This document shows positions 1 through 64,000 of a DNA stretch of 64,000 bases, piece by piece. The notes under the pieces are model-generated. The model was not told the origin of the DNA. It worked only from the letters and a program-made list of their open reading frames with translations, and did not search any database. The DNA is taken from positions 3,808,001-3,872,000 of the forward strand of contig OZ252100.1 in assembly GCA_965248435.1 (NCBI GenBank), read 5' to 3'. Made by a program: the position numbers and the translations under genes. Position 1 is the stretch's first letter. Every line of letters starts with the position of its first letter. Source of the DNA: Candidatus Latescibacterota bacterium (GTDB lineage: Bacteria; Latescibacterota; UBA2968; GCA-2709665).

Positions 1-553
1 GTTTCGCGTCGATGGCAACGCAGGGATGCAATACAGCGAAGCCCTCCCCAGACTGAAGCGCATGGTCGAGCCCTACGGCCTGGAGTTCGTGGAGCAGCCC
101 CTCGCCATCTGGGATCTGGACGGTATGGCTCGTCTCTCGGAGGCGCTCTCGGTGCCGATTATGGCAGACGAGAGTGCGAACTCGATCCACGCGGTGATGG
201 AGCTGGTAAAGCAGAAGGCCGCCTCCATTGTCGACATCAAGCTGGCGAAGATGGGCGGCATCTACACGGCTCGAAAGATCGCGGCGATCGCGGATGCAGC
301 AGGCATCCCTCTGTATGCGGGAGGACAGCCTTCTACAAGCGTGGGTGCGGCGACGGCCGCTCACTTTTACGCCGCCACCTGGAATGTGATCGGTGGCGAT
401 TTTGCACTGGGCCCGGACGGATGGCTTGGCGCAGACACTACCCGGGAGCCTCTGCGCGTCGAGGACGGTTTTGCCTGTGTGCCGACGGAAGGGCCCGGCA
501 TCGGTGTCGAGCTGGACGAAGCCAAGGTTGAAAGTGTGTCAGTCCGAAAGTAG
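1..553 (+). CDS. Mandelate racemase/muconate lactonizing enzyme (enolase superfamily), 5'-truncated by window edge
   Basis: Frame open from base 2 (FRVDGNAG..); EQP, IMADES and DIKLAKMGG motifs; C-terminal GPGIGVELDE. Confidence 0.85.
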   Translation, partial: FRVDGNAGMQYSEALPRLKRMVEPYGLEFVEQPLAIWDLDGMARLSEALSVPIMADESANSIHAVMELVKQKAASIVDIKLAKMGGIYTARKIAAIADAAGIPLYAGGQPSTSVGAATAAHFYAATWNVIGGDFALGPDGWLGADTTREPLRVEDGFACVPTEGPGIGVELDEAKVESVSVRK

Positions 554-575
554 CTGACGTTACCGAAGGTGGGGC

Positions 576-1568
576 GTGATGGCGGAAGATCGGGCATCCA
601 GTTTGCACGAGGCCTTGATTATCATCGACGGATTGCAGGTCAGCCGATGGGGTGAACCGGTATTCCGTTCTCTCGTTCAGGGGGGGCTGACGGCGATCAA
701 CGCGACGGTCGCGGTGCACGAAAATTTCCGGGAGACCGTGGAGAAGATCGAGGGATGGAACGAGATGTTCGAGGCCCACGGCTCCCTGATCATGCCGGTG
801 AGGACCACGGACGACATCAGAGCGGCCAAGTCAGCGGGAAAGGTCGGTATCATCTTCGGCTTTCAGGATACCGCGCCGATCGAACACGACTCGCGTCTGC
901 TCTCCACGTTCAAGGCGCTCGGCGTGCGCGTGATTCAGCTTACGTATATGGAGCGAAACTACGTGGGGGACGGGTGTCTGGAACGGACCGATGCCGGACT
1001 GAGCCGATTCGGTCTGGAGGTGATCGAAGAGATGAACCGGCTCGGCCTGCTGATCGATCTCTCTCACGTGGGTTATCAGACGACGATGGAGGCGATTGAG
1101 GCATCGTCCCAGCCGGTCGCTTTCACCCACGCCAATCCGCGCGCGCTGTGTGATCATCCCCGCAACAAGACGGATGAACAGCTCCTCGCCCTGGTCAAGA
1201 AGGGGGGAGTCGTCGGGGCCAACATCTTTCCCCCGTTCCTGGCGGCCGGGTCCAGGGCGGCTCTGGAGGACTTCGTTGACGTGATCGATTATCTGGTGAA
1301 GGTCGCAGGGATCGATCAGGTGTCGATCGGGACCGATTTCACGGAAGGTCAGCCGGAATCGTTCTTCGACTGGGTCCTGATCGGAAAGAGCCGCAAAGGC
1401 CCGATCGCAAAGGTCGATTTTCCGATCGTCAACCCCAAAGGCATTCGTTCATCGGCAGAATTTCCGAATGTTACGCGTGCCCTTCTCAAAAGGGGGTACT
1501 CGGAGCCCGATGTCCAGAAGATCATGGGAGAGAACATGCTGAGACTGTTTAAAACAGTGTGGACCTAA
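576..1568 (+). CDS. Membrane dipeptidase (peptidase M19 family)
   Basis: IQLTY, DLSHVG, FTHAN, HPRNKTDE, IGTDF, KIMGEN motifs. Confidence 0.9.
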   Translation: MMAEDRASSLHEALIIIDGLQVSRWGEPVFRSLVQGGLTAINATVAVHENFRETVEKIEGWNEMFEAHGSLIMPVRTTDDIRAAKSAGKVGIIFGFQDTAPIEHDSRLLSTFKALGVRVIQLTYMERNYVGDGCLERTDAGLSRFGLEVIEEMNRLGLLIDLSHVGYQTTMEAIEASSQPVAFTHANPRALCDHPRNKTDEQLLALVKKGGVVGANIFPPFLAAGSRAALEDFVDVIDYLVKVAGIDQVSIGTDFTEGQPESFFDWVLIGKSRKGPIAKVDFPIVNPKGIRSSAEFPNVTRALLKRGYSEPDVQKIMGENMLRLFKTVWT

Positions 1569-1637
1569 GGGCCGTGGATCGTTAATCGTCGTTCGTCGAT
1601 CTTAAAGCAAACACACATTGAAGGAGGATAGAGAGCG

Positions 1638-3251
1638 ATGCCTGAAGCGCCGAGACTGATGTACAACAACGATGGAAGCTTTCTGCTGCAGTGTGCACCG
1701 CCGATGAGCCCTGACGAATTCGTCTACGAGTCGGTGGGCCGCGTGATCGGTACGCAGGTGGGCCGGGTGATCGTGAACATGTTCGGGTTTGGCGACGCAA
1801 TGCCTTGGTACAAGACGGAGATCCCGGAGGCGAGGCCGCCCAGGAACAAGACCTATTCCAACCTCCAGGAATACCGTATCCAGGAGAACCTGCATCACAT
1901 CTGGTCCCTGGACGTGGATGTCTGGGAGATGGCCGTCCAGGCGGCGCACGACGCCGGGATGGAGTTCTGGCCTGGGACCCGCTTCAACGACCGCCACGGA
2001 GAACGATTCGCATGGCTGACCGAGTGGCGAGTGAGCCACCCCGAATACAACATCCCGAAGGACTGCACCGAGGGAAGCTACCGTGTTCCCGGGGGGCCTC
2101 GGGGCCTGAACTATGCGCTGCCGGAGGTCCGGGCCTGGAAGATCAAGCTGATGGAAGAGGTCTGCACGCGGTATGACGTGGACGGCTTCGAGCTGGACCT
2201 GATGCGTGAGCCGATGGTCAGTTTTACGGACATCGAAGAGGGGCGCGCCATCCTGACCGAGTTTCTGGCCGACTGCCGCGCGGCGCTGGACAGGGTTGGC
2301 GAAAAGCGTGGGCGACCGCTCGGTTTTGGGATCCGCACGGCGGCGACGCCAGAGGCCACGCAAGAAATGGGCCTGGACCTGGAGGCCGTCCTCGAGCAAC
2401 GGTCCGTGACCACCATCTCGCCTTCCGTCTACTGGGATACCTCGACCGACGCGCCTTACGATCGATTCGTGGAGATGGCACGCGGCAAGGACTGCCACGT
2501 CTACGCCTGCCCGTCAGAGCAGATCGGCCCCGGTCCGCAGTATGTGCCCGCATCGAAGGAGGCCCTGCGCGGTGCCGCATACAACGCCTGGCACCAGGGC
2601 GTGGATGGCATCTACATCTTCAATTTCAATCACAACCCGACGTGCAACGTGGATGCCGCCGAGCTTTTCGCTCAGCTCGGTCACACGGAGACGCTGCGCT
2701 ACCGTGACAAGCGGTATGCGGTTTCGGGGATCGAGGCGCTGATCGAGCACTACGACACCGGTATCGTCGAGCGAGGGCATATGGAATCCTACCACAGCTC
2801 GGGCAGCTACTACTCCAGCTTCGAGCATCAGCTCCCTGTCGCCCTGGAGGTGACGCCCACGGGACCGGGCCGGGTTATTGACCTGCTCGTGTATGATGAC
2901 CTGAAAACCGCTGCCGAGCGCGGGATGCTGAAGTCCGTGATCCTTGAGATCACCGTGGCCGGATCCACGAAGGACGACGAGTTCGAGTTCAAGCTGAACG
3001 GCCATCGGCTGCCCGACCCGGAGAGCCCCGAGTTTCACCTCTATTCGCAGTATCGAATGGGTCCGCGCTGGAACGGGATGCAGGGGAACTACGCGCTGCG
3101 ATACAACCTGCACAAGGGGGAGCTCCTCGAGCAGGGCGCGAATGAGGTGGAACTGATGCTTCGGAAACGGAATCCCTTGATTGACTGCGATTTCCTGATT
3201 CACGACATCTTTCTGGACGTGTCGTTCCACAATTTGACAATGCGTGGTTGA
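1638..3251 (+). CDS. Putative glycoside hydrolase-like TIM-barrel protein (GHL10-like), paralog 1
   Basis: YNNDG, LNYALPEVR, YDVDGFELDLMR, GVDGIYIFN motifs; GGAGG RBS. Confidence 0.6.
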   Translation: MPEAPRLMYNNDGSFLLQCAPPMSPDEFVYESVGRVIGTQVGRVIVNMFGFGDAMPWYKTEIPEARPPRNKTYSNLQEYRIQENLHHIWSLDVDVWEMAVQAAHDAGMEFWPGTRFNDRHGERFAWLTEWRVSHPEYNIPKDCTEGSYRVPGGPRGLNYALPEVRAWKIKLMEEVCTRYDVDGFELDLMREPMVSFTDIEEGRAILTEFLADCRAALDRVGEKRGRPLGFGIRTAATPEATQEMGLDLEAVLEQRSVTTISPSVYWDTSTDAPYDRFVEMARGKDCHVYACPSEQIGPGPQYVPASKEALRGAAYNAWHQGVDGIYIFNFNHNPTCNVDAAELFAQLGHTETLRYRDKRYAVSGIEALIEHYDTGIVERGHMESYHSSGSYYSSFEHQLPVALEVTPTGPGRVIDLLVYDDLKTAAERGMLKSVILEITVAGSTKDDEFEFKLNGHRLPDPESPEFHLYSQYRMGPRWNGMQGNYALRYNLHKGELLEQGANEVELMLRKRNPLIDCDFLIHDIFLDVSFHNLTMRG

Positions 3252-3256
3252 TACAG

Positions 3257-3400
3257 CCCTAACCCCCCCAGCCCCCTCCCTCGGCAAGCTCGGGACATGC
3301 TTCCCTAAAGGGAAGGGGGAACTGGATTTTTCTTGAGTAACAGTAAAAGAATCGCGTCGTTCTCCCCTCTCCTTTAGGAGAGGGGCCGGGGGAGAGGTCT
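3257..3400. repeat. REP-like palindromic intergenic repeat (CCCCTTCCC/GGGAAGGGG + CCCCTCTCC/GGAGAGGGG)
   Basis: ttccctaaagggaaggggg and ctcccctctcctttaggagaggggccgggggagaggtc; related copies at 5127-5241, 6919-6938, 7481-7520, 18840-18895. Confidence 0.75.
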
Positions 3401-3485
3401 GATCGTACGCGGCGATCTTGCTGTCAGATCTGAAGCAGGAATTTCCATGAAACCCAACACACGCGTTAAAAGGAGAGAAAAGACG

Positions 3486-5099
3486 ATGCGTAAAGCGCCA
3501 AGATTGCTGTACAACAATGACGGAAGCTTTCTGCTTCAATCTGCGCCGCCGATGAGCCCTGACGAATTCGTTTACGAGACGGTCGGTCGGGAAATCGGTA
3601 CGCAGGTGGATCGAGTCATCGTCAACATGTTCGGATTGGGTGACGCGATGCCCTGGTACAAGACGGAGATCCCGGAGGCGAGGCCGCGCAGAAACAAGAC
3701 TTACACCAATCTTCAGGAATACCGGATCCAGGAGAACCTGCATCACCTCTGGTCCCTTGACGTAGACGTCTGGGATATGGCGGTACAGGCGGCACACGAC
3801 GCCGGGATGGAGTTCTGGCCGGGGACCCGCTTCAACGACCGCCACGGCGAGCGATTCGCCTGGTTGACGGAGTGGCGAGTGAACCATCCCGAATACAACA
3901 TCCCGAAGGACTGCACCGAGGGCCGATACAGCATTCCCGGGGGACCACGGGGCCTGAATTATGGACTGCCGGAGGTCCGGGCCTGGAAGATCAAGCTGAT
4001 GGAAGAGGCGTGCACGCGGTATGACGTGGACGGGTTCGAGCTGGACCTGATGCGGGAACCGATGGTCAGTTTTACGGACATCGAGGCGGGGCGTTCCATT
4101 CTGACCGAGTTTCTGGCCGACTGCCGCGCGGCGCTGGACCGGATTGGTGAGAAGCGAGGTCGGCCGCTCGGTTTTGGGATCCGCACGGCGGCGACGCCAG
4201 AGGCCACGCAAGAAATGGGCCTGGACCTGGAAGCGGTCCTCGAGCAGCGGTCCGTGACCTGCATCTCGCCCTCCGTCTACTGGGATACCGCGACAGACGC
4301 ACCCTACGATCGATTCGTGGAGATGGCCCGGGGCAAGGATTGCGAGGTCTACGCCTGTCCGTCAGAGCAGATCGGTCCCGGCCCGCAGTACGTGCCTGCG
4401 TCGAACGAGGCCCTGCGAGGTGCTGCGTACAACGCGTGGCACCAGGGTGTGGATGGGATCTACATCTTCAATTTCAATCACAACCCGACGTGCAACGTGG
4501 ACGCCGCCGAGCTCTTCGCTCAGCTCGGTCACACGGAGACACTGCGCTACCGGGACAAGCGGTATGCGGTTACGGGAAACACGGAGATGATCAAGAGGTA
4601 CGACACCGGTGTCGTCGAGCGAGGCTACATGGAATCCTACCACAAGTCGGGTGCCTACTACTCCAGCTTTGAACATCAGCTCCCGGTCTCGCTCGATGAG
4701 ACGCCCACGGGACCCGGAAAGATCATTGACCTGCTGGTTTATGAAGACTTGAAGACCGCTGCCGATCGAGGGATGCTGAAGTCGGTGGTCCTGGAAATCA
4801 CGGTGGCAGGATCCACGAAGGATGACGCGTTCGAGTTCAAGCTGAACGGAAATCGGCTGCCCGACCCGGAGAGCCCCGAGTTTCACCTCTATTCGCAGTA
4901 CCCGATGGGCCCGCGGTGGAACGGGATGCAGGGGAACTACGCGCTGCGATACAATCTGCACAAGGGGGAGCTCCTGAAGCAGGGCGCAAACGAGGTGGAG
5001 CTGATCCTTCGGAAGCGGAATCCGATGATTGACTGCGATTTCCTGATTCACGACATCTTTCTGGATGTGTCGTTTCACAATCTGACGATGCGCGGGTAG
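3486..5099 (+). CDS. GHL10-like TIM-barrel protein, paralog 2
   Basis: Near-identical to 1638-3251; start set at MRKAPRL by alignment with paralogs. Confidence 0.6.
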   Translation: MRKAPRLLYNNDGSFLLQSAPPMSPDEFVYETVGREIGTQVDRVIVNMFGLGDAMPWYKTEIPEARPRRNKTYTNLQEYRIQENLHHLWSLDVDVWDMAVQAAHDAGMEFWPGTRFNDRHGERFAWLTEWRVNHPEYNIPKDCTEGRYSIPGGPRGLNYGLPEVRAWKIKLMEEACTRYDVDGFELDLMREPMVSFTDIEAGRSILTEFLADCRAALDRIGEKRGRPLGFGIRTAATPEATQEMGLDLEAVLEQRSVTCISPSVYWDTATDAPYDRFVEMARGKDCEVYACPSEQIGPGPQYVPASNEALRGAAYNAWHQGVDGIYIFNFNHNPTCNVDAAELFAQLGHTETLRYRDKRYAVTGNTEMIKRYDTGVVERGYMESYHKSGAYYSSFEHQLPVSLDETPTGPGKIIDLLVYEDLKTAADRGMLKSVVLEITVAGSTKDDAFEFKLNGNRLPDPESPEFHLYSQYPMGPRWNGMQGNYALRYNLHKGELLKQGANEVELILRKRNPMIDCDFLIHDIFLDVSFHNLTMRG

Positions 5100-5126
5100 C
5101 CGTATCTCGTATCTCGAAAAAATCGG

Positions 5127-5241
5127 ACCTAACCCCCTAGCCCCCTTCCCTAAAGGGAAGGGGGAATGGATTCTACTCCAGCATCAGAAAAAAGATCTCT
5201 TCTTCTCCCCTCTCCTTTAGGAGAGGGGCCGGGGGAGAGGT
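5127..5241. repeat. REP-like palindromic repeat
   Basis: Same two palindromes as 3257-3400. Confidence 0.75.
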
Positions 5242-5259
5242 CCGAAGAGGAGAAGAACC

Positions 5260-6882
5260 ATGCCTAAAACCCCACGACTCCTGTACAACAATGACGGTAG
5301 CTTCATGTTTCAGAGCGCGCCCCCGATCAGCCCGGAAGAGTTCGTGTATGAGACCGTGGGGCGCGTGATCGGGACGCAGGTGGATCGGGCGATCTGCAAC
5401 ATGTTTGGCTATGGCGATTCGGTACCTTTCTATCCGACCGAAATCCCGGGCGCCAGGGGTCCCAAGAACGAGACCTACACATCGGGGCAGACCTATCGGC
5501 ATCAGGAGAACCTGCATCACATCTGGTCTCTGGATGTGGATGTCTGGGCGCTGGCGGTCCAGGCGGCGCACGACGCGGGGATGGAGTACTGGGCGGGGAC
5601 CCGTTTCAACGACCGTCACGGAGAGGCCTACGCCTGGCTGAGCGAATGGCGGACGAGCCACCCCGAGTATAACATCTCAGATGATTGTACCGCAGGCGCT
5701 TACGGACGTCAGGGTGGGGACAGGGGGTCGAGGGCGCTGAACTATGCGCTTCCGGAGGTCCGGGCCTGGAAGATGGGGCTGATGGAGGAAGTCTGCACGC
5801 GGTATGACGTGGATGGGTTCGAGCTGGACCTGATGCGGGCCCCGCTCGTCAGCTTTCCGGACATCGAGGAAGGGCGCGAGATCCTGACGGAGTTTCTGGA
5901 AGACTGCCGCAGTGCTCTGGACCGGGTCGGCGAGAAGCGGGGTCGGCCGCTGGGGTTCGGCGTTCGCATCCCAGGAACGCCGGAGATGACACACGAGATG
6001 GGTATGGACCTGGAGAAGGTGTTGGAGAATGGGTCGTTGACGTATATCGCTCCTTCCGCCACGTGGGATACCGCGACGGACCTGCCCTACGATCGTTTCC
6101 TGGAGATGGCGAAGGGCAAGGACTGCTGCGTCTACGCCTGTGTATCCGAGAACGTCGGTCCGGGGACGCAGTACTATCCCGCGTATGTGCCCGCGCTCCG
6201 GGCCGCAGCGACGAACGCGTGGAATCAGGACGTGGATGGAATCTATATCTTCAATTACAACCACTGCCCGACGACAAACATCGATCAATCCGAGATCTTC
6301 AGCCAGCTCGGTCATCTCGAGACCCTTCGATACAGGAGCAAGCGATACGCTGTGGCTCCAATCGCTCACGTTGTCGAGGTCTATGACACGGGCGTTATCC
6401 GACCGGGGTTTTCCGAGGAGGCGCACGGCCCAGGGGCTATGTATTCTAGCTTCAAACATCAGCTTCCGGTGACGCTGAGAGATCAGCCGACCGGGGCAGG
6501 GGAGGTGATCAACCTGCTCGTCTACGACGACCTGAAGACGGCCGTCGAGCGGGGGATGCTGAAGTCGGTGATCCTGGAGATCACGGTTGCCGGATTCTCG
6601 AAGGGTGACGTCTTCGAATTCAAAGTGAACGGAGAAGCGCTGCCGTATCCAGAGAGCCCGGAGTTCCACCTCTACGGGAGATATCGGATGGGGCCACGCT
6701 GGAATGGAATGCAGGGCAACTATGCGCTGCGCTTCAACCTGCGGTCTGGGGATATGTTCCAGTGGGGATGGAATGAGATCGAACTGACGTTGCGAAAGCG
6801 CAATCCGAAACTGCTCTACGATTTTGTGGTGCACGACATGTTCCTGGATGTGGAGTATCACAATTTGACGATGAGAGGATAA
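5260..6882 (+). CDS. GHL10-like TIM-barrel protein, paralog 3 (more diverged)
   Basis: Same motifs and same C-terminus (HNLTMRG) as paralogs 1 and 2. Confidence 0.6.
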   Translation: MPKTPRLLYNNDGSFMFQSAPPISPEEFVYETVGRVIGTQVDRAICNMFGYGDSVPFYPTEIPGARGPKNETYTSGQTYRHQENLHHIWSLDVDVWALAVQAAHDAGMEYWAGTRFNDRHGEAYAWLSEWRTSHPEYNISDDCTAGAYGRQGGDRGSRALNYALPEVRAWKMGLMEEVCTRYDVDGFELDLMRAPLVSFPDIEEGREILTEFLEDCRSALDRVGEKRGRPLGFGVRIPGTPEMTHEMGMDLEKVLENGSLTYIAPSATWDTATDLPYDRFLEMAKGKDCCVYACVSENVGPGTQYYPAYVPALRAAATNAWNQDVDGIYIFNYNHCPTTNIDQSEIFSQLGHLETLRYRSKRYAVAPIAHVVEVYDTGVIRPGFSEEAHGPGAMYSSFKHQLPVTLRDQPTGAGEVINLLVYDDLKTAVERGMLKSVILEITVAGFSKGDVFEFKVNGEALPYPESPEFHLYGRYRMGPRWNGMQGNYALRFNLRSGDMFQWGWNEIELTLRKRNPKLLYDFVVHDMFLDVEYHNLTMRG

Positions 6883-6938
6883 GAAGAACGTATCTCGTAT
6901 CTCGTGAAGGGTATCTCGGACCTAGCCCCCTTCCCTAA

Positions 6939-7324
6939 GGCTCTTCACCGAATCTAGGGGACGGCAAGAGGAAAAAGTGGCTATCTCTCGTTGCTCCCTA
7001 ATCTGTTCGCCCCACCCCAAAACCCCATGCCTCCGGCGGCCTACTTTTCTTGTTCGCCCAAGAAAAGTTGGACAAAAGAAGGGCTCCCCTCAGGCGCCGG
7101 GGAGGCTTCGGCCGCGGCACCTCACCCTCAGTGGAAAGGACGGTGGCGGCAATCAGGGCGGGACTCCTGCCCCGCTTGACGTCCACTATGGGACCGGCGC
7201 AGAGGGCCTAACCGCGTGGGAGGTGAAAGAACGAGGTTGCATGGGAGTCGCACACCGCGGCCCGGATGGCATTCAGCGGTGCAATAGAGCTCATTAGCTT
7301 GACCCCAACATTTGGCGAAGAACC
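6939..7324. mobile_element. MITE-like non-autonomous element, followed by a truncated second copy (7330-~7470)
   Basis: Imperfect terminal inverted repeats ggctcttcaccgaa / tttggcgaagaacc; first ~140 bp repeated at 7330; interrupts a REP palindrome after ttccctaa. Confidence 0.5.
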
Positions 7325-7535
7325 TTACAGGCTCTTCACCGAATCTAGGGGAGGGCAAGAGGAGAAAGTGGCTATCTCTCGTTGCTCCCTAATCTGTTCG
7401 CCCCACCCCAGAACCCCATGCCTCCGGCGGCCTACTTTTCTTGTGTCGCCACAAGAAAAGTAGACAAAAAAAGGGCGCCGTTCTCCCCTCTCCTTTAGGA
7501 GAGGGGCCGGGGGAGAGGTCCAAATTGGAGAGGTT

Positions 7536-8684
7536 GTGACATCTACGGCAGATATCGTGATCATCGGAGGCGGGGTGCAGGGGGCCAGCCTGGCCTATAA
7601 CCTCGCGCGTGCCGGGGCTGGAAAGATCGTCCTGCTGGAAAAGAGACAGATCGCCTCAGGGCCCACAGCTCGGTCCAGCGCGATGATCCGGCCGCTCTTT
7701 ATGGACACCGTCTACATCCGCCTCGTGCAGGAGGCGACCGATCTGTTCGAGCACTGGAGCGACGAGGTGGGTGGCGATCCCGGGTTTGTGCAGAACGGGT
7801 TTCTCCGGATCACAAATACGCTGGATGCGGATGCCCTCGGGGGAGATCTGGACCTGATGAAGGGCCTGGGGGTCGCGTTCGAGGTGTTGAAGGCCGACGA
7901 ACTGTCCCACCAGGAGGCCACCGGGGTGTTCAGAGAAGATGAGATGGGCGTTTTATTTCCCGGTGGAGGAAGCGCCGATCCGATTGCGACGACGCTTTCA
8001 CTGGCTGTGGCTGCCAGACGGAACGGCGTGGAAGTCATCGAGGGCGTGGGCGTCACCGGGATCGGGGTGGAGCAGGGCCGGCTCTACGCGATCCAGACAG
8101 ATGGCGGCGAGATCAACACGCGCGTGGCGGTGAATTGCGGGGGTGCGTGGGGTCACCGGATTGCGGCGCTCGCCGGCGTGCAGCTGCCGATCGAGATTCA
8201 CCGGACGCCGGTCTGTCTGTTCCGCCGGCCCGAACAAATGAGGGCAGAGGGCCCGATCCTGTCCGATGGGGTCAACGAAATCGTTCTGCTCCGGGCTGAC
8301 GAGAAGCAGTTTCGGTCCGGGCTCTTCGCCTGGTCGACGGACCCGGCCGATCCCGACGCTTACGACGAGACGATCAGCCAGGGGCAGCTTGACGCCTTTC
8401 GCAGGGCGCTGGAGCCGCGCTACGCCGGCATGCGGGAGACCGCTTTTTTGGGAGGATTTTCGGCGCTCTACGATATGACCCCCGACGCCCACCCGATCGT
8501 CGGTGAGACCGAAGTGGAAGGATTCTGGAACAACTGCGGCTGGAGCGGCAACGGTTTTGCCAGCGCCCCGGTGTTCGGCCGCTGCCTGGCCGCAGAGATC
8601 GTGGGCAGTTCCGGCAGGGATGAGATCGACATTTCCGCATTCAACTGGCCCCGGCCTCCAGGCATAAAAGAGCGCCATTTGTAA
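7536..8684 (+). CDS. FAD-dependent oxidoreductase (DAO/sarcosine oxidase beta-like)
   Basis: IIGGGVQG dinucleotide-binding motif; YDMTPDAHPIVG; GWSGNGF. Confidence 0.88.
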   Translation: MTSTADIVIIGGGVQGASLAYNLARAGAGKIVLLEKRQIASGPTARSSAMIRPLFMDTVYIRLVQEATDLFEHWSDEVGGDPGFVQNGFLRITNTLDADALGGDLDLMKGLGVAFEVLKADELSHQEATGVFREDEMGVLFPGGGSADPIATTLSLAVAARRNGVEVIEGVGVTGIGVEQGRLYAIQTDGGEINTRVAVNCGGAWGHRIAALAGVQLPIEIHRTPVCLFRRPEQMRAEGPILSDGVNEIVLLRADEKQFRSGLFAWSTDPADPDAYDETISQGQLDAFRRALEPRYAGMRETAFLGGFSALYDMTPDAHPIVGETEVEGFWNNCGWSGNGFASAPVFGRCLAAEIVGSSGRDEIDISAFNWPRPPGIKERHL

Positions 8685-8727
8685 TCGCCCCTTATCTGAC
8701 TGGAGACACAACTTCTGAGAGAGAAGG

Positions 8728-10710
8728 ATGGCGGAATTCCAGACGGCAGTCGAAGAAGGGAAACCTGAACCCGATCTGCGTCGGCCTGCAGAACGGGTCA
8801 CACCCCGGGCATTCGCGCTGGGACTGATCACGATTGCGGGTCTGTGTATCTTCACAGAGAACTACGGCAGGGGCATGGTCCGCAGCTTCATGCCGATCCC
8901 CGCACAGATGATGTTCATGGTCTGGGTCGGGATCTATCTGTTGATGAAGATCGTCCGCTTCCGATTCGCCCTGACCCGCACAGAAGTTCTGGCCATCTTC
9001 GGCATGGCCTGGCTCGTGGGCACCCTGCCCGGGTTGGGACTGGTGGGCAAACTGGTCGCCGACGTCTCAGGTCCGGCCTATTTCTCTTCCCCGGAGGACC
9101 GGTTCTGGGAGGTGGTCGGGCCGCACATGCCCAACTTCCTTTTCTTCGAGCAGGGCAACCCTGCCGTTGACAAATTCTACCTCGGGTTGGCCCCCGGAGC
9201 GTCGGTCCCATGGGGAGAATGGATCACGCGTCTCTACTGGTGGTTCGTCGGGACGGTAGGGGTGGTGATGGCTGGATTCTTCGGGACCGTGATTTTCTAC
9301 AAGCAGTGGGCCCAGAAGGAAAAACTGGCCTTTCCCCTGGCCCACTTCCCCCTGGAACTCCTGAAGGAATCCGGGGGCAGCCGGGTGCCCGACATCTTCA
9401 GACGCAGGGCCTTCTGGGTGGGATTTGCCTGCATGTTCGGGGTGATCGCCTACCAGGTGGCCAGCTGGAAGGTCCTCGCCCTGCCCAAGATCGTGGTGTT
9501 TGAGCATCGAATCTTCAACAACGTAACGATCGCTCGAGACTTCCCGCCGTTCAACACGCGGATCCATCCCTTTCTGCTTGGTCTGGCCTACCACTGCCCG
9601 CTCAACATCCTTTTCAACTTCTGGTTCTTCTACCTCCTGAACATCTTGAGAGAGGGGATCATGAACCGGACAGGGTTTTCCGTCGGCATCGAAGGTCAGC
9701 CGGCCACGCCGAAAGAGATCCTGACCCTGGAGGCTCACGGCGCGCTTGTCATCCTCGTGATCTGGTCGGTCTGGGTGGCCCGGGGTCACCTGAAGGAGAC
9801 TTTCCGGAAGGCCTTTTCCGGGCACAGGTCCGAAGACGACGGGCTGCCGGTTTCCTATCGTATGGCCTGGCTGGGATTCCTGGGTTCGGCGATCTTTCTT
9901 CTGGGCTGGCTGGTCTCGATCGGGTTCAACGTGCCGGTGGCGCTCCTGCAGATGGCGCTGCTCTTCATCATCTATTTCGGGATGGCAAAGTATGCGGCAG
10001 CGACCGGGTTTGTGTTCCTGCGCATTCCCGGAAACAAAGGCGTGGTGATTCTGAAATCCATCCTGGGGACGGCGGACTTCTCGCCGCGAAACCTGGTCGG
10101 GATGATGCTTGTAGATCGGCACGGGTTCGCGGGGCATCCGATACGGATGCTCTCGGTCCCGGCCATCCCGCACTTTTTTCACATGCTGGGCAACGCCCTG
10201 CGCCGCCATCCCCTGGTGACGCTCGCGCTGCCAGCGTCACTCCTGGTTGGCTATACTGTACAGTGCTGGGCGAACATCCAGAACGTCCACACGCACAGCG
10301 GCATGAACGTCGGCATGGTCACTGTCTGGCGATCGATGCTGGGGCAGATCCCCACGATCGAGGGGACCGACCTGACCTACTTCGATCCGGAGAAACTGCT
10401 CGTCTGGATCGTCGGGGGAGTGGAGGCGTCCCTGCTGACCCTCCTGAGCACCCGGTTTGCGGCCTTCCCCCTCCATCCCCTGGGCCTGGCCTTCCCGACC
10501 CTGTACGGGTTCACCGCCTTCCTGATCTGGCTGCCTAAGCTGATCATCCTCCGGTACGGGGGAGTGGCCCTCTACCGGCGCTCGATTCCTTTCTGGTACG
10601 GGCTGATTGTCGGCTACGTCATGGGGAATTGGGCGGGAAAACTGACCGGCATCGCCTTCTTTCCCTACGTCCGGGGCTACGGCTCCTCGATCGGTGTGCA
10701 CTACTGGTGA
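8728..10710 (+). CDS. Polytopic membrane protein, DUF6785/DUF6784-like putative transporter, paralog 1
   Basis: Many hydrophobic helices; KQW...EKLAFPL and FPLHPLG motifs. Confidence 0.6.
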   Translation: MAEFQTAVEEGKPEPDLRRPAERVTPRAFALGLITIAGLCIFTENYGRGMVRSFMPIPAQMMFMVWVGIYLLMKIVRFRFALTRTEVLAIFGMAWLVGTLPGLGLVGKLVADVSGPAYFSSPEDRFWEVVGPHMPNFLFFEQGNPAVDKFYLGLAPGASVPWGEWITRLYWWFVGTVGVVMAGFFGTVIFYKQWAQKEKLAFPLAHFPLELLKESGGSRVPDIFRRRAFWVGFACMFGVIAYQVASWKVLALPKIVVFEHRIFNNVTIARDFPPFNTRIHPFLLGLAYHCPLNILFNFWFFYLLNILREGIMNRTGFSVGIEGQPATPKEILTLEAHGALVILVIWSVWVARGHLKETFRKAFSGHRSEDDGLPVSYRMAWLGFLGSAIFLLGWLVSIGFNVPVALLQMALLFIIYFGMAKYAAATGFVFLRIPGNKGVVILKSILGTADFSPRNLVGMMLVDRHGFAGHPIRMLSVPAIPHFFHMLGNALRRHPLVTLALPASLLVGYTVQCWANIQNVHTHSGMNVGMVTVWRSMLGQIPTIEGTDLTYFDPEKLLVWIVGGVEASLLTLLSTRFAAFPLHPLGLAFPTLYGFTAFLIWLPKLIILRYGGVALYRRSIPFWYGLIVGYVMGNWAGKLTGIAFFPYVRGYGSSIGVHYW

Positions 10711-10715
10711 AAGGA

Positions 10716-10771
10716 ACGGGTACCGGGGAATCAAAACACGGGTACCGGGGTTCGGGTACCGGGTACCGTAA
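10716..10771 (+). repeat. GGTACCG-heptamer intergenic repeat (aaaacacgggtaccggg...)
   Basis: Recurs at ~14581, 20389, 23558, 24845, 28340, 30786, 35126, 37793, mostly just after stop codons. Confidence 0.8.
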
Positions 10772-10966
10772 TCGTATCCGCAAAGTGATACGAGGGATTG
10801 ACCCACCCCGCCCCGGCTCAAAAGCACACCGGGCACCCTGGAGAGACGTTTGGTGGAATAATAAAGCCCATTCCTTCGGGGGATGTAGGGGTGGCTGCGA
10901 TGAGTAGAAACTCCATTGTGACCCGCTCCGACCCAGGAGGGGATTTTTTGTGACGATCGAGGTGAG

Positions 10967-12955
10967 TTGGAATCGAACTTTGTACATAGGGAGATGCGTC
11001 CCGATACGGATGCCGATCTAGGGCAGCCTGCTGAACGGGTCACCCCCCGGGCCTTCCTGCTGGGACTGCTCACCATCGCAGGCCTGTGTCTCTTCGCAGA
11101 AAACTACGGCCGAGGCCTGGTGCGGAGCTTCATGCCCGCGACGGCACAGATCATGTTCGTGGTCTGGATCGGGATCTATCTGCTGATGAAGCTCACCCGT
11201 TTCCGGTTCTCCCTGACCCGCACCGAACTGCTGATGATCTTCGGGATGGCATGGCTCGTCGGGACGCTCCCAGGCCTGGGTCTCGTGGGGAAGTTGGTGG
11301 CGGACATCACGGGTCCGGCCTATTTCTCGTCGTCGGAGGACCGGTTCTGGGAGGTGGTGGGGCCCCACATGCCCAACTTCCTCTTCTTCGAGCAGGGGGA
11401 TCCGGCGGTCGATCTGTTCTATCTGGGGCTGAAACCGGGGGAGTCGATCCCCTGGGGCTCGTGGTTTACACGCCTCTACTGGTGGTTTATCGGGACGCTG
11501 GGCCTGGTGATGGCCGGGTTCTTCGGGAGTGTGATCTTCTACAAGCAGTGGGCCGAAAAGGAGCGGCTGGCCTTTCCCCTGGCCCACTTCCCGCTGGAAC
11601 TCCTGAAGGCATCGGAAGGGAGGCGGGTACCCGATATTTTCAGGAACAAGATTTTCTGGATCGGGTTCGCCTGTATGTTCGGCAAGATCTGCTACGACAT
11701 CGCCGGCTATTTCATCCTGGATCTGCCCAAGATTATGGTGATGGAGCATCGCGACTACAACAACATCCCCGTCGCCCGGGACTTTCCGCCGTTCAACGTG
11801 CGCGTGCATCCGTTCCTGATGGGGCTGGCCTACCACTGTCCGCTGAACATCCTGTTCAACTTCTGGTTTTTCTACGTGGTGAACATCGTCAAAGAGGGGA
11901 TGATGAACCGGACAGGGTTCGCCGTGGGACTGGAAGGCCAGCCGGCCACACCGAGGGAGATATTGACTTTGGAGGCACACGGGGCCCTGGTGGTACTCGT
12001 GGTCTGGTCGGTCTGGGTGGCCCGGGGCCACCTGAAGGAGACGTTTCAGAAGGCGTTTATGGGTCTCCGGTCAGAAGACGACGGCGTGCCAGTGACTTAT
12101 CGTGCGGCGTGGCTCGGGTTTCTAGCTTCGGCGGTCTTTATGCTGGGTTGGTTCGTCTCGGTCGGGTTCAACGTGCCCGTGGCGCTGCTTCAGATGGCAC
12201 TGCTTTTTATCATCTATTTCGGTATGGCGAAGTATGCCGCAGCGACCGGTTTCGTGTTTCTGCGGGTTCCCGGCAACAAAGGGGTGTTGATCCTGAAATC
12301 GATCCTGGGAACGGCCGACTTTTCGCCGCGCAACCTGATCGGGATGATGATCGTGGATCGAAACGGGTTCGCCGGGCATCCGATTCGGATGCTTTCGATT
12401 CCGGCCACGGCCCACTTCTTCCGCATGCTGGGGAGTGCCCTCAGGCGCCATCCCTTGATCTTCCTGGCCCTCCCGGTTTCCCTGCTCGTCGGCTATACGG
12501 TGCAATGCTGGGCAAACATCTCCAACGTCCACACCTGGGGCGGGATGAACGTCGGCATGCCGGGTGTCTGGGTGGGGATGCAGAACCAGATTCCCACGAT
12601 CGAGGGGACCGAGCTGACTTATTTTGATTCTGAAAAGCTTTTTGTCTGGGTCTTCGGGGGGATCGAGGCGGTCCTGCTTACCATCCTGGCCTCCCGATAC
12701 ACCACCTGGCCGATCCATCCCCTGGGCCTGGCCTTCCCCACCAATTACGGATTCAGCGCGTTTTTGGTATGGCTGCCGAAATTCATCGTCCTGCGAGTCG
12801 GGGGCGTAAGCCTCTACCGGCGTTCGATTCCGTTCTGGTACGGGATCGTTTTCGGCTACCTGGTAGGGATATGGGCAACCAAGCTGGTGGACATCACGTT
12901 CTTCCCGTTCGTTCGCGCATACGGAACCGCTCACACCGTACACGAGCAGTGGTGA
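10967..12955 (+). CDS. DUF6785/DUF6784-like membrane protein, paralog 2
   Basis: Colinear and highly similar to 8728-10710; WPIHPLG. Confidence 0.6.
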   Translation: MESNFVHREMRPDTDADLGQPAERVTPRAFLLGLLTIAGLCLFAENYGRGLVRSFMPATAQIMFVVWIGIYLLMKLTRFRFSLTRTELLMIFGMAWLVGTLPGLGLVGKLVADITGPAYFSSSEDRFWEVVGPHMPNFLFFEQGDPAVDLFYLGLKPGESIPWGSWFTRLYWWFIGTLGLVMAGFFGSVIFYKQWAEKERLAFPLAHFPLELLKASEGRRVPDIFRNKIFWIGFACMFGKICYDIAGYFILDLPKIMVMEHRDYNNIPVARDFPPFNVRVHPFLMGLAYHCPLNILFNFWFFYVVNIVKEGMMNRTGFAVGLEGQPATPREILTLEAHGALVVLVVWSVWVARGHLKETFQKAFMGLRSEDDGVPVTYRAAWLGFLASAVFMLGWFVSVGFNVPVALLQMALLFIIYFGMAKYAAATGFVFLRVPGNKGVLILKSILGTADFSPRNLIGMMIVDRNGFAGHPIRMLSIPATAHFFRMLGSALRRHPLIFLALPVSLLVGYTVQCWANISNVHTWGGMNVGMPGVWVGMQNQIPTIEGTELTYFDSEKLFVWVFGGIEAVLLTILASRYTTWPIHPLGLAFPTNYGFSAFLVWLPKFIVLRVGGVSLYRRSIPFWYGIVFGYLVGIWATKLVDITFFPFVRAYGTAHTVHEQW

Positions 12956-12998
12956 AATCCTGAGTGACGCATCTTGAATCTTCGAAGAGGAGCATGAC

Positions 12999-14558
12999 AT
13001 GATCAGGATGGACAGTACGATGCTGCACGTCGGGAAGGTGACGAACACCTTCTTCGACAACCTTTTCATCGAACAGATCCAGGACGTGACCCGGACGGTG
13101 CACTCCCCGGAAAAGGTCCCTGGGCCCCTGGTCAAGAAGGACCGACCGTGGGAGGGCGTCCCGTACCTCACGTGCAATACGTGGAACGTGTTTCGCGACG
13201 AGGCTTCCGGCGAATTCAGGTTCTGGTACGAGGACTGGCACTTCGATCCGCAGGATTTCGCGACCCACAGCAGGTCGGATGGCGGGACGGGGCTCCCTCG
13301 CAGCATTCACGGCGATCCCTACAAGAGCCAGATGTGCTATGCCCGGTCTGAAGATGGCTTGAACTGGGAGAAACCGGAACTGGATTACTTTGAGGAGGAC
13401 GGGCGAAAGACGAACGTGGTCTTCGGCGATCCGGGATTCGGGACGGTGCACGCGGCGACGATCCTTGACGACCCGCTCGAGTCGGATCCGGGGAGGCGCT
13501 ACAAGGTGGTCTACGACCGTCGCTTTCCGGGGAGCCAGGGAAAGCAGATCGAGATCGCCTGTTCGGGGGACGGGATCTCGTGGACGCCGTTCGATAAGAC
13601 CCCGAACTGTGGCCGGTTCGGTCCGAACCTGGGCGACGTGTTGATCCTGACCGCGGACGTGGATTCCGGACTCTACTGCCTCACAAGTCGGCATCCCAGG
13701 GCGGGCGGTATCGCGATGCCGGAAGATCGACCCAGCACGAACAGTTTCCTGAGACCGATCTTTCCAGACGATTATTCGCGGATGAACCGCCGCAGGGTGT
13801 TCAAGCTGGTGAGCAGCGACCTGATCAACTGGTCGCTTCCGCAGCTCATTCTCGCACCGGACGATGTGGATGACAATCTGGACGAGACTTTCTATGGCAT
13901 GGCGCCCATGCGGATTGGCGATATCTACGTCGGATTTCTGAATGTGATTCACGAGGTCCGAAACACGCTGGAGGTGCGACTCGTCTTCAGTCGGGACGGA
14001 TGGAACTGGCGCCAGCTGAACCAGCGCCAGCCCTGGCTGGCCCCGAGTCCCGGCTCCTGGGATCGCACGATGGTGAATATTCCGAACGTCCCGGTCACCG
14101 TCGGTGACGAGCTGTTTGTCTACTACGGCGGGGCGAAGAATCACCACGACTGGTGGATCACGGGGCCTCGGGAGGGACTCGACGTTCCTGAGGCGAAGAG
14201 CCTGGACGAGGTCGAATACGGTCTGGGGTTGGCCAAACTGAGGAAGGACGGGTTCGTTTCGCTGGACGCGGGGTCGACGCGAGAAGGCATTTTGATCACG
14301 CGACCGATCCACACGGATGGTGAGCGTCTCGTCCTGAATGCGGCCTGCGGTAAGGGCGGCAGCATCGAGGTGGAGGTTACGGACGCGGCGGACGGCGTGC
14401 TGGCGGGATGCTCTCGGGCGGAGTGTGACACGTTCTCGGGGGACAGCACTCGGGCGACGGTTACGTGGAAGGGGAAATCCGGTATTGCGCATTCTGGTCC
14501 CCTGCGCCTCCGATTCTTTATGCGCAACGCATCTCTGTATTCATTTGCGTTTGAATAG
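12999..14558 (+). CDS. Five-bladed beta-propeller glycoside hydrolase-like protein (GH32/43-like fold)
   Basis: Asp-box-like repeats (SEDGLNW, SGDGISW, SRDGWNW); LRKDGFVSL C-terminal domain. Confidence 0.6.
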   Translation: MIRMDSTMLHVGKVTNTFFDNLFIEQIQDVTRTVHSPEKVPGPLVKKDRPWEGVPYLTCNTWNVFRDEASGEFRFWYEDWHFDPQDFATHSRSDGGTGLPRSIHGDPYKSQMCYARSEDGLNWEKPELDYFEEDGRKTNVVFGDPGFGTVHAATILDDPLESDPGRRYKVVYDRRFPGSQGKQIEIACSGDGISWTPFDKTPNCGRFGPNLGDVLILTADVDSGLYCLTSRHPRAGGIAMPEDRPSTNSFLRPIFPDDYSRMNRRRVFKLVSSDLINWSLPQLILAPDDVDDNLDETFYGMAPMRIGDIYVGFLNVIHEVRNTLEVRLVFSRDGWNWRQLNQRQPWLAPSPGSWDRTMVNIPNVPVTVGDELFVYYGGAKNHHDWWITGPREGLDVPEAKSLDEVEYGLGLAKLRKDGFVSLDAGSTREGILITRPIHTDGERLVLNAACGKGGSIEVEVTDAADGVLAGCSRAECDTFSGDSTRATVTWKGKSGIAHSGPLRLRFFMRNASLYSFAFE

Positions 14559-14701
14559 AAGATAGCAACCCGCGGAATAGAACGGGTACCGGGAAAGCAA
14601 AACACGGGTACCGGGGATCGGGAAAATCAAAAACCAAGAAACACCGCAGAGGCCTGCTCCGGACACTGATCCAGGGCGCAGAGGACGCGGAGAGAATTGC
14701 T

Positions 14702-15397
14702 ATGGGAAAGCTTTGGAACAGCGATGAGGAGCTCTTCGAGCTCGCGCGAAAGGAACTGTTTACGGCCGTCGTGGGGGACGTGATGGACAAGATGGGACTG
14801 ATGCACCAGTTCCTCCCTCCACAGATCCAGCCCCTGGACCCCAGCATGGTGACCGTGGGACGCGCGATGACGGTGCTGGAGGAGGACCGTTCCGGGGAAC
14901 TCCCCGACAGCGAGGCAGATGCGGTTGTGGCTAGACCGTTTGGCCTGATGCTAGAAGCGCTCGATGATCTGAAGCCGAATGAGATCTACGTCTGCGCGGG
15001 CGCCTCTCCCCGCTATGCCCTCTGGGGTGAGCTGATGAGTACACGGGCAATGAAACTTGGCAGCGTCGGGGCTGTGGTGGATGGGTACACGAGAGATTCC
15101 GCGGGGATCCTGGCACTCGGGTTCCCGATGTTTTCCTACGGGGCCTACGCCCAGGACCAGGCGCCCCGGGGAAGGGTGATTGATTTTCGGGTCCCGATCT
15201 CGATGGGAGAAGCGGCCATCGAACCGGGGGACATCCTGTTCGGAGACCGGGACGGGGTGTGCGTGATCCCCAGGCAGGCCGAGGAGGAGGCGTTCAACCG
15301 GGCCCTGGAAAAGGCGAGAGGGGAGAAGCTGGTGAAGAAGGCGATCGAGGGGGGGATGGGCGCGGTGGAGGCGTTCGAGAAGTACGGAATCATGTAG
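14702..15397 (+). CDS. RraA family / HMG aldolase-like protein
   Basis: ALWGELMS, VVDGYTRD, PGDILFGDRDGVCVIP. Confidence 0.88.
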   Translation: MGKLWNSDEELFELARKELFTAVVGDVMDKMGLMHQFLPPQIQPLDPSMVTVGRAMTVLEEDRSGELPDSEADAVVARPFGLMLEALDDLKPNEIYVCAGASPRYALWGELMSTRAMKLGSVGAVVDGYTRDSAGILALGFPMFSYGAYAQDQAPRGRVIDFRVPISMGEAAIEPGDILFGDRDGVCVIPRQAEEEAFNRALEKARGEKLVKKAIEGGMGAVEAFEKYGIM

Positions 15398-15527
15398 GGC
15401 ATTGCGGATTGCGGATTGGGGATTTCGGATTGAAAAGCGGGATCACGAAAAGGCGCGAAATTCCACGAAAGAAACACGAAGGGATGAGGAAGTGCGTGAG
15501 CAAGGCGAACAGGGCAGGAGAGCAGCC

Positions 15528-15638
15528 ATGAAATATCGTCCCTTCGGACGGACCGGGCTCGAGGTCTCGGCCATCGCAACACCGCCCAACGACGCAGTAG
15601 GGGTGCTGCACTATTCCAAGCCGTTCTCGCTCGGGTAA
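15528..15638 (+). pseudogene. Aldo/keto reductase N-terminal remnant
   Basis: GGAG RBS then MKYRPFGRTGLEVSAI, a typical AKR start, followed by an early stop. Confidence 0.55.
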
Positions 15639-15679
15639 CGAATCGGTTGGTGGGAATTCCTCGGCCGGCGCGGTGATTG

Positions 15680-15721
15680 AGACGCCCCATCGGGGGAGAC
15701 GCCCCACCGGGGCGTCTCTAC
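15680..15721. repeat. GTAG-type REP hairpin (gtagagacgcccc...ggggcgtctc)
   Basis: Palindrome between convergent genes; second copy at 20465-20493. Confidence 0.65.
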
Positions 15722-16875
15722 GGGCGTTGGAAGAGCCTTCTGTCGAGCTTCGTAACGACCTCGTTTCCGTCCTCCGTAATCACGACCGTTTCACTTATCG
15801 CGACTCCATAACGACCGGCATCACGGAGCGAGATCGGCAGGTGAAGGACCATGCCGGGCTCGAAGAGAGTCTGGTCTCCCTTCATCACCCGAACGGGGCA
15901 GTCCGCCCAGGTGGGAGGAAAGCCGAGACCGACGGAATAGGCGAAGGAGTGGTGGAAGATCATCTCCGCGCCGGCCTTCGCGATGGCGGCCTCGCCGATT
16001 TCTGCGGCCTCATCGAAGACTCGCCCGGGCTGCATGGCCTCGATGACGCCGTTGAGCGTCTCCAGGATCGCGTCGGCCATGCGTTTCACCGTCTCGTTCG
16101 GCGGGCCGATGACGACGGCCCGCATCAGGGGGGCGTTGTAGCGGTGGACGCAGCCGCTCAGCTCCAGCAGGATCGTCTCACCTTCTTTCACGCTGACCCG
16201 GCGGTGGTTCCCGTGAGGGATGCCCGCTAGCGCGCCGGCACAGACGACCGGCTGCAGGCACATGTATTCGCTGCCTTCGGATATGAGTGCTTGGTAGGCA
16301 GCAGCCGAAATCTCCTGGTCGCTCGCGCCGGCGTGTGCGGCCTCGACTGCCGCGCCCATGCCCGCGTCGGTGATCGCTGCCGCTTCACGGATGTGGGCGA
16401 CCTCCGCAGGGGATTTCAGGGTCCGGTGTTCCTCGACCAGATTGGCGCAATCCACGATCGTTGCCTCTGGAAAGGCATCCACGATGCGCTGACAGCTCTG
16501 GACCGTCAGGTTTCCGGTGTTCAGCTCCATCCCCAGGCGTTTGTTTCCCAATCCGTATTCATTGAGCATGTCGATGGTGAGGGCGACTGGATCGCCCTGA
16601 GTTTCAAAAGTGAACGTTTTTGTGATCCATGAGCTGACGCGTGCGTTGCCGAGTTCGGAATGCCACAGGATCAGGGCAGGCTCACCTTCGCGTGGCAGGA
16701 GCAGCACGTAATAATCATAGTTGTTGAATGACTGATAGCCGCTCAGGTAGCAGATGTTCGGGAAGTGGTGCACGAGCAGCGCGTCCAGCTGTCGGTCGGC
16801 CATGGACTGCCTGACTCTGGCCACTCGGTCGTTGTACTCCTCCATGCTGAAGGAAAGGTTCGGCGTGATTTCCAT
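15718..16875 (-). CDS. Xaa-Pro peptidase M24 family (creatinase/ectoine hydrolase-like)
   Basis: NICYLSGY, LKSPAEV, RYNAPLMR, SETVVIT. Confidence 0.85.
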   Translation of the reverse strand: MEITPNLSFSMEEYNDRVARVRQSMADRQLDALLVHHFPNICYLSGYQSFNNYDYYVLLLPREGEPALILWHSELGNARVSSWITKTFTFETQGDPVALTIDMLNEYGLGNKRLGMELNTGNLTVQSCQRIVDAFPEATIVDCANLVEEHRTLKSPAEVAHIREAAAITDAGMGAAVEAAHAGASDQEISAAAYQALISEGSEYMCLQPVVCAGALAGIPHGNHRRVSVKEGETILLELSGCVHRYNAPLMRAVVIGPPNETVKRMADAILETLNGVIEAMQPGRVFDEAAEIGEAAIAKAGAEMIFHHSFAYSVGLGFPPTWADCPVRVMKGDQTLFEPGMVLHLPISLRDAGRYGVAISETVVITEDGNEVVTKLDRRLFQRP

Positions 16876-16876
16876 G

Positions 16877-17623
16877 TTAAGTTTCTCTCTCTGTGTTGTT
16901 GTCCACAACCTGGGCCGACGCAAAGAGCGAGCCGACTCCCTGTTTGCGCGGTTCAACCCCCGCCAGCTTCAACGCCTCCCACATTGTTACCTGGTTCGCT
17001 GAGAGTACGGGGCGGTTCAGGTCCCGCTCCAGCACATCCAAGATATCTATTGTGGAGAAGTTTGTACAGCTGACGAAGACGGCATCCGCGCCGTCAAGAG
17101 GAACGCTTTTGACGTACTTCGCGACTTCCTTTGAGGGCACGAGCGCGATGTCGTCACTGTCGAGCTGCATCCCCTTCATCGCGACGACCTCGAAGCCGCT
17201 TGCTTCCAGGAATGTCTTCAGCTTGTCGTTGATCTCGTCCAGGTAAGGCGTGACGACCGCGACTCGCTTCGCGTTTATGGAGCGTAAAGCCTTGACGGCC
17301 GCGGTAGAAGTGGTGGTGGCCGACACGCCGGTCGCCTTCTCGATCCTCTGAATGATGTCCTTGTCTCCCCCCACGCCCCGGACGAAGCTGAACGTCGTAC
17401 AGGCATAGGCGATGCTGCTGAGCCCGATTCTGTCGTATTGCCTTGCTGTCTCCTCGATGTCTGGGGTTTCAGCAAGTTCTATGGCGACCTTGACCGTATC
17501 GTCTCCCCGATGGACCGGGGTCCGGTTCATGAACACGCCGACGTCGTCCGGTACGAACGCCCAGTATTCGTGGTCCAGCAGGCCGTTGCCCGGATAGATT
17601 ACACCGATTCTTGCGCGCCACAC
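16877..17623 (-). CDS. Maleate cis-trans isomerase / Asp-Glu racemase family
   Basis: YACT, VTPY, FVSCTN, PVLSANQ. Confidence 0.88.
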   Translation of the reverse strand: MWRARIGVIYPGNGLLDHEYWAFVPDDVGVFMNRTPVHRGDDTVKVAIELAETPDIEETARQYDRIGLSSIAYACTTFSFVRGVGGDKDIIQRIEKATGVSATTTSTAAVKALRSINAKRVAVVTPYLDEINDKLKTFLEASGFEVVAMKGMQLDSDDIALVPSKEVAKYVKSVPLDGADAVFVSCTNFSTIDILDVLERDLNRPVLSANQVTMWEALKLAGVEPRKQGVGSLFASAQVVDNNTERET

Positions 17624-17633
17624 GTTCTTGCTC

Positions 17634-18716
17634 CTAAGCGGTCTGCCGAAGGTGCACGGGCAAACCTGTCTGACTGGATTCTAAGATCGATTCAGCGACT
17701 TCTATCGCCGCGAGGCCATCCAAAGCGGTGCAGATCGGCTGCGTGCCATTTCGTATGCAATCGAAGAAGTGGCTATGCTCCGAAGAAAACGCCTCAGAGT
17801 TGAACCCCCAATCCTCTTCCCATTCCCACTGCTGGACCGGAGTGAAGTCCGGATTTGTGTTCTCGTAAAGGGATAGCAGGCGACGCCCTTCCGGATCGGG
17901 GAAATGGAGGGATCCTTTCGGACCGATCACATCCAACGTGGGGCGGACGTGCCGACCGATGCGCCCGGGCTTCCAACCCATACCCGGTGCAGCCCAGGAC
18001 TCCGACCAGACGGCCTGATCACCTGAGGCAAAGTCCAGGATGGCAATGAGCGTATCGTCTGCGGTCGTGGGATCCGGCTTGAGGTGCCGCATCGACGCGT
18101 AGACTTTCTGCACCGGGCCAAACACTGAGTTGACGAAGTCGAGCCAGTGCGTGTGCTCATACAACACACCTCCACCTTGTTCCGCGTCGTGTATGGCCGG
18201 ACTGGGCGAGCCTTTGCAGAGCGCCCAGACATCGCGGAAAAAGACGGGACGACCCACCCGCCCGCTCTGGATCTGATCCCGCAGGTTCAGGGCATCCGGG
18301 GAAAAGCGCATCGTATAACCCAGCAGGAAGGCAGATCCACTTGCTTCGGCGGCCTCGTGGATGGCGCGGCATTCATCGGTGCTCTTTGCCAGGGGTTTCT
18401 CGCAGAAGACGTGCTTCCCGGCCTGCAGCGCCGAAATCGATACCTCGGCGTGCCGGTATGCGGGCGTGAGGACCCAGATCGCCTCGATTTCGGCATCCGA
18501 TACAAGCTCTCGATAGTCAAGGGTCCATCGCCGGATGTCGAACTCAGCTGCGCGCCTTCTGGCGCGCTCCTCCACGAGGTCTGCCACCCCGACCACCTCA
18601 AACCGATCTGAGGGGGTCAGCAAGTTCAGATGGCGCGCTGAAATGTTGCCGCAGCCGACAACCCCCGTCTTGACGGGATTCATCGCGGTCTCCGGGTCAG
18701 GAAGCCTCGTCACCAT
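17634..18716 (-). CDS. Gfo/Idh/MocA oxidoreductase
   Basis: GVVGCG, GKHVFCEKP, GGVLYEHTHWLD. Confidence 0.88.
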   Translation of the reverse strand: MVTRLPDPETAMNPVKTGVVGCGNISARHLNLLTPSDRFEVVGVADLVEERARRRAAEFDIRRWTLDYRELVSDAEIEAIWVLTPAYRHAEVSISALQAGKHVFCEKPLAKSTDECRAIHEAAEASGSAFLLGYTMRFSPDALNLRDQIQSGRVGRPVFFRDVWALCKGSPSPAIHDAEQGGGVLYEHTHWLDFVNSVFGPVQKVYASMRHLKPDPTTADDTLIAILDFASGDQAVWSESWAAPGMGWKPGRIGRHVRPTLDVIGPKGSLHFPDPEGRRLLSLYENTNPDFTPVQQWEWEEDWGFNSEAFSSEHSHFFDCIRNGTQPICTALDGLAAIEVAESILESSQTGLPVHLRQTA

Positions 18717-18915
18717 TTGATGCTTTCCCCTTCAAAATCATCTGGTTAGCGTTGGCGACGGGTAATATCACTTCATCGGGTAAGGCGATCAAGAAAAATC
18801 GGAGACGCGCGGTCGGCCAGAGATTATGTTGTAGGGCAGCCCTCACCCTGCCTCGCCTCGCTCGGCATCCCTCTCCCATAAATGGGAGAGGGAGATACTC
18901 AAGAGAGGATGGATT

Positions 18916-20385
18916 ATGCCGCGCAGACCGAACATTCTGTTTCTGTTGTCAGACCAGCATAGCCCCCACATCGCTGGATTCGCCGGTGACCGGATTGTGG
19001 ACACCTCGGCCCTGGACCGCGTTGCGGAGGAAGGAGTCCGGTTCGACACGGCCTATTGCCAGGCGCCGCTCTGCGGCCCGAGTCGGATGAGCCTGCTCAC
19101 GGGGCAGTGGTCGCCGCTGCGGTGGACGGGATGGGCACACGGGCCCTCACTCACTCCTGAGGTCGAGACGATTCCGGGCTGGCTTGCCAAACAGGGCTAC
19201 GCGACCGCCTCGGTCGGAAAGATGCATTTCGATGACGCGGATCAGTTGCACGGGTTTCAGTATCGTCCGTACGGCGATCTCGTGAAATCGCGGGCCGCGA
19301 CGCATCAGCCCGATCCTCCGGACACGGCAGACGGACGGTGGAACCGCCACTCTCTGGGACGCTTTCCGTTCGCGGGTCCAACGGCCATCCCAGAGAGCTT
19401 GCTCATGGAGAGCGTGACGACGATCGAGTCTCTCGCGTGGCTGTTGGAGTTTGCGGATACAAATCCGGATACCCCCTGGTTTTTCTGCGCTTCCTATTCC
19501 CGCCCGCATTTTCCGCTCACCGCGCCGGGGCGATACATTCGGAAGTATATGGACAGCGACCTGAAGACTCCATCCCTTCCGCCGGGATACCCGGATGATC
19601 TACATCCTCACGATCGGTTTATCGTAGACGACTTCAACCTGTTGAGTTTCTCGGATGAGGAACACCGGTTGGCGGTGGCGGGCTACTACGCCTGCGTGGA
19701 CTATGTGGATGATTGTATGGGCGGTCTGCTGGAAGGCCTCCGTCGAGCTGGATGCTTGGACAATACCTACATCGTCTATACGTCCGACCACGGGGATATG
19801 GCGGGTGAACACGGGCTCTGGTGGAAGCGCACCTACTACGACGCCTCTGCGGGTGTACCGCTGTTGATATCGGGGCCTGGGATTGAAGGGAAACAGGCGG
19901 TGTCCACGCCTGTCGAGCTCGTGGACCTGTTCCCGACCTTCTGCGATTGGGCTGAGGTCGATGCGCCATCAGGCCTGGATGGAGAGAGCCTCGTGTCTCT
20001 CCTCAACGGAAGTCAGGATCGGCGCGAGAAGCGGATCGCCCGATCGGAGCTGATCGCGGATAAGCCAGGCACCGAGTTTCGTATGGTGCGGGACGAGCGA
20101 TGGAAGTACGTGGACTTCCCCGCAGCGCCCCCACGGCTCTACGATATGAAGGCCGATCCTGGCGAGACAAACGACCTGGGGTCTGATCCACCGGGCGATG
20201 CGCCTGTGGATCAGCTTCAAGCCATGCTCGACGAGGAAGGATCCTGGGACGATGTTTTGAAGCGGATCGATGAAGAGCGCGCCCAGCTGAAACGGCACCC
20301 TGTAGAGAGTCAGGGGACGGTTCAGTACCGGCTGTCGGATGGAAGGATAATTGAAGCGGATGAGGCTTTGTACAAAACCGGATAG
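18916..20385 (+). CDS. Formylglycine-dependent sulfatase (choline-sulfatase-like)
   Basis: PNILFLLSDQH, CGPSR, GKMH, SDHG. Confidence 0.9.
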   Translation: MPRRPNILFLLSDQHSPHIAGFAGDRIVDTSALDRVAEEGVRFDTAYCQAPLCGPSRMSLLTGQWSPLRWTGWAHGPSLTPEVETIPGWLAKQGYATASVGKMHFDDADQLHGFQYRPYGDLVKSRAATHQPDPPDTADGRWNRHSLGRFPFAGPTAIPESLLMESVTTIESLAWLLEFADTNPDTPWFFCASYSRPHFPLTAPGRYIRKYMDSDLKTPSLPPGYPDDLHPHDRFIVDDFNLLSFSDEEHRLAVAGYYACVDYVDDCMGGLLEGLRRAGCLDNTYIVYTSDHGDMAGEHGLWWKRTYYDASAGVPLLISGPGIEGKQAVSTPVELVDLFPTFCDWAEVDAPSGLDGESLVSLLNGSQDRREKRIARSELIADKPGTEFRMVRDERWKYVDFPAAPPRLYDMKADPGETNDLGSDPPGDAPVDQLQAMLDEEGSWDDVLKRIDEERAQLKRHPVESQGTVQYRLSDGRIIEADEALYKTG

Positions 20386-20549
20386 GAATGGGTACCGGGG
20401 AGGCAAAACACGGGTACCGGGTACCGTGAAACCCGTCGTTCGTCGATCGTCGTTCGTTGATCGTGTAGAGACGCCCCGTCGGGGCGTCTCTGCGATGATG
20501 GCGGATTGTTACTGGATTGCGGATTTGGGATTTCGGAATAAATCGACAG

Positions 20550-21377
20550 TCAGCTAGCGACTGCCTGATCGCGGAAGCGTTTGAAGAAGGCGACATCCCG
20601 TTTCATCGCAGGCATAAACTCATTATCCGGAACCTTGAACTCGCTGTGAATGGCAAGCGGACCGTCAAACTCGATTCGAGCGAGTTCCGAGAAGACGGCG
20701 GTCCAGTCGACCATTCCTATTCCTGCCTCGACCCAGGCCTTCGAAATCTCGCCGTGTCCATCCTTCTCGGTCCGGGTCAACAGCACGTCTTTCAGACCGA
20801 TGATGCTGAGGTGGCTCTTGACGATCGCGGCTCCGACGGCGAATTCCTCTCCCTCGACGACCAGATGGCCCGCGTCGAGGTAGGCGCCGATGAGACGCGG
20901 ATCGAATCCCTGAATGAGATGCGCCATCATGCCGGCGTTGAGCCCCATGCAGCGGCGACTGTGGTTGTGATAGCAGATCTTGACGTTGTATTTTTCGGCG
21001 AGCGCTGCCCAGCCCTCGAGCGCATCTCTGACCCGGTCCACTTCCTGCCAGTAGTCCTGTTCGGCGGGATCGAACTTGAAATAACCCGGCTTGATCAGCC
21101 TGACGTCAGCGGCATCCATCGCCGATAGCATCGGTTCCGCCGCCGGGTGATCCGGCAGCACCAGGTCGGTCGGTGTGGTGACGAGGGGTACGGAGAGGCC
21201 CTCCTTTCGGAACGTGCTCACGGCTTCGACCAGCTCGGTGGCCGCATTGTCCGGATGGACAGGATGGCCCGGTCTCACGGCCAGGTCGTAGCCATCCAGG
21301 CCGAGTTCGTGCGCCAGAGTGATCAGTTCCTTGACATTCTTGTCCTGTAACATCTTGGAAAACAGGATCAGTTTCAT
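20550..21377 (-). CDS. Sugar phosphate isomerase/epimerase (xylose isomerase-like TIM barrel)
   Basis: YHNH, YLDAGH, LKD, IHSE; start MKLILFSK. Confidence 0.8.
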   Translation of the reverse strand: MKLILFSKMLQDKNVKELITLAHELGLDGYDLAVRPGHPVHPDNAATELVEAVSTFRKEGLSVPLVTTPTDLVLPDHPAAEPMLSAMDAADVRLIKPGYFKFDPAEQDYWQEVDRVRDALEGWAALAEKYNVKICYHNHSRRCMGLNAGMMAHLIQGFDPRLIGAYLDAGHLVVEGEEFAVGAAIVKSHLSIIGLKDVLLTRTEKDGHGEISKAWVEAGIGMVDWTAVFSELARIEFDGPLAIHSEFKVPDNEFMPAMKRDVAFFKRFRDQAVAS

Positions 21378-21515
21378 GGATTCTTTCTCCTGAGAAGGAA
21401 ATCCGGTTTGAGTGACGTCGTGTATTCTAACTTGGTGGCATGAAGATCGCAAGTCTTATCCGCAGTTCCGGACCATCCATAACCGGGGGTCCTTGAGCCA
21501 AGAGAGGAGTGATGA

Positions 21516-22466
21516 ATGTTGAAAGTCGCGTTTATCGGAGCGGGACGCCGGGCGAAGTCGGCGCACTACCCGAACGTCAGTCGATTGGAAGACGTCCAAA
21601 TCGAGGCCGTCGCGGAGCTGGACGAGGACCTGATGAGCCAGGTCGTGGAGCAGTACCACATTCCGCAATCATTTTCGGATTACCACGAGATGCTTGACCG
21701 CGTAGACCCGGACATCGTGTATGTCATCATGAAGGACATCTTCATGACGAAACCTGCGCTTGACTGCCTGAACGCGGGAAAGCACGTGTTTATCGAGAAG
21801 CCGCCGGGTGCGAATTACGAGGAGGCGCAGCAGCTTAGAGATGCGGCGGTCGCCAACAATGTCACGTGTTCGGTCGGTCACCAGCGACGATTCGCTGCAG
21901 TGACCCTGGAGGCCATGCGGCGCGTGAGGGCCGGCAGTGAACCGACGCTCGCGATCGGGGAGTTTCACAAGAATCTGTTGAATGGCCCCATCCCGGATAC
22001 GAGCACGATGTGGGACGATGTGGGTCACATCGTGGACCTTGTCCGCTACATGGTCAAGAGTGACGCTGTTGAAGTAACCGCTTATCGGGACAACCATAAA
22101 ACGGAATGGAAAAACTGCTACAACGCCCTCGTCCGTTTTGACAACAAAGCGGTCGGCATCATTACGGCCAACCGATCTTCGGGGGGGCGCGTCCTCAGCG
22201 CCGAGCTACACGGCGTCGGCGTGGGGTGCTACCTGCAGATCCCGGAGCAGATCCAGATTCTCGAAGAAGGGGAGGAGCCGAAGGTCCTGTCCGGGGCGGA
22301 AGCGGCCGGTCTTGACCCTGGCGCGCACCGATCCGAATATGAAGGTACGTTGACGATGCACAGACATGTCGTGGACTGCATCCAGAAGGGGGAGATTCCC
22401 ATCAATGATATCCGAGATGTGATTCACACCTACGCCCTGGTCGCCCAGATCGAGGGCGACCGGTAA
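21516..22466 (+). CDS. Gfo/Idh/MocA oxidoreductase
   Basis: FIGAG, GKHVFIEKP, VGHQRRF. Confidence 0.88.
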   Translation: MLKVAFIGAGRRAKSAHYPNVSRLEDVQIEAVAELDEDLMSQVVEQYHIPQSFSDYHEMLDRVDPDIVYVIMKDIFMTKPALDCLNAGKHVFIEKPPGANYEEAQQLRDAAVANNVTCSVGHQRRFAAVTLEAMRRVRAGSEPTLAIGEFHKNLLNGPIPDTSTMWDDVGHIVDLVRYMVKSDAVEVTAYRDNHKTEWKNCYNALVRFDNKAVGIITANRSSGGRVLSAELHGVGVGCYLQIPEQIQILEEGEEPKVLSGAEAAGLDPGAHRSEYEGTLTMHRHVVDCIQKGEIPINDIRDVIHTYALVAQIEGDR

Positions 22467-22498
22467 CCTGACAGGCCGTATTCGAAAGGAGTAATCAG

Positions 22499-23548
22499 GT
22501 GGCGAAACGAATGAACATTGCGATCATCGGATGCGGAGGGATCAGCAATTCGCACATGCCCAACATCCTGAACACGCCGGAGATGCACCTTGTTGCTACT
22601 ATGGATCCGATAGAGGAGGCGGAACGGAATGGGCGGCGCTACGGAGCGAAGGTGCGCGCTGAGGAGGGAAACGCGGAGTACTACACGGACGACCTGGACC
22701 GTGTGCTTTCCGACGGGGATATCGACGCGGTGCTGATCTGTTCGACGCACACGACCCACGCCGAGATCTGTGTGAAGGCCTGTGCCGCGGGCAAACACAT
22801 CTTTTCCGAGAAACCGCTGGCGATGTCGATGGAGGATGCCCGAGCCGTCCAGAAGGCGGTCCACGAGTCGGGCGTACAGCTGATGAGCGGGTGGTGGTTC
22901 AAGCATTCACCGGTGACGAAACGGCTTCGGGAGGTCATTCGCAAACCTTACGAGGTCATGTTCACCTGCCGCGTGGCCAGCCCAAGATACGAAAAGCCGG
23001 ATGACCCCGCAGGCACTCACGGAGTTGAAGGCCTTCTTGACAACGCCGGATACAACCTCTACTGGATCTGGCATGTGATGCGTTCTCAGCCTGTAGAGGT
23101 GTTCGCGATGGGCTACGAAGGAAAGCCCACGAACACGAGTACGATCTGTATCCGCTTCGAGAACGGGGGCCTGGGCACGTCCGTCTACAGCACGGTGGGC
23201 GCTGGCGGGATCCTTCCGAAGCATTATGCTGAAGTCCGTGCCGGGACGATGAGCGCGGCCACGCTTCGGTTCGGGAATCTGGTGTTCGAGGGAACGGACG
23301 AGCCGGGTATCGAGGAGAATGCGTACCATAACGGATTTGATGAGGAGATGGGGATGTTTGCGCGGCTCTGCCTGGAAGGCGGTCCGAGTCCGATGGACGC
23401 TTGGGAGGCCTGTATCCCGACGCTGATTTTCGAAAAGGCGGTCGAGTCGATGCGCACACGTAAGGCGGTGTCTGTAGACGTAGAAAAGGAATTCTACCTG
23501 CCCGACGGCAAGCTGCCGGCCAGCATCGAGCGGTTTGGCGACGTGTAA
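22499..23548 (+). CDS. Gfo/Idh/MocA oxidoreductase, paralog A
   Basis: IIGCGG, GKHIFSEKP. Confidence 0.85.
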   Translation: MAKRMNIAIIGCGGISNSHMPNILNTPEMHLVATMDPIEEAERNGRRYGAKVRAEEGNAEYYTDDLDRVLSDGDIDAVLICSTHTTHAEICVKACAAGKHIFSEKPLAMSMEDARAVQKAVHESGVQLMSGWWFKHSPVTKRLREVIRKPYEVMFTCRVASPRYEKPDDPAGTHGVEGLLDNAGYNLYWIWHVMRSQPVEVFAMGYEGKPTNTSTICIRFENGGLGTSVYSTVGAGGILPKHYAEVRAGTMSAATLRFGNLVFEGTDEPGIEENAYHNGFDEEMGMFARLCLEGGPSPMDAWEACIPTLIFEKAVESMRTRKAVSVDVEKEFYLPDGKLPASIERFGDV

Positions 23549-23554
23549 CGCCAA

Positions 23555-23695
23555 GAACCGGGTACCGGGATAGGTAGATAGGTTACAGAGACCTGACGGT
23601 TTGGGGGCGACGCCTGCGTCGCCCCGAGAAATCAAAACACGGGTACCGGGTACCGTAAAGCCGTCGATCGTTTTTCGTGGATCGTCGTTCGCAAG
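23555..23695 (+). repeat. Long (~140 bp) version of the GGTACCG intergenic repeat, with internal hairpin
   Basis: Near-identical to 24842-24976 and similar to 28337-28437; hairpin ggggcgacgc..gcgtcgcccc. Confidence 0.8.
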
Positions 23696-23788
23696 ACAAG
23701 CCTCACTGCAGAGGTGCAGGGGAAACCAGTTGATCGTGGACCAAAAGCGCCGGACTAAGTCGGCTGTGAATCTTGACAGGGGAATAAG

Positions 23789-24832
23789 ATGGCCAAACGG
23801 CTGAATATCGCGATGATCGGGTGCGGTGGGATCAGCGGTTCCCATATGCCCAACATTTTGAACACGCCTGAGATGAATCTCGTGGCGACGATGGACCCGG
23901 TGGAGGAGGGGGTGCGCCCGAACGGGAGAAAGATCGGGGCGAAGGTGCGGGCGGAGGAGGGGAACGCAGACTACCACACGGACGATCTGGACCGCGTGCT
24001 TTCCGACCCTGACGTGGACGCGGTGCTGGTCTTCTCGACACACGATACACACGCGGAGCTCGTCGAGAAGGCCTGTGCTGCGGGTAAGCACATCTTTTGC
24101 GAGAAGCCGCTGGCGATGACGCTGGATGAGGCGCGGGCGATCCAGAAGGCGGTCCACGAGTCGGGCGTCCTGCTGATGGGCGGCTGGTGGTTCAAGCATT
24201 CGCCTATCACCAGGCGGCTCCGAGAGGTGATCCACCAACCCTACCACATCTTCTTTACCTGCCGGGTCAAATACGAGAAACCGGATGATCCCGAGGGGCC
24301 ATACGGTCGCGACGGGATCCTGGACTGCGCGGGCTACAACCTCCACTGGATCTGGCAGGTGATGCGGTCTCAGCCGGTGGAGGTTTTTGCGATGGGGTGC
24401 AACGGGCAACCGACAAACACGAGCACGATCGTCATCCGGTTCGAGAACGGAAGCCTGGGTACCTCCGTCTACAGCACTCTGGGCGGCGGAGGGATCCTTC
24501 CGAAGCATTATGCCGAGGTCCACGCGGGGACGGTGAGTGCTGCCACGCTTCGATTCGGCAACCTCGTGTTTGAAGGTACGGACGCACCGGGTATCGAAGG
24601 GAATACCTACCACAACGGATTCGATGAGGAGATGGGGATGTTCGCACGGGCCTGCCTGGAAGGGAGTCCGAGTCCGATGGATGCCTGGGAGGCCTGCATC
24701 CCGACGCTGATCTTCGAAAAGGCGATCGAGTCGATGCGCACTGGGCGGCCGGTCGCTGTGGACATAGAAAAGGAATTCTACCTTCCTGACGGCAAACTGC
24801 CGGTCAGCATCGAGCGGTTTGGCGATGCATAA
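23789..24832 (+). CDS. Gfo/Idh/MocA oxidoreductase, paralog B
   Basis: Highly similar to 22499-23548. Confidence 0.85.
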   Translation: MAKRLNIAMIGCGGISGSHMPNILNTPEMNLVATMDPVEEGVRPNGRKIGAKVRAEEGNADYHTDDLDRVLSDPDVDAVLVFSTHDTHAELVEKACAAGKHIFCEKPLAMTLDEARAIQKAVHESGVLLMGGWWFKHSPITRRLREVIHQPYHIFFTCRVKYEKPDDPEGPYGRDGILDCAGYNLHWIWQVMRSQPVEVFAMGCNGQPTNTSTIVIRFENGSLGTSVYSTLGGGGILPKHYAEVHAGTVSAATLRFGNLVFEGTDAPGIEGNTYHNGFDEEMGMFARACLEGSPSPMDAWEACIPTLIFEKAIESMRTGRPVAVDIEKEFYLPDGKLPVSIERFGDA

Positions 24833-25056
24833 CATCATCAAGATCGGGTACCGGGATAGGTAGATAGGTTACAGAGACCTGACGGTTTGGGGGCGACGCC
24901 TGCGTCGCCCCGAGAAATCAAAACACGGGTACCGGGTACCGTAAAGCTATCGATCGTTTTTCGTGGATCGTCGTTCGAAAAGCAAACCGCACCGCGGAGA
25001 CGGGGAGGGCGCGGAGGAAAGACCGGGTACCGCTAAGGAACGTATTCCGTGAATTA

Positions 25057-26511
25057 TTGGCGATGGACTCTGCCGTGAACATTATCGCGATCATCTCAGA
25101 CTCGTTCCGATACGACAACCTCTTCGATCGGGCACCCCTGCCGGTGCGGACGCCGGAACTTGATCGCTTTTCCGAACGTTCGGTGAGTCTTTCGCGCTTC
25201 TACGCCGCCAGTTTTCCCACGATTCCGTTCCGCACGGACTGGACGACGGGGCGCACGACCTGGCCGTGGCATCCCTGGCAGGAGCGGCGGAAGAGCAGCC
25301 AGAACCACGCCCCCGAGCTGCTTGATGAGGCCGGGTACGTCACGCAGCTGCTCTGTGACACGCCGCACCTGTTTCCCGCCGGCATGGACCAAGGTTTTCA
25401 CGGCGCGTACGAGCTACGCGGACAGGAGGGAGACACGTTCTTCCTCAGGATGAACCGCCCGATCGAACAGGTGATGCCTCCCGAAAAGACGCGACAGACT
25501 TTCCACTTCCAGGGGCGCACCCTCGTGGATCTCCACCGGTGGACGAATCGCGCCTGGACCCGTGAGGAGGACCGCTTCGCTCCGCGCACGGCGGGCCTGG
25601 CCATAGAATGGCTGGAAGAGAACTACCAACATAAGCCATTTTTTCTGTGGGTCGACTTCTTCGATCCCCACGAGCCTTGGGACCCTCCCGAGTACATGGT
25701 CAGACGTTACGACCCTGACTACGAAGGCACGCCGATGCTTCATCCCAACTACGGCAGGGCCAGCGATCTGACTCCCGGGGAGCTGAAGAACCTGCACGCA
25801 CACTACTGTGCCGAAGCGGAACTGACCGATCGCTGGATTGGACGAATCCTTCGGAAGATCGACGACCTGAATTTGTGGGAAAACTCGATCGTCCTCTTCA
25901 TGTCCGACCACGGGAAGAGCCTGGGTGAGCACGACAGGACGGGCAAGTCGAACCGGAACCTGGCCGACGACCGCCTCTGGCCTGTCTATCCGGAACTGGC
26001 CCACATTCCCTTGATGGTCGCTGCCCCGGGATTGGAGGGCGGGCGGACGGTGGACGCGCTTCTGCAACCTCCCGACGTCCTGCCCACGCTGCTGGACCTG
26101 GCCGGGGCCGACGTCACACCCCCGGAGCCGTTCCACGGGCAATCCTTTGCCCCGCTCCTGCGGGGCGAATCCCAGGCCCCGCCGCACGACTGCGCCATCT
26201 CGGCGTCGTTCTTGCGTCAGACCGAGGGCACCATCCCCCTCAGTCGCAACACGCCTGTCCTCTACACAGAGGGTTGGGCGTATGCCCCGATTGGCTCCGA
26301 GGGCGATCGCGAGCTGTTCGATCTAAAAGAGGATCCGTACGGGGAGACGAACGTGGCTTCAGAACACGCCAGCGTGGTCAGAGAACTGCACGACCGGTTG
26401 ATCGGCCGGCTGCAGGAAATGGATGCGCCCGAAGAGGCAATCGCGGTCTTTAAAGGAAAGGTGACAGCTCGAAAAGAGAAGGGACGGACCGTGGAGTCTA
26501 TCCCCAGGTAG
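25057..26511 (+). CDS. Sulfatase-like hydrolase (alkaline phosphatase superfamily) with Thr at the nucleophile position
   Basis: IISDSFR, FPTIPFR, FDPHEPW, SDHG, ELFDL. Confidence 0.8.
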   Translation: MAMDSAVNIIAIISDSFRYDNLFDRAPLPVRTPELDRFSERSVSLSRFYAASFPTIPFRTDWTTGRTTWPWHPWQERRKSSQNHAPELLDEAGYVTQLLCDTPHLFPAGMDQGFHGAYELRGQEGDTFFLRMNRPIEQVMPPEKTRQTFHFQGRTLVDLHRWTNRAWTREEDRFAPRTAGLAIEWLEENYQHKPFFLWVDFFDPHEPWDPPEYMVRRYDPDYEGTPMLHPNYGRASDLTPGELKNLHAHYCAEAELTDRWIGRILRKIDDLNLWENSIVLFMSDHGKSLGEHDRTGKSNRNLADDRLWPVYPELAHIPLMVAAPGLEGGRTVDALLQPPDVLPTLLDLAGADVTPPEPFHGQSFAPLLRGESQAPPHDCAISASFLRQTEGTIPLSRNTPVLYTEGWAYAPIGSEGDRELFDLKEDPYGETNVASEHASVVRELHDRLIGRLQEMDAPEEAIAVFKGKVTARKEKGRTVESIPR

Positions 26512-26602
26512 GGATTCCGAGAATCGGAAGAGGAAGCAGCCAGGACAGTCCCGGGAAAGTTTGAGAAATCTTTCAGGGATTCCCTCTAAATGGAGGGTTG
26601 CC

Positions 26603-27385
26603 ATGACCCCGGATGAGCGCTTGCATTTCGAAACGTTCGGGTTTCTGTTCTATCGTCAGCTGTTCACATCGGACGAAACGGAGAAGATCACGAAGGCCGC
26701 GGAAGAGGTCTGGACCGAAGCACTGGGTCGACCGCCTGCGGGAGACGAAAAGATGAACGTCTGGCCCTTCGTCGAGCGGCACGAAACCCTGCTGCGTATC
26801 ATCGACGACGATCGTATCCACGGCCCGTTGACCGACCTTCTGGGCGAGGACATGATCTGGTCCCTGTCGGAGGGAAACCGCGGATTCGACCCGGAAAGAC
26901 CGGCACATCACTGGCACGCGGACCGGGCCGGAAAACAGGAACTGGATTACACGCGCATCAAGATCATGCTCTACCTGGATCCCACGGCGAAAGATCGGGG
27001 GGCCATGCGCGTGATTCCAGGCTCGCATCGCCTTCCGCTGCACGAAGCGCTGCAACCGTTTCAGAAGAGTCACGTCGAGGATGCGCCCACGTTCTTCGGT
27101 ATGGACGGGGCGGACGTGCCCTCTCACGCTGTCGAAAGCCAGCCGGGTGACGTGCTCATCTTCGATCAGACCCTGTTCCACGGCGTCTACGGGAAGACCG
27201 GACGCCGCCGTTATATCGCTTTGAAGTATGCGGCACGGCCGAAGTGTAAAGCCCATCTGGCCTCCTTGAAGAACTGGTCCGAATACACGTTTCACCCGCA
27301 TCAGGCGCTTCTGGACTGCGATCGCCCGCGTGTCCAGGAGATGGTCAGAGGGCTATCCGCCTTAGGACAGGAAGCAGGAGCATGA
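26603..27385 (+). CDS. Phytanoyl-CoA dioxygenase family (Fe/2OG)
   Basis: WHAD, RVIPGSH, PGDVLIFD..LFHG. Confidence 0.85.
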   Translation: MTPDERLHFETFGFLFYRQLFTSDETEKITKAAEEVWTEALGRPPAGDEKMNVWPFVERHETLLRIIDDDRIHGPLTDLLGEDMIWSLSEGNRGFDPERPAHHWHADRAGKQELDYTRIKIMLYLDPTAKDRGAMRVIPGSHRLPLHEALQPFQKSHVEDAPTFFGMDGADVPSHAVESQPGDVLIFDQTLFHGVYGKTGRRRYIALKYAARPKCKAHLASLKNWSEYTFHPHQALLDCDRPRVQEMVRGLSALGQEAGA

Positions 27386-27419
27386 AATGAAGGGCCGGAA
27401 ATGAAGGAGGATCACAGAG

Positions 27420-28272
27420 GTGGCTGCCGAGGCATATCACTATCGCTCGGTCGAGGGCTGGGGTCTGGGTTCCGATGGACGGCAGATGGGCGGCGTCCTG
27501 CCCGACGTCGCCATCGATTCGGAAGATCGAGTCTACGTGACGCGTGCGCGACCCGCCGGCCATTCTGGTCTATGACTGCGAGGGTCGATACCTCACGTCC
27601 TTCGGCGAAATCGTCCTCTCCAATCCACACAACGTCTGGATCGATCCCGCCAATCGACTCTTCTGTGCGGACGTCGAGGACCACACCGTCCGCATCTTCG
27701 ACACAAAGGGCGAGCTCCTCCAGACGCTAGGCTCCCCGAACGAAACCGGCGCGCCCGGAGAGCCGTTCAACAAGCCGACGAAGGCCATGGCGGCGCCTTC
27801 CGGAGCCGTCTTCGTCTCCGATGGCTACGGCCAGCACCGCGTGCATCGATTCTCGCCGGACGGTGAGCTGCAGCTCTCCTGGGGCGAGGAAGGCACGGGA
27901 CCGGGCCAGTTTGCGTTGCCCCACGATGTCTGGGTCGATCCCCGCGATCGCGTCATGGTGACCGATCGGGAGAACGACCGTATTCAGCTCTTCGACGTCG
28001 AAGGTCGCTTTCTCGAAGCGTGGACGGACGTCGAATCGCCCAACGACATCCACATCGACGAAAACGGCATCGTCTACGTCGCCGAGGCACCACGACGCGT
28101 CAGTCTGTTCGACCTCGATGGCCGGCTTCTTGCCCGCTGGGGCGAAGAAGGCGACGGACCGGGTCAATACGTCGACCACCCGCACGGCATCTGCGTCGAC
28201 TCACACGGTGACATCTACGTCACCGAAGTCCCCTGGCAGCCCGACCGCCTCCAGAAGTTCACGCGCACCTGA
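27420..28272 (+). pseudogene. NHL-repeat beta-propeller (peptidyl-alpha-hydroxyglycine lyase-like), frameshifted near 27545
   Basis: GTG frame VAAEAYHY...DVAIDSEDRVYV switches frame to RDPPAILVYD; NHL motifs GPGQFALPH, VSDGYG. Confidence 0.6.
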
Positions 28273-28290
28273 TGATCCACGAGGCATCAC

Positions 28291-28336
28291 GTGAAGATCG
28301 CGGACATCGAAGTCATCCCGCTCCGCGTTCCCTGGA
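28291..28336 (+). pseudogene. Enolase-superfamily N-terminal remnant
   Basis: VKIADIEVIPLRVPW, cut off by the GGTACC repeat. Confidence 0.4.
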
Positions 28337-28507
28337 AGAACCGGGTACCGGGATAGGTAGATAGGTTACAGGGATCTTACGGTTTGGGGGCGACGCTGGG
28401 TCGCCCCGGGAAATCAAAACACGGGTACCGGGTACCGAAGAACCTGGAACGTCATCCAATTGCGGATTGCGGATATCCTGCACGTTAGCAGTGCAGAAGA
28501 GCACACA

Positions 28508-28636
28508 ATGGCGAAGTATCGCGGCGGAGTGATTGGGCTGGGATGGATGGGGTTGCTCTACGATCTTGCGGACCGGATTCCGGACCGCTTCAACGTGGAC
28601 GACGTGGACAGGCCCACGCCCGAGCTTGACATCCAC
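28508..28636 (+). pseudogene. Gfo/Idh/MocA-like N-terminal remnant
   Basis: MAKYRGGVIGLGWMG, then runs into a tandem repeat. Confidence 0.45.
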
Positions 28637-28725
28637 GGAAGGCAGAACACGGGAAGGCAGAACACGGGGAAGCAGAACACGGGAAGGCAGAACACGTGAA
28701 GGCAGAACACGGGGAAGCAGAACAC
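28634..28725 (+). repeat. 15-bp tandem repeat (acgggaaggcagaac) x~6
   Basis: Directly visible, with single-base variants. Confidence 0.9.
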
Positions 28726-28760
28726 CGCTACAGGGTATCGTAAAGGCCAAAACCGGAATT

Positions 28761-29153
28761 ATGGGAAATATGAAAGTGAGCAGCTATAAGGACCTGGAGG
28801 TATGGAACAAGGGTATCGGAATCGTGGATCACGTATATGATGTCACGTCTCAATTTCCGAAGGAAGAAACGTATGGCTTAGCGGCGCACATGCAAAAGAC
28901 GGCGATATCCGTACCATCGAACATTGCTGAAGGTCATGCTCGACAGCATACCAGAGAGTATCAGCAGTTCTGTCACATCGCGCTCGGTTCGTGTGCTGAA
29001 TTGGTGACACAGTTAACCATCGCAAAGCGACGAGGCTATATATCTGACGAAGACTTCGCGAAATTGGAGGACGAATTGGACCACGAGACTCGAATGCTCC
29101 AGAACCTGATTAGGAGTCTTAAGGATAAATCGAGCGAGGAATCTCAATCTTGA
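28761..29153 (+). CDS. Four helix bundle protein (23S rRNA IVP / bAvd-like family)
   Basis: YKDLEVW, FPKEETYGL, SVPSNIAEG, ALGSCAEL. Confidence 0.9.
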   Translation: MGNMKVSSYKDLEVWNKGIGIVDHVYDVTSQFPKEETYGLAAHMQKTAISVPSNIAEGHARQHTREYQQFCHIALGSCAELVTQLTIAKRRGYISDEDFAKLEDELDHETRMLQNLIRSLKDKSSEESQS

Positions 29154-29252
29154 TATCAGGAGAAATGGTTTTTCGGACCCCGGACCCCGGTACCCGGTAC
29201 CCGAGATCAGGCAACAGAGCACTTGTTCTCGGTGATGAGGAGGAGTAAACCT

Positions 29253-30782
29253 ATGAGGCTTCAAATTCCGGGCTCAGAACTGATCGTAAACATCGGAACT
29301 CAGAAGCAGCTGTTTGTTGACGACCACATTATCGAGACGACGCGGTGGATATCGCCGCGGTCTTCCGAGACGGCCAGATATTTGCAGCCACCTGCGCGGC
29401 CCAGAACCGACCTGGATGGCTGGAGCGAGGGCGTCGACCGGATCGAGGGCGATGTCCCGGGGCACCTCGTGAGGGCGACGGCGTTCGTGACCCGAACGGT
29501 GAATCAACCCGAGCGGGTCGAGGGCAATCCGATTTTCAAAAAGGCACAGCCCTGGGAGGGTGATGCGCCGTCGGCCTCCACCGTGATGTACGACGATGGG
29601 CTCTGGAAGATGTGGTACCTCAGCAAGAAACTACCCAGCCCGCCGCATCGATATTCCTGCCTATATGCCACATCTCAGGACGGAATCAGGTGGGAAAGGC
29701 CGGCGCTGGGCGTGGTGAAAGACGATGCGGGCAGGGACACGAACATCGTTCTGGAATCCGGGTGCGGGTCTGTCTTGAAGGATGAAGAGGCGGACCCCTC
29801 CCGGCGTTACAAACTCGCGCTCTCCAGGCGGTCGAAAGAGGGACTGCAGCACCCGATGCTCTACCATTCGCCCGACGGCATCCACTGGACACCGGACCCT
29901 GGGCCGTTCAGCCACAGCCGGGGAGACGAAGTCCTCTCGGTGATGTATGATCCTTTGAGCAAGAAGTACCTGGGGTTCTGCCGAAACGCCTACCCCAAGC
30001 CGGTGCTGGTTCACAGGACCGAGCGGTTCCTCCTCAGGATGCAGAGCAATGATCTGGTTCACTGGTCGATGTCTGAGCCCATCATCGAAAAGGACGACCT
30101 CGATCCGTTCGACTCCGATTTCTACGGCATGAGCGGCGTGTGCTACGAGGGCATGTACCTCGGTTTCGTGAATGTACACCATACGGCTCCCGACACGATG
30201 GATATATGGCTTGCCCACAGCAGAGACAGCTTCCGCTGGAAGCGGCTCCGGAGCCGGCCCTTTATGCCGAGGGGGCCCGAAGGGAGTTGGGAGGGAGGCA
30301 TGGTGATGATGTTTCAGGCACCGATACAGGTGGACGATGAAATCTGGGTCTACTACAGGGGGACCGACGGGTTCCACGATGCGCTGGAAAAGAACAGGTA
30401 TGTCGGGCTGGCAAAGCTGCGCCTGGATGGCTTCGTGTCTATCGACGCCTTTCCGAATGAACACAAGAAAAAACGTGCGATTCAACAGCCCGGAAAGAAT
30501 TTTCCGCCTACGCTTCTTACCAAACCCCTCCATTCACCGGGCAACCGCCTCGTTGTGAATGTGGATGCCTCTGAAGGGTTTATCGAGGCCGAGCTGTTGA
30601 ACGTTGACGGATACGTCATCGATGGATTTTCCAGCGAAGCGTGCGACACCTTTCATGGGGACAGTCTGGCGCACACGTTCATCTGGAATGGAAACTCGGA
30701 TATCGGGGGAGCCCTTCCGGCGAGGATCCGATTCTCGATGAATAACGCGAAGCTGTATGCGTTGCAGATTCCCAAAGAGTGA
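29253..30782 (+). CDS. Beta-propeller glycoside hydrolase-like protein, paralog 1
   Basis: KQLFVDD, SQDGIRW, SPDGIHW, LRLDGFVS. Confidence 0.6.
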   Translation: MRLQIPGSELIVNIGTQKQLFVDDHIIETTRWISPRSSETARYLQPPARPRTDLDGWSEGVDRIEGDVPGHLVRATAFVTRTVNQPERVEGNPIFKKAQPWEGDAPSASTVMYDDGLWKMWYLSKKLPSPPHRYSCLYATSQDGIRWERPALGVVKDDAGRDTNIVLESGCGSVLKDEEADPSRRYKLALSRRSKEGLQHPMLYHSPDGIHWTPDPGPFSHSRGDEVLSVMYDPLSKKYLGFCRNAYPKPVLVHRTERFLLRMQSNDLVHWSMSEPIIEKDDLDPFDSDFYGMSGVCYEGMYLGFVNVHHTAPDTMDIWLAHSRDSFRWKRLRSRPFMPRGPEGSWEGGMVMMFQAPIQVDDEIWVYYRGTDGFHDALEKNRYVGLAKLRLDGFVSIDAFPNEHKKKRAIQQPGKNFPPTLLTKPLHSPGNRLVVNVDASEGFIEAELLNVDGYVIDGFSSEACDTFHGDSLAHTFIWNGNSDIGGALPARIRFSMNNAKLYALQIPKE

Positions 30783-30973
30783 TGACCGGGTACCGGGGTT
30801 CGGGTACCGGGTACCGTAAAACCGGGGATCGTGAATCGTGAATCGTGGATCGAAAAGCGGCTACAGAACGTGGCTAAGGGCCTCCAGACGGCGAAATTTG
30901 GCCCAATCTTGAGAATCAGGTACCTGAAATCAGGTATCAGGTCACTCGATTGGAAATGAGGGGGGTTACAGCA

Positions 30974-32497
30974 ATGAGGGTTCAGGTTCCAGGCTCAGAA
31001 AACGTCGTGAACATCGGCACGCGCAAGCAGCTGTTCGTGGACGACCACATCATCGAGACGACGCGGTGGATATCGCCCCGGTCTTCAGAAACCGCCCGAT
31101 GGGTACAACCTCCCGCGCGTCCACGGACAGACCTGGATGGATGGAGTGAAGGGGTGGACCGGATCGAGGAGGACATTCCGGGGCACCTGCTGAGGGCGAC
31201 GGCGTTCGTGACCCGAATCATCAACCAGCCCGAGCGCTACGAGGGCAATCCGATCATGAAGAAGGCCCACGACTGGGAGGGAGAGACGGCCCCGCATCCG
31301 AACGGCATCACCTACGACGAGGAGGACGAGATCTGGAAGATGTGGTACTGCGGCCTGACGCACGAGGATGAGGGCCGAAGGCACGTTTACAATTGTATGT
31401 ACGCGACTTCTCAGGATGGCATCACGTGGGACCGGCCGGAACTCGGCCTGGTGAAGGACAGCGCGGGAAACGACACGAACATCGTTCACGAGGGCAAGGC
31501 CCAATTCGCCTTCAAGGATCCGAGGGCCGGTGATCCTTCCAGGCAATACAAGATGGGGCGGTCGATGGCCTCGAAGGAGGGGCTGCAGCACCCGATGGTC
31601 TACTATTCACCGGACGGCCTCAACTGGACGCCGGACCCGGGGCCGTTCAGCCACAACCGGGGAGATGAAACCCTGTCTGTGATGTATGATCCCGAGAGTA
31701 AGAAGTACCTGGGATTTTGTCGCAACCGATATCCCAAGCCGACGCTTCGGCACCGGACGGAGCGGTCGCTCCTGAGGATCCAGAGCAACGACCTGGTCCA
31801 CTGGTCGATGTCGGAGCCGATTATGGACAAGGATCCGCTGGACCCCTTCGACACCGATTTTTACGGCATGAGGGGGACGTTCTACGAGAGCGTCTACCTC
31901 GGCTTCTTGAATGTCCATCACACCGCGAAAGACGATTTCGACATCTGGCTCGCTTACAGCAGAGACAGCTTCCACTGGGAGCGGCTCAGGACCGGGCCTT
32001 TTTTGCCTCTGGGACCGGAAGGGAGCTGGGACTGGGGCATGGTATCGGCAATTCAAGCGCCGATTCGGCTGAACGACGAGCTCTGGTTCTACTACACGGG
32101 GGTGGCCGGGCTGCACGATGCGCAGGGCAAGTCCGTTGGCCTTGGATTGGCCAAGCTGCGGGTGGACGGCTTCGCGTCGATCGACGCGTTCGAGAATACG
32201 CACCGAACGAAGAACTACCCGCCGACGCTGCTCACCAAACCGCTCTACTCGCACGGCAACCGCCTGGAGGTTAACGTGGATGCCTCGAAGGGTTTCATCG
32301 AGGCCGAGCTGCTGAACGTGGACGGATTTCCGATCGAGGGGTATTCGAATGATGAGTGCGACACATTCAAGGGGGACAGCCTGGCGCATACGTTCACCTG
32401 GAAAGGGAGGTCGGATATCGGAGGGCATCTTCCAGTTAGAGTGAGGTTCACCATGAATAATTCGAAGCTTTATGCGCTGCAGATTCCGAAGGGGTAG
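30974..32497 (+). CDS. Beta-propeller glycoside hydrolase-like protein, paralog 2
   Basis: Colinear with 29253-30782. Confidence 0.6.
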   Translation: MRVQVPGSENVVNIGTRKQLFVDDHIIETTRWISPRSSETARWVQPPARPRTDLDGWSEGVDRIEEDIPGHLLRATAFVTRIINQPERYEGNPIMKKAHDWEGETAPHPNGITYDEEDEIWKMWYCGLTHEDEGRRHVYNCMYATSQDGITWDRPELGLVKDSAGNDTNIVHEGKAQFAFKDPRAGDPSRQYKMGRSMASKEGLQHPMVYYSPDGLNWTPDPGPFSHNRGDETLSVMYDPESKKYLGFCRNRYPKPTLRHRTERSLLRIQSNDLVHWSMSEPIMDKDPLDPFDTDFYGMRGTFYESVYLGFLNVHHTAKDDFDIWLAYSRDSFHWERLRTGPFLPLGPEGSWDWGMVSAIQAPIRLNDELWFYYTGVAGLHDAQGKSVGLGLAKLRVDGFASIDAFENTHRTKNYPPTLLTKPLYSHGNRLEVNVDASKGFIEAELLNVDGFPIEGYSNDECDTFKGDSLAHTFTWKGRSDIGGHLPVRVRFTMNNSKLYALQIPKG

Positions 32498-32567
32498 GCA
32501 GTGGGTTACTCAATGCGGATTGCGGATTGCGGATTAAGGGGCAGCCCGTGTCGTTGGAGGTCTGACA

Positions 32568-35123
32568 GTGTCGAGCATATATAATGTAAAGGACTATGGG
32601 GCGAAGGGCGACAGCGTGACGCTGGATACGGAGGCGATCCAGAAGACGATCGACGCGTGTGCCGAGGCAGGCGGAGGCGTGGTGACCCTTCCCCCGGGTA
32701 CTTATCTATGCTCGACATTTTATTTGAGAAGCAACATGACGTTTGAGGTTGGTCAGGGGGCGGTGCTGCTTGGGAGCAAGAATCTGTCTGATTATGGTGC
32801 ATTTACGGACGACAAGGAGTTTTACAGAAATGAAGCAGCCCGGACAACCAGCCACTCTGCAAAACTCCTTGAGGCTGGTTGTCCGGGTTTCTTCATTCGG
32901 GGCATCGGCCTTCATGATGTGACGATGCGCGGACCGGGTGTGATCGATGGAAACGATGCGGTTCGTGAAGACGGCAATCGAGGTCCGCGCCTGATTCTCT
33001 TCGAAGGTTGCCAGAACGTCACGCTTCAAGATATAACCGTTGTTCGGGCGCCAGCAGAGAACACGGGCTTTCTGGAATGTGAGGATATCCGCATCTTGGG
33101 CGTAAAGATCCGCGATAGCTTTGCGGATGGTATCTACATCATAAGCTGCCGGCGGGTGCTCATTGACGGCTGTGTGATCGAAAGAAGCGGTGACGACCCC
33201 CTCTCCCTCAAGAACGAAGGCAGGCCCGAGCGTCCCTCCTTCTACAAAGACCTCGTCGAAGATGTCCTCATTACCAATACCACGATCCGCCACGCGACGC
33301 ATCCGGCGATCAAGATCGGCACGGACACTGCGGGTGTTTTCCGAAACATCCAGGTCTCGAACTGCATCTTCGAAAACGTCGGGCCCATGTTCCAGATCCA
33401 GCTTATGCGTCCCAAGCTCAAGAAGACCAAGGAACGGATCATTGAAAATGTGATGTTTTCAAACGTCATCTCACGAGATGTGCGGGAGGTAATTGACATT
33501 ACAACGATGGGTGTGGATGAGGCGGCTGTCTCAGATCTTGTTTTCGACAATCTGCTCGTTTCCGGCATGCGCGAACCCTCGAGGATCCACGGGAACGAGC
33601 AAGTCTCGATCAGCAACGTTGCAATCAAGAACTCCCGCTTCATTCATTCCCGGAGCAGCATGACGAAATGGCTGTCCTGTCTCTACACGAAAAACCTGAT
33701 GGTCCGGGACGTGACGTTCGATCTCCGAGAACCGTTGGAAAGCATTGTGGAGGTGGATCGGGCAGATGGGTTTACCTGGGACAGGGTATCGATACAGGGT
33801 GAGGCAAGGGCTGACCGTGGGGTGACGATCGGGAACGCTTCAGATGTAGAGATCCGGGGCTGTGGCACGAAAGGCGTCAATACGTATCTTCGGGTTGGGG
33901 AAGGAGGCCTGTCGGATATCCGGTTTCTGGGCAACGACTTTCAGGATGCATCAGAGGCCTCTTTTGCCCGGTGGGACGCGATTTCAGGGGATGTCCGACC
34001 TCTGGCTGACCGTATTTCGAGCTCCGTTCTGGAGATGGAAAGGGAGATCGATCCCGGGACGGCACTCACGATCAAGGTCAAGCTTCAGAACGAGGGGAGT
34101 GCAGGTGCATTTCTGCTGAATGTGACCGAGGATGGCAAGACCCTGGGTGGAAGGTGGGTGCTTCTCGGGCCAGGGGAGTGCAGGACGGTAGTGTTTGAGA
34201 CGGAACCGATCTATCGGTCCGGAAACCACGCGCTGCAAGTGGGCGGTGTAGTAGAGACAGTAGCTGTTCGAGAGACGCCTTGCACGCTCACGCATCCCGG
34301 GCCACTCGAACTGCGGCTGGAAGAGGGTAAGCCTGAGGCTTCGTGGGTGAAGGTCCCGGTTCAGAACGTCGGAGGAAAGCGCAGCGTGGCGGAAGTGATG
34401 CTGGATGCAGCCGGGCATACAATCAAGAAGGAGATCTTGCTGGAACCGGGAGAGTTTTCGTTTGTGACTTTCGATGATTTCAAGGGTGTGCAGTCTTTAC
34501 TTCCGCTCAGAGTAGGAGATTTTCCCTCCTTAAAGTATTGTACGTATGCAAATACTGACGGGCGATTCTTATATCATCACGACGGTCGCATCGAGATTCA
34601 CGCGGGTGGGGAACGTGGAACATTCGAGCAGCACGCAGCTGTCTACCTTTCACGGATTGTGGGCGATTACACGGCGGTCTGCCGTTTGATCCATCAAGAC
34701 GACCATACGGGGGAATACGCGGGCGCGGGTCTGGTCGCACGAAACGTGATGACGGACGATGGGTCTCCGGGTTTCGCAAAATATTTTCGCGTCATCAAGT
34801 ACGGCGGATTCATGATTTTTTGTGTCGACATTGACGGGGATGGAAAATTTGACCCGGCAGATGGTTCGGGATGGGGAATAGGTCACATCCCTTTCTGGCT
34901 GAAACTCGAGAGGCGGGGCAAGGACTTCCGAGCCTACGTAAGTGAGGATGGCGAGCACTGGGAGGAGAACCACTCGATGGTGGCGGGCAAGCGCAAGCTT
35001 CTCAGAGGCCATTATACCCTGGAGAACACAGCGGATACACAGGATGTGGGTGTCTTTGGGTTGGCCTATGGGAATGGGATCTCTAAGGTGATTGTAGGAG
35101 ACTTCAGCGTTACGAAAAGTTGA
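32568..35123 (+). CDS. GH28-like beta-helix protein with Ig-like and C-terminal lectin-like domains, paralog 1
   Basis: YNVKDYGAKGD..LDTEAIQKTID, ADGI, GDD, AIKIG. Confidence 0.7.
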   Translation: MSSIYNVKDYGAKGDSVTLDTEAIQKTIDACAEAGGGVVTLPPGTYLCSTFYLRSNMTFEVGQGAVLLGSKNLSDYGAFTDDKEFYRNEAARTTSHSAKLLEAGCPGFFIRGIGLHDVTMRGPGVIDGNDAVREDGNRGPRLILFEGCQNVTLQDITVVRAPAENTGFLECEDIRILGVKIRDSFADGIYIISCRRVLIDGCVIERSGDDPLSLKNEGRPERPSFYKDLVEDVLITNTTIRHATHPAIKIGTDTAGVFRNIQVSNCIFENVGPMFQIQLMRPKLKKTKERIIENVMFSNVISRDVREVIDITTMGVDEAAVSDLVFDNLLVSGMREPSRIHGNEQVSISNVAIKNSRFIHSRSSMTKWLSCLYTKNLMVRDVTFDLREPLESIVEVDRADGFTWDRVSIQGEARADRGVTIGNASDVEIRGCGTKGVNTYLRVGEGGLSDIRFLGNDFQDASEASFARWDAISGDVRPLADRISSSVLEMEREIDPGTALTIKVKLQNEGSAGAFLLNVTEDGKTLGGRWVLLGPGECRTVVFETEPIYRSGNHALQVGGVVETVAVRETPCTLTHPGPLELRLEEGKPEASWVKVPVQNVGGKRSVAEVMLDAAGHTIKKEILLEPGEFSFVTFDDFKGVQSLLPLRVGDFPSLKYCTYANTDGRFLYHHDGRIEIHAGGERGTFEQHAAVYLSRIVGDYTAVCRLIHQDDHTGEYAGAGLVARNVMTDDGSPGFAKYFRVIKYGGFMIFCVDIDGDGKFDPADGSGWGIGHIPFWLKLERRGKDFRAYVSEDGEHWEENHSMVAGKRKLLRGHYTLENTADTQDVGVFGLAYGNGISKVIVGDFSVTKS

Positions 35124-35279
35124 TAACGGGTACCGGGGAATCAAAACACGGGTACAGGGTACCGTAAAACCGTGAATCGTGGATCGTGGATCGTAAACTA
35201 GCCGGATAGAATGCGGCCGTGCATCGGGTAGGCTCCAGGCGGCGAATTTCAGCTTGATTTTTTAGATGAGGAGCTGACA

Positions 35280-37790
35280 ATGTCGAGCATTTATAATGTA
35301 AAGGAGTTCGGGGCGAAGGGGGACGGCGTGACCCTGGATACGGAGGCGATCCAGAAGACGGTCGATGCCTGCGCCGAGGCGGGCGGAGGGACCGTTACCC
35401 TTCCCACGGGTACCTATCTATGCTCGACCTTTTATTTGAAGAGCCGGATCACGTTTGAGGTCGGTCAGGGAGCAGTACTGCTGGGGAGCAAGAACCTGTC
35501 AGATTATGGTGCATTTACGGACAAGGAGTTTTGCAGGGTGGCCGGCTGCGCGGGCTACTTCATCCGCGGCATCAACCTTGAGGATGTGACGATATCCGGA
35601 CCGGGCGTGATCGACGGAAACGAAGCGGTTCGCGAAGATGGCAATCGGGGGCCGATGACGATCCTGTTCGAGGATTGCCGGGACGTCACCGTTCGAGACA
35701 TCACGATCATTCGCGCTCCGGGGTGGTGCACGACCTTCGTTGAGTGTGAAGATCTACGGATTCTGAGGGTCAACGCACGGGATTGCGAGTGCGATGGGAT
35801 CAACATCGTGAGCTGCAGGCGGGTTCTCTACGACGGCTGCGTGATCGATACGACCCATGATGACCCGCTGTGTATCAAGAACGAAGGAAGGCCGGGTGAC
35901 CCTAAGCGACACCGTTACAAGAATGTGACGGAGGACGTGATTATCTCCAACACGGTGATTCGGAATACCACGCATCCAGCGATCAAGATCGGGACGGCGA
36001 CCTCCGGGGTTTTCCGAAATATCCTGGTGTCGAACTGCATCTTCGAAAACGTAAGGAGCATGTTTACCATCCAGCTCATGCGACCCAAGCTGGAGGAGAC
36101 GAAGGAGCGGATCATCGAAAACGTGATGTTTTCGAACGTCACCGTGCGGGACGTGCGGGATGTATTCGATATCACGACGATGGCCGTGGATGAAGCGGCC
36201 GTTTCAGATTTGGTTTTCGACAATCTGCTGGTCTCCGGCATGCGCGAGTCCTCGAAGATCCATGGGACCGAGCAGGTCTCGATCAGCAACGTCGCGATCA
36301 AGAACTCCCGCTTCGTTCATTCCCAGAGCAGCATGACCAAATGGCTGTCCTGTTCCTACACGAAAAATCTGACGGTTCGGGATGTGACGTTCGATCTCCG
36401 GGAGCCGCTGGACAGGGTCGTGGAGCTTGACAAGACGGACGGGTTTACGTGGGACAGGGTTTCCTTACTGGGCGATGCGGTGCGTGACTGTGTCGTCACG
36501 GTCGATAACTCTGCCGGTGTTGAGATCCGGGGCTGCACTGCGAAGAACGTCCATACCTATCTTCAAGTCGGAGAAGGAGGGCTGGCGGATATTCGATTTC
36601 TGGGGAACGATCTGCAGGATGCGTGGGAAGCTTTCCTGGCCGAGTCGGACGCGATTTCGGGGCGCGTCCGACCTCTGGCCGACCGTGTTTCGTGCTCCGT
36701 CCTCGAGATGGAGAGGGAAATCGATCCCGGAACGGCGCTCACGATCAAGGCAGAGCTCCAGAACGAGGGACAGGCAGGCGCGTTTCTTTTGAGTGTGATC
36801 GAGGACGGCAAAACGCTGGGTGGCCGGTGGGTGTTCCTCGGACCGGGAGAGCGCAGGACCGCGGCGTTCGAGACGGAACCGATCTATCCGTCCAGAAGCC
36901 ACGTGATCGAGGTCGGCGGTGTGACGGAGGAGGTGACCGTTCGAGAGGCCCCGTGTACGCTCGCGCATCCCGGGCCATTCGAACTGCGGCTGGAAGAGGG
37001 TAAGCCTGAGGCGTCGTGGGTGAAGGTCCCGGTCCAGAATATCGGGGGAAAGCGCGGCGTGGCGGAGGTGATGCTGGATGCAGCCGGGCATAGGTTGAAG
37101 AAGGAGATCTCGCTGGAACCGGGAGAATCTTCCTATATAACTTTCGATGATTTCAAAGGAGTGCCGTCTTTGCTTCCGCTCAGGGTAGGAGATTATCCCC
37201 CCTTAGAGTATTACACGTATGCAAATACGGAAGGGCGATTCCTATACCATCACGACGGTCGCATCGAGATTCACGCGGGGGGGGAACGTGGAACATTCGA
37301 GCAGCACGCAGTTGTCTACCTTCCGCGGATTGTGGGCGATTACACGGCGGTCTGCCGTTTGATCCATCAGGACAACCATACGGGGGAATATGCGGGCGCG
37401 GGTCTGATTGCACGAAACGCGATGACGGACGATGGGTCTGCAGGTCACGCCAAGTATCATCGTGTCATCAAGTACGGTGGGTTTATGAATTTTCGCGTCG
37501 ACAGCGATGGGGATGGAAAACTGGACGTGGGGGGCGGCGGGCAAGGCGGGCGCATCCCTTTCTGGTTGAAGATCGAGAGGCGGGGAAAGGACTTCCGGGC
37601 CTACGTAAGCGGGGATGGCGAGCACTGGGAGGAGAACCAGGCGATGAAGGGGGGCAAGCGAAAGCTCCTCAGGGGCCACTTTGTCCTGGAAAACACTGCG
37701 GATATACAGGATGTGGGTGTTTTCGGGCTTGCTTACGGCGGCGGGATATCCGAAGTGATTGTAGAAGACTTCGGCGTTACGAAAAGCTGA
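35280..37790 (+). CDS. GH28-like beta-helix multidomain protein, paralog 2
   Basis: Same architecture; CDGI, HDD. Confidence 0.7.
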   Translation: MSSIYNVKEFGAKGDGVTLDTEAIQKTVDACAEAGGGTVTLPTGTYLCSTFYLKSRITFEVGQGAVLLGSKNLSDYGAFTDKEFCRVAGCAGYFIRGINLEDVTISGPGVIDGNEAVREDGNRGPMTILFEDCRDVTVRDITIIRAPGWCTTFVECEDLRILRVNARDCECDGINIVSCRRVLYDGCVIDTTHDDPLCIKNEGRPGDPKRHRYKNVTEDVIISNTVIRNTTHPAIKIGTATSGVFRNILVSNCIFENVRSMFTIQLMRPKLEETKERIIENVMFSNVTVRDVRDVFDITTMAVDEAAVSDLVFDNLLVSGMRESSKIHGTEQVSISNVAIKNSRFVHSQSSMTKWLSCSYTKNLTVRDVTFDLREPLDRVVELDKTDGFTWDRVSLLGDAVRDCVVTVDNSAGVEIRGCTAKNVHTYLQVGEGGLADIRFLGNDLQDAWEAFLAESDAISGRVRPLADRVSCSVLEMEREIDPGTALTIKAELQNEGQAGAFLLSVIEDGKTLGGRWVFLGPGERRTAAFETEPIYPSRSHVIEVGGVTEEVTVREAPCTLAHPGPFELRLEEGKPEASWVKVPVQNIGGKRGVAEVMLDAAGHRLKKEISLEPGESSYITFDDFKGVPSLLPLRVGDYPPLEYYTYANTEGRFLYHHDGRIEIHAGGERGTFEQHAVVYLPRIVGDYTAVCRLIHQDNHTGEYAGAGLIARNAMTDDGSAGHAKYHRVIKYGGFMNFRVDSDGDGKLDVGGGGQGGRIPFWLKIERRGKDFRAYVSGDGEHWEENQAMKGGKRKLLRGHFVLENTADIQDVGVFGLAYGGGISEVIVEDFGVTKS

Positions 37791-37940
37791 TAACGGGTAC
37801 CGGGGAATCAAAACACGGGTACCGGGTACCGCAAGACTGTGGATCGTGGATCGGAAAGCGACTAGATAGAACGCGGTCGCGCATCGGGTAGGCTCCAGGT
37901 GGCGAATTTCAGCTTGATTTTTGAGATGAGGGAGCTGACA

Positions 37941-40448
37941 ATGTCGAGTATATATAATGTAAAGGAGTTCGGGGCGAAGGGGGACGGCGTGACGCTGGAT
38001 ACGGAGGCGATCCAGAAGACGATCGACGCGTGTGCCGAGGCGGGTGGGGGGGTGGTCACCCTTCCTTCGGGCACGTATCTATGCTCGACCTTTTATTTGA
38101 GAAGCAACATGACGTTTGAGGTTGGTCAGGGGGCGGTGCTGCTTGGGAGCAAGAATATGTCTGATTATGGTGCGTTTACGGAGGACAAGGAGTTTTGCAG
38201 AGTGGCCAGTTGCGCGGGCTACTTCGTTCGGGGAATCGACCTTCATGATGTAACGGTATGCGGACCGGGCGTGATCGATGGAAACGATGCGGCTTGTGAA
38301 GACGGCAATCGAGGTCCGATGACGATCCTGTTCGAGGGTTGCCGGGATGTGACGGTTCGGGATATCGCAGTCATTCGTTCTCCGGGGTGGTGCACGACTT
38401 TTGTCGAATGCGAAGATGTCCGGATCCTTAGGGTCAACGTACTGGATTGCGACAACGGTGGGTTCACAACCGAGAGCTGCAGCCGGGTTCTCTACGACGG
38501 CTGCGTGATCGAAAGGACCTACGACGACCCGCTGTGCATCAAGAACACTTCCGGATACAACGATGTAACAGAGGACTTGATTATCTCCAACACCGTGATT
38601 CGGAACATCGGGAAGCGCGGGACACATCCTGCGATCAAGATCGGGACGGCGACGGCAGGGGTTTTCAGAAACATCCTGGTATCGAATTGCATGTTTGAAA
38701 ACGCACAAAGCATGTTTGCGATCCAGCTTATGCGCCCCAAGCTGAAGGAGAACAAGGAACGGATCATTGAAAATGTGGTGTTTTCAAACGTCATCGTAAG
38801 AGACGTGTGGAATGTAATTGACATCACAACGATGGGCGTGGATGAGGCGGCTGTCTCAGATCTGGTTTTCGACAATCTGCTTGTTTCCGGCATGCGCGAA
38901 CCCTCGAGGATCCACGGGACCGAGCAAGTCTCGATCAGCAACGTTGCGATCAAGAACTCCCGGTTCGTTCATTCCAGGAACAGCATGACGAAATGGCTGT
39001 CCTGTCTCTACACGAAAAACCTGATGGTCCGGGACGTGACGTTCGATCTCCGAGAACCGTTGGAGAGCATTGCGGAGGTGGATCGGGCAGATGGGTTTAC
39101 CTGGGACAGCGTATCGATACAGGGTGAGGCAAGGGCTGACCGTGGGGTGACGATCGGGAACGCTTCAGATGTAGAGATCCGGGGCTGTGGCGCGAAAGGC
39201 GTCAATACGTATCTTCAGGTTGGGGAAGGAGGGCTGTCGGATGTCCGATTTCTGGGCAACGACTTTCAGGACGCATCGGAGGCCTCTTTTGCCCGGTGGG
39301 ACGCGATTTCAGGGGATGTCCGACCTCTGGCTGACCGTATTTCGAGCTCTGTTCTGGAGATGGAAAGGGAGATCGATCCCGGCACGGCACTCACGATCAA
39401 GGTCAAGCTCAAGAACGAGGGGAGCGCAGGTGCATTTCTGCTGAAGGTGACCGAGGATAGCAAAACACTGGGTGGAAGGTGGGTGCTTCTCGGGCCAGGG
39501 GAGTGCAGGACGGTAGCGTTTGAGACGGAACCGATCTATCGGTCCGGAAACCACGCGCTACAAGTGGGCAGCGTGCTGGAGACCGTAACCGTTCGAGAGA
39601 TGCCTTGCACGCTCACGCATCCCGGGCCACTCGAACTGCGGCTGGAAGAGGGTAAGCCTGAGGCTTCGTGGGTGAAGGTCCCGGTTCAGAATATCGGAGG
39701 AAAGCGCAGCGTGGCGGAACTGATGCTGGATGCAGCCGGGCATATAATCAAGAAGGAGATCTTGCTGGAACCGGGAGAATCTTCGTTTGTGACCTTCGAT
39801 GATTTCAAGGGTGTGCAGTCTTTACTTCCGCTCAGGGTAGGAGATTATCCCCCCTTAAAATATTGCACGTATGCAAATACTGACGGGCGATTCCTATACC
39901 ATCACGACGGTCGCATCGAGATTCACGCGGGTGGGGAACGCGGAACATTCGAGCAGCACGCAGCTGTCTACCTTCCAAGGATTGTGGGCGACTACACGGC
40001 GGTCTGCCGTTTGATCCATCAGGACAATCATACGGGGGAATACGCGGGGGCGGGTCTGGTTGCACGAAACGTGATGACGGACGATGGGTCTCCGGGTTTC
40101 GCCAAATATTTTCACGTCATCAAGTACGGCGGATTCATGATTTTTTGTGTCGACCTTGACGGGGATGGAAAATTTGACCCGGCAGATGGTTCGGGATGGG
40201 GAGGAGAACGCATCCCTTTGTGGTTGAAACTCGAGAAGCGGGGCAAGGACTTCGGAGCCTACGTAAGTGAGGATGGCGAGAACTGGAAGGAGAACCAGGC
40301 GGGGAAGGGGCCAAATCGGATACGTCTCAGAGGCCATTATATCCTGGAGGACACCGCGGATACGCAGGATGTGGGTGTCTTTGGGTTGGCCTATGGAAAT
40401 GGGATCTCCAAGGTGATCCTAGAAGACTTCAGCGTTACTCCGATCTAA
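37941..40448 (+). CDS. GH28-like beta-helix multidomain protein, paralog 3
   Basis: Same architecture; start MSSIYNV by alignment. Confidence 0.7.
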   Translation: MSSIYNVKEFGAKGDGVTLDTEAIQKTIDACAEAGGGVVTLPSGTYLCSTFYLRSNMTFEVGQGAVLLGSKNMSDYGAFTEDKEFCRVASCAGYFVRGIDLHDVTVCGPGVIDGNDAACEDGNRGPMTILFEGCRDVTVRDIAVIRSPGWCTTFVECEDVRILRVNVLDCDNGGFTTESCSRVLYDGCVIERTYDDPLCIKNTSGYNDVTEDLIISNTVIRNIGKRGTHPAIKIGTATAGVFRNILVSNCMFENAQSMFAIQLMRPKLKENKERIIENVVFSNVIVRDVWNVIDITTMGVDEAAVSDLVFDNLLVSGMREPSRIHGTEQVSISNVAIKNSRFVHSRNSMTKWLSCLYTKNLMVRDVTFDLREPLESIAEVDRADGFTWDSVSIQGEARADRGVTIGNASDVEIRGCGAKGVNTYLQVGEGGLSDVRFLGNDFQDASEASFARWDAISGDVRPLADRISSSVLEMEREIDPGTALTIKVKLKNEGSAGAFLLKVTEDSKTLGGRWVLLGPGECRTVAFETEPIYRSGNHALQVGSVLETVTVREMPCTLTHPGPLELRLEEGKPEASWVKVPVQNIGGKRSVAELMLDAAGHIIKKEILLEPGESSFVTFDDFKGVQSLLPLRVGDYPPLKYCTYANTDGRFLYHHDGRIEIHAGGERGTFEQHAAVYLPRIVGDYTAVCRLIHQDNHTGEYAGAGLVARNVMTDDGSPGFAKYFHVIKYGGFMIFCVDLDGDGKFDPADGSGWGGERIPLWLKLEKRGKDFGAYVSEDGENWKENQAGKGPNRIRLRGHYILEDTADTQDVGVFGLAYGNGISKVILEDFSVTPI

Positions 40449-40647
40449 TTTCGAGCACCCACGGCCTTCTCATTTGTCTCCAGCGTCCGCCCCTCGCCCC
40501 GAACAAATTCCTCTGAATTGTGAGGATGGCGGGAAAACACTCGGGAACAAGATCGATCGTGAACATCGAATCGAGAAACTGTCTATTCCATGACGCAGCT
40601 TTGGAGCCAGCTTTCTTACTAGGTGATTAGACGAGGAGCTTCCAGGA

Positions 40648-41682
40648 ATGACCGAGACGATTCTGACTGACGGATACGGATACGGGGCCCTGAGGGACGA
40701 GGTGGCCCTGCTCCTCCAGGAGGGCAAGGCGCGCGCCGCTGCGGCGGTGGCGCGTGAGACGCTGCTGACCTACCACGCGATCGGCGGGGCCGTGAGCGAA
40801 TACCTGCTCGCGCACCCGGCCGCATACGGCGAGCAGACCGTGGCGCGGCTCGCGGCCGACGTTGGGCTCAGCAACTCGATCCTGTATGAGGCCGTGGCTT
40901 TTTATCGATTTCGCCCAATTTTCCACGCGCGTGGAAAATTGGGTTGGACCCACTACCGGGCCCTGCTGAAGCTGCCCACGGACGCCCAGCGGGAGGCGGC
41001 TGAGGCCGCCGCCCAGGAGCATCGCTGGAGCGTTCGAGACCTGGAGGCGCAGATCCGGTCCGGCGCGTTTGAAGGATCCGGGTTGGCCGCGACCGAGGTC
41101 AAGGCTGCTCACCAGCTGCCGGCCCTGCGCGGACAGTTCTACACCTACAAGCTGGTCGAGGCGCCTCAATTCCAGGAACGCAGTCTCCGGCTGGACCTGG
41201 GATTCGGGACTCAGCTCGCGTGGCCGATTCCGGATGCGGAGAGGTTCCGCGGAGGGCAGTTCCTGAACGCGACCCGCCAGGGGCCAGAGAAATACCGCTT
41301 CGCCGAAGCCGTCGAGCGAACCGCCGCATTCTATACCTACGTGGCGCGCGTTCTGCGCGTCATCGACGGAGATACGGTCTGGCTGGACATCGACTGCGGT
41401 TTCCGCGTGTGGGCGCGGCAGAAGGTGAGGCTGCGGGGGATCGACACGCCCGAGATCAAGACGGCGGAGGGCGTGCGTGCCAGGGACTTCGTCGCGGAGG
41501 CGCTGGAGAGCGTCCCGTTCGTCGTCGTGACGACGACGAAGCCGGACAAATACGATCGGTACCTGGCCGACCTGTTCTACCTGCCTGAGGCAGAAAAGGC
41601 GGAAGAAGCGCTGGCGAAGGGACGGTTTCTGAATCGCGAGCTCGTGGAACAGGGATTGGCGGAGCGGGTCAGAAAGGGATGA
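40648..41682 (+). CDS. DUF1016(YhcG)-N-like domain fused to thermonuclease (SNase) domain
   Basis: N-terminal YHAIG..YGEQTVARLA..LGWTHY..WSVRDL; C-terminal RVIDGDT, VRLRGIDTPE, DKYDRYLA. Confidence 0.75.
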   Translation: MTETILTDGYGYGALRDEVALLLQEGKARAAAAVARETLLTYHAIGGAVSEYLLAHPAAYGEQTVARLAADVGLSNSILYEAVAFYRFRPIFHARGKLGWTHYRALLKLPTDAQREAAEAAAQEHRWSVRDLEAQIRSGAFEGSGLAATEVKAAHQLPALRGQFYTYKLVEAPQFQERSLRLDLGFGTQLAWPIPDAERFRGGQFLNATRQGPEKYRFAEAVERTAAFYTYVARVLRVIDGDTVWLDIDCGFRVWARQKVRLRGIDTPEIKTAEGVRARDFVAEALESVPFVVVTTTKPDKYDRYLADLFYLPEAEKAEEALAKGRFLNRELVEQGLAERVRKG

Positions 41683-41758
41683 AAGCACGGTCCTTTAGAC
41701 GACCTGATGGAAATTAGGTTCTATGGTTCAGAATATTAGGTGTATCTATAGAAAGGCA

Positions 41759-41787
41759 TTCACGTAATAGGGCGCATTATCTATATT
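41759..41787 (+). promoter_or_regulatory. Candidate sigma70 promoter (Pc-like) upstream of the cassette array
   Basis: TTCACG-17 nt-TATATT in an AT-rich stretch 75 bp before the first GTT site. Confidence 0.4.
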
Positions 41788-41975
41788 ATTGGCAGGATTT
41801 ACGCAGTGCATTTTATCTGCCCTACAGGTGGAATCTGCGCACATGGTGCGCGAATGCAGAAGTTGAACTAAACCGCTTCGCGGTGGCCTGCTGCAAGGCC
41901 TTTGCTCTTTGACAACCAGGATATGATACCGTGCAAGTCCGGAGCCACTTTGCAAATGGCTCTGTGCTTCGCATC

Positions 41976-42013
41976 CTCCTTCTGCTAACAACGTCCACCA
42001 TCAGCAGAAGGAG
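41976..42013 (+). promoter_or_regulatory. RBS-sequestering hairpin upstream of the recombinase
   Basis: ctccttctgct (41976-86) is a perfect 11-bp complement of agcagaaggag (42003-13), which holds the SD. Confidence 0.55.
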
Positions 42014-42019
42014 AGAGCC

Positions 42020-42871
42020 ATGACCAAGCATCGGAAGCGAATGATCCGGGACATGCAGTTGAAAGGTTTAGATCCGGATACGCAGAAGGCGTACGTGAGC
42101 GGAGTGGCCGGGCTGTGTCGTTACTGCAAGACACCGCCCGACCGGCTCAGCGAAGAAGAGATCCGCGCCTATCTGCACTATCTGATCACTGAGCGGAAGC
42201 TGTCCCAAAGCTATGTCAACCAGGTATACAGCGGGCTGAAGTTTCTGTTCCAAACGACGTTGAAGCGTGACTGGGTCGAGTGGGGCATCCCTCGTGCGAA
42301 GAAGGCAAAGAAGCTCCCGGTGGTACTCTCCACAGAGGAAGTGCAGCGGCTGATCGACAGGACCAACAACCTGAAACACCGTACGCTGCTGATGGTCATT
42401 TACTCTGGCGGGCTCAGACTGAGTGAGGCCATCGGGCTAAAGCTTTCCGATATCGACAGTGACCGGATGCTGATCCGTGTGCGGGGCAAAGGCCAAAAAG
42501 AGCGAGAGACGCTTCTGGCCCAGGAGGCCTTAAAGGCACTCCGCGTCTATTGGCGCACCAACCCGTCTCGCGATTGGCTGTTCCCCGGCGAAAGACCGGA
42601 CGCGCCGCTCCATGCTCGCACTGTCCAGAAAGTCTTCGAGCAGGCCTGCCGACGCGCGGAGATACAAAAGCGTGCGAGTGTCCACTCGCTGCGTCACAGC
42701 TTCGCCACGCATCTTCTGGACAACGGAGTCGACATCCGCTTCGTCCAACAACTGTTGGGTCACACGAGCATTCGAACCACCACCGTCTACCTCCACGTCA
42801 CCACCCGGGACCTCACGCGTATCAGAAGCCCCCTGGACCTTTTGGGAGATGAAGACAAGCCGACTTCGTAG
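42020..42871 (+). CDS. Tyrosine recombinase (SAM-like N-terminal + catalytic domain), no IntI-specific insertion
   Basis: GLRLSE (R), GKGQKER (K), HSLRHSFATH, LLGH, TTVY. Confidence 0.92.
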   Translation: MTKHRKRMIRDMQLKGLDPDTQKAYVSGVAGLCRYCKTPPDRLSEEEIRAYLHYLITERKLSQSYVNQVYSGLKFLFQTTLKRDWVEWGIPRAKKAKKLPVVLSTEEVQRLIDRTNNLKHRTLLMVIYSGGLRLSEAIGLKLSDIDSDRMLIRVRGKGQKERETLLAQEALKALRVYWRTNPSRDWLFPGERPDAPLHARTVQKVFEQACRRAEIQKRASVHSLRHSFATHLLDNGVDIRFVQQLLGHTSIRTTTVYLHVTTRDLTRIRSPLDLLGDEDKPTS

Positions 42872-42883
42872 CGGAGGTCGGCC

Positions 42884-44068
42884 ATGTCACAGGCTCTCGA
42901 AGTCGCCGACATCTTCCGGGCCCACGGAGACAGCTATCAAGTAGAATACGGTGATCACATGCCGCTTCGGCAGAAGCGGGCCATGCGGGCTATCCAGATC
43001 TGCCGAACAGCTGCGCTGGGCGGACACGTGGAAGTGTGCGGACACTGCGGAGCGAAGCGGATCGCCTACAACTCCTGCCGCAACCGGCACTGTACGAAGT
43101 GCCAGTTCCTGACGACCGAACGATGGATCGACGCTCGTAAAGAGGATCTCCTTCCGATCCCATACTTCCACGTCGTCTTCACGTTGCCCGAGCCCCTGCG
43201 GCCGCTTGCTCTGCGGAACCAGAAGCTGATCTACAACCTGGTGTTTAAAGCCGCATCGCAGAGTCTTCTGGAGCTGGCGCGGGAACGGAAGTATCTTGGA
43301 GCGCAGATCGGCTTTACCGCCGTGCTTCATACATGGTCTCAGACACTCATCGACCACCCGCATCTGCACTGTATCGTAACTGGAGGTGGGCTGACCCACG
43401 ACGGTCAGGAATGGAAGGCGGCGCGACGGGGCTTCTTTCTACCCGTAAAAGTTCTGTCCCGACTGTTCCGGGGGAAGTTCCTTGCGTTCCTGAAGGACGC
43501 GCACCAGGAAGGCCTTCTGGCGTTCCCGGGATTGAGTGCTCCACTGGAAGATGCGTTCTTCGATCTGCTTCGGGGTCTTTACCAGAGAGAATGGACCGTT
43601 TACGTCAAGCCGACTTTTGCGGATCCAGAACGCATCGTGGCCTATCTGGGACGATACACACACCGGATCGCCATCTCCAACCACCGGCTGGTCGCCTGTG
43701 AGGGCGACCGGGTCTCATTCCACTACCGGGACCGCCAGGCCGGCAACCGACGGAAGCTGATGACCGTCGATGCCTACGAGTTCATCCGGCGGTTCCTGCT
43801 TCACATCCTGCCGGATGGCTTCGTGAAGATCCGGCACTACGGACTGCTCAGCAATCGGGGTCGCCGGAAAAAGCTCGCACGATGCCGTAGGCTCCTGGGC
43901 ACTGTATGCACGACGGCTTCCGCAGCCACAAAGGCGACCTGGCAGGACCTTCTGCTCCGGGTAACAGGCATCGATCTTCAGGTCTGTGCGCAGTGCGGAG
44001 GCCCTATGCTCACAGTCGGAACCCTCGCGCCTCTGCGAGCGCCTCCGGCACATGTTGCCGTAGCTTGA
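42884..44068 (+). CDS. IS91-family (HUH, Y2) transposase with Zn-binding N-terminal domain
   Basis: CRT..CGHC..YNSCRNRHCTKC, HPHLH, YLGRY, FVKIRHYGLL. Confidence 0.92.
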   Translation: MSQALEVADIFRAHGDSYQVEYGDHMPLRQKRAMRAIQICRTAALGGHVEVCGHCGAKRIAYNSCRNRHCTKCQFLTTERWIDARKEDLLPIPYFHVVFTLPEPLRPLALRNQKLIYNLVFKAASQSLLELARERKYLGAQIGFTAVLHTWSQTLIDHPHLHCIVTGGGLTHDGQEWKAARRGFFLPVKVLSRLFRGKFLAFLKDAHQEGLLAFPGLSAPLEDAFFDLLRGLYQREWTVYVKPTFADPERIVAYLGRYTHRIAISNHRLVACEGDRVSFHYRDRQAGNRRKLMTVDAYEFIRRFLLHILPDGFVKIRHYGLLSNRGRRKKLARCRRLLGTVCTTASAATKATWQDLLLRVTGIDLQVCAQCGGPMLTVGTLAPLRAPPAHVAVA

Positions 44069-44273
44069 GCTCCTACACCATCCCTTGCCCGCAAGCCCAA
44101 CCACCCAACACGGCAGTAGTCTGTCCACTCTTTGAGCTTGGTAGAGCGACTATGGGATCCTGCGACATCGGCCCCTCCAAACAGCTTCAAATACGGTCCG
44201 ATGACTGGGCCAGCCCAGCGGTCCTTACACAAGAATCACTCATCCAATCCCCATAGGCAGGTGAAGCGGCTTC

Positions 44274-44348
44274 GTTCAACACCGTGTATCCGGAATCCCG
44301 CTCCCGTCCACGCTTCTCCGACTCCGGATACACGCTTAATCGTTAACT
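44274..44348 (+). repeat. attC-like site 0
   Basis: GTTCAAC..gtgtatccgga / tccggatacac..GTTAACT. Confidence 0.7.
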
Positions 44349-44383
44349 GCAATCGTGGCCTGGGTGTCAAAGCAAGGAGAACC

Positions 44384-45448
44384 ATGTTGTCTGTAGCTGT
44401 TGTGGCCCTGGTATCTGTCCTGCTTTTGTCAGATTCTTCTTTCGGAAGAGATGTGAACCTTGACCTGACTCAAGCAGTAGCCGAAAATGACAGCGCCGCC
44501 TTGAGAGTCGCTCTAGATTTAGTTGCAGATGTGAATGCTAAGGACCAGAAAGGCATGACAGCTCTAATGGATGCGGCGATGAACCCCAATCCACACATTA
44601 CACAAATGTTGTTGGATTCAGGAGCAGCTGCAAATGCAATAGATTCGGAAGGCAGGACAGCTTTAATGTATGCGGCAGTGAAAGGAAATATCACAACCGT
44701 TCAAACCCTGTTGGACGCGGGTGCCCATATGAACACTCAAAACCGCGGGGGTAGGACAGTTTTGATGCTAGCTTCAGCAGCGGGTTACGAATCAATCGTA
44801 CAGGTGTTACTGGATGCGGGGGCTAGGGTGAATGCAGAAGACGGGAATGGTTACACGGCATTGAGGTGGGCGGAAAAGAATGCTCACATTGGCATTGCGC
44901 GGACGTTGCGGCTTGAGCGGGTACGGTTTAGGCCAGACATTGATATTCCCCTAATACGGGCATCATTTGCCGGAGACATATCCACTGTCCAAGCCTTGGT
45001 TGAGAAGGGCGTTGATGTGAACTTGAGGGACGAAGGTGGCAATACAGCTCTGAAATGCTCAGCTCGAAAGGGACATACAGACATTGTAGAAGTACTGTTG
45101 GATAGAGGTTCAGACGTGGATGCACAAAGTAAGAATGGCCATACAGCCCTGATGGTGGCAGCTCGTAAGGGCCATACGACTATTTTAGAAGTGCTCCTAG
45201 AAAAGGGCGCAGATGTGAACGCCACGGATATATATAGGGTTACGGCTTTGATGGGCGCGGCAGTCAAGTGTCATCGGACTGTCGTGCAAGCGCTTCTGGA
45301 TAATAATGCGGATGTCAATTTGAAAGACAGTAAGGGTAGAACAGCCTTGGAGTTAGCCAAGATGGCCTTAGGATCTGCCGTCGATTCAAACAAGGAACGC
45401 TATTCTGACCTTATTCTGTTGCTCCAGAATGCAGGAGCCGAGGAATAG
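44384..45448 (+). CDS. Ankyrin-repeat protein with signal peptide (cassette 1)
   Basis: Repeated G.TALM.AA..G...V..LLD.GA.VN; hydrophobic N-terminus. Confidence 0.92.
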   Translation: MLSVAVVALVSVLLLSDSSFGRDVNLDLTQAVAENDSAALRVALDLVADVNAKDQKGMTALMDAAMNPNPHITQMLLDSGAAANAIDSEGRTALMYAAVKGNITTVQTLLDAGAHMNTQNRGGRTVLMLASAAGYESIVQVLLDAGARVNAEDGNGYTALRWAEKNAHIGIARTLRLERVRFRPDIDIPLIRASFAGDISTVQALVEKGVDVNLRDEGGNTALKCSARKGHTDIVEVLLDRGSDVDAQSKNGHTALMVAARKGHTTILEVLLEKGADVNATDIYRVTALMGAAVKCHRTVVQALLDNNADVNLKDSKGRTALELAKMALGSAVDSNKERYSDLILLLQNAGAEE

Positions 45449-45480
45449 CTGACTGTCAAAAGTTCTACGGCCACGACAGC

Positions 45481-45561
45481 AGTTAACAAGGCACTTGCGG
45501 CTCGGGCCGTGCGGCCCTCGGCAAACCCCTACGGGGTTCGCAAGTGCCTAGACCGTTACAC
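45481..45561 (+). repeat. attC-like site 1
   Basis: AGTTAAC..ggcacttgcg / cgcaagtgcc..GTTACAC. Confidence 0.85.
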
Positions 45562-45587
45562 GCCAGGCACACAAGGATGGCTCAAAG

Positions 45588-46160
45588 GTGCTGATGCCCG
45601 AAGCCCTATCCATAATCGTGCAGCGGGTCTTTCACTCCAAGCCTCGATCAACACTGTTGACGGAGAGCACTGCACTCCAAGCTAGCGAGTTGGCCGACAC
45701 TTGCCTGGGCCTGCGCGCGCAGATGCTCCACTGTCTGGAGGGGCTTCCCGCGCTGGCCTTCGAACCGGCGCCTGACCGCCTGCCTGGGGAGACTGGCTGG
45801 ACGGCGGGTGAGATCGTCAGCCACAACACCGACCGCCTGTTGTGGGCGCTGACCGAGGCAACCGCGACCGCCGGACTGAGCGAAAGCATTGTTCCGAGGC
45901 CGCCCGAAGTGGTCGCGAGCAACGCAGCGCACGAGCCTATACTTCTAGACCGCTGCCTTGCCCTGGAGGTCGTGCAGGCGGCAAACGGCCATCTCAAGAG
46001 TGTGCTTCCTCTCCTGTTGTCAACCGACCGGGGGGAGACGACAACGAGGACTCACCACGGACCCATGAGCGTCAAATCGTGGCTACTCCTGATTTGTATC
46101 CACGACAGCGACCATTTGGGGCAGTTGCGCGCACGCCAGGAGCCAGGCACGTTGGCTTGA
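45588..46160 (+). CDS. DinB-like protein (cassette 2)
   Basis: WTAGEIVSH and HDSDHLGQL His motifs. Confidence 0.7.
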   Translation: MLMPEALSIIVQRVFHSKPRSTLLTESTALQASELADTCLGLRAQMLHCLEGLPALAFEPAPDRLPGETGWTAGEIVSHNTDRLLWALTEATATAGLSESIVPRPPEVVASNAAHEPILLDRCLALEVVQAANGHLKSVLPLLLSTDRGETTTRTHHGPMSVKSWLLLICIHDSDHLGQLRARQEPGTLA

Positions 46161-46203
46161 TGAGGAGGCGATGCTTTTTACATGTGGTGTGGATGTGCCC
46201 GGC

Positions 46204-46345
46204 GTGTAACACGACGGGCTGCGGCTCGTGGCATTCGCCCCTCGCCCAACCTGCCTCATCGCGGTCACGGCACTTGCTCAAGAAAATCGTGGGTGGCAAG
46301 CGCCGCGCCCGCTTGGCAGGTTCGCAGCCCGCGAGAACGTTACAC
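46204..46345 (+). repeat. attC-like site 2
   Basis: GTGTAAC..gggctgcg / cgcagccc..gagaacGTTACAC. Confidence 0.85.
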
Positions 46346-46408
46346 GCCAGCAGGTTCTTCCTGAAACAACCGATAGGATGATGTTCCTGATGGAGTTCCC
46401 TTGGAGCA

Positions 46409-47299
46409 ATGATGAAAGACTCTTTTTCCGTATCTGACATCCCGCCCGAAGAAATCCAAGAGGTAATCGAGGTCACCAACGACTATCTAGTTGCGTTGGC
46501 GGCTGCGTCGAGGGATCAAGATGGGCATGTAAACGTGAACTGGACTGCTAGCGGCATGCTGGCTACCATAGGCGGTGAGCCCACTATCATCACTGCCCGA
46601 CATGTCGCTGAGGCTCTGGAAAGAGAAGAACCGGAGAGTGTTAAGATCTGGACTGACTTCAGAAAGGAAAGTGCAACGGCAGTAATGTCTTTAGACATTA
46701 CGCATGTACGCTTTGTGAAGTCTGCAAAACCGGCGTCAGGGAAGGCCATTGATGGCCCTGACCTGGCATTGATATTACTTCCGGACCACTTGGTTGGATC
46801 AATATCGGCCACCAAGGGCTTCTACAATCTGGACAAACGGCGCGACGCCGCGCTCCAGCAGGAGGGACCGCCCACGACAGGCTTCTGGCTTGCTCGTGGC
46901 TTTCCGTACGAACTCGTGACCGGGATGGATGGCGCCGAGGGTTTCTGCTTCTACTGCCTCAACCACGTGTGCTACCTCAGCGGATCCCACGAAGAGGCTG
47001 GCCATGATTACTACGACCTGGAGTTCGATTTCACATTGATGGACACCCTATCAGCCTCCGGCGAGCATCCAGAGTTGAAGACCAACCAGGGAATGAGCGG
47101 TGGTCCTATATGGCACGTTAAGGTTCACGGCGACTCGGAGGGCGTACCACGAATAAAGGACCCGCAGGGAGATATCCTTCTCTCCGGAGTGATCTTCTAC
47201 GAGTACGACCTAGAGAAGGAAAGCAAGAAGTTTCGCTGTCACGGAATCCGGTCGGTCTATAAAGCGCTCTACGATCTCCTCAAACAGCAGACTGACTAA
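46409..47299 (+). CDS. Trypsin-like serine protease (cassette 3)
   Basis: ITARHV, PDLAL, GMSGGP catalytic triad motifs. Confidence 0.7.
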   Translation: MMKDSFSVSDIPPEEIQEVIEVTNDYLVALAAASRDQDGHVNVNWTASGMLATIGGEPTIITARHVAEALEREEPESVKIWTDFRKESATAVMSLDITHVRFVKSAKPASGKAIDGPDLALILLPDHLVGSISATKGFYNLDKRRDAALQQEGPPTTGFWLARGFPYELVTGMDGAEGFCFYCLNHVCYLSGSHEEAGHDYYDLEFDFTLMDTLSASGEHPELKTNQGMSGGPIWHVKVHGDSEGVPRIKDPQGDILLSGVIFYEYDLEKESKKFRCHGIRSVYKALYDLLKQQTD

Positions 47300-47316
47300 C
47301 CCTTTGGTGCGCCGGC

Positions 47317-47455
47317 GTGTAACACGAGCACCCACGGCTCCGGCGCATACGCGCCTCCGCTGAAACCTGCCTCCCGCCTTACCAGTCTGCTCTGATAGAT
47401 GCCTGACGGCCTTCGTGAAGAGTCGGCAGGTTCGTGGGTGCCGAGAACGTTAAGT
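47317..47455 (+). repeat. attC-like site 3
   Basis: GTGTAAC..gcacccacg / cgtgggtgc..GTTAAGT. Confidence 0.85.
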
Positions 47456-47484
47456 GAAACCCGACGAAGGGGTTTACGCAAATC

Positions 47485-48132
47485 ATGCAATCTAAGCGGG
47501 CTGTGGTCCTCCAGCGCATCGCTGCAGAAATCTGGGGGAACCTTACTGACAATGTGATAAAAGTCGCGATCGATGGTGTAGATGGCGCCGGCAAGACGAC
47601 ATTTGCAGACGAGCTCGCTGAAATCATCGAAAACCGACCTATAATCCGTGCATCAGTAGATTTCTTTCACAATCCCCGAGCAATCAGATACCGACAGGGA
47701 AAAGATTCGCCGTTAGGTTTTTTCGAAGACTCGTACAACTACGAGGAACTTCTCGGCTTACTTCTCAATCCTCTAAGTCCTGGAGGGTCTGGGCGCTTTC
47801 GCACTAAGGCATTCGACCACAGGACCGACGCCCACGTTGAGTCACCCGAACTGTACGCGGAGCCAGAGTCGATTCTCTTGTTCGACGGGATTTTCTTGCA
47901 TAGACCTGAACTTTGGGACATATGGGATTATTCAATCTACTTGGACGTGAATTTCGAGAACTCAATTCCGAGATGTGCTCTCCGTGGAGAGGGAAATCCG
48001 GATCCCTATGCCGAGCAGAACCGCCGCTACATAGAGGGGCAGAAAATTTACATCCAAAACTGCCAACCCAGTGAACGGGCAACAATAATCGTCGACAACA
48101 ATGATTTGGATGCTCCCTTTATCGTTTCTTAA
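47485..48132 (+). CDS. Uridine kinase-like P-loop protein (cassette 4)
   Basis: IDGVDGAGKTT, DFFH, FDGIFL. Confidence 0.85.
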   Translation: MQSKRAVVLQRIAAEIWGNLTDNVIKVAIDGVDGAGKTTFADELAEIIENRPIIRASVDFFHNPRAIRYRQGKDSPLGFFEDSYNYEELLGLLLNPLSPGGSGRFRTKAFDHRTDAHVESPELYAEPESILLFDGIFLHRPELWDIWDYSIYLDVNFENSIPRCALRGEGNPDPYAEQNRRYIEGQKIYIQNCQPSERATIIVDNNDLDAPFIVS

Positions 48133-48166
48133 TGCTGGTACGGCGGGCGTATCCGCGTCGGACTTC

Positions 48167-48294
48167 ACTTAACACGTCCACTTGCGCTGCGGCGCATTCG
48201 CGCCTTGGCCTGACGGCAACCCGCCTTCCTCCTTCGCTGCTTCGCAGCTTCGGAGGGCAAGTCGGCGGGTTCGCAAGTGGCGGGAACGTTATAT
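48167..48294 (+). repeat. attC-like site 4
   Basis: ACTTAAC..ccacttgcg / cgcaagtgg..GTTATAT. Confidence 0.85.
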
Positions 48295-48321
48295 GCAATG
48301 CAGCCAGGAGAGGGTTTTCGA

Positions 48322-49044
48322 ATGGAGAGTCGATTGGATTCGGACCATCCAGATCCCATCCTTGCAGAGCAGGTAGAGTACTACCGTGCTCGGGCTCCAG
48401 AGTACGATGACTGGTACCTCCGCAGGGGGCGATACGATCACGGGCAAGAGCTGAATGACCGATTCAGGGCAGAAATCAACACCGTTGAAACCGAGGTGAG
48501 GGCTCTTGCGAATGTGGACAGGATTTTGGAACTGGCTGCTGGTACCGGCTGGTGGACGAGGCTCTTTCGGGAGACAGGTGCCAGAGTGACGGCCGTGGAT
48601 TCTTCGCCGGAGGTCCTAGCAAAGAACCGGGGTAGGAATGGAGACGAGAAGATCGAGTACGTAGAGGCCGATGTACTCAGTTGGACGCCGCGCGGAAGGT
48701 ATGATCTGGTCTTCTTCGGCTGCTGGCTCTCTCATGTCCCCCCCGACCAGTTTGAGACCTTCTGGAATAGAGTTGGAGAATCTGTGAAACCGGGAGGCAA
48801 AGTGGCTTTCGTGGACACACTGCGAGAAGGAATCAAGACCGTGGCGGCGCGAGACCATCACCGGAGAGAGAATGAAGGCGACATCACCGAACGCTACCTA
48901 AACGACGGAACGCCGTTCAAGATTTACAAAGTCTTCTACCAACCAGAGGAGTTGACAGAACGGCTACAACGACTGGGATGGGAAGTCAAGGTCAAGACCA
49001 GCGGAGAGTACTTCCTTTTCGGATCGGGTGAAAGGGAAAACTAA
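48322..49044 (+). CDS. Class I SAM-dependent methyltransferase (cassette 5)
   Basis: YYRARAPEYD, LELAAGTG, WLSHVP. Confidence 0.88.
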   Translation: MESRLDSDHPDPILAEQVEYYRARAPEYDDWYLRRGRYDHGQELNDRFRAEINTVETEVRALANVDRILELAAGTGWWTRLFRETGARVTAVDSSPEVLAKNRGRNGDEKIEYVEADVLSWTPRGRYDLVFFGCWLSHVPPDQFETFWNRVGESVKPGGKVAFVDTLREGIKTVAARDHHRRENEGDITERYLNDGTPFKIYKVFYQPEELTERLQRLGWEVKVKTSGEYFLFGSGEREN

Positions 49045-49088
49045 CCCCCACAGAAATGTGTTTTCTCTCGGCAACCTGGCTGCACTGC

Positions 49089-49175
49089 ATATAACACGAC
49101 GGGCTGCGGCTCCGGCCATTTGGCCTCCGCACCAACCTGCCTGCGGCAGGTTCGCAGCCCGCGAGAACGTTATAG
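49089..49175 (+). repeat. attC-like site 5
   Basis: ATATAAC..gggctgcg / cgcagccc..GTTATAG. Confidence 0.85.
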
Positions 49176-49252
49176 GAAATGCCAGCAGCTCAACTTACTG
49201 GGTGGTTGTTAAGAATGTTCGGAACTATTGAATCGAAAGAGGTGCGCTGAAC

Positions 49253-49906
49253 ATGAAAGTGCCCTACGCAGACTCCGGTGTATGGGACCGAAGGTTCGAG
49301 CAAGAAGGTGATTTAGACTGGGGAGGGCTTTGGACCGATCCGTTCATAGAACTTTTTCGGGAGAACGGTTGCCATTCGATTCTGGATCTGGGGTGTGGGA
49401 CTGGAAACGATGTACTCCGCCTGGCAGAGGAAGGGTTTCAAGTCACTGGACTGGATTTCTCTGAGCACGCTCTTAATCTAGCGGAGCCTAAGAGGATTCA
49501 GGATGCGACATTCATTCGGGCGGACATGGTCGATGGGCTGCCGTTTGTTGATAAGCGCTTCGATGCTGCAATGGCGAACGTAGCGCTTCACATGTTCGAC
49601 CGTGGCACCACAGACACTGTCATTCAAGAAGTAAGAAGGATCCTCCGTCCGGAGGGAGTGTTCATCTTTCACGTCAACTCTATTGATGATCGAAGGCTGC
49701 GTGAGAAGCGTAGGAAACCCGAGGAGGAACTGGATAAGAATCTTATCAGAGAAGAAGATGGACAGACCGTTCACTTTTTCACCCAGACCGAACTCAAGTT
49801 ACTCTTTGCTGGATGGTCCCAGTTACAACTTGACCACTTGGAGATTCCGCATAGGGAAACGGGTGAACCATTCAAGAGGATGTGGAGAGGAGTGGCCAAG
49901 AATTGA
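49253..49906 (+). CDS. Class I SAM-dependent methyltransferase (cassette 6)
   Basis: ILDLGCGTG, GLDFS, RILRPEG. Confidence 0.88.
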   Translation: MKVPYADSGVWDRRFEQEGDLDWGGLWTDPFIELFRENGCHSILDLGCGTGNDVLRLAEEGFQVTGLDFSEHALNLAEPKRIQDATFIRADMVDGLPFVDKRFDAAMANVALHMFDRGTTDTVIQEVRRILRPEGVFIFHVNSIDDRRLREKRRKPEEELDKNLIREEDGQTVHFFTQTELKLLFAGWSQLQLDHLEIPHRETGEPFKRMWRGVAKN

Positions 49907-49943
49907 GGATCTAACCAATTAGAAACATGACTGCTGGCACTTC

Positions 49944-50037
49944 CTATAACACGACCACTTGCGCTGCGTCGCTTTCGCTCCTTGGCCTTTACGGCAACCC
50001 GCCTTTGGCGGGTTCGCAAATGGCGAGAACGTTATGC
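49944..50037 (+). repeat. attC-like site 6
   Basis: CTATAAC..ccacttgcg / cgcaaatgg..GTTATGC. Confidence 0.85.
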
Positions 50038-50143
50038 GCCAATGCTGTTTCTGTGGTGGAAACTGCAGACTAGGGAGCAGACCCCCAGGGCAATTGTTTG
50101 TACACCCAGATTGCCTATGATGGTGTAACGAGCAAGAAAGTTC

Positions 50144-50680
50144 ATGACAAAGATCAAGAACCTTCGAGATGTGGGACTCGGCATCAACGAAATCCTAGTG
50201 GAAAGCATGCTTAGACAGTGCGCTCTCTATCGCAGCGGCGCCCTACCTGATTCTCTGCAAAAGGGTGATCTGCCCTGGGTTGAGACCGTTATTAGCCTGA
50301 GACGGGAGGCCGATCCCGAACTCGAAAACATCAAACAGCTGCAAGTTGCACCCAATGGCTCGATGAACAACTACGTTTTCACGGCTCAGGTCTTCGAAGA
50401 GTGGATTCAGAGACTGTATAGGACACTAGCGGAGTTTACTGTCTGGCCTGTTCTCCTGCATTGTACAGGAGGCAAAGATAGAACTGGAGTTGGCGTCGCC
50501 CTTGTTTTGAGAAACCTTGGCATCTCTGAGGACGCCATTGTGGAGGAGTATATGCGGGGTGAAGGCACTCGCTACCCAGAAAGCATGGAGAACCTCCTAA
50601 AAGAACTCCCTCGGCTGTCACATCTAAGAATGGATGAACAACAAAAGGAAACGATCGGAAGTGAATTGCTGGCGGACTAG
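50144..50680 (+). CDS. Tyrosine-protein phosphatase (Y_phosphatase3-like; cassette 7)
   Basis: NLRDVG, LYRSG, HCTGGKDRTG P-loop. Confidence 0.85.
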   Translation: MTKIKNLRDVGLGINEILVESMLRQCALYRSGALPDSLQKGDLPWVETVISLRREADPELENIKQLQVAPNGSMNNYVFTAQVFEEWIQRLYRTLAEFTVWPVLLHCTGGKDRTGVGVALVLRNLGISEDAIVEEYMRGEGTRYPESMENLLKELPRLSHLRMDEQQKETIGSELLAD

Positions 50681-50766
50681 ACGTCGGGTTCGGATAGAGG
50701 CAAGACCGAGAAAGTCAGGCAAACGACTGCTCTTGTATTTCTGTCGAGACACAGAAACAGCACAGC

Positions 50767-50911
50767 GCATAACAACGGCACCCCCGGCTTCGGCGCTTAC
50801 GCGCCTGCGCGCAACCTGCCTGGCGCTGTCACGGCGCTTGCAATAAATCAAGACCCTGAGGGGCAAGCGCCGCGCCAGCTTGGCAGGTTCGTGGGTGCTT
50901 GACCGTTAAAC
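50767..50911 (+). repeat. attC-like site 7
   Basis: GCATAAC..gcacccccg / cgtgggtgc..GTTAAAC. Confidence 0.85.
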
Positions 50912-50933
50912 GACATAAGAAAAATCAATCACT

Positions 50934-51923
50934 ATGGTAGACAGTTGGAACAAGGATTCTAATACGGAAGTGCTCAACAAAATCGATCAATTCATATTTG
51001 AATACCCTGAATACACTCGCGAAGGAGTTGATCTGCGTCCCCCAATGGGTACGAACCGGGTTGTATTCGCACGCCGAGGGCAAGATAAGGTTGTGTTCAA
51101 AGTATTCTGTGAAGAAGAACGCAAGGAGCGCGAGTGTTTCGCCCTACGCCACTGGCATAAGACGGGTCTGGTGCCCCATATTATCTGGGATGATGACCCC
51201 ACTATGGTCATTCTGTCCTGGATACCCGGATTGACGATGGGCGAAGCGCGGGAGCAGGGTGCAACAGACGCTGAATTTTGCACCGTCTATCAACAAATTG
51301 GCGAAGCGTTTGCGACGCTGAATACAGTCCCTCTAAGTCCCGCCGATCAAGCAGCTTTTGAGAATCGCTTCTATAGTGACTTAGGCCCCCTTGATTCGTA
51401 TTTGGAGCGCATTCTAGAGTTAGCCAAGGGCGTGCATGTCCGAGATCCAGATTTCCAAGATGTTTTTTGGGGGGAAAGTCTCGATTTTATCGAAGAGCAA
51501 CTAAACAAGATTCTAAACCAACCCCGTCTTCTCTATCATCAAGATGCCGGAAATCTGCACATCAAAGGAGAACGCTTGATTGGTTTTTTCGATTTGGAGA
51601 TGTGTCGGGTCGGTGGTTTCGCCATGCAATTGGCAGCCGCGCCTGGAGTATTTTACGAAGACGGAAGTAATCCAGAAGAGCTACGAAAAGTGCTCTGGCG
51701 CGCATTTCGCCGAGGTTGGGAAGATGCGATAGGCAATCCCTTAAGTTTCGATGATCTCGAAGCGATTACAGCCGCCAACCACTTGCTAAACTGGCGTGAG
51801 ATTACTCGCTATTTGAGCTACGATGGTACTCCTGGAACAGGCTTTTCTTGGGCTAACCCGGCTGATCCCGTAAGGTATCGAAACCGACTTGAACCACTGG
51901 CACGCGTACTCCAAACACAATAA
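50934..51923 (+). CDS. APH-like phosphotransferase/kinase fold protein (cassette 8)
   Basis: VFKVF, LYHQDAGNLHI, FFDLE. Confidence 0.7.
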   Translation: MVDSWNKDSNTEVLNKIDQFIFEYPEYTREGVDLRPPMGTNRVVFARRGQDKVVFKVFCEEERKERECFALRHWHKTGLVPHIIWDDDPTMVILSWIPGLTMGEAREQGATDAEFCTVYQQIGEAFATLNTVPLSPADQAAFENRFYSDLGPLDSYLERILELAKGVHVRDPDFQDVFWGESLDFIEEQLNKILNQPRLLYHQDAGNLHIKGERLIGFFDLEMCRVGGFAMQLAAAPGVFYEDGSNPEELRKVLWRAFRRGWEDAIGNPLSFDDLEAITAANHLLNWREITRYLSYDGTPGTGFSWANPADPVRYRNRLEPLARVLQTQ

Positions 51924-51944
51924 ATGATGAAACTATCTTACGTC

Positions 51945-52046
51945 GTTTAACAGGCCACACACGCTGCGGTCGCTACGCTCCCTTGGCCTACGGCACAGCG
52001 GCTCCGTTTCACTGCGCCGCCGTCGTGTATGGCCGGACCGTTAGCC
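51945..52046 (+). repeat. attC-like site 8 (divergent type)
   Basis: GTTTAAC a ggccacacacg / cgtgtatggcc ggaccGTTAGCC. Confidence 0.8.
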
Positions 52047-52102
52047 GCAAGCGGCAGAGAAACACCAGATTGGGCACAAGGGATCTTAGGACTAGAGAAA
52101 AG

Positions 52103-52498
52103 ATGGAAGACCGGGCTTGCATCGCATTCATCGAAGACGGGCAGATTCTGATGGTTCAACAGCTCGACGGGGGGAGGATGGTCTGGACTTTTCCGGGCGG
52201 AGGGATTCGGAATGGAGAGAGTCCCCGTGAGGCAGCCGTTCGCGAGGCCAGGGAGGAAGTCAACGTATATGCAAAAGTAGGCCGAATCCTATATCGAGGC
52301 CCCAGGAGTACCACCAAAGGAGAGTATTACTGCTTTGAGGGACGAATCGTCAGAGGAGAAGTGAGTCTGGGGAAGGATCCTGAATTGCCGGATGATGCAC
52401 AGGAATTGCAGGATGTCCGGTGGTTTCCAATTACAGAGGTCAGGGATCACTTTGAAGTTTCGAGAATCTTGGGATCTATAGTCCGGAATGAAGGGTGA
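52103..52498 (+). CDS. NUDIX hydrolase (cassette 9)
   Basis: PGGG...GES.REAAVREAREE Nudix box. Confidence 0.9.
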   Translation: MEDRACIAFIEDGQILMVQQLDGGRMVWTFPGGGIRNGESPREAAVREAREEVNVYAKVGRILYRGPRSTTKGEYYCFEGRIVRGEVSLGKDPELPDDAQELQDVRWFPITEVRDHFEVSRILGSIVRNEG

Positions 52499-52551
52499 TG
52501 GCGTGCCCTTTACGCATCTGCGTGATGGCTTCGCCTGATTCGACCGCCAGC

Positions 52552-52693
52552 GGCTAACACGGCACCCCCGGCTCAGCGCCTGTCGGCGCTTCGGCCCAAC
52601 CTTCCTTCGCGGTCACGGCGTTTGCTTCAAAGACAAAAGCTGGGCAACCGCCGCGCCCACTCGGCAGGTTCGTGGGTGCCGAGAACGTTAGAT
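52552..52693 (+). repeat. attC-like site 9, R' box interrupted by IS110
   Basis: GGCTAAC..cggcacc / ggtgccg..gagaacGTTAG|IS. Confidence 0.85.
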
Positions 52694-52706
52694 ACTCTCT
52701 TGGTGG

Positions 52707-53699
52707 TCAAGCCATTTTGTAGAACTTTTCTCCGTCGAAGTCCTGGTTGTGTTGGAGAATACCCCAGATGCAGTGAAGCAGCTTTCGCATCACCGCGATG
52801 ACCCCCTGCATCGGCTTCTTGCCTCGACTGATGAGTTTTTCGTAGAACGCCTTCACATTGGGCTGCTGTTGAATGGCCACCAGCGCTGGCATATATAAGG
52901 CGGTTCGTAAATACTTATTCCCCGCTTTGGAGATCACTCGGCGCTTGTGAATCGTGTCTCCCGATTCGTGGGGTCGTGGATCCAGGCCTGCGTAGGCCAC
53001 CCATTGGGCAGGCTTCATATCGGCAGGCAACATCGCAATCTCTGCCAGAATGCCCATCGCGCTGGTTGCTGCGATCCCGTGAACGGAAGTCAATCGTGCG
53101 AACTTCTCGCGCAGAGTGGCTTCCCCCTCAATGAGCTCCAGAGCCCGCGCTTTCAGCTGCTGCACACGCGCTTTGAGATGTTCAACATGCTCTTCGATGT
53201 CCAAGGAGACGGCAGAGGTGACCGATGGCCGCTGCGTGGAAGCATGAAGCCGGTTTCCTTCCCGGTTGATCTCGACTTTGATCTGCGCGATCCGGCGTGT
53301 AATCGCCTGCAGGTCAAGCACTTCATCACGGGGTGCCTGCCACGTCTGGAAGGGCATCCGCTGCACATACTCCAATGCCACTTCCGCATCGATCGGGTCG
53401 GTTTTCCCCCGTTTCATCAAAGCCTGGGAGAAATTCCTCAGCGCTCTGGGGTTGATTACCATCACCTGAGTCTTCGGATGCCGATGCAACGCCAACGCCA
53501 CCTCAAAACTATAGATGCCTGTGGCCTCGACTCCCACTCGAGCCGGCTTTCCCCGCTTTGTCGCCCACTTGATCAATCGACGGTGCCCTTCGCCTGTGTT
53601 GGGAAATCTTGCCAGTGGATACGCTTTCCCTGAGCGACGGATCGCGACCACCAGCTCCCGGGCTGAGACGTCTACCCCCAACAGATTCTCTTGCTTCAT
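52707..53699 (-). CDS. IS110-family recombinase (DEDD RuvC-like + Tnp20 domain)
   Basis: GVDVS, VEATG, KTDPID, YAGLDP..HESG, SKAGN; start MKQENLL after an AAGGAGG RBS. Confidence 0.93.
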   Translation of the reverse strand: MKQENLLGVDVSARELVVAIRRSGKAYPLARFPNTGEGHRRLIKWATKRGKPARVGVEATGIYSFEVALALHRHPKTQVMVINPRALRNFSQALMKRGKTDPIDAEVALEYVQRMPFQTWQAPRDEVLDLQAITRRIAQIKVEINREGNRLHASTQRPSVTSAVSLDIEEHVEHLKARVQQLKARALELIEGEATLREKFARLTSVHGIAATSAMGILAEIAMLPADMKPAQWVAYAGLDPRPHESGDTIHKRRVISKAGNKYLRTALYMPALVAIQQQPNVKAFYEKLISRGKKPMQGVIAVMRKLLHCIWGILQHNQDFDGEKFYKMA

Positions 53700-53719
53700 G
53701 ATCTCTCCCTCCTTATTTG

Positions 53720-53872
53720 TACCTCTGGTCCCCCGACCTTGCACCTGGCCTACCAGCCTTGTGATACAGACTCTCGGGTCTCGGATACTCCTCGGCATGG
53801 GCCAAGAAGGCGGGGGGCCTATCTAACGTCCAAGGTCAATGCCTTCATGCGCAATCCGGCCTCCCCAGAGGT
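53720..53872 (-). ncRNA. Predicted IS110 bridge RNA
   Basis: Closing stem ACCUCUGG/CCAGAGGU; target loop AUUGCGCAU + GACGUUAG; donor loop GGAGUAUC + ACAAG. Confidence 0.75.
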
Positions 53873-53956
53873 CTTCTTCGAACCAAGATAATCTACAAAT
53901 AGATCATATTTTCAAGATACAAGATGCAATCGTGGCCCTGTTACGAAGAGGGTTGA

Positions 53957-54790
53957 ATGCTTAGAATCGGGATTTCTGCCAGTACAATTCTTTCGGATTC
54001 AGATAGACTGGATGAAGTATTCTGGGAAGGGATAGACCACATAGAAATAGGGGCACTTTCCTCGCATCGTGATCTGACTTATCTACTCAGAAAGGCACAA
54101 GACAAACGGATAAGTGTCGGCTTCCATTCGCCCGTTTTCGCGGGAGGCAGCAAATACGACCTCTTGGTACCGGTAGACGGGGAGATCGAGAGTGCGTGGA
54201 GCCAAATCGAACAGGAAATGGCCTTGGCGCAGGATAACGGAGTAGAATATGTGCTGATGCATTTCCCGTACTTCGAAACCTCCTCTACACCAAACTCTAT
54301 TTCAAGAATGGAATGGGGTCTGGAACGCCTTCGCTCGTTGCAGGAGAGATACGCAACGAGATTAGTGTGCGAACCCAAACTCGGTGACAACCGAAATGCC
54401 GGTGCAATCGAGATTCTCCGGCGCTATTCAGTGGAGAAATGGGCAAGCTGGGGTATCGCTATGTGCTGGGATATGGGCGATTATCTGTTGGCGACGGGCT
54501 CTTCGGACGAATCCGTGCTGGAGCTGCGGAGGCTGAGTAGCATAATCGAGGTAGTCCACGTGCATAACGTACAGGTGGAATCCGGAAAGTATTTCTGGGT
54601 GCCCATACACCCCTCGCACGAGGAAGACGATGGGTTTTTTCGCATTGCACCAATCTTGTCGGAGATGAAAAACATGGATGCTGTGCTCGTTTGGGAGCAC
54701 ACTCCCCATTTCACCCCGAGTGAGGAGTTTGCAGTTGAGGGATTCAAATGGGCAGTAAACTTGCTTGGATTTGGCTCACGCTCTAGTTGA
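53957..54790 (+). CDS. AP endonuclease 2 / xylose isomerase-like TIM barrel (cassette 10)
   Basis: FHSP, LMHFP, CEPK, WDMG, VHVHN, VWEH. Confidence 0.7.
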   Translation: MLRIGISASTILSDSDRLDEVFWEGIDHIEIGALSSHRDLTYLLRKAQDKRISVGFHSPVFAGGSKYDLLVPVDGEIESAWSQIEQEMALAQDNGVEYVLMHFPYFETSSTPNSISRMEWGLERLRSLQERYATRLVCEPKLGDNRNAGAIEILRRYSVEKWASWGIAMCWDMGDYLLATGSSDESVLELRRLSSIIEVVHVHNVQVESGKYFWVPIHPSHEEDDGFFRIAPILSEMKNMDAVLVWEHTPHFTPSEEFAVEGFKWAVNLLGFGSRSS

Positions 54791-54807
54791 AGCGGGGCCA
54801 CGACAGC

Positions 54808-54896
54808 ATCTAACACGACGGGCTGCGGCTCCGGCGCATTCGCGCCTCCGACCCAACCTGCCTGCGGCAGGTTCGCAGCCCGCGAGAACGTTATGC
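54808..54896 (+). repeat. attC-like site 10
   Basis: ATCTAAC..gggctgcg / cgcagccc..GTTATGC. Confidence 0.85.
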
Positions 54897-54942
54897 GGCA
54901 TCGGCACTTCAAAATCTTTCTGGTTAACCATCTGGACCTTTG

Positions 54943-55491
54943 ATGATGATCTCTATATTCCGGGTAATTCTATTCGCCTCTATTTTCATCCATCTTCTGG
55001 GCGCTAGGACCAATGCACTTTGGGACGAGGCGCCTCTCCTCGATAGGATCCTAAGAGCAGAAATGGTCGTTGTGGGCAAGCTAGTCAACGTCGAAAACAA
55101 CGCGATCCTTATCAGACGTCCTGGACCGAGGGGAGAGAAGGGATTTCAAGTGCATCTTGACATAGGGTCTATTCAAGCCACAAATGTGCTCTACGAAAGG
55201 GGGCCACCCGGCGCTTCCCCGAAAGCTCGGAAACTTCCGGCCAACTTTCCATTTGCCTGCCATAGCCGAAGCCAGCCTCAATCTGGCGGACTCAGGGCTT
55301 GGAGTTTTTCTTATTTGAATTTCGAAGAAGGTGATGAGGGGGTTTGGATTCTTAACCAGTCTCATTTTGTCGGGTACCTAGCAGTCACGTATCCCCACAA
55401 CTTCCTTCCCATCGATTCGCTGATAGTTGTAGAGAAGACGATAGACAAATCAGTCAAAGCGACCAACGTTGACAGTTTGCCGGGAAACTAG
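54943..55491 (+). CDS. Hypothetical, probably exported protein (cassette 11)
   Basis: Fills the cassette; hydrophobic N-terminus. Confidence 0.6.
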   Translation: MMISIFRVILFASIFIHLLGARTNALWDEAPLLDRILRAEMVVVGKLVNVENNAILIRRPGPRGEKGFQVHLDIGSIQATNVLYERGPPGASPKARKLPANFPFACHSRSQPQSGGLRAWSFSYLNFEEGDEGVWILNQSHFVGYLAVTYPHNFLPIDSLIVVEKTIDKSVKATNVDSLPGN

Positions 55492-55538
55492 CTTTGAGAA
55501 CATCATACTTAGAAACGGACACTAACCGCACCAACGCC

Positions 55539-55651
55539 GCATAACACGGCACCCTCGGCTCAGGCCATCCGGCCTTCGCCCAACCCGCCTTCGCGGCTTA
55601 CGCCGCTTCGGTGGACAGGCGGCAGGTTCGTGGGTGCCGAGAACGTTATGC
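55539..55651 (+). repeat. attC-like site 11
   Basis: GCATAAC..cggcaccc / gggtgccg..GTTATGC. Confidence 0.85.
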
Positions 55652-55714
55652 GGCAAGTCGGTCTTGGTACAATGGTATGAGGCCATAGGGAGAAAGCACA
55701 AACCGGAGAGACCT

Positions 55715-56605
55715 ATGCATTCGATTGACCTGAAGGGAAAAGTTGGTTTGGTCACCGGCGTTGGCAACAAGTGGAGCCTGGGTTGGGCAATTGCCCAAAT
55801 TCTCCACTCCGCAGGAATGCTCCTTGTTTTTGGGTATTCCAGACAGAGAAGTCGAAAAGCAATCGAGAAGCTCCTGACCGAATCGGGATGGGATAATGTG
55901 GTACTTCCAGATGTGATCTACGATGCCGAGGACGATACTCAGATTGAAAGACTCTTCAACTTTGTGGAGGATGAGGTTGGTGCTTTACATGCGTTCCTTC
56001 ACTCGATAGCCTTTGCACCTCCAGAGGCACTGCAAGGCGAGTTCGGTGATACATCCCGTGAGGCTTTTCGGACCGCTCTGAATGTCAGTACGTTTTCTTT
56101 CTTGAAGATGAGTCGATGTGCCTCAGAATTGATGGTTGATGGCGGTTCCATTCTCACTCTGAGTTTCTTGGCTTCACAGAGAGTGTTTCCTCACTACAAC
56201 GTAATGGGAACTGCGAAAGCCGCGCTCGAACACTCTGTCAGACAGCTAGCTTTCGAGTTAGGACCCAGAAACATCAGGGTGAACACCATTTCGGCTGGAC
56301 CAATAAGCACGGCGTCTGCCCGAGGCGTAAAGGGATTTGGAGGATTTCATCACTCCTACGCTGAGAATGCACCCCTGCGAAGAAATGTAAGTCAGGAGGA
56401 AGTCGGTAAGGCTGCTCTCTTCCTTCTTAGTGATCTGTCGAGTGGAGTCACCGGGGAAGTGCTTCATGTGGATGGAGGATACAATGTCCTGGGAGCGCCC
56501 CTTGGAGAATTTCCAAAGGCAGATCAACGGCAAAAAAGGGGAGAAGCATGCTCCGGCTCTCCCCCAAACTCCTTCGATGAGAACCAAAGCCGACTCACCG
56601 CATAA
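55715..56605 (+). CDS. fabI: Enoyl-ACP reductase (cassette 12)
   Basis: GVGNKWSLGW, HSIAFAP, YNVMGTAKAALE, ISAGPI, VLHVDGG; stop codon lies in the attC R'' box. Confidence 0.88.
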   Translation: MHSIDLKGKVGLVTGVGNKWSLGWAIAQILHSAGMLLVFGYSRQRSRKAIEKLLTESGWDNVVLPDVIYDAEDDTQIERLFNFVEDEVGALHAFLHSIAFAPPEALQGEFGDTSREAFRTALNVSTFSFLKMSRCASELMVDGGSILTLSFLASQRVFPHYNVMGTAKAALEHSVRQLAFELGPRNIRVNTISAGPISTASARGVKGFGGFHHSYAENAPLRRNVSQEEVGKAALFLLSDLSSGVTGEVLHVDGGYNVLGAPLGEFPKADQRQKRGEACSGSPPNSFDENQSRLTA

Positions 56606-56685
56606 CAAGCCGTCTGCGGCTCGGGGCAGTCGCCCCTCGCTCAACTTGCCTTCGGCAAACTCGCAGAACGGCCAGAACGTTAACT
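56600..56685 (+). repeat. attC-like site 12
   Basis: GCATAAC..gccgtctgcg / cgcagaacggc..GTTAACT. Confidence 0.8.
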
Positions 56686-56710
56686 GCAATGGCGGTGGGG
56701 GGAAGCAGGA

Positions 56711-57586
56711 GTGATGAAATTGAAAGCGAACGTCATGAACGAAGCGAGTCGCTGGCGACTTGCCCTAGCAAAAAGGGTTTCGGAGATCTATTGCGAACAT
56801 GCCGATGTAAAGGCGGTAGCAGTGGGTGGGTCAGTTGCACGTGGGATTGCTGATGCCTATTCAGACATCGACATGCCAGCGTTCTGTAAGGAATTGCCTT
56901 CTGAGGATTCCTTAGAAGCTTTGTCGGGAAGAATCAAAGGAGCGGTCTGGAGACCTTTTCGCAAATCAGATATGGCTATAGCTTCAGAACTCTATATCGA
57001 CAGTGTTCGAGTAGATATGCCGTTCATTAAGATTGATAGAATGCTAGATGTTCTAGATCAAGTTGTGGAACAGCACAGTACTGATCCCTCCAAACAGAAG
57101 TCAGTTGGAGGAATTCTTGACGCAATTCCGATTCATGGCTTTGATCTAATCGACAAATGGAAGGCCAAGGCTGCCGAATATCCCAATGAACTCGCGAAAT
57201 CAATGGTGAAGAAACATTTACAGTTCGAGCCTCTATGGGTACCAAGGGAATACGCTGTTTTGCGAGAGAGCAAACTTTTTGAGTGTGAGCTAATATGTGC
57301 TTATGCCAAAAATATTCTCGGTGTACTCTTGGGGCTCAATCGAATCTATCACCCAGGTGACCTTAAGAGATTGGATTGGCTTGTAGGGAGAATGTCAATT
57401 GTTCCACGTGACCTGCTGTCTCGTCTGAGAGAAGCTTTCCAGGCTAATCGGAAGGATGTTATAAACGATCTCAGTAAACTAATCGAGGAAATAATCGACT
57501 TAGTAAATACGAAGGAAGTTAGGAAATCACTTAATAGTTCGCCGTATGTTTGTACCATTCCACCCACGGTTGAGATTTCCGATTAG
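56711..57586 (+). CDS. Pol-beta-like nucleotidyltransferase with helical C-terminal domain (cassette 13)
   Basis: VGGSVARG.AD.YSDID motif. Confidence 0.78.
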   Translation: MMKLKANVMNEASRWRLALAKRVSEIYCEHADVKAVAVGGSVARGIADAYSDIDMPAFCKELPSEDSLEALSGRIKGAVWRPFRKSDMAIASELYIDSVRVDMPFIKIDRMLDVLDQVVEQHSTDPSKQKSVGGILDAIPIHGFDLIDKWKAKAAEYPNELAKSMVKKHLQFEPLWVPREYAVLRESKLFECELICAYAKNILGVLLGLNRIYHPGDLKRLDWLVGRMSIVPRDLLSRLREAFQANRKDVINDLSKLIEEIIDLVNTKEVRKSLNSSPYVCTIPPTVEISD

Positions 57587-57634
57587 AAAAGCGCAGGCCA
57601 CCGTTTTGTAATGGAGAGTCAGCACCGCCACAGC

Positions 57635-57779
57635 AGTTAACACGGCACTCCCGGCTCAGCGCCTGGTTGCGCTTCGCCCAACCTTCCTTCGCGGTCACGG
57701 CGCTTGCTTTAAAGATAAAATGCGGTTTGCAACCGCCGCGCCCGCTTGGCAGGTTCGCAGCCCGCGAGAACGGTTAAAT
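57635..57779 (+). repeat. attC-like site 13 (mismatched arms)
   Basis: AGTTAAC..cggcactcccg / cgcagccc..GTTAAAT. Confidence 0.8.
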
Positions 57780-57886
57780 GACATGGGATGAAATGAGACT
57801 ACATTCTTGCGGTATATCCTCAGAATAGAAGGAGATATGCTGCAAATTTCGTGATTCACTAATGAACGGGCAACAAGACAAGGAAT

Positions 57887-58786
57887 ATGATGAAAGAACT
57901 TGCTGCAAGAGCCTTGGAAGATATCGAGCACTCAGTACCTCATGGGATATGGGGTGCTCACAACGGCTGTGCGATCCTCGCGGGCATATTTCTGATCGAA
58001 GAGAACTTGATCGAGGAAGGTGCGAAGGAAGCGGTGAAGCAATTGCTCAATTCGAGTAGAGTTAAGAGGGACCAGCAAGGAAACGAAAGGCGCCTCATCA
58101 GCTTGGGTGATTTCAGAGAAAGATTGATATCTTGCCTAGCGCTGGACCCGGAGCAAGTAAAAGAAATCGGCCACGATGTAATCTTCTCTTCGTACGTACT
58201 CAAGGCTTTGGATTTCCTTTCGATCTCACCCTGGGAGTCGTTGCTGGAGAGCATGGTAGAGTTGATCGGCGCGATTAAGGAATCCACGCCAGGTTGGATC
58301 ACCGTGAATGGAGAAAATCAACCGAGAGAACTGGACAAAGTTGACTCAAGTCTGCCGACAAACTACTGGCATGCCTTCGCGGCCTTAGATAGGCCCATCC
58401 AAATGGAAATAGGAGATATGCAGTTAGGACATGTTCTTACTCACGGGCATGCGATCGAGATGTTCAAATTGTACGGAAACAAGAAATCAGCGGTTGCATT
58501 TGATATAGCCTATCGCAAGCGATTGCACGGACTGCTATTGGCAAACAGTGAACAGAAAGAAAGAACAGCGCTTCCTCGTAGAAGGTTAGATCCACGCCTC
58601 GCGAGCTATTGGAGGCACGTGAAAACCAACGGCGACATGGAAGGCCATGTTTACAAGTACGCCTTCAGCTTCCTGGATCTGAATAGGCATGATCTGCGGA
58701 CCGAGGCATTCGAGGCATTCGGAAGGGTTGTTTGGCCCAACAAGCCGCTGGAGACAACGGCGACAAACGATGCGTCTAAGCCCTGA
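57887..58786 (+). CDS. Hypothetical His-rich helical protein (cassette 14)
   Basis: GAHNG, IGHDVIF, GHVLTHGH, GHVYKY; fills the cassette. Confidence 0.6.
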   Translation: MMKELAARALEDIEHSVPHGIWGAHNGCAILAGIFLIEENLIEEGAKEAVKQLLNSSRVKRDQQGNERRLISLGDFRERLISCLALDPEQVKEIGHDVIFSSYVLKALDFLSISPWESLLESMVELIGAIKESTPGWITVNGENQPRELDKVDSSLPTNYWHAFAALDRPIQMEIGDMQLGHVLTHGHAIEMFKLYGNKKSAVAFDIAYRKRLHGLLLANSEQKERTALPRRRLDPRLASYWRHVKTNGDMEGHVYKYAFSFLDLNRHDLRTEAFEAFGRVVWPNKPLETTATNDASKP

Positions 58787-58794
58787 TGTTAGTA
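58735..58794 (+). repeat. Vestigial classical 59-be-type attC nested inside cassette 14
   Basis: GCCCAAC-aagcc-gctggagac..gtctaagc-cctgat-GTTAGTA, 60 bp. Confidence 0.6.
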
Positions 58795-58841
58795 AGAACT
58801 TGGCTCAACTATCAGTTTGACCAGAGATAGTATCCCACGTC

Positions 58842-58933
58842 ATTTAACACGCCCACTTGCGCTGCGGCGCATTCGCGCCTTGGCTTTTGGCAACCCGCCT
58901 GCAGCGGGTTCGCAAGTGGCGAGAAGGTAGGAC
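58842..58933 (+). repeat. attC-like site 14 with degenerate R' (GTAGGAC)
   Basis: ATTTAAC..ccacttgcg / cgcaagtgg..gagaagGTAGGAC. Confidence 0.75.
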
Positions 58934-58959
58934 GCCAAGTCTGTACAGGCGGGTAGCCT

Positions 58960-60267
58960 ATGGATGAAGAGATCTTGAATGAGTCAATCGTATTCCTTGG
59001 TCTATGTGAGAAAGTCCAAACGGTTCCCGATGGCCATCCGGACTTTCTGAAACAGAACATACTAGGACTCAAGACTACTGTCTTCTCTCCCTTCTTTCCT
59101 ATGGGAATGAAAGGGTTTAGTCTTGCCTTCTGTATGAAGTGGCGGGATGTGCCATTTTCTGCCAAGATTAGAGGCTTGCATCCCGACGGGAAGGAAGCGT
59201 TTCGTATCGAATTCAACGCTGAATTTGAGCCACATGAGTCCGGACAGCGAAAGAAACCAGGTGAGGCCAGCCAATCAAGGTTTAGTGTAATTGCATCAGA
59301 CGATCCGCCATCTTGGGCATTTGTGACTTTCCCTGTGCCTGAAAAATCAGTGGTGGCAACGCCGGGTTTTATGAAAATCTGTGCCGCAGTTGCCGAGGAG
59401 GAGTCAGTCATTGGCCAGGTAAGATTTGTGCATGCGAAGCCTGCCCCACTCACTCCAGATAGAATCGACGCGATCAAGAGCAACCCACAAGCAGCGAAAA
59501 CAGTCTGGTACACAATCGGGTGCACGGAGTGTTCGGACGCTATCAAAGCCTACGCTGGGATCGGTCGCAACATGGATTCGGAAGAAGATGGCTGGATTTG
59601 GCAACATGACCTACCTAAGACGTTCAAATGCAAATGTGCGAAAACGAGGTTGGATCTATCCTATATGCGCGATGGTCTTCACGGCCTCTTGGGTTCCATC
59701 TATAGCATAGGCGAGGACGTAGAGTTCACCCGTCTCTACGAAAGAAGCGCTCTTGAGTCAATTTCAGGCAAGTATTGGAAGATACTGCGAGATTCGGAAA
59801 GGGAAGAAGATCTGCAGAAGTTCATCGAGGGAGCTCCAGCACTTTTGCAGTGTTTTAGTCCTGCACGGATCTTTCACAAGAGCCCCATCCTGAGTAAATA
59901 CAGTGTTGATTTCGCCATTCTCGACACTCAGGGGCACCTAATCCTTATTGAGATAGAAAGACCAGGAATCCGCTTGCTTCGTAAGGATGGCGGAATGGCG
60001 GCCGAACTCGGACATGCTTTCACTCAAGTAAGTCAATGGTTACTGGAATTTGACTTGCATCGACAGGCTTGCCTGGAATGTATTGGGGTCGACCCAAAAG
60101 AGGTTGTCCAAGTTAGAGGTGTAGTTATCGCAGGACGAGAAGCCGAGTATCCGGCAGAACATTTGGCCAGGCTAAAATGGGAAGACCGAGGTAAGATAAG
60201 CTTCCTTACATACGACGATCTTGGCCGGAGCTATATCAGTCTTATTCGAAGGTTCCATGACCTGTAG
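58960..60267 (+). CDS. Shedu (SduA/DUF4263)-like nuclease with uncharacterised N-terminal domain (cassette 15)
   Basis: EEDLQKFI, VDFAI, LIEIERP, AFTQVSQW, VVIAGR, LTYDDL. Confidence 0.72.
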   Translation: MDEEILNESIVFLGLCEKVQTVPDGHPDFLKQNILGLKTTVFSPFFPMGMKGFSLAFCMKWRDVPFSAKIRGLHPDGKEAFRIEFNAEFEPHESGQRKKPGEASQSRFSVIASDDPPSWAFVTFPVPEKSVVATPGFMKICAAVAEEESVIGQVRFVHAKPAPLTPDRIDAIKSNPQAAKTVWYTIGCTECSDAIKAYAGIGRNMDSEEDGWIWQHDLPKTFKCKCAKTRLDLSYMRDGLHGLLGSIYSIGEDVEFTRLYERSALESISGKYWKILRDSEREEDLQKFIEGAPALLQCFSPARIFHKSPILSKYSVDFAILDTQGHLILIEIERPGIRLLRKDGGMAAELGHAFTQVSQWLLEFDLHRQACLECIGVDPKEVVQVRGVVIAGREAEYPAEHLARLKWEDRGKISFLTYDDLGRSYISLIRRFHDL

Positions 60268-60283
60268 ATCGTGCAGACTCGGC

Positions 60284-60427
60284 ATCTAACACGCCGGGCT
60301 GCGGCTCCGGCGCATTCGCGCCTCCGGCCCAACCTGCCTTTCGCGTTCACGGCGCTTGCTTGGCGACGAACAAAAGGGGCAAGCGCCGCGCCCACGGGCA
60401 GGTTCGTGGGTGCCGAGAACGTTAAAT
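60284..60427 (+). repeat. attC-like site 15 (mismatched arms)
   Basis: ATCTAAC..gggctgcg / cgtgggtgccg..GTTAAAT. Confidence 0.8.
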
Positions 60428-60507
60428 GCAATTGCGGCTCACAGACAAGCCGGCGACGCGTCCTGCGCCGCAAACAAAACTAGAGCTACGGAAGTAGGAG
60501 TACACTC

Positions 60508-61422
60508 ATGGCTGAACAAACCGAAACTGAATCACCCGAATGCAGTAATGTCGCCCCTCTCGTGGGATTCTGGGGCTGTGATGCGGAAACGGACGAGATA
60601 CCTGTTGGGTTTGATGTCGCACTCGTCAGGAATCCGAGGGTGGATGTTGATGAGGAATGGTCAAAGAAGATTGGGACGTCGGCTACCGATGAGCTGCGAA
60701 GAGCTCAGTGGGCACTTGAACACAGGTATCGTGGTGAGCCGGGAATCCATTTGGGATCAAAGGAGGATCTTTCGGATCAGTTGTTGCAGACTGCGTTGCT
60801 TGCTCTTTGGATCACTAAGCCCACCGGAGCCAGGATCACGCACCTGCTGAGATACCGTACCCCCTGGCACTCTGCGAATGCAGCATCTGTCGCGTTCTAC
60901 CGAGGGGATTCCTTTAGACCTAATCGTCGATATGAAAGGACTACTTTCGCCCCCGACGATCTGGATGACCTCGGGACAGTGTTCAAGGGCGTGAAATCAA
61001 TATTCGACATGAAGAAGGGACTCAGGCGAGCACTCTACCATCTGAGCGGGGCCTTACACTTGTGGTTCTGGGATGCTCGATTCGCGATGTTCACAGTCGT
61101 TCTCGAAAGCCTGTTCACCACAGACGCACAAGAGATCACGCACAAGATCAGCGAACGCATCGCCTTCTTCCTTAAGGACACTCCAGCAGAGAGGCGATGT
61201 GTGTTTGATGACGTAAAGGAAATCTACCGTACAAGATCGAGAATTGTCCACGGACTCGATCTCAAGGCTACTGAAGAACAAACCGTCAGCCTCTTGGCGG
61301 AACTAGAGGCGCTTGTTCACCACGTTTTGAAGAGGATTTTGAAAGATTCAAAGCTGGTAGAGGAGTTCTCTGGCAATGCCAAGCGACGTGAACAGTTCCT
61401 AACTGACCTTGTGTTCTCCTAA
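60508..61422 (+). CDS. HEPN-domain protein (ApeA-like; cassette 16)
   Basis: LESLF..EITHKISERIA..YRTRSRIVHG (RxxxxH). Confidence 0.75.
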   Translation: MAEQTETESPECSNVAPLVGFWGCDAETDEIPVGFDVALVRNPRVDVDEEWSKKIGTSATDELRRAQWALEHRYRGEPGIHLGSKEDLSDQLLQTALLALWITKPTGARITHLLRYRTPWHSANAASVAFYRGDSFRPNRRYERTTFAPDDLDDLGTVFKGVKSIFDMKKGLRRALYHLSGALHLWFWDARFAMFTVVLESLFTTDAQEITHKISERIAFFLKDTPAERRCVFDDVKEIYRTRSRIVHGLDLKATEEQTVSLLAELEALVHHVLKRILKDSKLVEEFSGNAKRREQFLTDLVFS

Positions 61423-61479
61423 GTCTTTATGGAGCTTGGCCAACTTGCCTTCGTAGCAAGCTGGCCGGGCCGCAACAGC

Positions 61480-61622
61480 ATTTAACACGAGCACCCCCGG
61501 CTTCGGCGCATTCGCCCCTCGCCCAACCTGCCATTTCACTGTCACGGCGCTTGCTTAAGAAAACCGTGGGTGGCAAGCGCCGCGCCAGCTTGGAAGGTTC
61601 GCAGCCCGCGAGAACGTTAGCC
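61480..61622 (+). repeat. attC-like site 16 (mismatched arms)
   Basis: ATTTAAC..gcacccccg / cgcagccc..GTTAGCC. Confidence 0.8.
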
Positions 61623-61716
61623 GAAATTCCTTACCCCACCCCGTCTGTGAAGGCACGCAGATTCGTAACCACAGTCGATCGGAGACCGTTTCGACCGGTG
61701 GGACGGAGATCTTATC

Positions 61717-62166
61717 TTGAGATACGGAATGAGTGCCGCGGCCGTGATCGTCCAACACAATCGAGTGCTGCTGGTCCATCATTCTAAGCGGGGCGAGTTT
61801 GACTTCTGGTTGCCCCCCGGCGGCGGCCTTGAAGGACAGGAGTCTATCTTTGACTGCGCCTCGCGAGAGGCACTGGAAGAAACGAGTCTTGAGGTTGAGT
61901 TAGACAGAATTATCTACATTCAAGAATTTGTCGAATCTGACTATCACTTCTGCAAGTTTTTCATCCTGTGCCGAAGTTACAATGGCACCATTTCTCTCAA
62001 GAACAAAACAGCCGAGGAGGATTTCCTGGTAGACGCTCGTTTCTTCTCTGAGAGTGACCTAAGCAGCATGGATGTCAGGCCAGATATACTGAAGGAACAA
62101 TTCTGGTCAGATCTTCGGGCGGGCTTTCCAAAAACGAGATATCTCGGGTTGCACACGATAGGTTAA
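61717..62166 (+). CDS. NUDIX hydrolase (cassette 17)
   Basis: PGGGLEGQESIFDCASREALEET. Confidence 0.9.
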   Translation: MRYGMSAAAVIVQHNRVLLVHHSKRGEFDFWLPPGGGLEGQESIFDCASREALEETSLEVELDRIIYIQEFVESDYHFCKFFILCRSYNGTISLKNKTAEEDFLVDARFFSESDLSSMDVRPDILKEQFWSDLRAGFPKTRYLGLHTIG

Positions 62167-62243
62167 AGACGCAAATGCTTTGACGCGTGCTTGAGGGCTG
62201 CCCTCAATGGAAATACCGAGGGGGGCAGTTCTTCAAGAACTTC

Positions 62244-62340
62244 GGCTAACACGTCTACTTGCGCTACGGCGCATTCGCGCCTTGGCCTCCGGCAACCCGC
62301 CTGACGGCGGGTTCGCAAGTGGCGAGAACGAACGTTATAC
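62244..62340 (+). repeat. attC-like site 17
   Basis: GGCTAAC..acttgcg / cgcaagt..gagaacgaacGTTATAC. Confidence 0.82.
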
Positions 62341-62369
62341 CACATTAGTCAGGACAGAAAGGCAACAGA

Positions 62370-62828
62370 ATGAAGGATTGCATGACCTGCGAACTGACGG
62401 AGAGACGCAGGCTGGGCCAAGCTCCACTTTGGGACTGCATCTATCGCACTCAGTTTTGGGATGTGGCGCATGCTTACAATACCGCATTGCCTGGCTGGCT
62501 TGTGTTGATTGTTCAGAGACATATAGAAGCGATCGATGAACTGACTGAGCAGGAAGCCGTTGAGTTGGGGGGCTTGATTCGCCGGGTTTCTTTGGCGCTA
62601 AAAAAGATCACTGGATGTGCGAAAACATACGTGATCCAATTTGCCGAGCATAAAAATCATCCGCATGTGCACTTCCATATTGTGCCACGTATGTCTGATC
62701 AGCCCGAGGACCGACGAAGCACAAAGATCTTTGCCTATCTGGGCGTCTCTCAAGAGGAAAGTGTGAGTGAACATCAGATGAATGACATTGCCACCAAGAT
62801 TCAGAGCATTCTGTTGTCAAATGATTGA
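62370..62828 (+). CDS. HIT family hydrolase (cassette 18)
   Basis: CMTC, HPHVHFHIVPR. Confidence 0.9.
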   Translation: MKDCMTCELTERRRLGQAPLWDCIYRTQFWDVAHAYNTALPGWLVLIVQRHIEAIDELTEQEAVELGGLIRRVSLALKKITGCAKTYVIQFAEHKNHPHVHFHIVPRMSDQPEDRRSTKIFAYLGVSQEESVSEHQMNDIATKIQSILLSND

Positions 62829-62845
62829 AAGTCTAAACTCACGTC

Positions 62846-62988
62846 GTATAACACGGCACCCCCGGCTCAGCGCCTGACGGCGCTTCGACCCAACCCGCGC
62901 TCGCGGTCACGGCGCTCGCCTTAAAGACAAAAGCCGGGGCAACCTCCGCGCCCGCTCCGCAGGTTCGGGCGTGCCGAGAACGTTACAC
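62846..62988 (+). repeat. attC-like site 18
   Basis: GTATAAC..cggcac / gtgccg..GTTACAC. Confidence 0.85.
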
Positions 62989-63102
62989 GCAACCGGCCCC
63001 TAGCAAGGCAGGGCGGCGCGTCCTGCGCCGCCAAACACAAAGGTTGCAAAAACCGACAAAATTGGCGTCTATTAGAGAGATAATAGGTAAGGATCTTGAA
63101 TA

Positions 63103-63342
63103 ATGCCGACGGTATTGAGGGAAGGTCCCTATCGATTCTTTTTCGTATCACTCGACCGAGAAGAACCCGCGCATATTCACATACGGCGGGAGAACATGGT
63201 AGCAAAGTTTTGGCTTGATCCTATGGCGCTGGAAAGGGCTGGTGGATTCAGAGCTTCCGAACTGAACCGGATCGCCCAGCTTGTTCAAGAGCATCGAGAA
63301 CACTTCTTGGAGCAATGGCATGGCTTCTTCGCAGAAGAGTAA
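63103..63342 (+). CDS. DUF4160 protein (putative toxin; cassette 19)
   Basis: MPTVLR.GPYRFFF.S....EPAHIH..AKFWL. Confidence 0.85.
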   Translation: MPTVLREGPYRFFFVSLDREEPAHIHIRRENMVAKFWLDPMALERAGGFRASELNRIAQLVQEHREHFLEQWHGFFAEE

Positions 63343-63637
63343 GTCTGAAGCAAGAGCGCAAGAGGTGACACTCACTGACGAAGTGTTGAGCATTAGCCTC
63401 GTGGACGGTCGTTCCGTCAGTGTGCCGCTTTCGTGGTATCCTCGTCTGTGGTACGGCAGTGAGGAAGAACGCAAGAACTTCGAACTATTTGGAGATGGAT
63501 CGTACATTCACTGGCCTGATCTCGACGAAGATCTCACAGTTGAAGGTATCCTCGAAGGAAAGCGATCGGCCGAAGGTCCCAGCTCGCTGAAGAAATGGCT
63601 CGAGACAAGAGAAGGAAAATCCAAACCCACAGCTTGA
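63320..63637 (+). CDS. DUF2442 protein (putative antitoxin; cassette 19)
   Basis: L.DGR...VPLSWYPRL, IHWPDLDEDL; overlaps the DUF4160 gene. Confidence 0.85.
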   Translation: MASSQKSKSEARAQEVTLTDEVLSISLVDGRSVSVPLSWYPRLWYGSEEERKNFELFGDGSYIHWPDLDEDLTVEGILEGKRSAEGPSSLKKWLETREGKSKPTA

Positions 63638-63712
63638 GGATACATCCAACTGAGTTGTGCGTACGCGGCCTTGCCATCCCCGGCAAGGCCGCAACTACAA
63701 GGTCCCGGCAGC

Positions 63713-63852
63713 GTGTAACACGACGGGCTGCGGCTCGGGGCATTCGCCCCTCGCGCAACCTGCCTTATCGCGGTCACGGTGCTTGCCGATGAAAGGCGGG
63801 TTGCAACCGCCGCGCCCGCTCGGCAGGTTCGTGGGTGCCGAGACCGTTACCT
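63713..63852 (+). repeat. attC-like site 19 (mismatched arms)
   Basis: GTGTAAC..gggctgcg / cgtgggtgccg..GTTACCT. Confidence 0.82.
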
Positions 63853-64000
63853 GCCATGCAGGTTTTTGAGTTTCCGGTTTCAATAGAAGGGGCAAACCAA
63901 ACAACAGCTCAGGGGCTTCTGACGAGGCCCCTTGTTTGTCAGGTTGATAGGTACTTGGCGCGCGCGCGGCAGCGCGCCCGACTGACACCTCGTTTCAGTC

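Follow-up and report, generated by a model that had tools for sequence, protein, structure and literature searches.

The window considered here, a 64 kb stretch of a Candidatus Latescibacterota genome that was analysed over its whole length, raises the question of which recombinase acts on the branched hairpins that separate the genes of a long cassette array. The reading that we prefer, to which we assign a probability of about 0.6 on the basis of sequence comparison, is that this is an integron-type cassette array of variant site design, and that its sites are probably substrates of a separate IntI-like recombinase lineage and not of classical IntI.

The cassette array and its attachment sites

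The array is ~20 kb long and consists of single + strand genes with 19 related imperfect palindromes between them. These palindromes (45481-63852) are attC-type sites of one family, all on the + strand and 81-145 nt in length, and none further of this family were found in the window. A covariance model (R1) was trained on 18 of the window sites and applied to the entire 64 kb with its filters switched off. The 18 training sites were recovered together with one untrained site, 8b (Table 1), and the 64 kb held no further match at E<=0.1 and none before 45481. All of the training sites come from the window, so R1 matches are biased toward its own site family.

The R boxes (RYYYAAC ... GTTRRRY) and the G|TT crossover point of the array sites are fully canonical. 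At 18 of the 19 junctions the R' 7-mer that follows G|TT is the reverse complement of the R'' of the next site, and at site 8b the R'' (GTTTAAC) is complementary to the R' of site 8, as is the R' (GTTAGCC) to the R'' of site 9. As judged from the letters, the 19 hairpins are true cassette sites because of this complementarity, the bottom strand's stability and the covariation described below. The initial annotation had counted 20 sites, of which these 19 stand. Its first site, 44274-44348, was rejected as an attC of the array because it is a simple hairpin without a junction, is unmatched by R1 and belongs to an IS91-type element as its conserved right end.

Table 1. Positions of the array head, the cassette sites and the insertion elements in the window
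Feature	Position	Strand	Description	Basis
IntI-like stand-alone recombinase gene remnant	41686..41739	+	last 17 codons (..PLDDLMEIRFYGSEY, then stop; manual translation)	3'-end alignment
attI-like region	41740..41862	+	~120 nt, ending ..GCAGAAG|TT at the 41862|41863 junction	homology to relatives
IS91-family element	41863..44342	+	~2.5 kb, starts TTGAAC, ends ..AATCG	Pfam and NCBIfam
Tyrosine recombinase of IS91-type element	42020-42871		283 aa	
IS91 transposase of IS91-type element	42884-44068			
End hairpin of IS91-type element	44274..44348	+	75 nt; 'site 1' of the initial annotation	kept in 6/6 copies
attC site 2	45481..45561	+	81 nt; after ankyrin-repeat cassette	R1 match
attC site 3	46204..46345	+	142 nt, long form, stem type A	R1 match
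attC site 4	47317..47455	+	139 nt, stem type B	R1 match
attC site 5	48167..48294	+	128 nt, stem type C	R1 match
attC site 6	49089..49175	+	87 nt, stem type A	R1 match
attC site 7	49944..50037	+	94 nt, stem type C	R1 match
attC site 8	50767..50911	+	145 nt, stem type B	R1 match
attC site 8b	51945..52046	+	102 nt, divergent, left out of R1 training	R1 33.9 bits
attC site 9	52552..52693	+	142 nt, stem type B, R' GTTAGAT; IS110-family element directly 3'	
IS110-family insertion sequence	52694..53922	-	transposase 52707-53798	Pfam DEDD_Tnp_IS110 and Transposase_20
attC site 10	54808..54896	+	89 nt, stem type A	R1 match
attC site 11	55539..55651	+	113 nt, stem type B	R1 match
attC site 12	56600..56685	+	86 nt, stem sequence of its own	R1 match
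attC site 13	57635..57779	+	145 nt, chimeric: 5' arm type B, 3' arm type A	
attC site 14	58842..58933	+	92 nt, stem type C, degenerate R' (GGTAGGAC)	
attC site 15	60284..60427	+	144 nt, chimeric: 5' arm type A, 3' arm type B	
attC site 16	61480..61622	+	143 nt, chimeric: 5' arm type B, 3' arm type A	
attC site 17	62244..62340	+	97 nt, stem type C, GAAC duplicated before R'	
attC site 18	62846..62988	+	143 nt, stem type B	
attC site 19	63713..63852	+	140 nt, chimeric: 5' arm type A, 3' arm type B	

Fold and R-proximal geometry

The order of elements in a site is AAC, 1-2 nt, an 11-12-bp stem, GCT, hairpin 1, the AACC..GGTT hairpin 2 (which in long sites holds an insert of 50-70 nt), the return arm of the stem, (G/A)GAAC and GTT, and the common pattern described in the initial annotation (AAC, stem, GCT, two hairpins, stem, AGAAC, GTT) is correct for the window sites. 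The conserved three-way junction that it proposed was recovered by RNAalifold as a covarying one, in a consensus of 21 pairs with changes on both sides in 13. Paired cells amount to 92.7% in the sites versus 81.1% in shuffles, none of 500 of which reach the observed value, and fall to 32-43% when the partner is slid. Of 18 window sites, 17 fold more stably on the bottom strand than on the top strand (mean -4.1 kcal/mol), as do 64 of the 75 sites in the genome.

The stem begins 1-2 nt past AAC on the R''-L'' arm, and on the R'-side arm 5-6 nt are unpaired before GTT. On the bottom strand, a bulge of 4-5 nt (GTTCT) follows the R box on the R' arm with 0-1 nt opposite, and past it a stretch of 11-12 bp, in which the second pair may be followed by a single bulged base, leads to the three-way junction. 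The symmetric 5-6-nt spacer and the extrahelical G16 and T23/24 that are read by IntI are missing from the window sites, where no extrahelical base at position 16 was found. The R-proximal geometry is therefore non-canonical, as had been proposed from the short spacer (1-2 versus 5-6 nt) and the missing extrahelical G. The Y shape had also been taken as non-canonical in itself, which is contradicted by two studies, according to which chromosomal attC sites such as VCR have a variable terminal structure that may take a complex, branched form (PMC2727003, PMC5027507). The unusual feature is the R-proximal geometry, not the branching.

The canonical layout was seen in the sets used for comparison. 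Of seven class 1 attC sites, one (dfrA5) passes a strict canonical test, and in the other six R'' is followed, as judged by eye, by 5 nt, 3 bp and an extra base at +9. The sites behind a canonical IntI in one related genome (G004) have 5/5-6-nt spacers and the extra base at +9, and the published Planctomycetes attC model has the same canonical layout (supplement 4 of PMC8352920). In the genome of the window, an exact stem of 7 bp or more is present in 38 of the 75 sites, and 37 fail this strict test. Among the 38 are 33 whose stem begins 1 nt past AAC (or 4, counting CG and one bulged base) and ends 5 (or 7) nt before GTT. The window array gave 8 variant-type matches and 1 canonical match in the strict perfect-stem test, compared with 0 and 0-1 in shuffles, although only 8 of the 19 sites passed it. 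Four of the 19 (57635, 60284, 61480 and 63713) join arms of two stem types and cannot form the main stem. Mismatched arms in about half of the genome's sites are as expected for decaying arrays.

Compared with the attC/IntI paradigms (attC-aadA7/IntI1 and VCR/VchIntIA), the system shares promoterless same-strand cassettes, the R boxes and crossover point, a better-folding bottom strand, a G after the AAC of R', a variable and sometimes branched terminal structure and a recombinase that is nearest to IntI by sequence and fold. It differs in the R''-L'' spacer and extrahelical bases described above, and it has its extra unpaired bases in the R' arm, adjoining the cleavage site.

Recombinases at the array heads

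The recombinase gene remnant at the head of the window array lies directly 3' of a DUF1016/SNase gene (40648-41682). It aligns with the 3' end of a recombinase fragment in a related genome (G000 C1:4954386-4954607) and with intact genes of G003 and G018. The attI-like region that follows, at which the IS91-type element has inserted, is homologous to the sequence 3' of the recombinase stop codon in G003, G018, G038 and G049. In G003, G018 and G049 the distance from the stop codon to G|TT is 127 nt, and G|TT there matches R'' in the attC of the first cassette. The window array is probably orphaned, because its head recombinase gene is reduced to the last 17 codons.

A TIGR02249 search of this genome (97.5% complete) gave no protein above the 265-bit cut-off, with 104 bits as the best score. 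In a first sample of 41 genomes the site type was present in 29, only one of which (G004) has IntI. In a sample of 151 genomes from the phylum it was present in 57, and 53 of these lack an IntI above the cut-off. Conversely, five canonical IntI loci (two in G004 and one each in G107, G093 and G119) gave no R1 matches over the 11-20 kb examined per locus, and sites are canonical in those IntI arrays whose sequence was read.

Seventeen stand-alone short recombinase genes were testable, and 10 of them are located at the heads of variant-site arrays. Eight lie 0.9-4.8 kb upstream of the array and are co-oriented with it (G003, G018, G049, G051, G038, two in G004, and G107), and two lie 0.7-1.1 kb from the array head in divergent orientation (G152 and G091). 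Another copy (G001) is inside an array, and six have no array nearby. Four further heads retain remnants of the gene (in this window, in G000 at 4954k, in G020 and in G002), and several head copies are damaged by a frameshift (G003) or a stop codon (G152) or are partial (G038 and G051). The order's 53 genomes include 14 with homologues at E<=1e-45, and most genomes with variant sites lack both IntI and an intact short recombinase.

The short recombinases retain the catalytic residues and lack ~40 residues of IntI. The closest solved relative is VchIntIA (2a3v), which aligns in two segments with its residues 171-237 passed over and is also the best fold match. They score 195-241 bits on TIGR02249, under the cut-off, and a tree places them outside the IntI clade (99% support). 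The stand-alone genes carry an extra N-terminal domain, ~100 residues in many copies, and fall outside the IS91-linked clade except for one copy (G004 at 2519k). Unlike in the IntI paradigms, the gene mostly points the same way as the cassettes, with the attI-like point ~125 nt past its stop codon. NF040815 (XerA / 'integron integrase') is the best family for four of five short recombinases, at 210-219 bits with a cut-off of 220, and the G001 copy scores higher on TIGR02249 (240.9 versus 215.2 bits). The host's own Xer genes are nevertheless split from the short-recombinase clade by a branch with 100% support, and the short recombinase genes adjoin cassette arrays and not a dif site. The family is very large (7537 matches at E<=1e-20 among 8000 candidates scored), and the array heads read are those of this bacterial group.

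The cognate enzyme would be an IntI-like recombinase without the IntI-specific insert, and in relatives its gene would stand at the array head, followed by the attI-like region. The different recombinase that had been proposed is supported by comparison, because the short recombinase is found at array heads and the canonical IntI loci that were read lack such sites, and the scarcity of IntI is consistent with it.

Alternative explanations and the insertion elements

A less likely explanation, though the strongest of the alternatives, is that these are ordinary attC sites of a classical IntI that has been lost or acts in trans (a CALIN, or cluster of attC sites without an integron integrase), with the short recombinases as selfish attI/attC-homing elements and the geometry as a lineage variant tolerated by IntI. 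Cury et al. 2016 (PMC4889954) describe CALINs with no integrase close by as common and judged recombinases near attC that lack the IntI domain 'not IntI'. The window array resembles CALINs in that it is invaded by insertion sequences and no integron integrase was found beside it or in the genome; it differs in its geometry and in a head that is marked by the remnant of another recombinase and an attI-like region. According to the available text of two studies, IntI1 and VchIntIA still recombine sites with the extrahelical bases deleted, with a 6.2-fold loss for VCR and a negligible loss for two short sites (PMC2727003, PMC5027507), and therefore a canonical IntI in trans may act on these sites. 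In G004 an IS91-type element with such a recombinase is found twice at the attI of a canonical IntI, and the 2519k head copy groups inside the IS91-linked clade. Against this explanation, none of the five canonical IntI loci has variant sites in the 11-20 kb examined, and the attI-like crossover in G003, G018 and G049 is just 3' of and continuous with the stand-alone gene and matches the first cassette, whereas a homing element would have its target upstream. The remaining stand-alone genes, with their extra N-terminal domain, are outside the IS91-linked clade, and IS91-linked relatives in other phyla are not beside arrays.

It is improbable that the arrays are fossils, in which once-canonical sites have drifted and are no longer recombined by any enzyme. 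The frequent mismatched arms would fit such decay, as would the 17-codon remnant and the fact that no cassette of the window array is duplicated elsewhere in the genome. However, the same non-canonical geometry is present in three covarying stem types and recurs in genomes of several families, which argues that the fold is under selection and not drifting. At G|TT lie the six IS91-type copies, which are 97.9-99.8% identical; this shows that recombination has happened recently at sites of this kind in a genome that has no IntI. IS91 has GTTC as a target tetranucleotide. The presence of GTTC in the bottom-strand bulge and of an IS91-type element at the array head would suit hairpins that serve an IS91-type rolling-circle (HUH) transposase and not a tyrosine recombinase, but this is very improbable, as the IS-borne recombinase (E<=1e-30) is in 5 of 21 family genomes and the sites in 19, the element's own junctions are G|TT and do not adjoin GTTC or CTTG, and the R''/R' chain rule is a signature of integron-type exchange.

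On the preferred reading of a separate IntI-like lineage, the IS91-type element has itself entered the attI-like site in the manner of a cassette. All six copies lie at the G|TT of an attI-like site with a different TTAxxx after each, and their 283-aa recombinases are the only intact relatives of the head recombinase in this genome. The end hairpin consists of an R''-like GTTCAAC, 3 nt, an 11-bp stem, 8 unpaired nt and G|TTAACT. Its GTTCAAC complements the first bases of the element (TTGAAC), and it has the same short/long spacer asymmetry as the array sites. ISfinder lists IS91-family members with an upstream tyrosine-recombinase gene, and the element here is likewise a two-gene unit of ~2.5 kb with a recombinase and a Y2-HUH transposase. 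Its relatives occur in MAGs of Pirellulales, Terriglobia and Eremiobacteraceae, and those examined in other phyla differ in their location away from arrays.

The IS110-family element is present in three copies with 98% identity, each directly 3' of an attC with R' GTTAGAT. In this position it resembles the IS1111-attC group of the IS110 family, of which it may be a member.

Cassette sites of the array

From 44.3 kb to the end of the window, single plus-strand genes alternate with related imperfect palindromes. Among their products are ankyrin repeats, DinB-like proteins, methyltransferases, a phosphatase, an APH-like kinase, NUDIX, SDR, nucleotidyltransferase, HIT and DUF2442 proteins and a Shedu-type nuclease whose cassette is likely to be anti-phage. 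The G+C content decreases from ~0.59 to 0.49-0.55 over the array. One family of 19 sites, 81-145 nt in length (here termed variant sites), was mapped in the window. A covariance model built from 18 of these sites was run over all 64 kb with filters off. At E<=0.1 the model recovered its 18 training sites and one site on which it had not been trained; nothing further was found in the 64 kb and nothing 5' of 45481. The initial annotation had described 20 Y-shaped attC sites at 44274-63852. Repeated palindromic attC-type sites with the described pattern are indeed present, but the family numbers 19, as the 75-nt hairpin counted as the first site is the right end of an IS91-type element.

Positions of the features discussed (window coordinates unless a genome is named; G000 is the genome of the window, G004 a related genome, C1 a contig)
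Feature	Position	Strand	Remarks
Three tandem genes, ~840-850 aa	32568-40448	+	last with pectate-lyase and GH28-like domains
DUF1016 and staphylococcal-nuclease (SNase) gene	40648-41682	+
DUF1016/SNase paralogous loci	near G000 C1:1449.7-1450.8k and 5166.6-5167.6k		84% and 76% identical
Recombinase remnant	41686-41739	+	last 17 codons; follows DUF1016/SNase gene, precedes attI-like region
IS91-type element	41863-44342		2,480 bp
Further copies of the IS91-type element in G000	near 1447k, 2070k, 4651k, 4842k, 5171k
End hairpin of the IS91-type element	44274-44348		75 nt
Variant sites	45481-63852	+	19 sites
Variant site outside the training set	51945-52046	+	33.9 bits
IS110-family element	52694-53922	-	98% identity among three copies
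IS110-family element, other copies	G000 C1:1444289-1445528 and 2066291-2067550
Chimeric site	57635-57779	+	arms from different stem types
Shedu SduA C-terminal nuclease domain cassette	58960-60267	+	PF14082, E 1.4e-17
Chimeric site	60284-60427	+	arms from different stem types
Chimeric site	61480-61622	+	arms from different stem types
Chimeric site	63713-63852	+	arms from different stem types
Facing arrays in G004	C1:2493564-2519939		loci L028, L110, L111; ~25 kb

All 19 sites start with xxxTAAC at the R'' end, corresponding to the inverse core RYYYAAC, and 18 finish with GTTAxxx at the R' end, corresponding to the core GTTRRRY. The exception is the site at 58842, where R' is degenerate. At 18 of the 19 junctions, the heptamer starting with GTT and the R'' of the following site are reverse complements; the sole junction that breaks this rule is the one after site 58842. 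Stated in terms of cassettes, the first bases of each cassette complement the R'' of its own attC, with the crossover at G|TT (18/19 junctions). Judged from these junctions, the complementarity is the trace of integron-type exchange at G|TT and the sites are real cassette sites. Neither chance nor a terminator-like repeat accounts for complementarity at 18 of 19 junctions. Folding energies computed with DNA parameters favor the bottom strand over the top strand in 17 of 18 window sites, where the difference averages -4.1 kcal/mol. Genome-wide, this is the case for 64 of the 75 sites listed, in agreement with the better folding of the bottom strand reported for attC sites (PMC5027507).

Geometry and decay of the sites

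RNAalifold predicts a main stem, a small hairpin 1 and a hairpin 2 (AACC..GGTT) that together form a three-way junction, with a nested insert inside hairpin 2 in the long sites. Thirteen of the 21 predicted pairs have changed on both sides, and the share of paired cells is 92.7%, compared with 81.1% in shuffles (0 of 500 as high) and 32-43% when the partners are slid. The conserved three-way junction proposed in the initial annotation was thus upheld by the RNAalifold check. It was wrong, however, to regard the Y shape as non-canonical in itself: PMC2727003 and PMC5027507 state that chromosomal attC such as VCR may have a branched terminal structure, and the junction of the window sites lies within the attC range of 3 nt to branched.

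The departure from canonical attC is found next to the R boxes. In canonical attC, an unpaired central spacer of 5-6 nt per arm separates the R and L boxes, and the R''-L'' arm carries the extrahelical bases G16 and T23/24 (PMC2727003 and PMC5027507). The symmetric spacer is absent from the variant sites, which have 1-2 nt on the R''-L'' arm versus 5-6 nt on the other arm; the stem begins 1-2 nt past AAC and leaves 5-6 nt unpaired before GTT. There is no bulge at position 16, and some sites have a single bulged base at position 11 while others have none. On the bottom strand a GTTCT bulge directly follows the AAC of R'; canonical sites bear their extra bases on the other arm. Thirty-eight of the 75 genome sites listed could be folded under a strict test (>=7 exact pairs), and the offsets were (1,5) or (4,7) in 33 of these: 24 had offsets (4,7), which correspond to CG, one bulged base and then 9 bp, and nine had offsets (1,5) with no bulge at all.

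The controls differ from the variant sites. Six of seven class 1 attC, inspected by eye, consist of R'' followed by 5 nt, 3 bp and an extra base at +9, and the seventh (dfrA5) passes a strict canonical test. The sites behind the canonical IntI of G004 have the same layout with the extra base present, and the published attC model for Planctomycetes (supplement 4 of PMC8352920) likewise has a canonical consensus. The claim of a short spacer and a missing extrahelical G therefore holds as a statement about R-proximal geometry. The strict canonical test was used as a contrast only, since it is insensitive and found 2 of the 7 class 1 attC. With this limit, variant and canonical matches numbered eight and one in the window array, one and five in the IntI array of G004, 16 and three in five arrays headed by a short recombinase (G152, G091, G107, G049 and G051) and four and zero in the short-recombinase array of G004 (L112). 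Shuffles gave 0-1 matches, except for two scans that reached 2. A full-text literature search, with many subscription journals outside its coverage, returned no paper with this site geometry and none describing an array-head recombinase that lacks the IntI domain.

The sequence of the main stem is of three or more types, which covary. In four window sites the 5' arm is of one type and the 3' arm of another, and the stem cannot form; 37 of the 75 listed genome sites fail the strict test of >=7 exact pairs. We attribute the mismatched arms to homologous exchange among the sites of decaying arrays, and together the chimeric sites and the test failures suggest frequent exchange of this kind and cassette loss. 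A crossover in the middle of the site was ruled out as the source of the chimeric arms because the 5' arm pairs with the 3' arm of its own site, not with that of the preceding site, in 14 of 18 typed sites. In a search of public reads for cassette excision, the array stretch was present only in the assembled contigs of one sample (four runs, one study), with no RNA data set among those listed; the contigs break at repeats. The shorter side of the joints in these contigs measures 20-57 letters, all but one 20-32, and repeats could explain every one of them.

A short IntI-like recombinase as the candidate enzyme

The initial annotation considered the sites to be substrates of a different recombinase. 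The comparative data favor a specific version of this claim, with an IntI-like enzyme as the best-supported candidate for acting on the variant sites (probability about 0.6, from sequence comparison).

The genome of the window is 97.5% complete in 2 contigs; for two proteins the nearest named relatives come from MAGs labelled Pirellulales (47-48% identity) and 'bacterium' or Gemmatimonadetes (51-56% identity). A search of it with TIGR02249 found no integron integrase (best score 104 bits versus a cut-off of 265). The same genome has at least 75 variant sites at eight or more loci, the site count being a lower bound from 150 scored candidates out of 1948. The variant site type was found in 29 of 41 genomes of a first sample and in 57 of the 151 genomes of a phylum-wide one; canonical IntI was present in one of the 29 (G004) and in four of the 57. 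Five canonical IntI loci (two in G004 and one each in G107, G093 and G119), each read over 11-20 kb, gave no match to the covariance model, and the IntI array of G004 has canonical sites. In G004, a canonical intI with its canonical-site array faces a short recombinase with a variant-site array at a distance of no more than about 25 kb (see table).

The short recombinase is an IntI-like tyrosine recombinase that is found both as stand-alone copies and as a 283-aa copy borne on the IS91-type element. The stand-alone form upstream of arrays has PF13495 and PF00589 domains and a full length of ~370 residues, which includes an extra N-terminal domain. The alignment columns of the catalytic residues R, K, HxxR, H and Y are invariant (alignment A2). 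Scores against NF040815 are 210-219 bits (cut-off 220) and against TIGR02249 195-241 bits (cut-off 265). Among solved structures, VchIntIA (2a3v) is the closest in sequence (E 5e-43) and also the top fold match of the predicted model (mean pLDDT 81.5). The short recombinases are 35-40% identical to the IntI of G004 with a gap of ~40 residues, and their match to 2a3v falls into two stretches that skip residues 171-237. We take the missing region to be the one by which IntI touches the extrahelical bases in the VchIntIA-VCR structure. The pairing of such a shortened enzyme with sites lacking those bases would be coherent. The IntI-specific additional domain, which PMC4889954, citing Messier and Roy (2001), places near patch III, was accordingly not found in the short recombinases. 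Against this reading, PMC2727003 and PMC5027507 report that IntI tolerates the loss of extrahelical bases.

In a quick IQ-TREE analysis of 35 sequences, from which the fragment L040 was left out, the eight IntI form one clade (99% support) and the short recombinases fall outside it in a group of their own (88%). The IS91-linked recombinases are a subclade of the short group (100%) that includes one nominally stand-alone copy of G004, and both the IntI clade and the short group are split from the host Xer genes (100%). For most head copies, the one of G004 at 2519k excepted, the tree argues against an origin as relics of an IS91-type element. The recombinase family has many members in Clostridia and Dehalococcoidia. 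The extra N-terminal domain has only a weak match to HARP (17 bits versus a cut-off of 25). Its ~100 residues (P0001 / L138:3101-3430) are predicted to adopt a small beta-alpha fold (pLDDT 85-91); a role in binding DNA arms or junctions is possible. Some fold matches of the full-length recombinase to full-length lambda integrase cover ~370 alignment columns, which serves as a lead only.

Ten of the 17 testable stand-alone copies, a number that excludes two copies at contig ends, are located at array heads, mostly in the orientation of the cassettes. Copies in the same orientation lie 0.9-4.8 kb upstream of the array (G003, G018, G049, G051, G038, two loci in G004, and G107), and divergent copies lie 0.7-1.1 kb from the head (G152 and G091). 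The G001 copy, inside an array, is counted among the 17 and not among the ten, and six copies have no convincing array nearby: G043 (4.4 kb seen), G004 7274k, G004 4075k (weak matches), G101, G091 C1 and G008. An attI-like G|TT that matches the R'' of the attC of the first cassette occurs 127 nt past the stop codon in G003, G018 and G049, and the same junction sequence is found in G051. The region between the stop codon and G|TT is conserved. Remnants of the recombinase gene were found in the window, at further array heads in G000 (4954k), G020 and G002, and, in a metagenome scan with the full-length recombinase that yielded 19 loci, inside a variant-site array (L123). Counting against the short recombinase, most site-bearing genomes are without an intact recombinase of either kind, and several of the head copies are broken.

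In the window, the recombinase remnant, followed by the attI-like region, comes directly after the unrelated DUF1016/SNase gene, which appears to have taken the place of most of the recombinase gene.

The IS91-type element and a possible second integron lineage

The IS91-type element carries the 283-aa recombinase and a transposase that scores 450 bits against NF033538 (cut-off 125) and matches PF04986 and PF14319, which confirms a Y2-HUH transposase with a zinc-binding N-terminus. Six copies of the element are present in G000 at 97.9-99.8% identity. The insertions are independent, because the best-matching flanking locus is just 84% identical. All six copies start with G|TTGAAC and finish with ..AATCG|TTAxxx, after which the continuation differs each time, and the GTTCAAC of the end hairpin complements the first bases of the element. 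With these G|TT ends and this complementarity, the element has the boundaries of a cassette, and its end hairpin shows the short/long spacer asymmetry of the array sites (3 nt versus 8 nt). IS91-family elements insert beside a GTTC or CTTG target; neither was found at the six junctions, which read ..AG|TTGAAC and ..AATCG|TTAxxx. The conserved region that follows the stop codon of the stand-alone gene recurs 5' of all six copies, ending in ..AG|TT, so that the element always sits at the G|TT of the attI-like region. In G004, a canonical intI has the element directly behind it in two cases, and the element also lies behind a stand-alone short recombinase. Recombination of the top strand at R'' was ruled out for the element, as all six copies have the full end hairpin in common as far as G|TT; for ordinary cassettes it may occur. 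The IS-borne recombinase has relatives in other phyla, and those at the loci examined in Fibrobacteria, Aquimarina, Pirellulales, Terriglobia and Eremiobacteraceae had no arrays nearby, a further point against the short recombinase as the enzyme.

The IntI-specific domain and the extrahelical attC bases read by it are counted as defining features of integron biology. It is possible, although we consider it slightly short of an even chance, that the variant sites and the short recombinases belong to a second integron-type lineage, in which the integrase, by loss or from the outset, is without the domain for reading extrahelical bases and the attC has exchanged these bases for a bulge on the other arm beside the cleavage site. 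Such a lineage would extend across three or more families within a single bacterial class, and it would be parasitized by IS91-type elements that carry a recombinase paralogue and insert into the attI-like site in the way a cassette would. If this is correct, the logic of the cassette (R boxes, G|TT and a folded bottom strand) has been kept with another geometry and a domain-less integrase, and strand choice and site recognition can be solved in a different way. Many arrays now filed as integrase-less would be accounted for, giving a testable origin for part of these arrays (CALIN). Integron finders would need additional attC and integrase models, and a second structure-specific recombination system would be available for engineering.

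Other repeated elements were also observed in or near the window. The DNA of the tandem gene copies upstream of the DUF1016/SNase gene is 82-92% identical, and more copies lie 35-60 kb downstream in the genome. Each of the three copies of the IS110-family element begins directly 3' of an attC-type R' heptamer, GTTAGAT, to which the element appears to home.

Follow-up and report, generated by a model that had tools for sequence, protein, structure and literature searches.

The window analyzed here, a 64,000-nucleotide stretch of DNA from a Candidatus Latescibacterota bacterium, carries a cassette array (45534..63849, plus strand) in which 17 attC-like sites are separated by single plus-strand open reading frames. 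Integron attC sites have boxes of the form RYYYAAC ... GTTRRRY with paired L boxes, and are 57-141 nt in length; the lengths inferred for the attC-like sites of this genome are 77-159 nt. Genome-wide there are 72 attC-like R' ends, including the 17 within the window, and a perfect L-box inverted repeat of at least 7 bp followed by GTT is present at 34 of 66 sites, compared with 2.2% of shuffled sequences. A stricter first-pass attC scan returned no sites. For the integron integrase, no match to TIGR02249 over the cut-off was found in the genome, which is 97.5% complete, and the best matches are without profile positions 176-237 and form part of IS91-type elements. We therefore regard the arrays as attC clusters without an integrase.

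One attC-like site of the array (52552..52691, plus strand) is interrupted. Its R'' box, GGCTAAC, lies at 52552-52558, its L boxes read CGGCACC and GGTGCCG, and its R' box, GTTAG (52687-52691), is cut after the fifth base. The interrupting sequence is an IS110-type element of 1230 bp on the minus strand (53921-52692), made up of a 222-nt left end, a recombinase gene and a 15-nt right end. The left end (53700..53921) is non-coding and starts with TGTATCTTG, a terminal motif common to 10 related lineages; the gene (52707..53699) encodes 330 aa; and the right end (52692..52706) terminates in AGAGTAT. On the plus strand, GAGAACGTTAG at 52681-52691 is followed by the element and then by ATGCAAT at 53924-53930, the start of the downstream cassette. 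Read on the minus strand, the latter forms the left target flank ATTGCAT (53924..53930), which matches positions 3-9 of the cassette-start consensus. The dinucleotide at the left junction (53922..53923), CT in this copy, is read as the target's own core, and the dinucleotide at the right junction (52690..52691) is likewise CT, such that the minus-strand junctions are ATTGCAT-CT-TGTAT on the left and AGAGTAT-CT-AACGTT on the right. An initial sequence-only reading had described an insertion sequence interrupting a site immediately before ATGCAAT, and the sequence, both junctions and their positions are all present in the window. Contig mapping also recorded a joint 52691>56602 in X6 (side 24).

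Joining of the element ends would make TTGACC at 52710-52705 a candidate -35 box, and the predicted circle junction reads TTGACC, 17 nt, TATCTT. This predicted arrangement resembles that of IS621, in which the right end supplies a -35 box and the left end a -10 box once the two meet at the circle junction. The donor, AGAGTAT-CT-TGTAT, differs by the one base previously noted from that of IS621, which is printed as ACAGTAT.CT.TGTAT in the Methods of a preprint (10.64898/2026.08.31.748434).

Placement of the element in the IS110 family

The 330-aa protein matches Pfam families PF01548 (E 5.5e-23) and PF02371 (E 9.4e-20), both above the curated cut-offs, and aligns end to end with IS621 (8wt6, E 3.8e-38) and ISCro4 (9t56, E 1.8e-41). 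Residues D10, E58, D101, D104 and S246 align on D11, E60, D102, D105 and S241 of IS621, the catalytic residues named by Hiraizumi et al. (PMC11208158), when an offset of 2 in the numbering of the IS621 chain, counted off the printed alignment, is applied. All five are invariant across 14 aligned relatives. A distant blastn search of the element against 5,426 genomes of E. coli, the species of IS621, gave no DNA match, and a single-protein search of genome contigs gave one weak partial match; relatives were gathered instead by a genome search across the phylum.

Elements that insert at attC are known from the IS1111 group, and ISKpn4, ISPst6 and ISPa25 are reportedly the subject of Tetu & Holmes 2008 and Post & Hall 2009. 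The element described here could be a relative of these, with a seekRNA of the type known to match attC. The two share a type of target and, in ISfinder's sense, a broad family (Siddiquee et al., PMC11187229). As described in that source, and compared with our element by description, members of the IS1111-attC group are DEDD transposase elements that occupy a fixed place and orientation at one attC end and are guided by a short RNA, encoded in their non-coding region, with a match to each target strand. However, the guide RNA of these elements is described there as lying downstream of the gene, with the opposite order of matches and with subterminal inverted repeats, whereas in our element the long non-coding region is upstream (222 nt versus 15 nt downstream), and the bottom-strand match, that of the left guide, is located 5' to its top-strand counterpart, the order given for IS110 (PMC11187229). 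The length of 330 aa also falls within the 315-330 aa of the IS492/IS621/Piv branch (PMC11187229), in keeping with the end-to-end alignment with IS621. A single subterminal inverted repeat was found, of 8 bp with a partial extension; its score of 12 is reached by 2 of 500 shuffles, but it lies inside conserved codons and the 8-bp repeat is missing from the left ends of relatives. The IS1111-attC elements are known from integrons of Proteobacteria, unlike the present element, which resides in integrase-less chromosomal arrays of another phylum. Membership in the IS1111-attC group is thus highly improbable. The long upstream non-coding end, the full-length alignment with IS621 and the presence of all five catalytic residues bear out the original assignment to the IS110 rather than the IS1111 type, and we place the element within that family as IS621-type, with a mechanism of known kind.

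The predicted bridge RNA and its guides

A bridge RNA comprising an outer stem, a target-binding loop and a donor-binding loop is predicted at 53717..53874 (minus strand) from a consensus fold and a covariance model. The left end folded as a single sequence is no more stable than shuffled versions (z -0.6). The consensus fold (alignment A2, RNAalifold, 13 sequences) has 32 pairs, 17 of which show compensatory changes. Covariance model R1, built from the relatives, matches the same RNA in 72 of 81 other loci, always on the gene strand, and wherever the start of the gene is visible the matched RNA adjoins its 5' side. A search of Rfam 15 with positions 52400-54200 at E up to 10 returned no bridge-RNA family and two chance matches only.

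The non-coding end contains two internal loops whose strands are complementary to the target and the donor. In the target-binding loop, the left guide AUUGCGC-AU (53847..53855; ATTGCGCAT) is composed of seven target and two core letters, a register taken from the relatives. The position given for this guide in the sequence-only reading was correct, but its register required correction to AUUGCGC-AU, so that the core letters are AU and not CU. The right target guide GACGUU-AG (GACGTTAG, 53830-53823) is followed by a handshake pair, AU, at 53822-53821 (together 53821..53830); its reverse complement is CT-AACGTC, compared with CT-AACGTT in the flank. In the donor-binding loop, the left guide GGAGUAU-CC (53783..53791; GGAGTATC at 53791-53784) matches the right end AGAGTAT-CT. 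The right donor guide GUAUCACA-AG (53767-53758), with its handshake pair GC at 53757-53756 (together 53756..53767), includes ACAAG (53762-53758), which pairs with CT-TGT of the left end, and the GC is complementary to the GC at positions 6-7 of the target that the left guide specifies. Both donor guides and the right target guide stand where they had originally been recognized, the donor guides matching the element ends and the right target guide covering the core plus AACGT(T).

When compared with a consensus drawn from 62 empty cassette starts, the left target guide agrees at 8 of its 9 positions. In the 7+2 register it matches its own flank at 6/9 positions in the window copy and at 7/9 and 8/9 in the two other full copies, which for the seven non-core positions alone corresponds to 5, 5 and 6 matches among the three insertions. 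The expectation that a long right guide reads the conserved attC arm and that the left guide tolerates variation in the cassette start is upheld by these values and by the coverage of the core plus AACGT(T) on the right. Against this explanation, IS621 is reported to tolerate guide mismatches poorly and to prefer strongly that the core is paired by both guides (Durrant et al., PMC11208160).

Many features of this architecture are shared with IS621 as described by Durrant et al. 2024 (PMC11208160) and Hiraizumi et al. 2024 (PMC11208158). These are both protein domains, the five catalytic residues, a left-end bridge RNA with target and donor loops (predicted here from sequence), a left guide of 9 nt (7+2), a right guide that includes the core, and handshake pairs after both right guides, with AU as the target-loop pair in each system. 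Conversely, the proteins are distant (E-value 3.8e-38, with no DNA match in the E. coli genomes), IS621 targets a REP element and the present element an attC R' box, and the right guide is 8 nt in length compared with 4 in IS621. The core letters also differ among the guides. The donor core is CT, and the two right guides, for target and donor, pair with it. On the left, the core letters are AU in the target guide and CC in the donor guide; no single core pairs with both the AU of the left target guide and the AG of the right. This core mismatch departs from the IS621 pattern and is no ground for removing the element from the family.

Comparison of relatives provides a means of judging the guide assignments. 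Across 23 copies from 10 lineages, an element's own guides match its flanks at 8.87 of 12 positions on average, versus 4.41 for 207 foreign pairs, and the highest-scoring foreign pairs are those among three attC-targeting lineages. Metagenome loci give 4.43/6 own versus 2.26 for the right flank (61 loci) and 4.63/7 own versus 2.05 for the left flank (27 loci). Guide positions, as read from these sequences, follow the flanks across relatives beyond chance. In one relative, G097, the donor end, the left donor guide and the handshake pair have changed jointly: its left donor guide is GGAAAAC-CC versus a donor end of AGAAAAC-CT, and its target-loop handshake pair is GU with a donor ending in ..AC. 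The elements of two diverged relatives, G101 and G097, lie at CT-AACGT(C/T), the position and orientation of the copies in this genome, and the opposite strand carries more attC-like ends close by. Among the metagenome relatives, a gapped inverted-repeat test was significant in 5 of 18 sufficiently long (core)-AAC flanks versus 5 of 35 in the other group, and attC targeting is therefore claimed neither for the metagenome 'CTAAC' group nor widely for the clade; a strict L-box test identified 2 of 18 metagenome flanks, and neither a crude inverted-repeat score nor an end-paired MFE test separated attC-like flanks from others.

Junction cores and the choice of sites

A search of the genome gave five matches to the element, namely three full copies (100, 99 and 98% identity), a 256-nt left-end fragment (94%) and a 26-nt scrap; the sample in this genome is thus three full insertions and one fragment. 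All four lie in attC-like R' boxes at the same position and in the same orientation, and copies at unrelated sequences, which had been put forward as evidence that would count against guided insertion, were not seen. The right junction is GAGTAT-CT-AACGTTC in all three full copies. The left-junction core, in contrast, is CT in the window copy, AT in two full copies (L002 and L003) and CC in the fragment (L004), such that three of four cases carry a non-CT core at this end, unlike IS621. Because the full copies have CT at every right junction and include non-CT dinucleotides at the left, we take the left junction to keep the core of the target. On this reading, the AT at two left junctions means that GTTAT sites, besides the GTTAG sites named earlier, are targets. 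Neither this nor the non-CT left junctions, the AU core letters of the left guide or the lack of an integrase had been anticipated in the sequence-only reading.

The AT of L002 and L003 might instead lie outside the target core, if the targets were GTTAGAT sites from which CT was lost or if the element boundary lies elsewhere, in which case the cores would be symmetric as in IS621. Targets read as ..CAT-CT-AACGTT would give all three sites CATCTAACGTT, and the right guide plus the adjoining handshake nucleotides can be taken as one 10-nt match to ATCTAACGT(T). This reading, however, requires that the 2 bp were lost on two occasions, at independent sites, and calls for a target, GTTAGAT, that is found in 0 of 62 empty sites. 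It also breaks an otherwise invariant spacing: after GTT, position 5 is G in 62/62 empty sites, and position 8 is A in 57/62. When the left-junction dinucleotide is scored as the target core, L002 and L003 obtain +10.3 and +7.1, whereas the GTTAG+AT.. reading gives -6.9 and -4.7. Moreover, the AU after the right guide occupies the place of the IS621 handshake nucleotides A81/U82 (PMC11208158) and becomes GU in G097, where the donor end has changed, and the fragment has CC at the left junction. Symmetric cores are therefore unlikely, and we favor the reading in which the left-junction dinucleotide is the core of the target.

Empty counterparts of the insertions were also sought. Local BLAST in this genome found no paralogues of the left flanks, and hence there is no empty-site copy in this genome; no empty-site alleles of the three insertions were seen, and contig mapping, interpreted where contigs gave cover, revealed no contig bridging the empty site of the window insertion.

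Among the attC-like sites, 27 of 62 empty ones match the left guide at 5/7 or better, at least equalling the weakest used sites. One empty site has a 7/7 left-guide match plus AACGTT, with AC as its core; the genome-wide guide score from which this best empty site was named counts wobbles at half weight, which inflates ties, and it serves for that purpose only. With so many equal or better sites left empty, occupancy is not explained by the guides alone. This result might suggest that the target is picked mainly by the folded shape of the attC hairpin, or by protein-DNA contact, with RNA matches that are secondary or partly coincidental; structure would then act either as a second layer or by itself. 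The used sites are indeed all hairpin-forming and attC-like and are always entered in one orientation, the left flanks match at just 5-6 of 7 positions, and a 'sequence-structure dual-match' is reported for the IS110 element ISPpu10 (10.64898/2026.03.19.712850). Yet relatives with the same scaffold have elements in non-palindromic sequences, among them heptad repeats in G091 and G084, and their guides match these flanks, and the guide-flank matching over the 61 metagenome loci is not explicable by structure alone. Selection mainly by shape or protein contact consequently seems improbable, and guidance by the RNA remains our preferred explanation. Taken together, the element is very probably an IS621-type element whose predicted bridge RNA targets attC R' boxes.

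A model for insertion and its implications

By analogy with the mechanism of IS621, the left end would encode a bridge RNA with two internal loops, which the cell would make and the recombinase would bind. Through GGAGUAU-CC and ..ACA-AG, the donor loop is predicted to recognize the joined element ends AGAGTAT-CT-TGTAT, and the target loop the bottom strand of attC at the R' box. In the latter, the right guide GACGUU-AG would pair with CT-AACGT(T), which represents the conserved R' box and spacer, and the left guide AUUGCGC-AU would pair with the nine bases that open the next cassette. The recombinase, with its Ser246/DEDD residues, would then cleave the top strands on the 3' side of the core dinucleotide and join the element to the target. 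Landing would always be after GTT-NN, in a single orientation and 4-5 bases from the integron crossover point. The left guide probably acts as a consensus, or 'generalist', guide that tolerates about two mismatches, and targets whose first core base is unlike that of the donor (AT versus CT) appear to be used as well.

Under this model, the left junction would inherit the core of the target and the right junction that of the donor, the outcome expected if the top strand is cleaved on the 3' side of the core and is then inserted or replicated. The observed junction pattern fits such top-strand cleavage and insertion as judged from sequence. The top strands of IS621 are reported to be cut 3' of CT (PMC11208158), and top-strand insertion is reported for CazIS110 (10.1101/2025.10.25.684509). 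Our junctions resemble those that the top-strand model for CazIS110-1, as presented in the preprints of Sun et al. 2025 and Xie et al. 2026, would leave after replication if only the top strand, cleaved on the 3' side of the core, were inserted; the results described there come from the bench, on other elements with matched cores, whereas ours are the natural junctions of two full copies and one fragment.

We tentatively propose a possible explanation for the disagreement among core letters, although we consider it somewhat less than an even prospect. The core may be split, in that the left guide pairs with AT, the commonest attC core of the host, while the right guide and the donor use CT, letting one element enter attC sites with a varying first core base, and the mismatch would be resolved in favor of the top strand. 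As part of the same proposal, attC targeting may have emerged within the IS621 branch separately from the IS1111-attC group, and may recur in at least three diverged lineages of the phylum.

The use of attC as a target appears to be new for the IS621-type branch of the IS110 family. A literature search outside subscription journals found no paper on an IS110-type, left-end-encoded bridge RNA aimed at attC; the supplementary target tables of Durrant et al. may list attC-like targets. Bridge recombinases are under development as programmable DNA-insertion tools, and recent preprints leave open how far mismatches in core and guide are tolerated and whether one strand or two are transferred. The element is a natural case that bears on both questions, with a consensus left guide for a degenerate family of sites, guides whose core letters disagree, and ends that differ as top-strand transfer predicts.

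For integron biology, the sequence evidence points to a second, independent lineage of RNA-guided insertion sequences that homes to attC, here in large chromosomal arrays without an integrase. Insertions of this element would put a mobile element that bears a predicted promoter at the borders between cassettes. The upstream site retains GTTAGAT once the element is in place; we take this to fit the R' consensus, and thus the interrupted attC-like site may stay usable. If the proposal of a split core is true, the natural junctions would constitute a fossil record of top-strand-only information transfer in vivo.

The IS110-type element and its predicted bridge RNA

The IS110-type element occupies window positions 53921-52692 on the minus strand (1230 bp), starting with TGTATCTTG, ending with AGAGTAT and flanked by CT on both sides. 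It consists of a non-coding left end of 222 nt, a transposase gene (53699-52707, minus strand) whose 330-amino-acid product carries two Pfam domains of IS110 transposases, and a right end of 15 nt. The recombinase aligns over its full length with the solved structures of IS621 (E 3.8e-38) and ISCro4 (E 1.8e-41), and its residues D10, E58, D101, D104 and S246 fall on the IS621 catalytic residues as named by Hiraizumi et al. (PMC11208158).

When folded as a single sequence, the window RNA is no stabler than its shuffles (z -0.6), and evidence for structure is therefore drawn from comparison with relatives. Of 167 other genomes from the phylum, 15 contain such relatives (51-60% protein identity), or 16 of 168 when the element's own genome, G000, is counted. 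Their left ends share a scaffold of an outer stem and two internal loops, the first of which is closed by GGCC/GGCC and carries a small capping hairpin. The RNAalifold consensus of 13 sequences comprises 32 pairs, of which 17 show compensatory changes. The alignment also served to build a covariance model, which found the same RNA in 72 of 81 additional loci, each time on the strand of the gene. We took the nine letters 5' of the capping hairpin as the left target guide and the eight letters 3' of it as the right target guide, followed by two handshake letters; the second loop was read by the same layout for the donor.

Two further features of the element were observed. Within the left end, 5' of the RNA, a promoter-like TTGAAA-16-GATTAT (53915-53888, minus strand) might allow an integrated copy to transcribe the RNA, besides the promoter predicted across the circle junction. 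The left end also shares a subterminal inverted repeat of 8 bp, TTTGTAGA / TCTACAAA (53899-53892 and 52722-52715), with the last codons of the gene. Equally high scores arise in 2 of 500 shuffles, and the repeat was not found in the left ends of relatives; it is probably due to chance.

Target guides and attC-like sites

Between 45.5 and 63.8 kb the window contains 17 repeats, spaced 652-2656 bp apart and each following a plus-strand ORF. A profile of their 3' ends identifies 72 attC-like 3' ends genome-wide in about nine clusters. A perfect L-box inverted repeat, 7 bp or longer and closed by ..TAAC / GTTA.., is present in 34 of 66 sites, compared with 2.2% of shuffles, and the inferred site lengths are 77-159 nt. 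No integron integrase was found in the genome, where TIGR02249 gave no match over its cut-off, and the arrays therefore appear to be attC clusters without an integrase. The best-scoring proteins, still below the cut-off, belong to a tyrosine recombinase present in six copies, each adjoining an IS91-type transposase.

The window copy of this IS91-type element (42020-44068, plus strand) encodes a 283-amino-acid tyrosine recombinase (PF00589/PF13495) and then a 394-amino-acid Y2_Tnp/Zn_Tnp_IS91 transposase. The six copies are near-identical, the others lying near 1448.7, 2072.0, 4651.5, 4843.4 and 5171.6 kb of G000:C1, and four of the six, adjoining attC clusters, have an IS110-element copy or fragment at a distance of 3-10 kb. 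Upstream of the array, positions 32562-40505 hold three tandem copies of a ~2.65-kb unit that are 67-92% identical.

The right target guide, GACGUU-AG, is complementary to CT-AACGT(T) if a final G-T pair is allowed, and the left target guide, AUUGCGC-AU, corresponds to AT-GCGCAAT on the attC strand. In 62 empty sites the sequence following GTT is strongly patterned, with A at +1 in 56 of them, G at +5 in all and A at +8 in 57. The left guide carries the commonest base of these sites at eight of nine positions and, as the sequence-only reading had proposed, looks like a consensus guide for the site family. That reading, in which bridge RNA guides are aimed at the attC crossover site, is supported in its interpretation, and its coordinates and sequence letters are all correct in the window; its guide register and core needed correction. 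The three used sites agree with the seven non-core left-guide letters at 5, 5 and 6 positions. Five or more agreements are found in 27 of the 62 sites that are empty, and one of these, with core AC, agrees at all seven. Guide matches alone thus do not explain which good sites are occupied.

Five stretches of the genome match the element. Three are full copies, at 100, 99 and 98% identity, and each of these runs into CT-AACGTTC; the other two are a fragment of the left end (256 nt, 94%) and a scrap of 26 nt. The left flanks are ATTGCAT-CT for the window copy, ATGGCTC-AT and ACTGCGC-AT for the full copies L002 and L003, and CTTTCGC-CC for the fragment, L004. Because the flanks diverge beyond the junction letters and no paralogues of them were found in the genome, we regard the insertions as independent. 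In every copy the cut falls behind the fifth base of the R' box (plus strand, GTT-AG^) and the transposase gene is antiparallel to the cassette genes. The fragment (L004:1501-1756; G000:C1:4835981-4836236) ends just within the gene and lies at the edge of an array, bordering unrelated DNA. Its left guide ends in UU rather than AU, its right donor guide has two changes, and CC stands at its left junction.

With the element in place, the upstream attC of the window reads GTTAG+AT (52687-52693, plus strand), the AT coming from the end of the element. This fits the R' consensus, GTTRRRY, and an integrase may still be able to use the interrupted site, with the element plus the next cassette forming a single unit. 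One contig from sequencing run X6 joins 52691 to 56602, so that GTTAG, from the R' box of the interrupted site, runs into ATAACAAGCC.., with which another attC-like site begins; the shorter side of this joint is only 24 letters. In contigs from runs of another organism (X5 and X6), a version of the element with 20 differences lies next to another left flank. One difference, at window position 53853, changes the left target guide to AUGGCGCAU, and together with the new flank is possibly a natural re-aiming.

Core dinucleotides at the junctions

The donor, AGAGTAT-CT-TGTAT, has the core CT, with which both the right target guide and the right donor guide pair, and CT is the right-junction core in all three full copies. 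The left target guide, in contrast, specifies AU, and the left junctions are CT, AT, AT and CC. The L002 and L003 targets might have been GTTAGAT sites from which CT was lost, but a position matrix built from the 62 empty sites scores this reading at -6.9 and -4.7, respectively, and GTTAGAT occurs in none of those sites, making such a loss improbable. Because the same matrix favors GTT-AT-.. targets (+10.3 and +7.1), we read both copies in this way, such that the left-junction dinucleotide would be the target's own core. AT is the commonest core among the empty sites (22 of 62).

In IS621, both top strands are cut 3' of the core (Hiraizumi et al., PMC11208158). A corresponding exchange would leave the left-junction top strand with the core of the target and the right-junction top strand with that of the donor, and inheritance of the exchanged top strand alone would yield the observed pattern. 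Single-strand inheritance has been proposed for CazIS110 (10.1101/2025.10.25.684509) and for IS621 (2026 preprint); we infer it here from two full copies and one fragment.

Relatives and known systems

Of 12 non-core positions, 8.87 match between guides and their own flanks (23 copies, 10 lineages), compared with 4.41 for foreign guides (207 pairs), the highest foreign pairs being among three lineages at attC-like sites. Metagenomic loci give 4.43 of 6 versus 2.26 for right flanks (61 loci with a right flank of 70 parsed) and 4.63 of 7 versus 2.05 for left flanks (27 loci). In one other genome of the phylum, G097, the right end is ..AGAAAAC-CT in place of ..AGAGTAT-CT, the left donor guide is GGAAAAC-CC and the target-loop handshake pair is GU in place of AU, a three-way change as predicted by the handshake model (Hiraizumi et al., PMC11208158). 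A metagenome contig, L101, has an AT core in donor, target flanks and target guides (left donor guide AC), evidence that this clade can re-set its core in all parts together. Relatives in two other genomes, G091 (L019, L029, L035, L038, L041) and G084 (L020, L031, L037, L040), are inserted in tandem heptanucleotide repeats with units such as CTCGCCT and CTCCCGT; there are at least 13 copies per genome, and their left guides spell the repeat unit.

The elements of G101 and G097 (59 and 57% identity) sit at CT-AACGT(C/T) in the same orientation as the window element, with more attC-like ends within 10 kb. The nearest public proteins (63-71% identical), from metagenomes labelled Arenicellales, Planctomycetota and others, are all annotated simply as 'IS110 family transposase'. 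Right guides are of the CTAAC.. type in 24 of 70 metagenome RNAs and of the ATAAC.. type in one. Since the inverted-repeat test was significant for only 5 of 18 testable CTAAC flanks versus 5 of 35 controls, we do not call these flanks attC. The CT-AAC label is clustered yet repeatedly gained or lost on a quick tree of 79 proteins, where it needs at least 8-11 changes versus a shuffled mean of 23.3, with none of 500 shuffles as low.

The window element has the family features of IS621, uniform core excepted, and by analogy probably works alike. Its donor differs by one base from that of IS621, which the sequence-only reading had given and which is printed in a 2026 preprint (10.64898/2026.08.31.748434). 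Judged by its layout, it is not a member of the IS1111-attC group, because its guide region precedes the gene and the order of its two target matches is the one given for IS110 by Siddiquee et al. (PMC11187229). None of the papers found by full-text searches describes a bridge RNA of the IS110 type that is directed at attC. The attC site would be a new target class for the IS621-type branch, and the split core is unusual.
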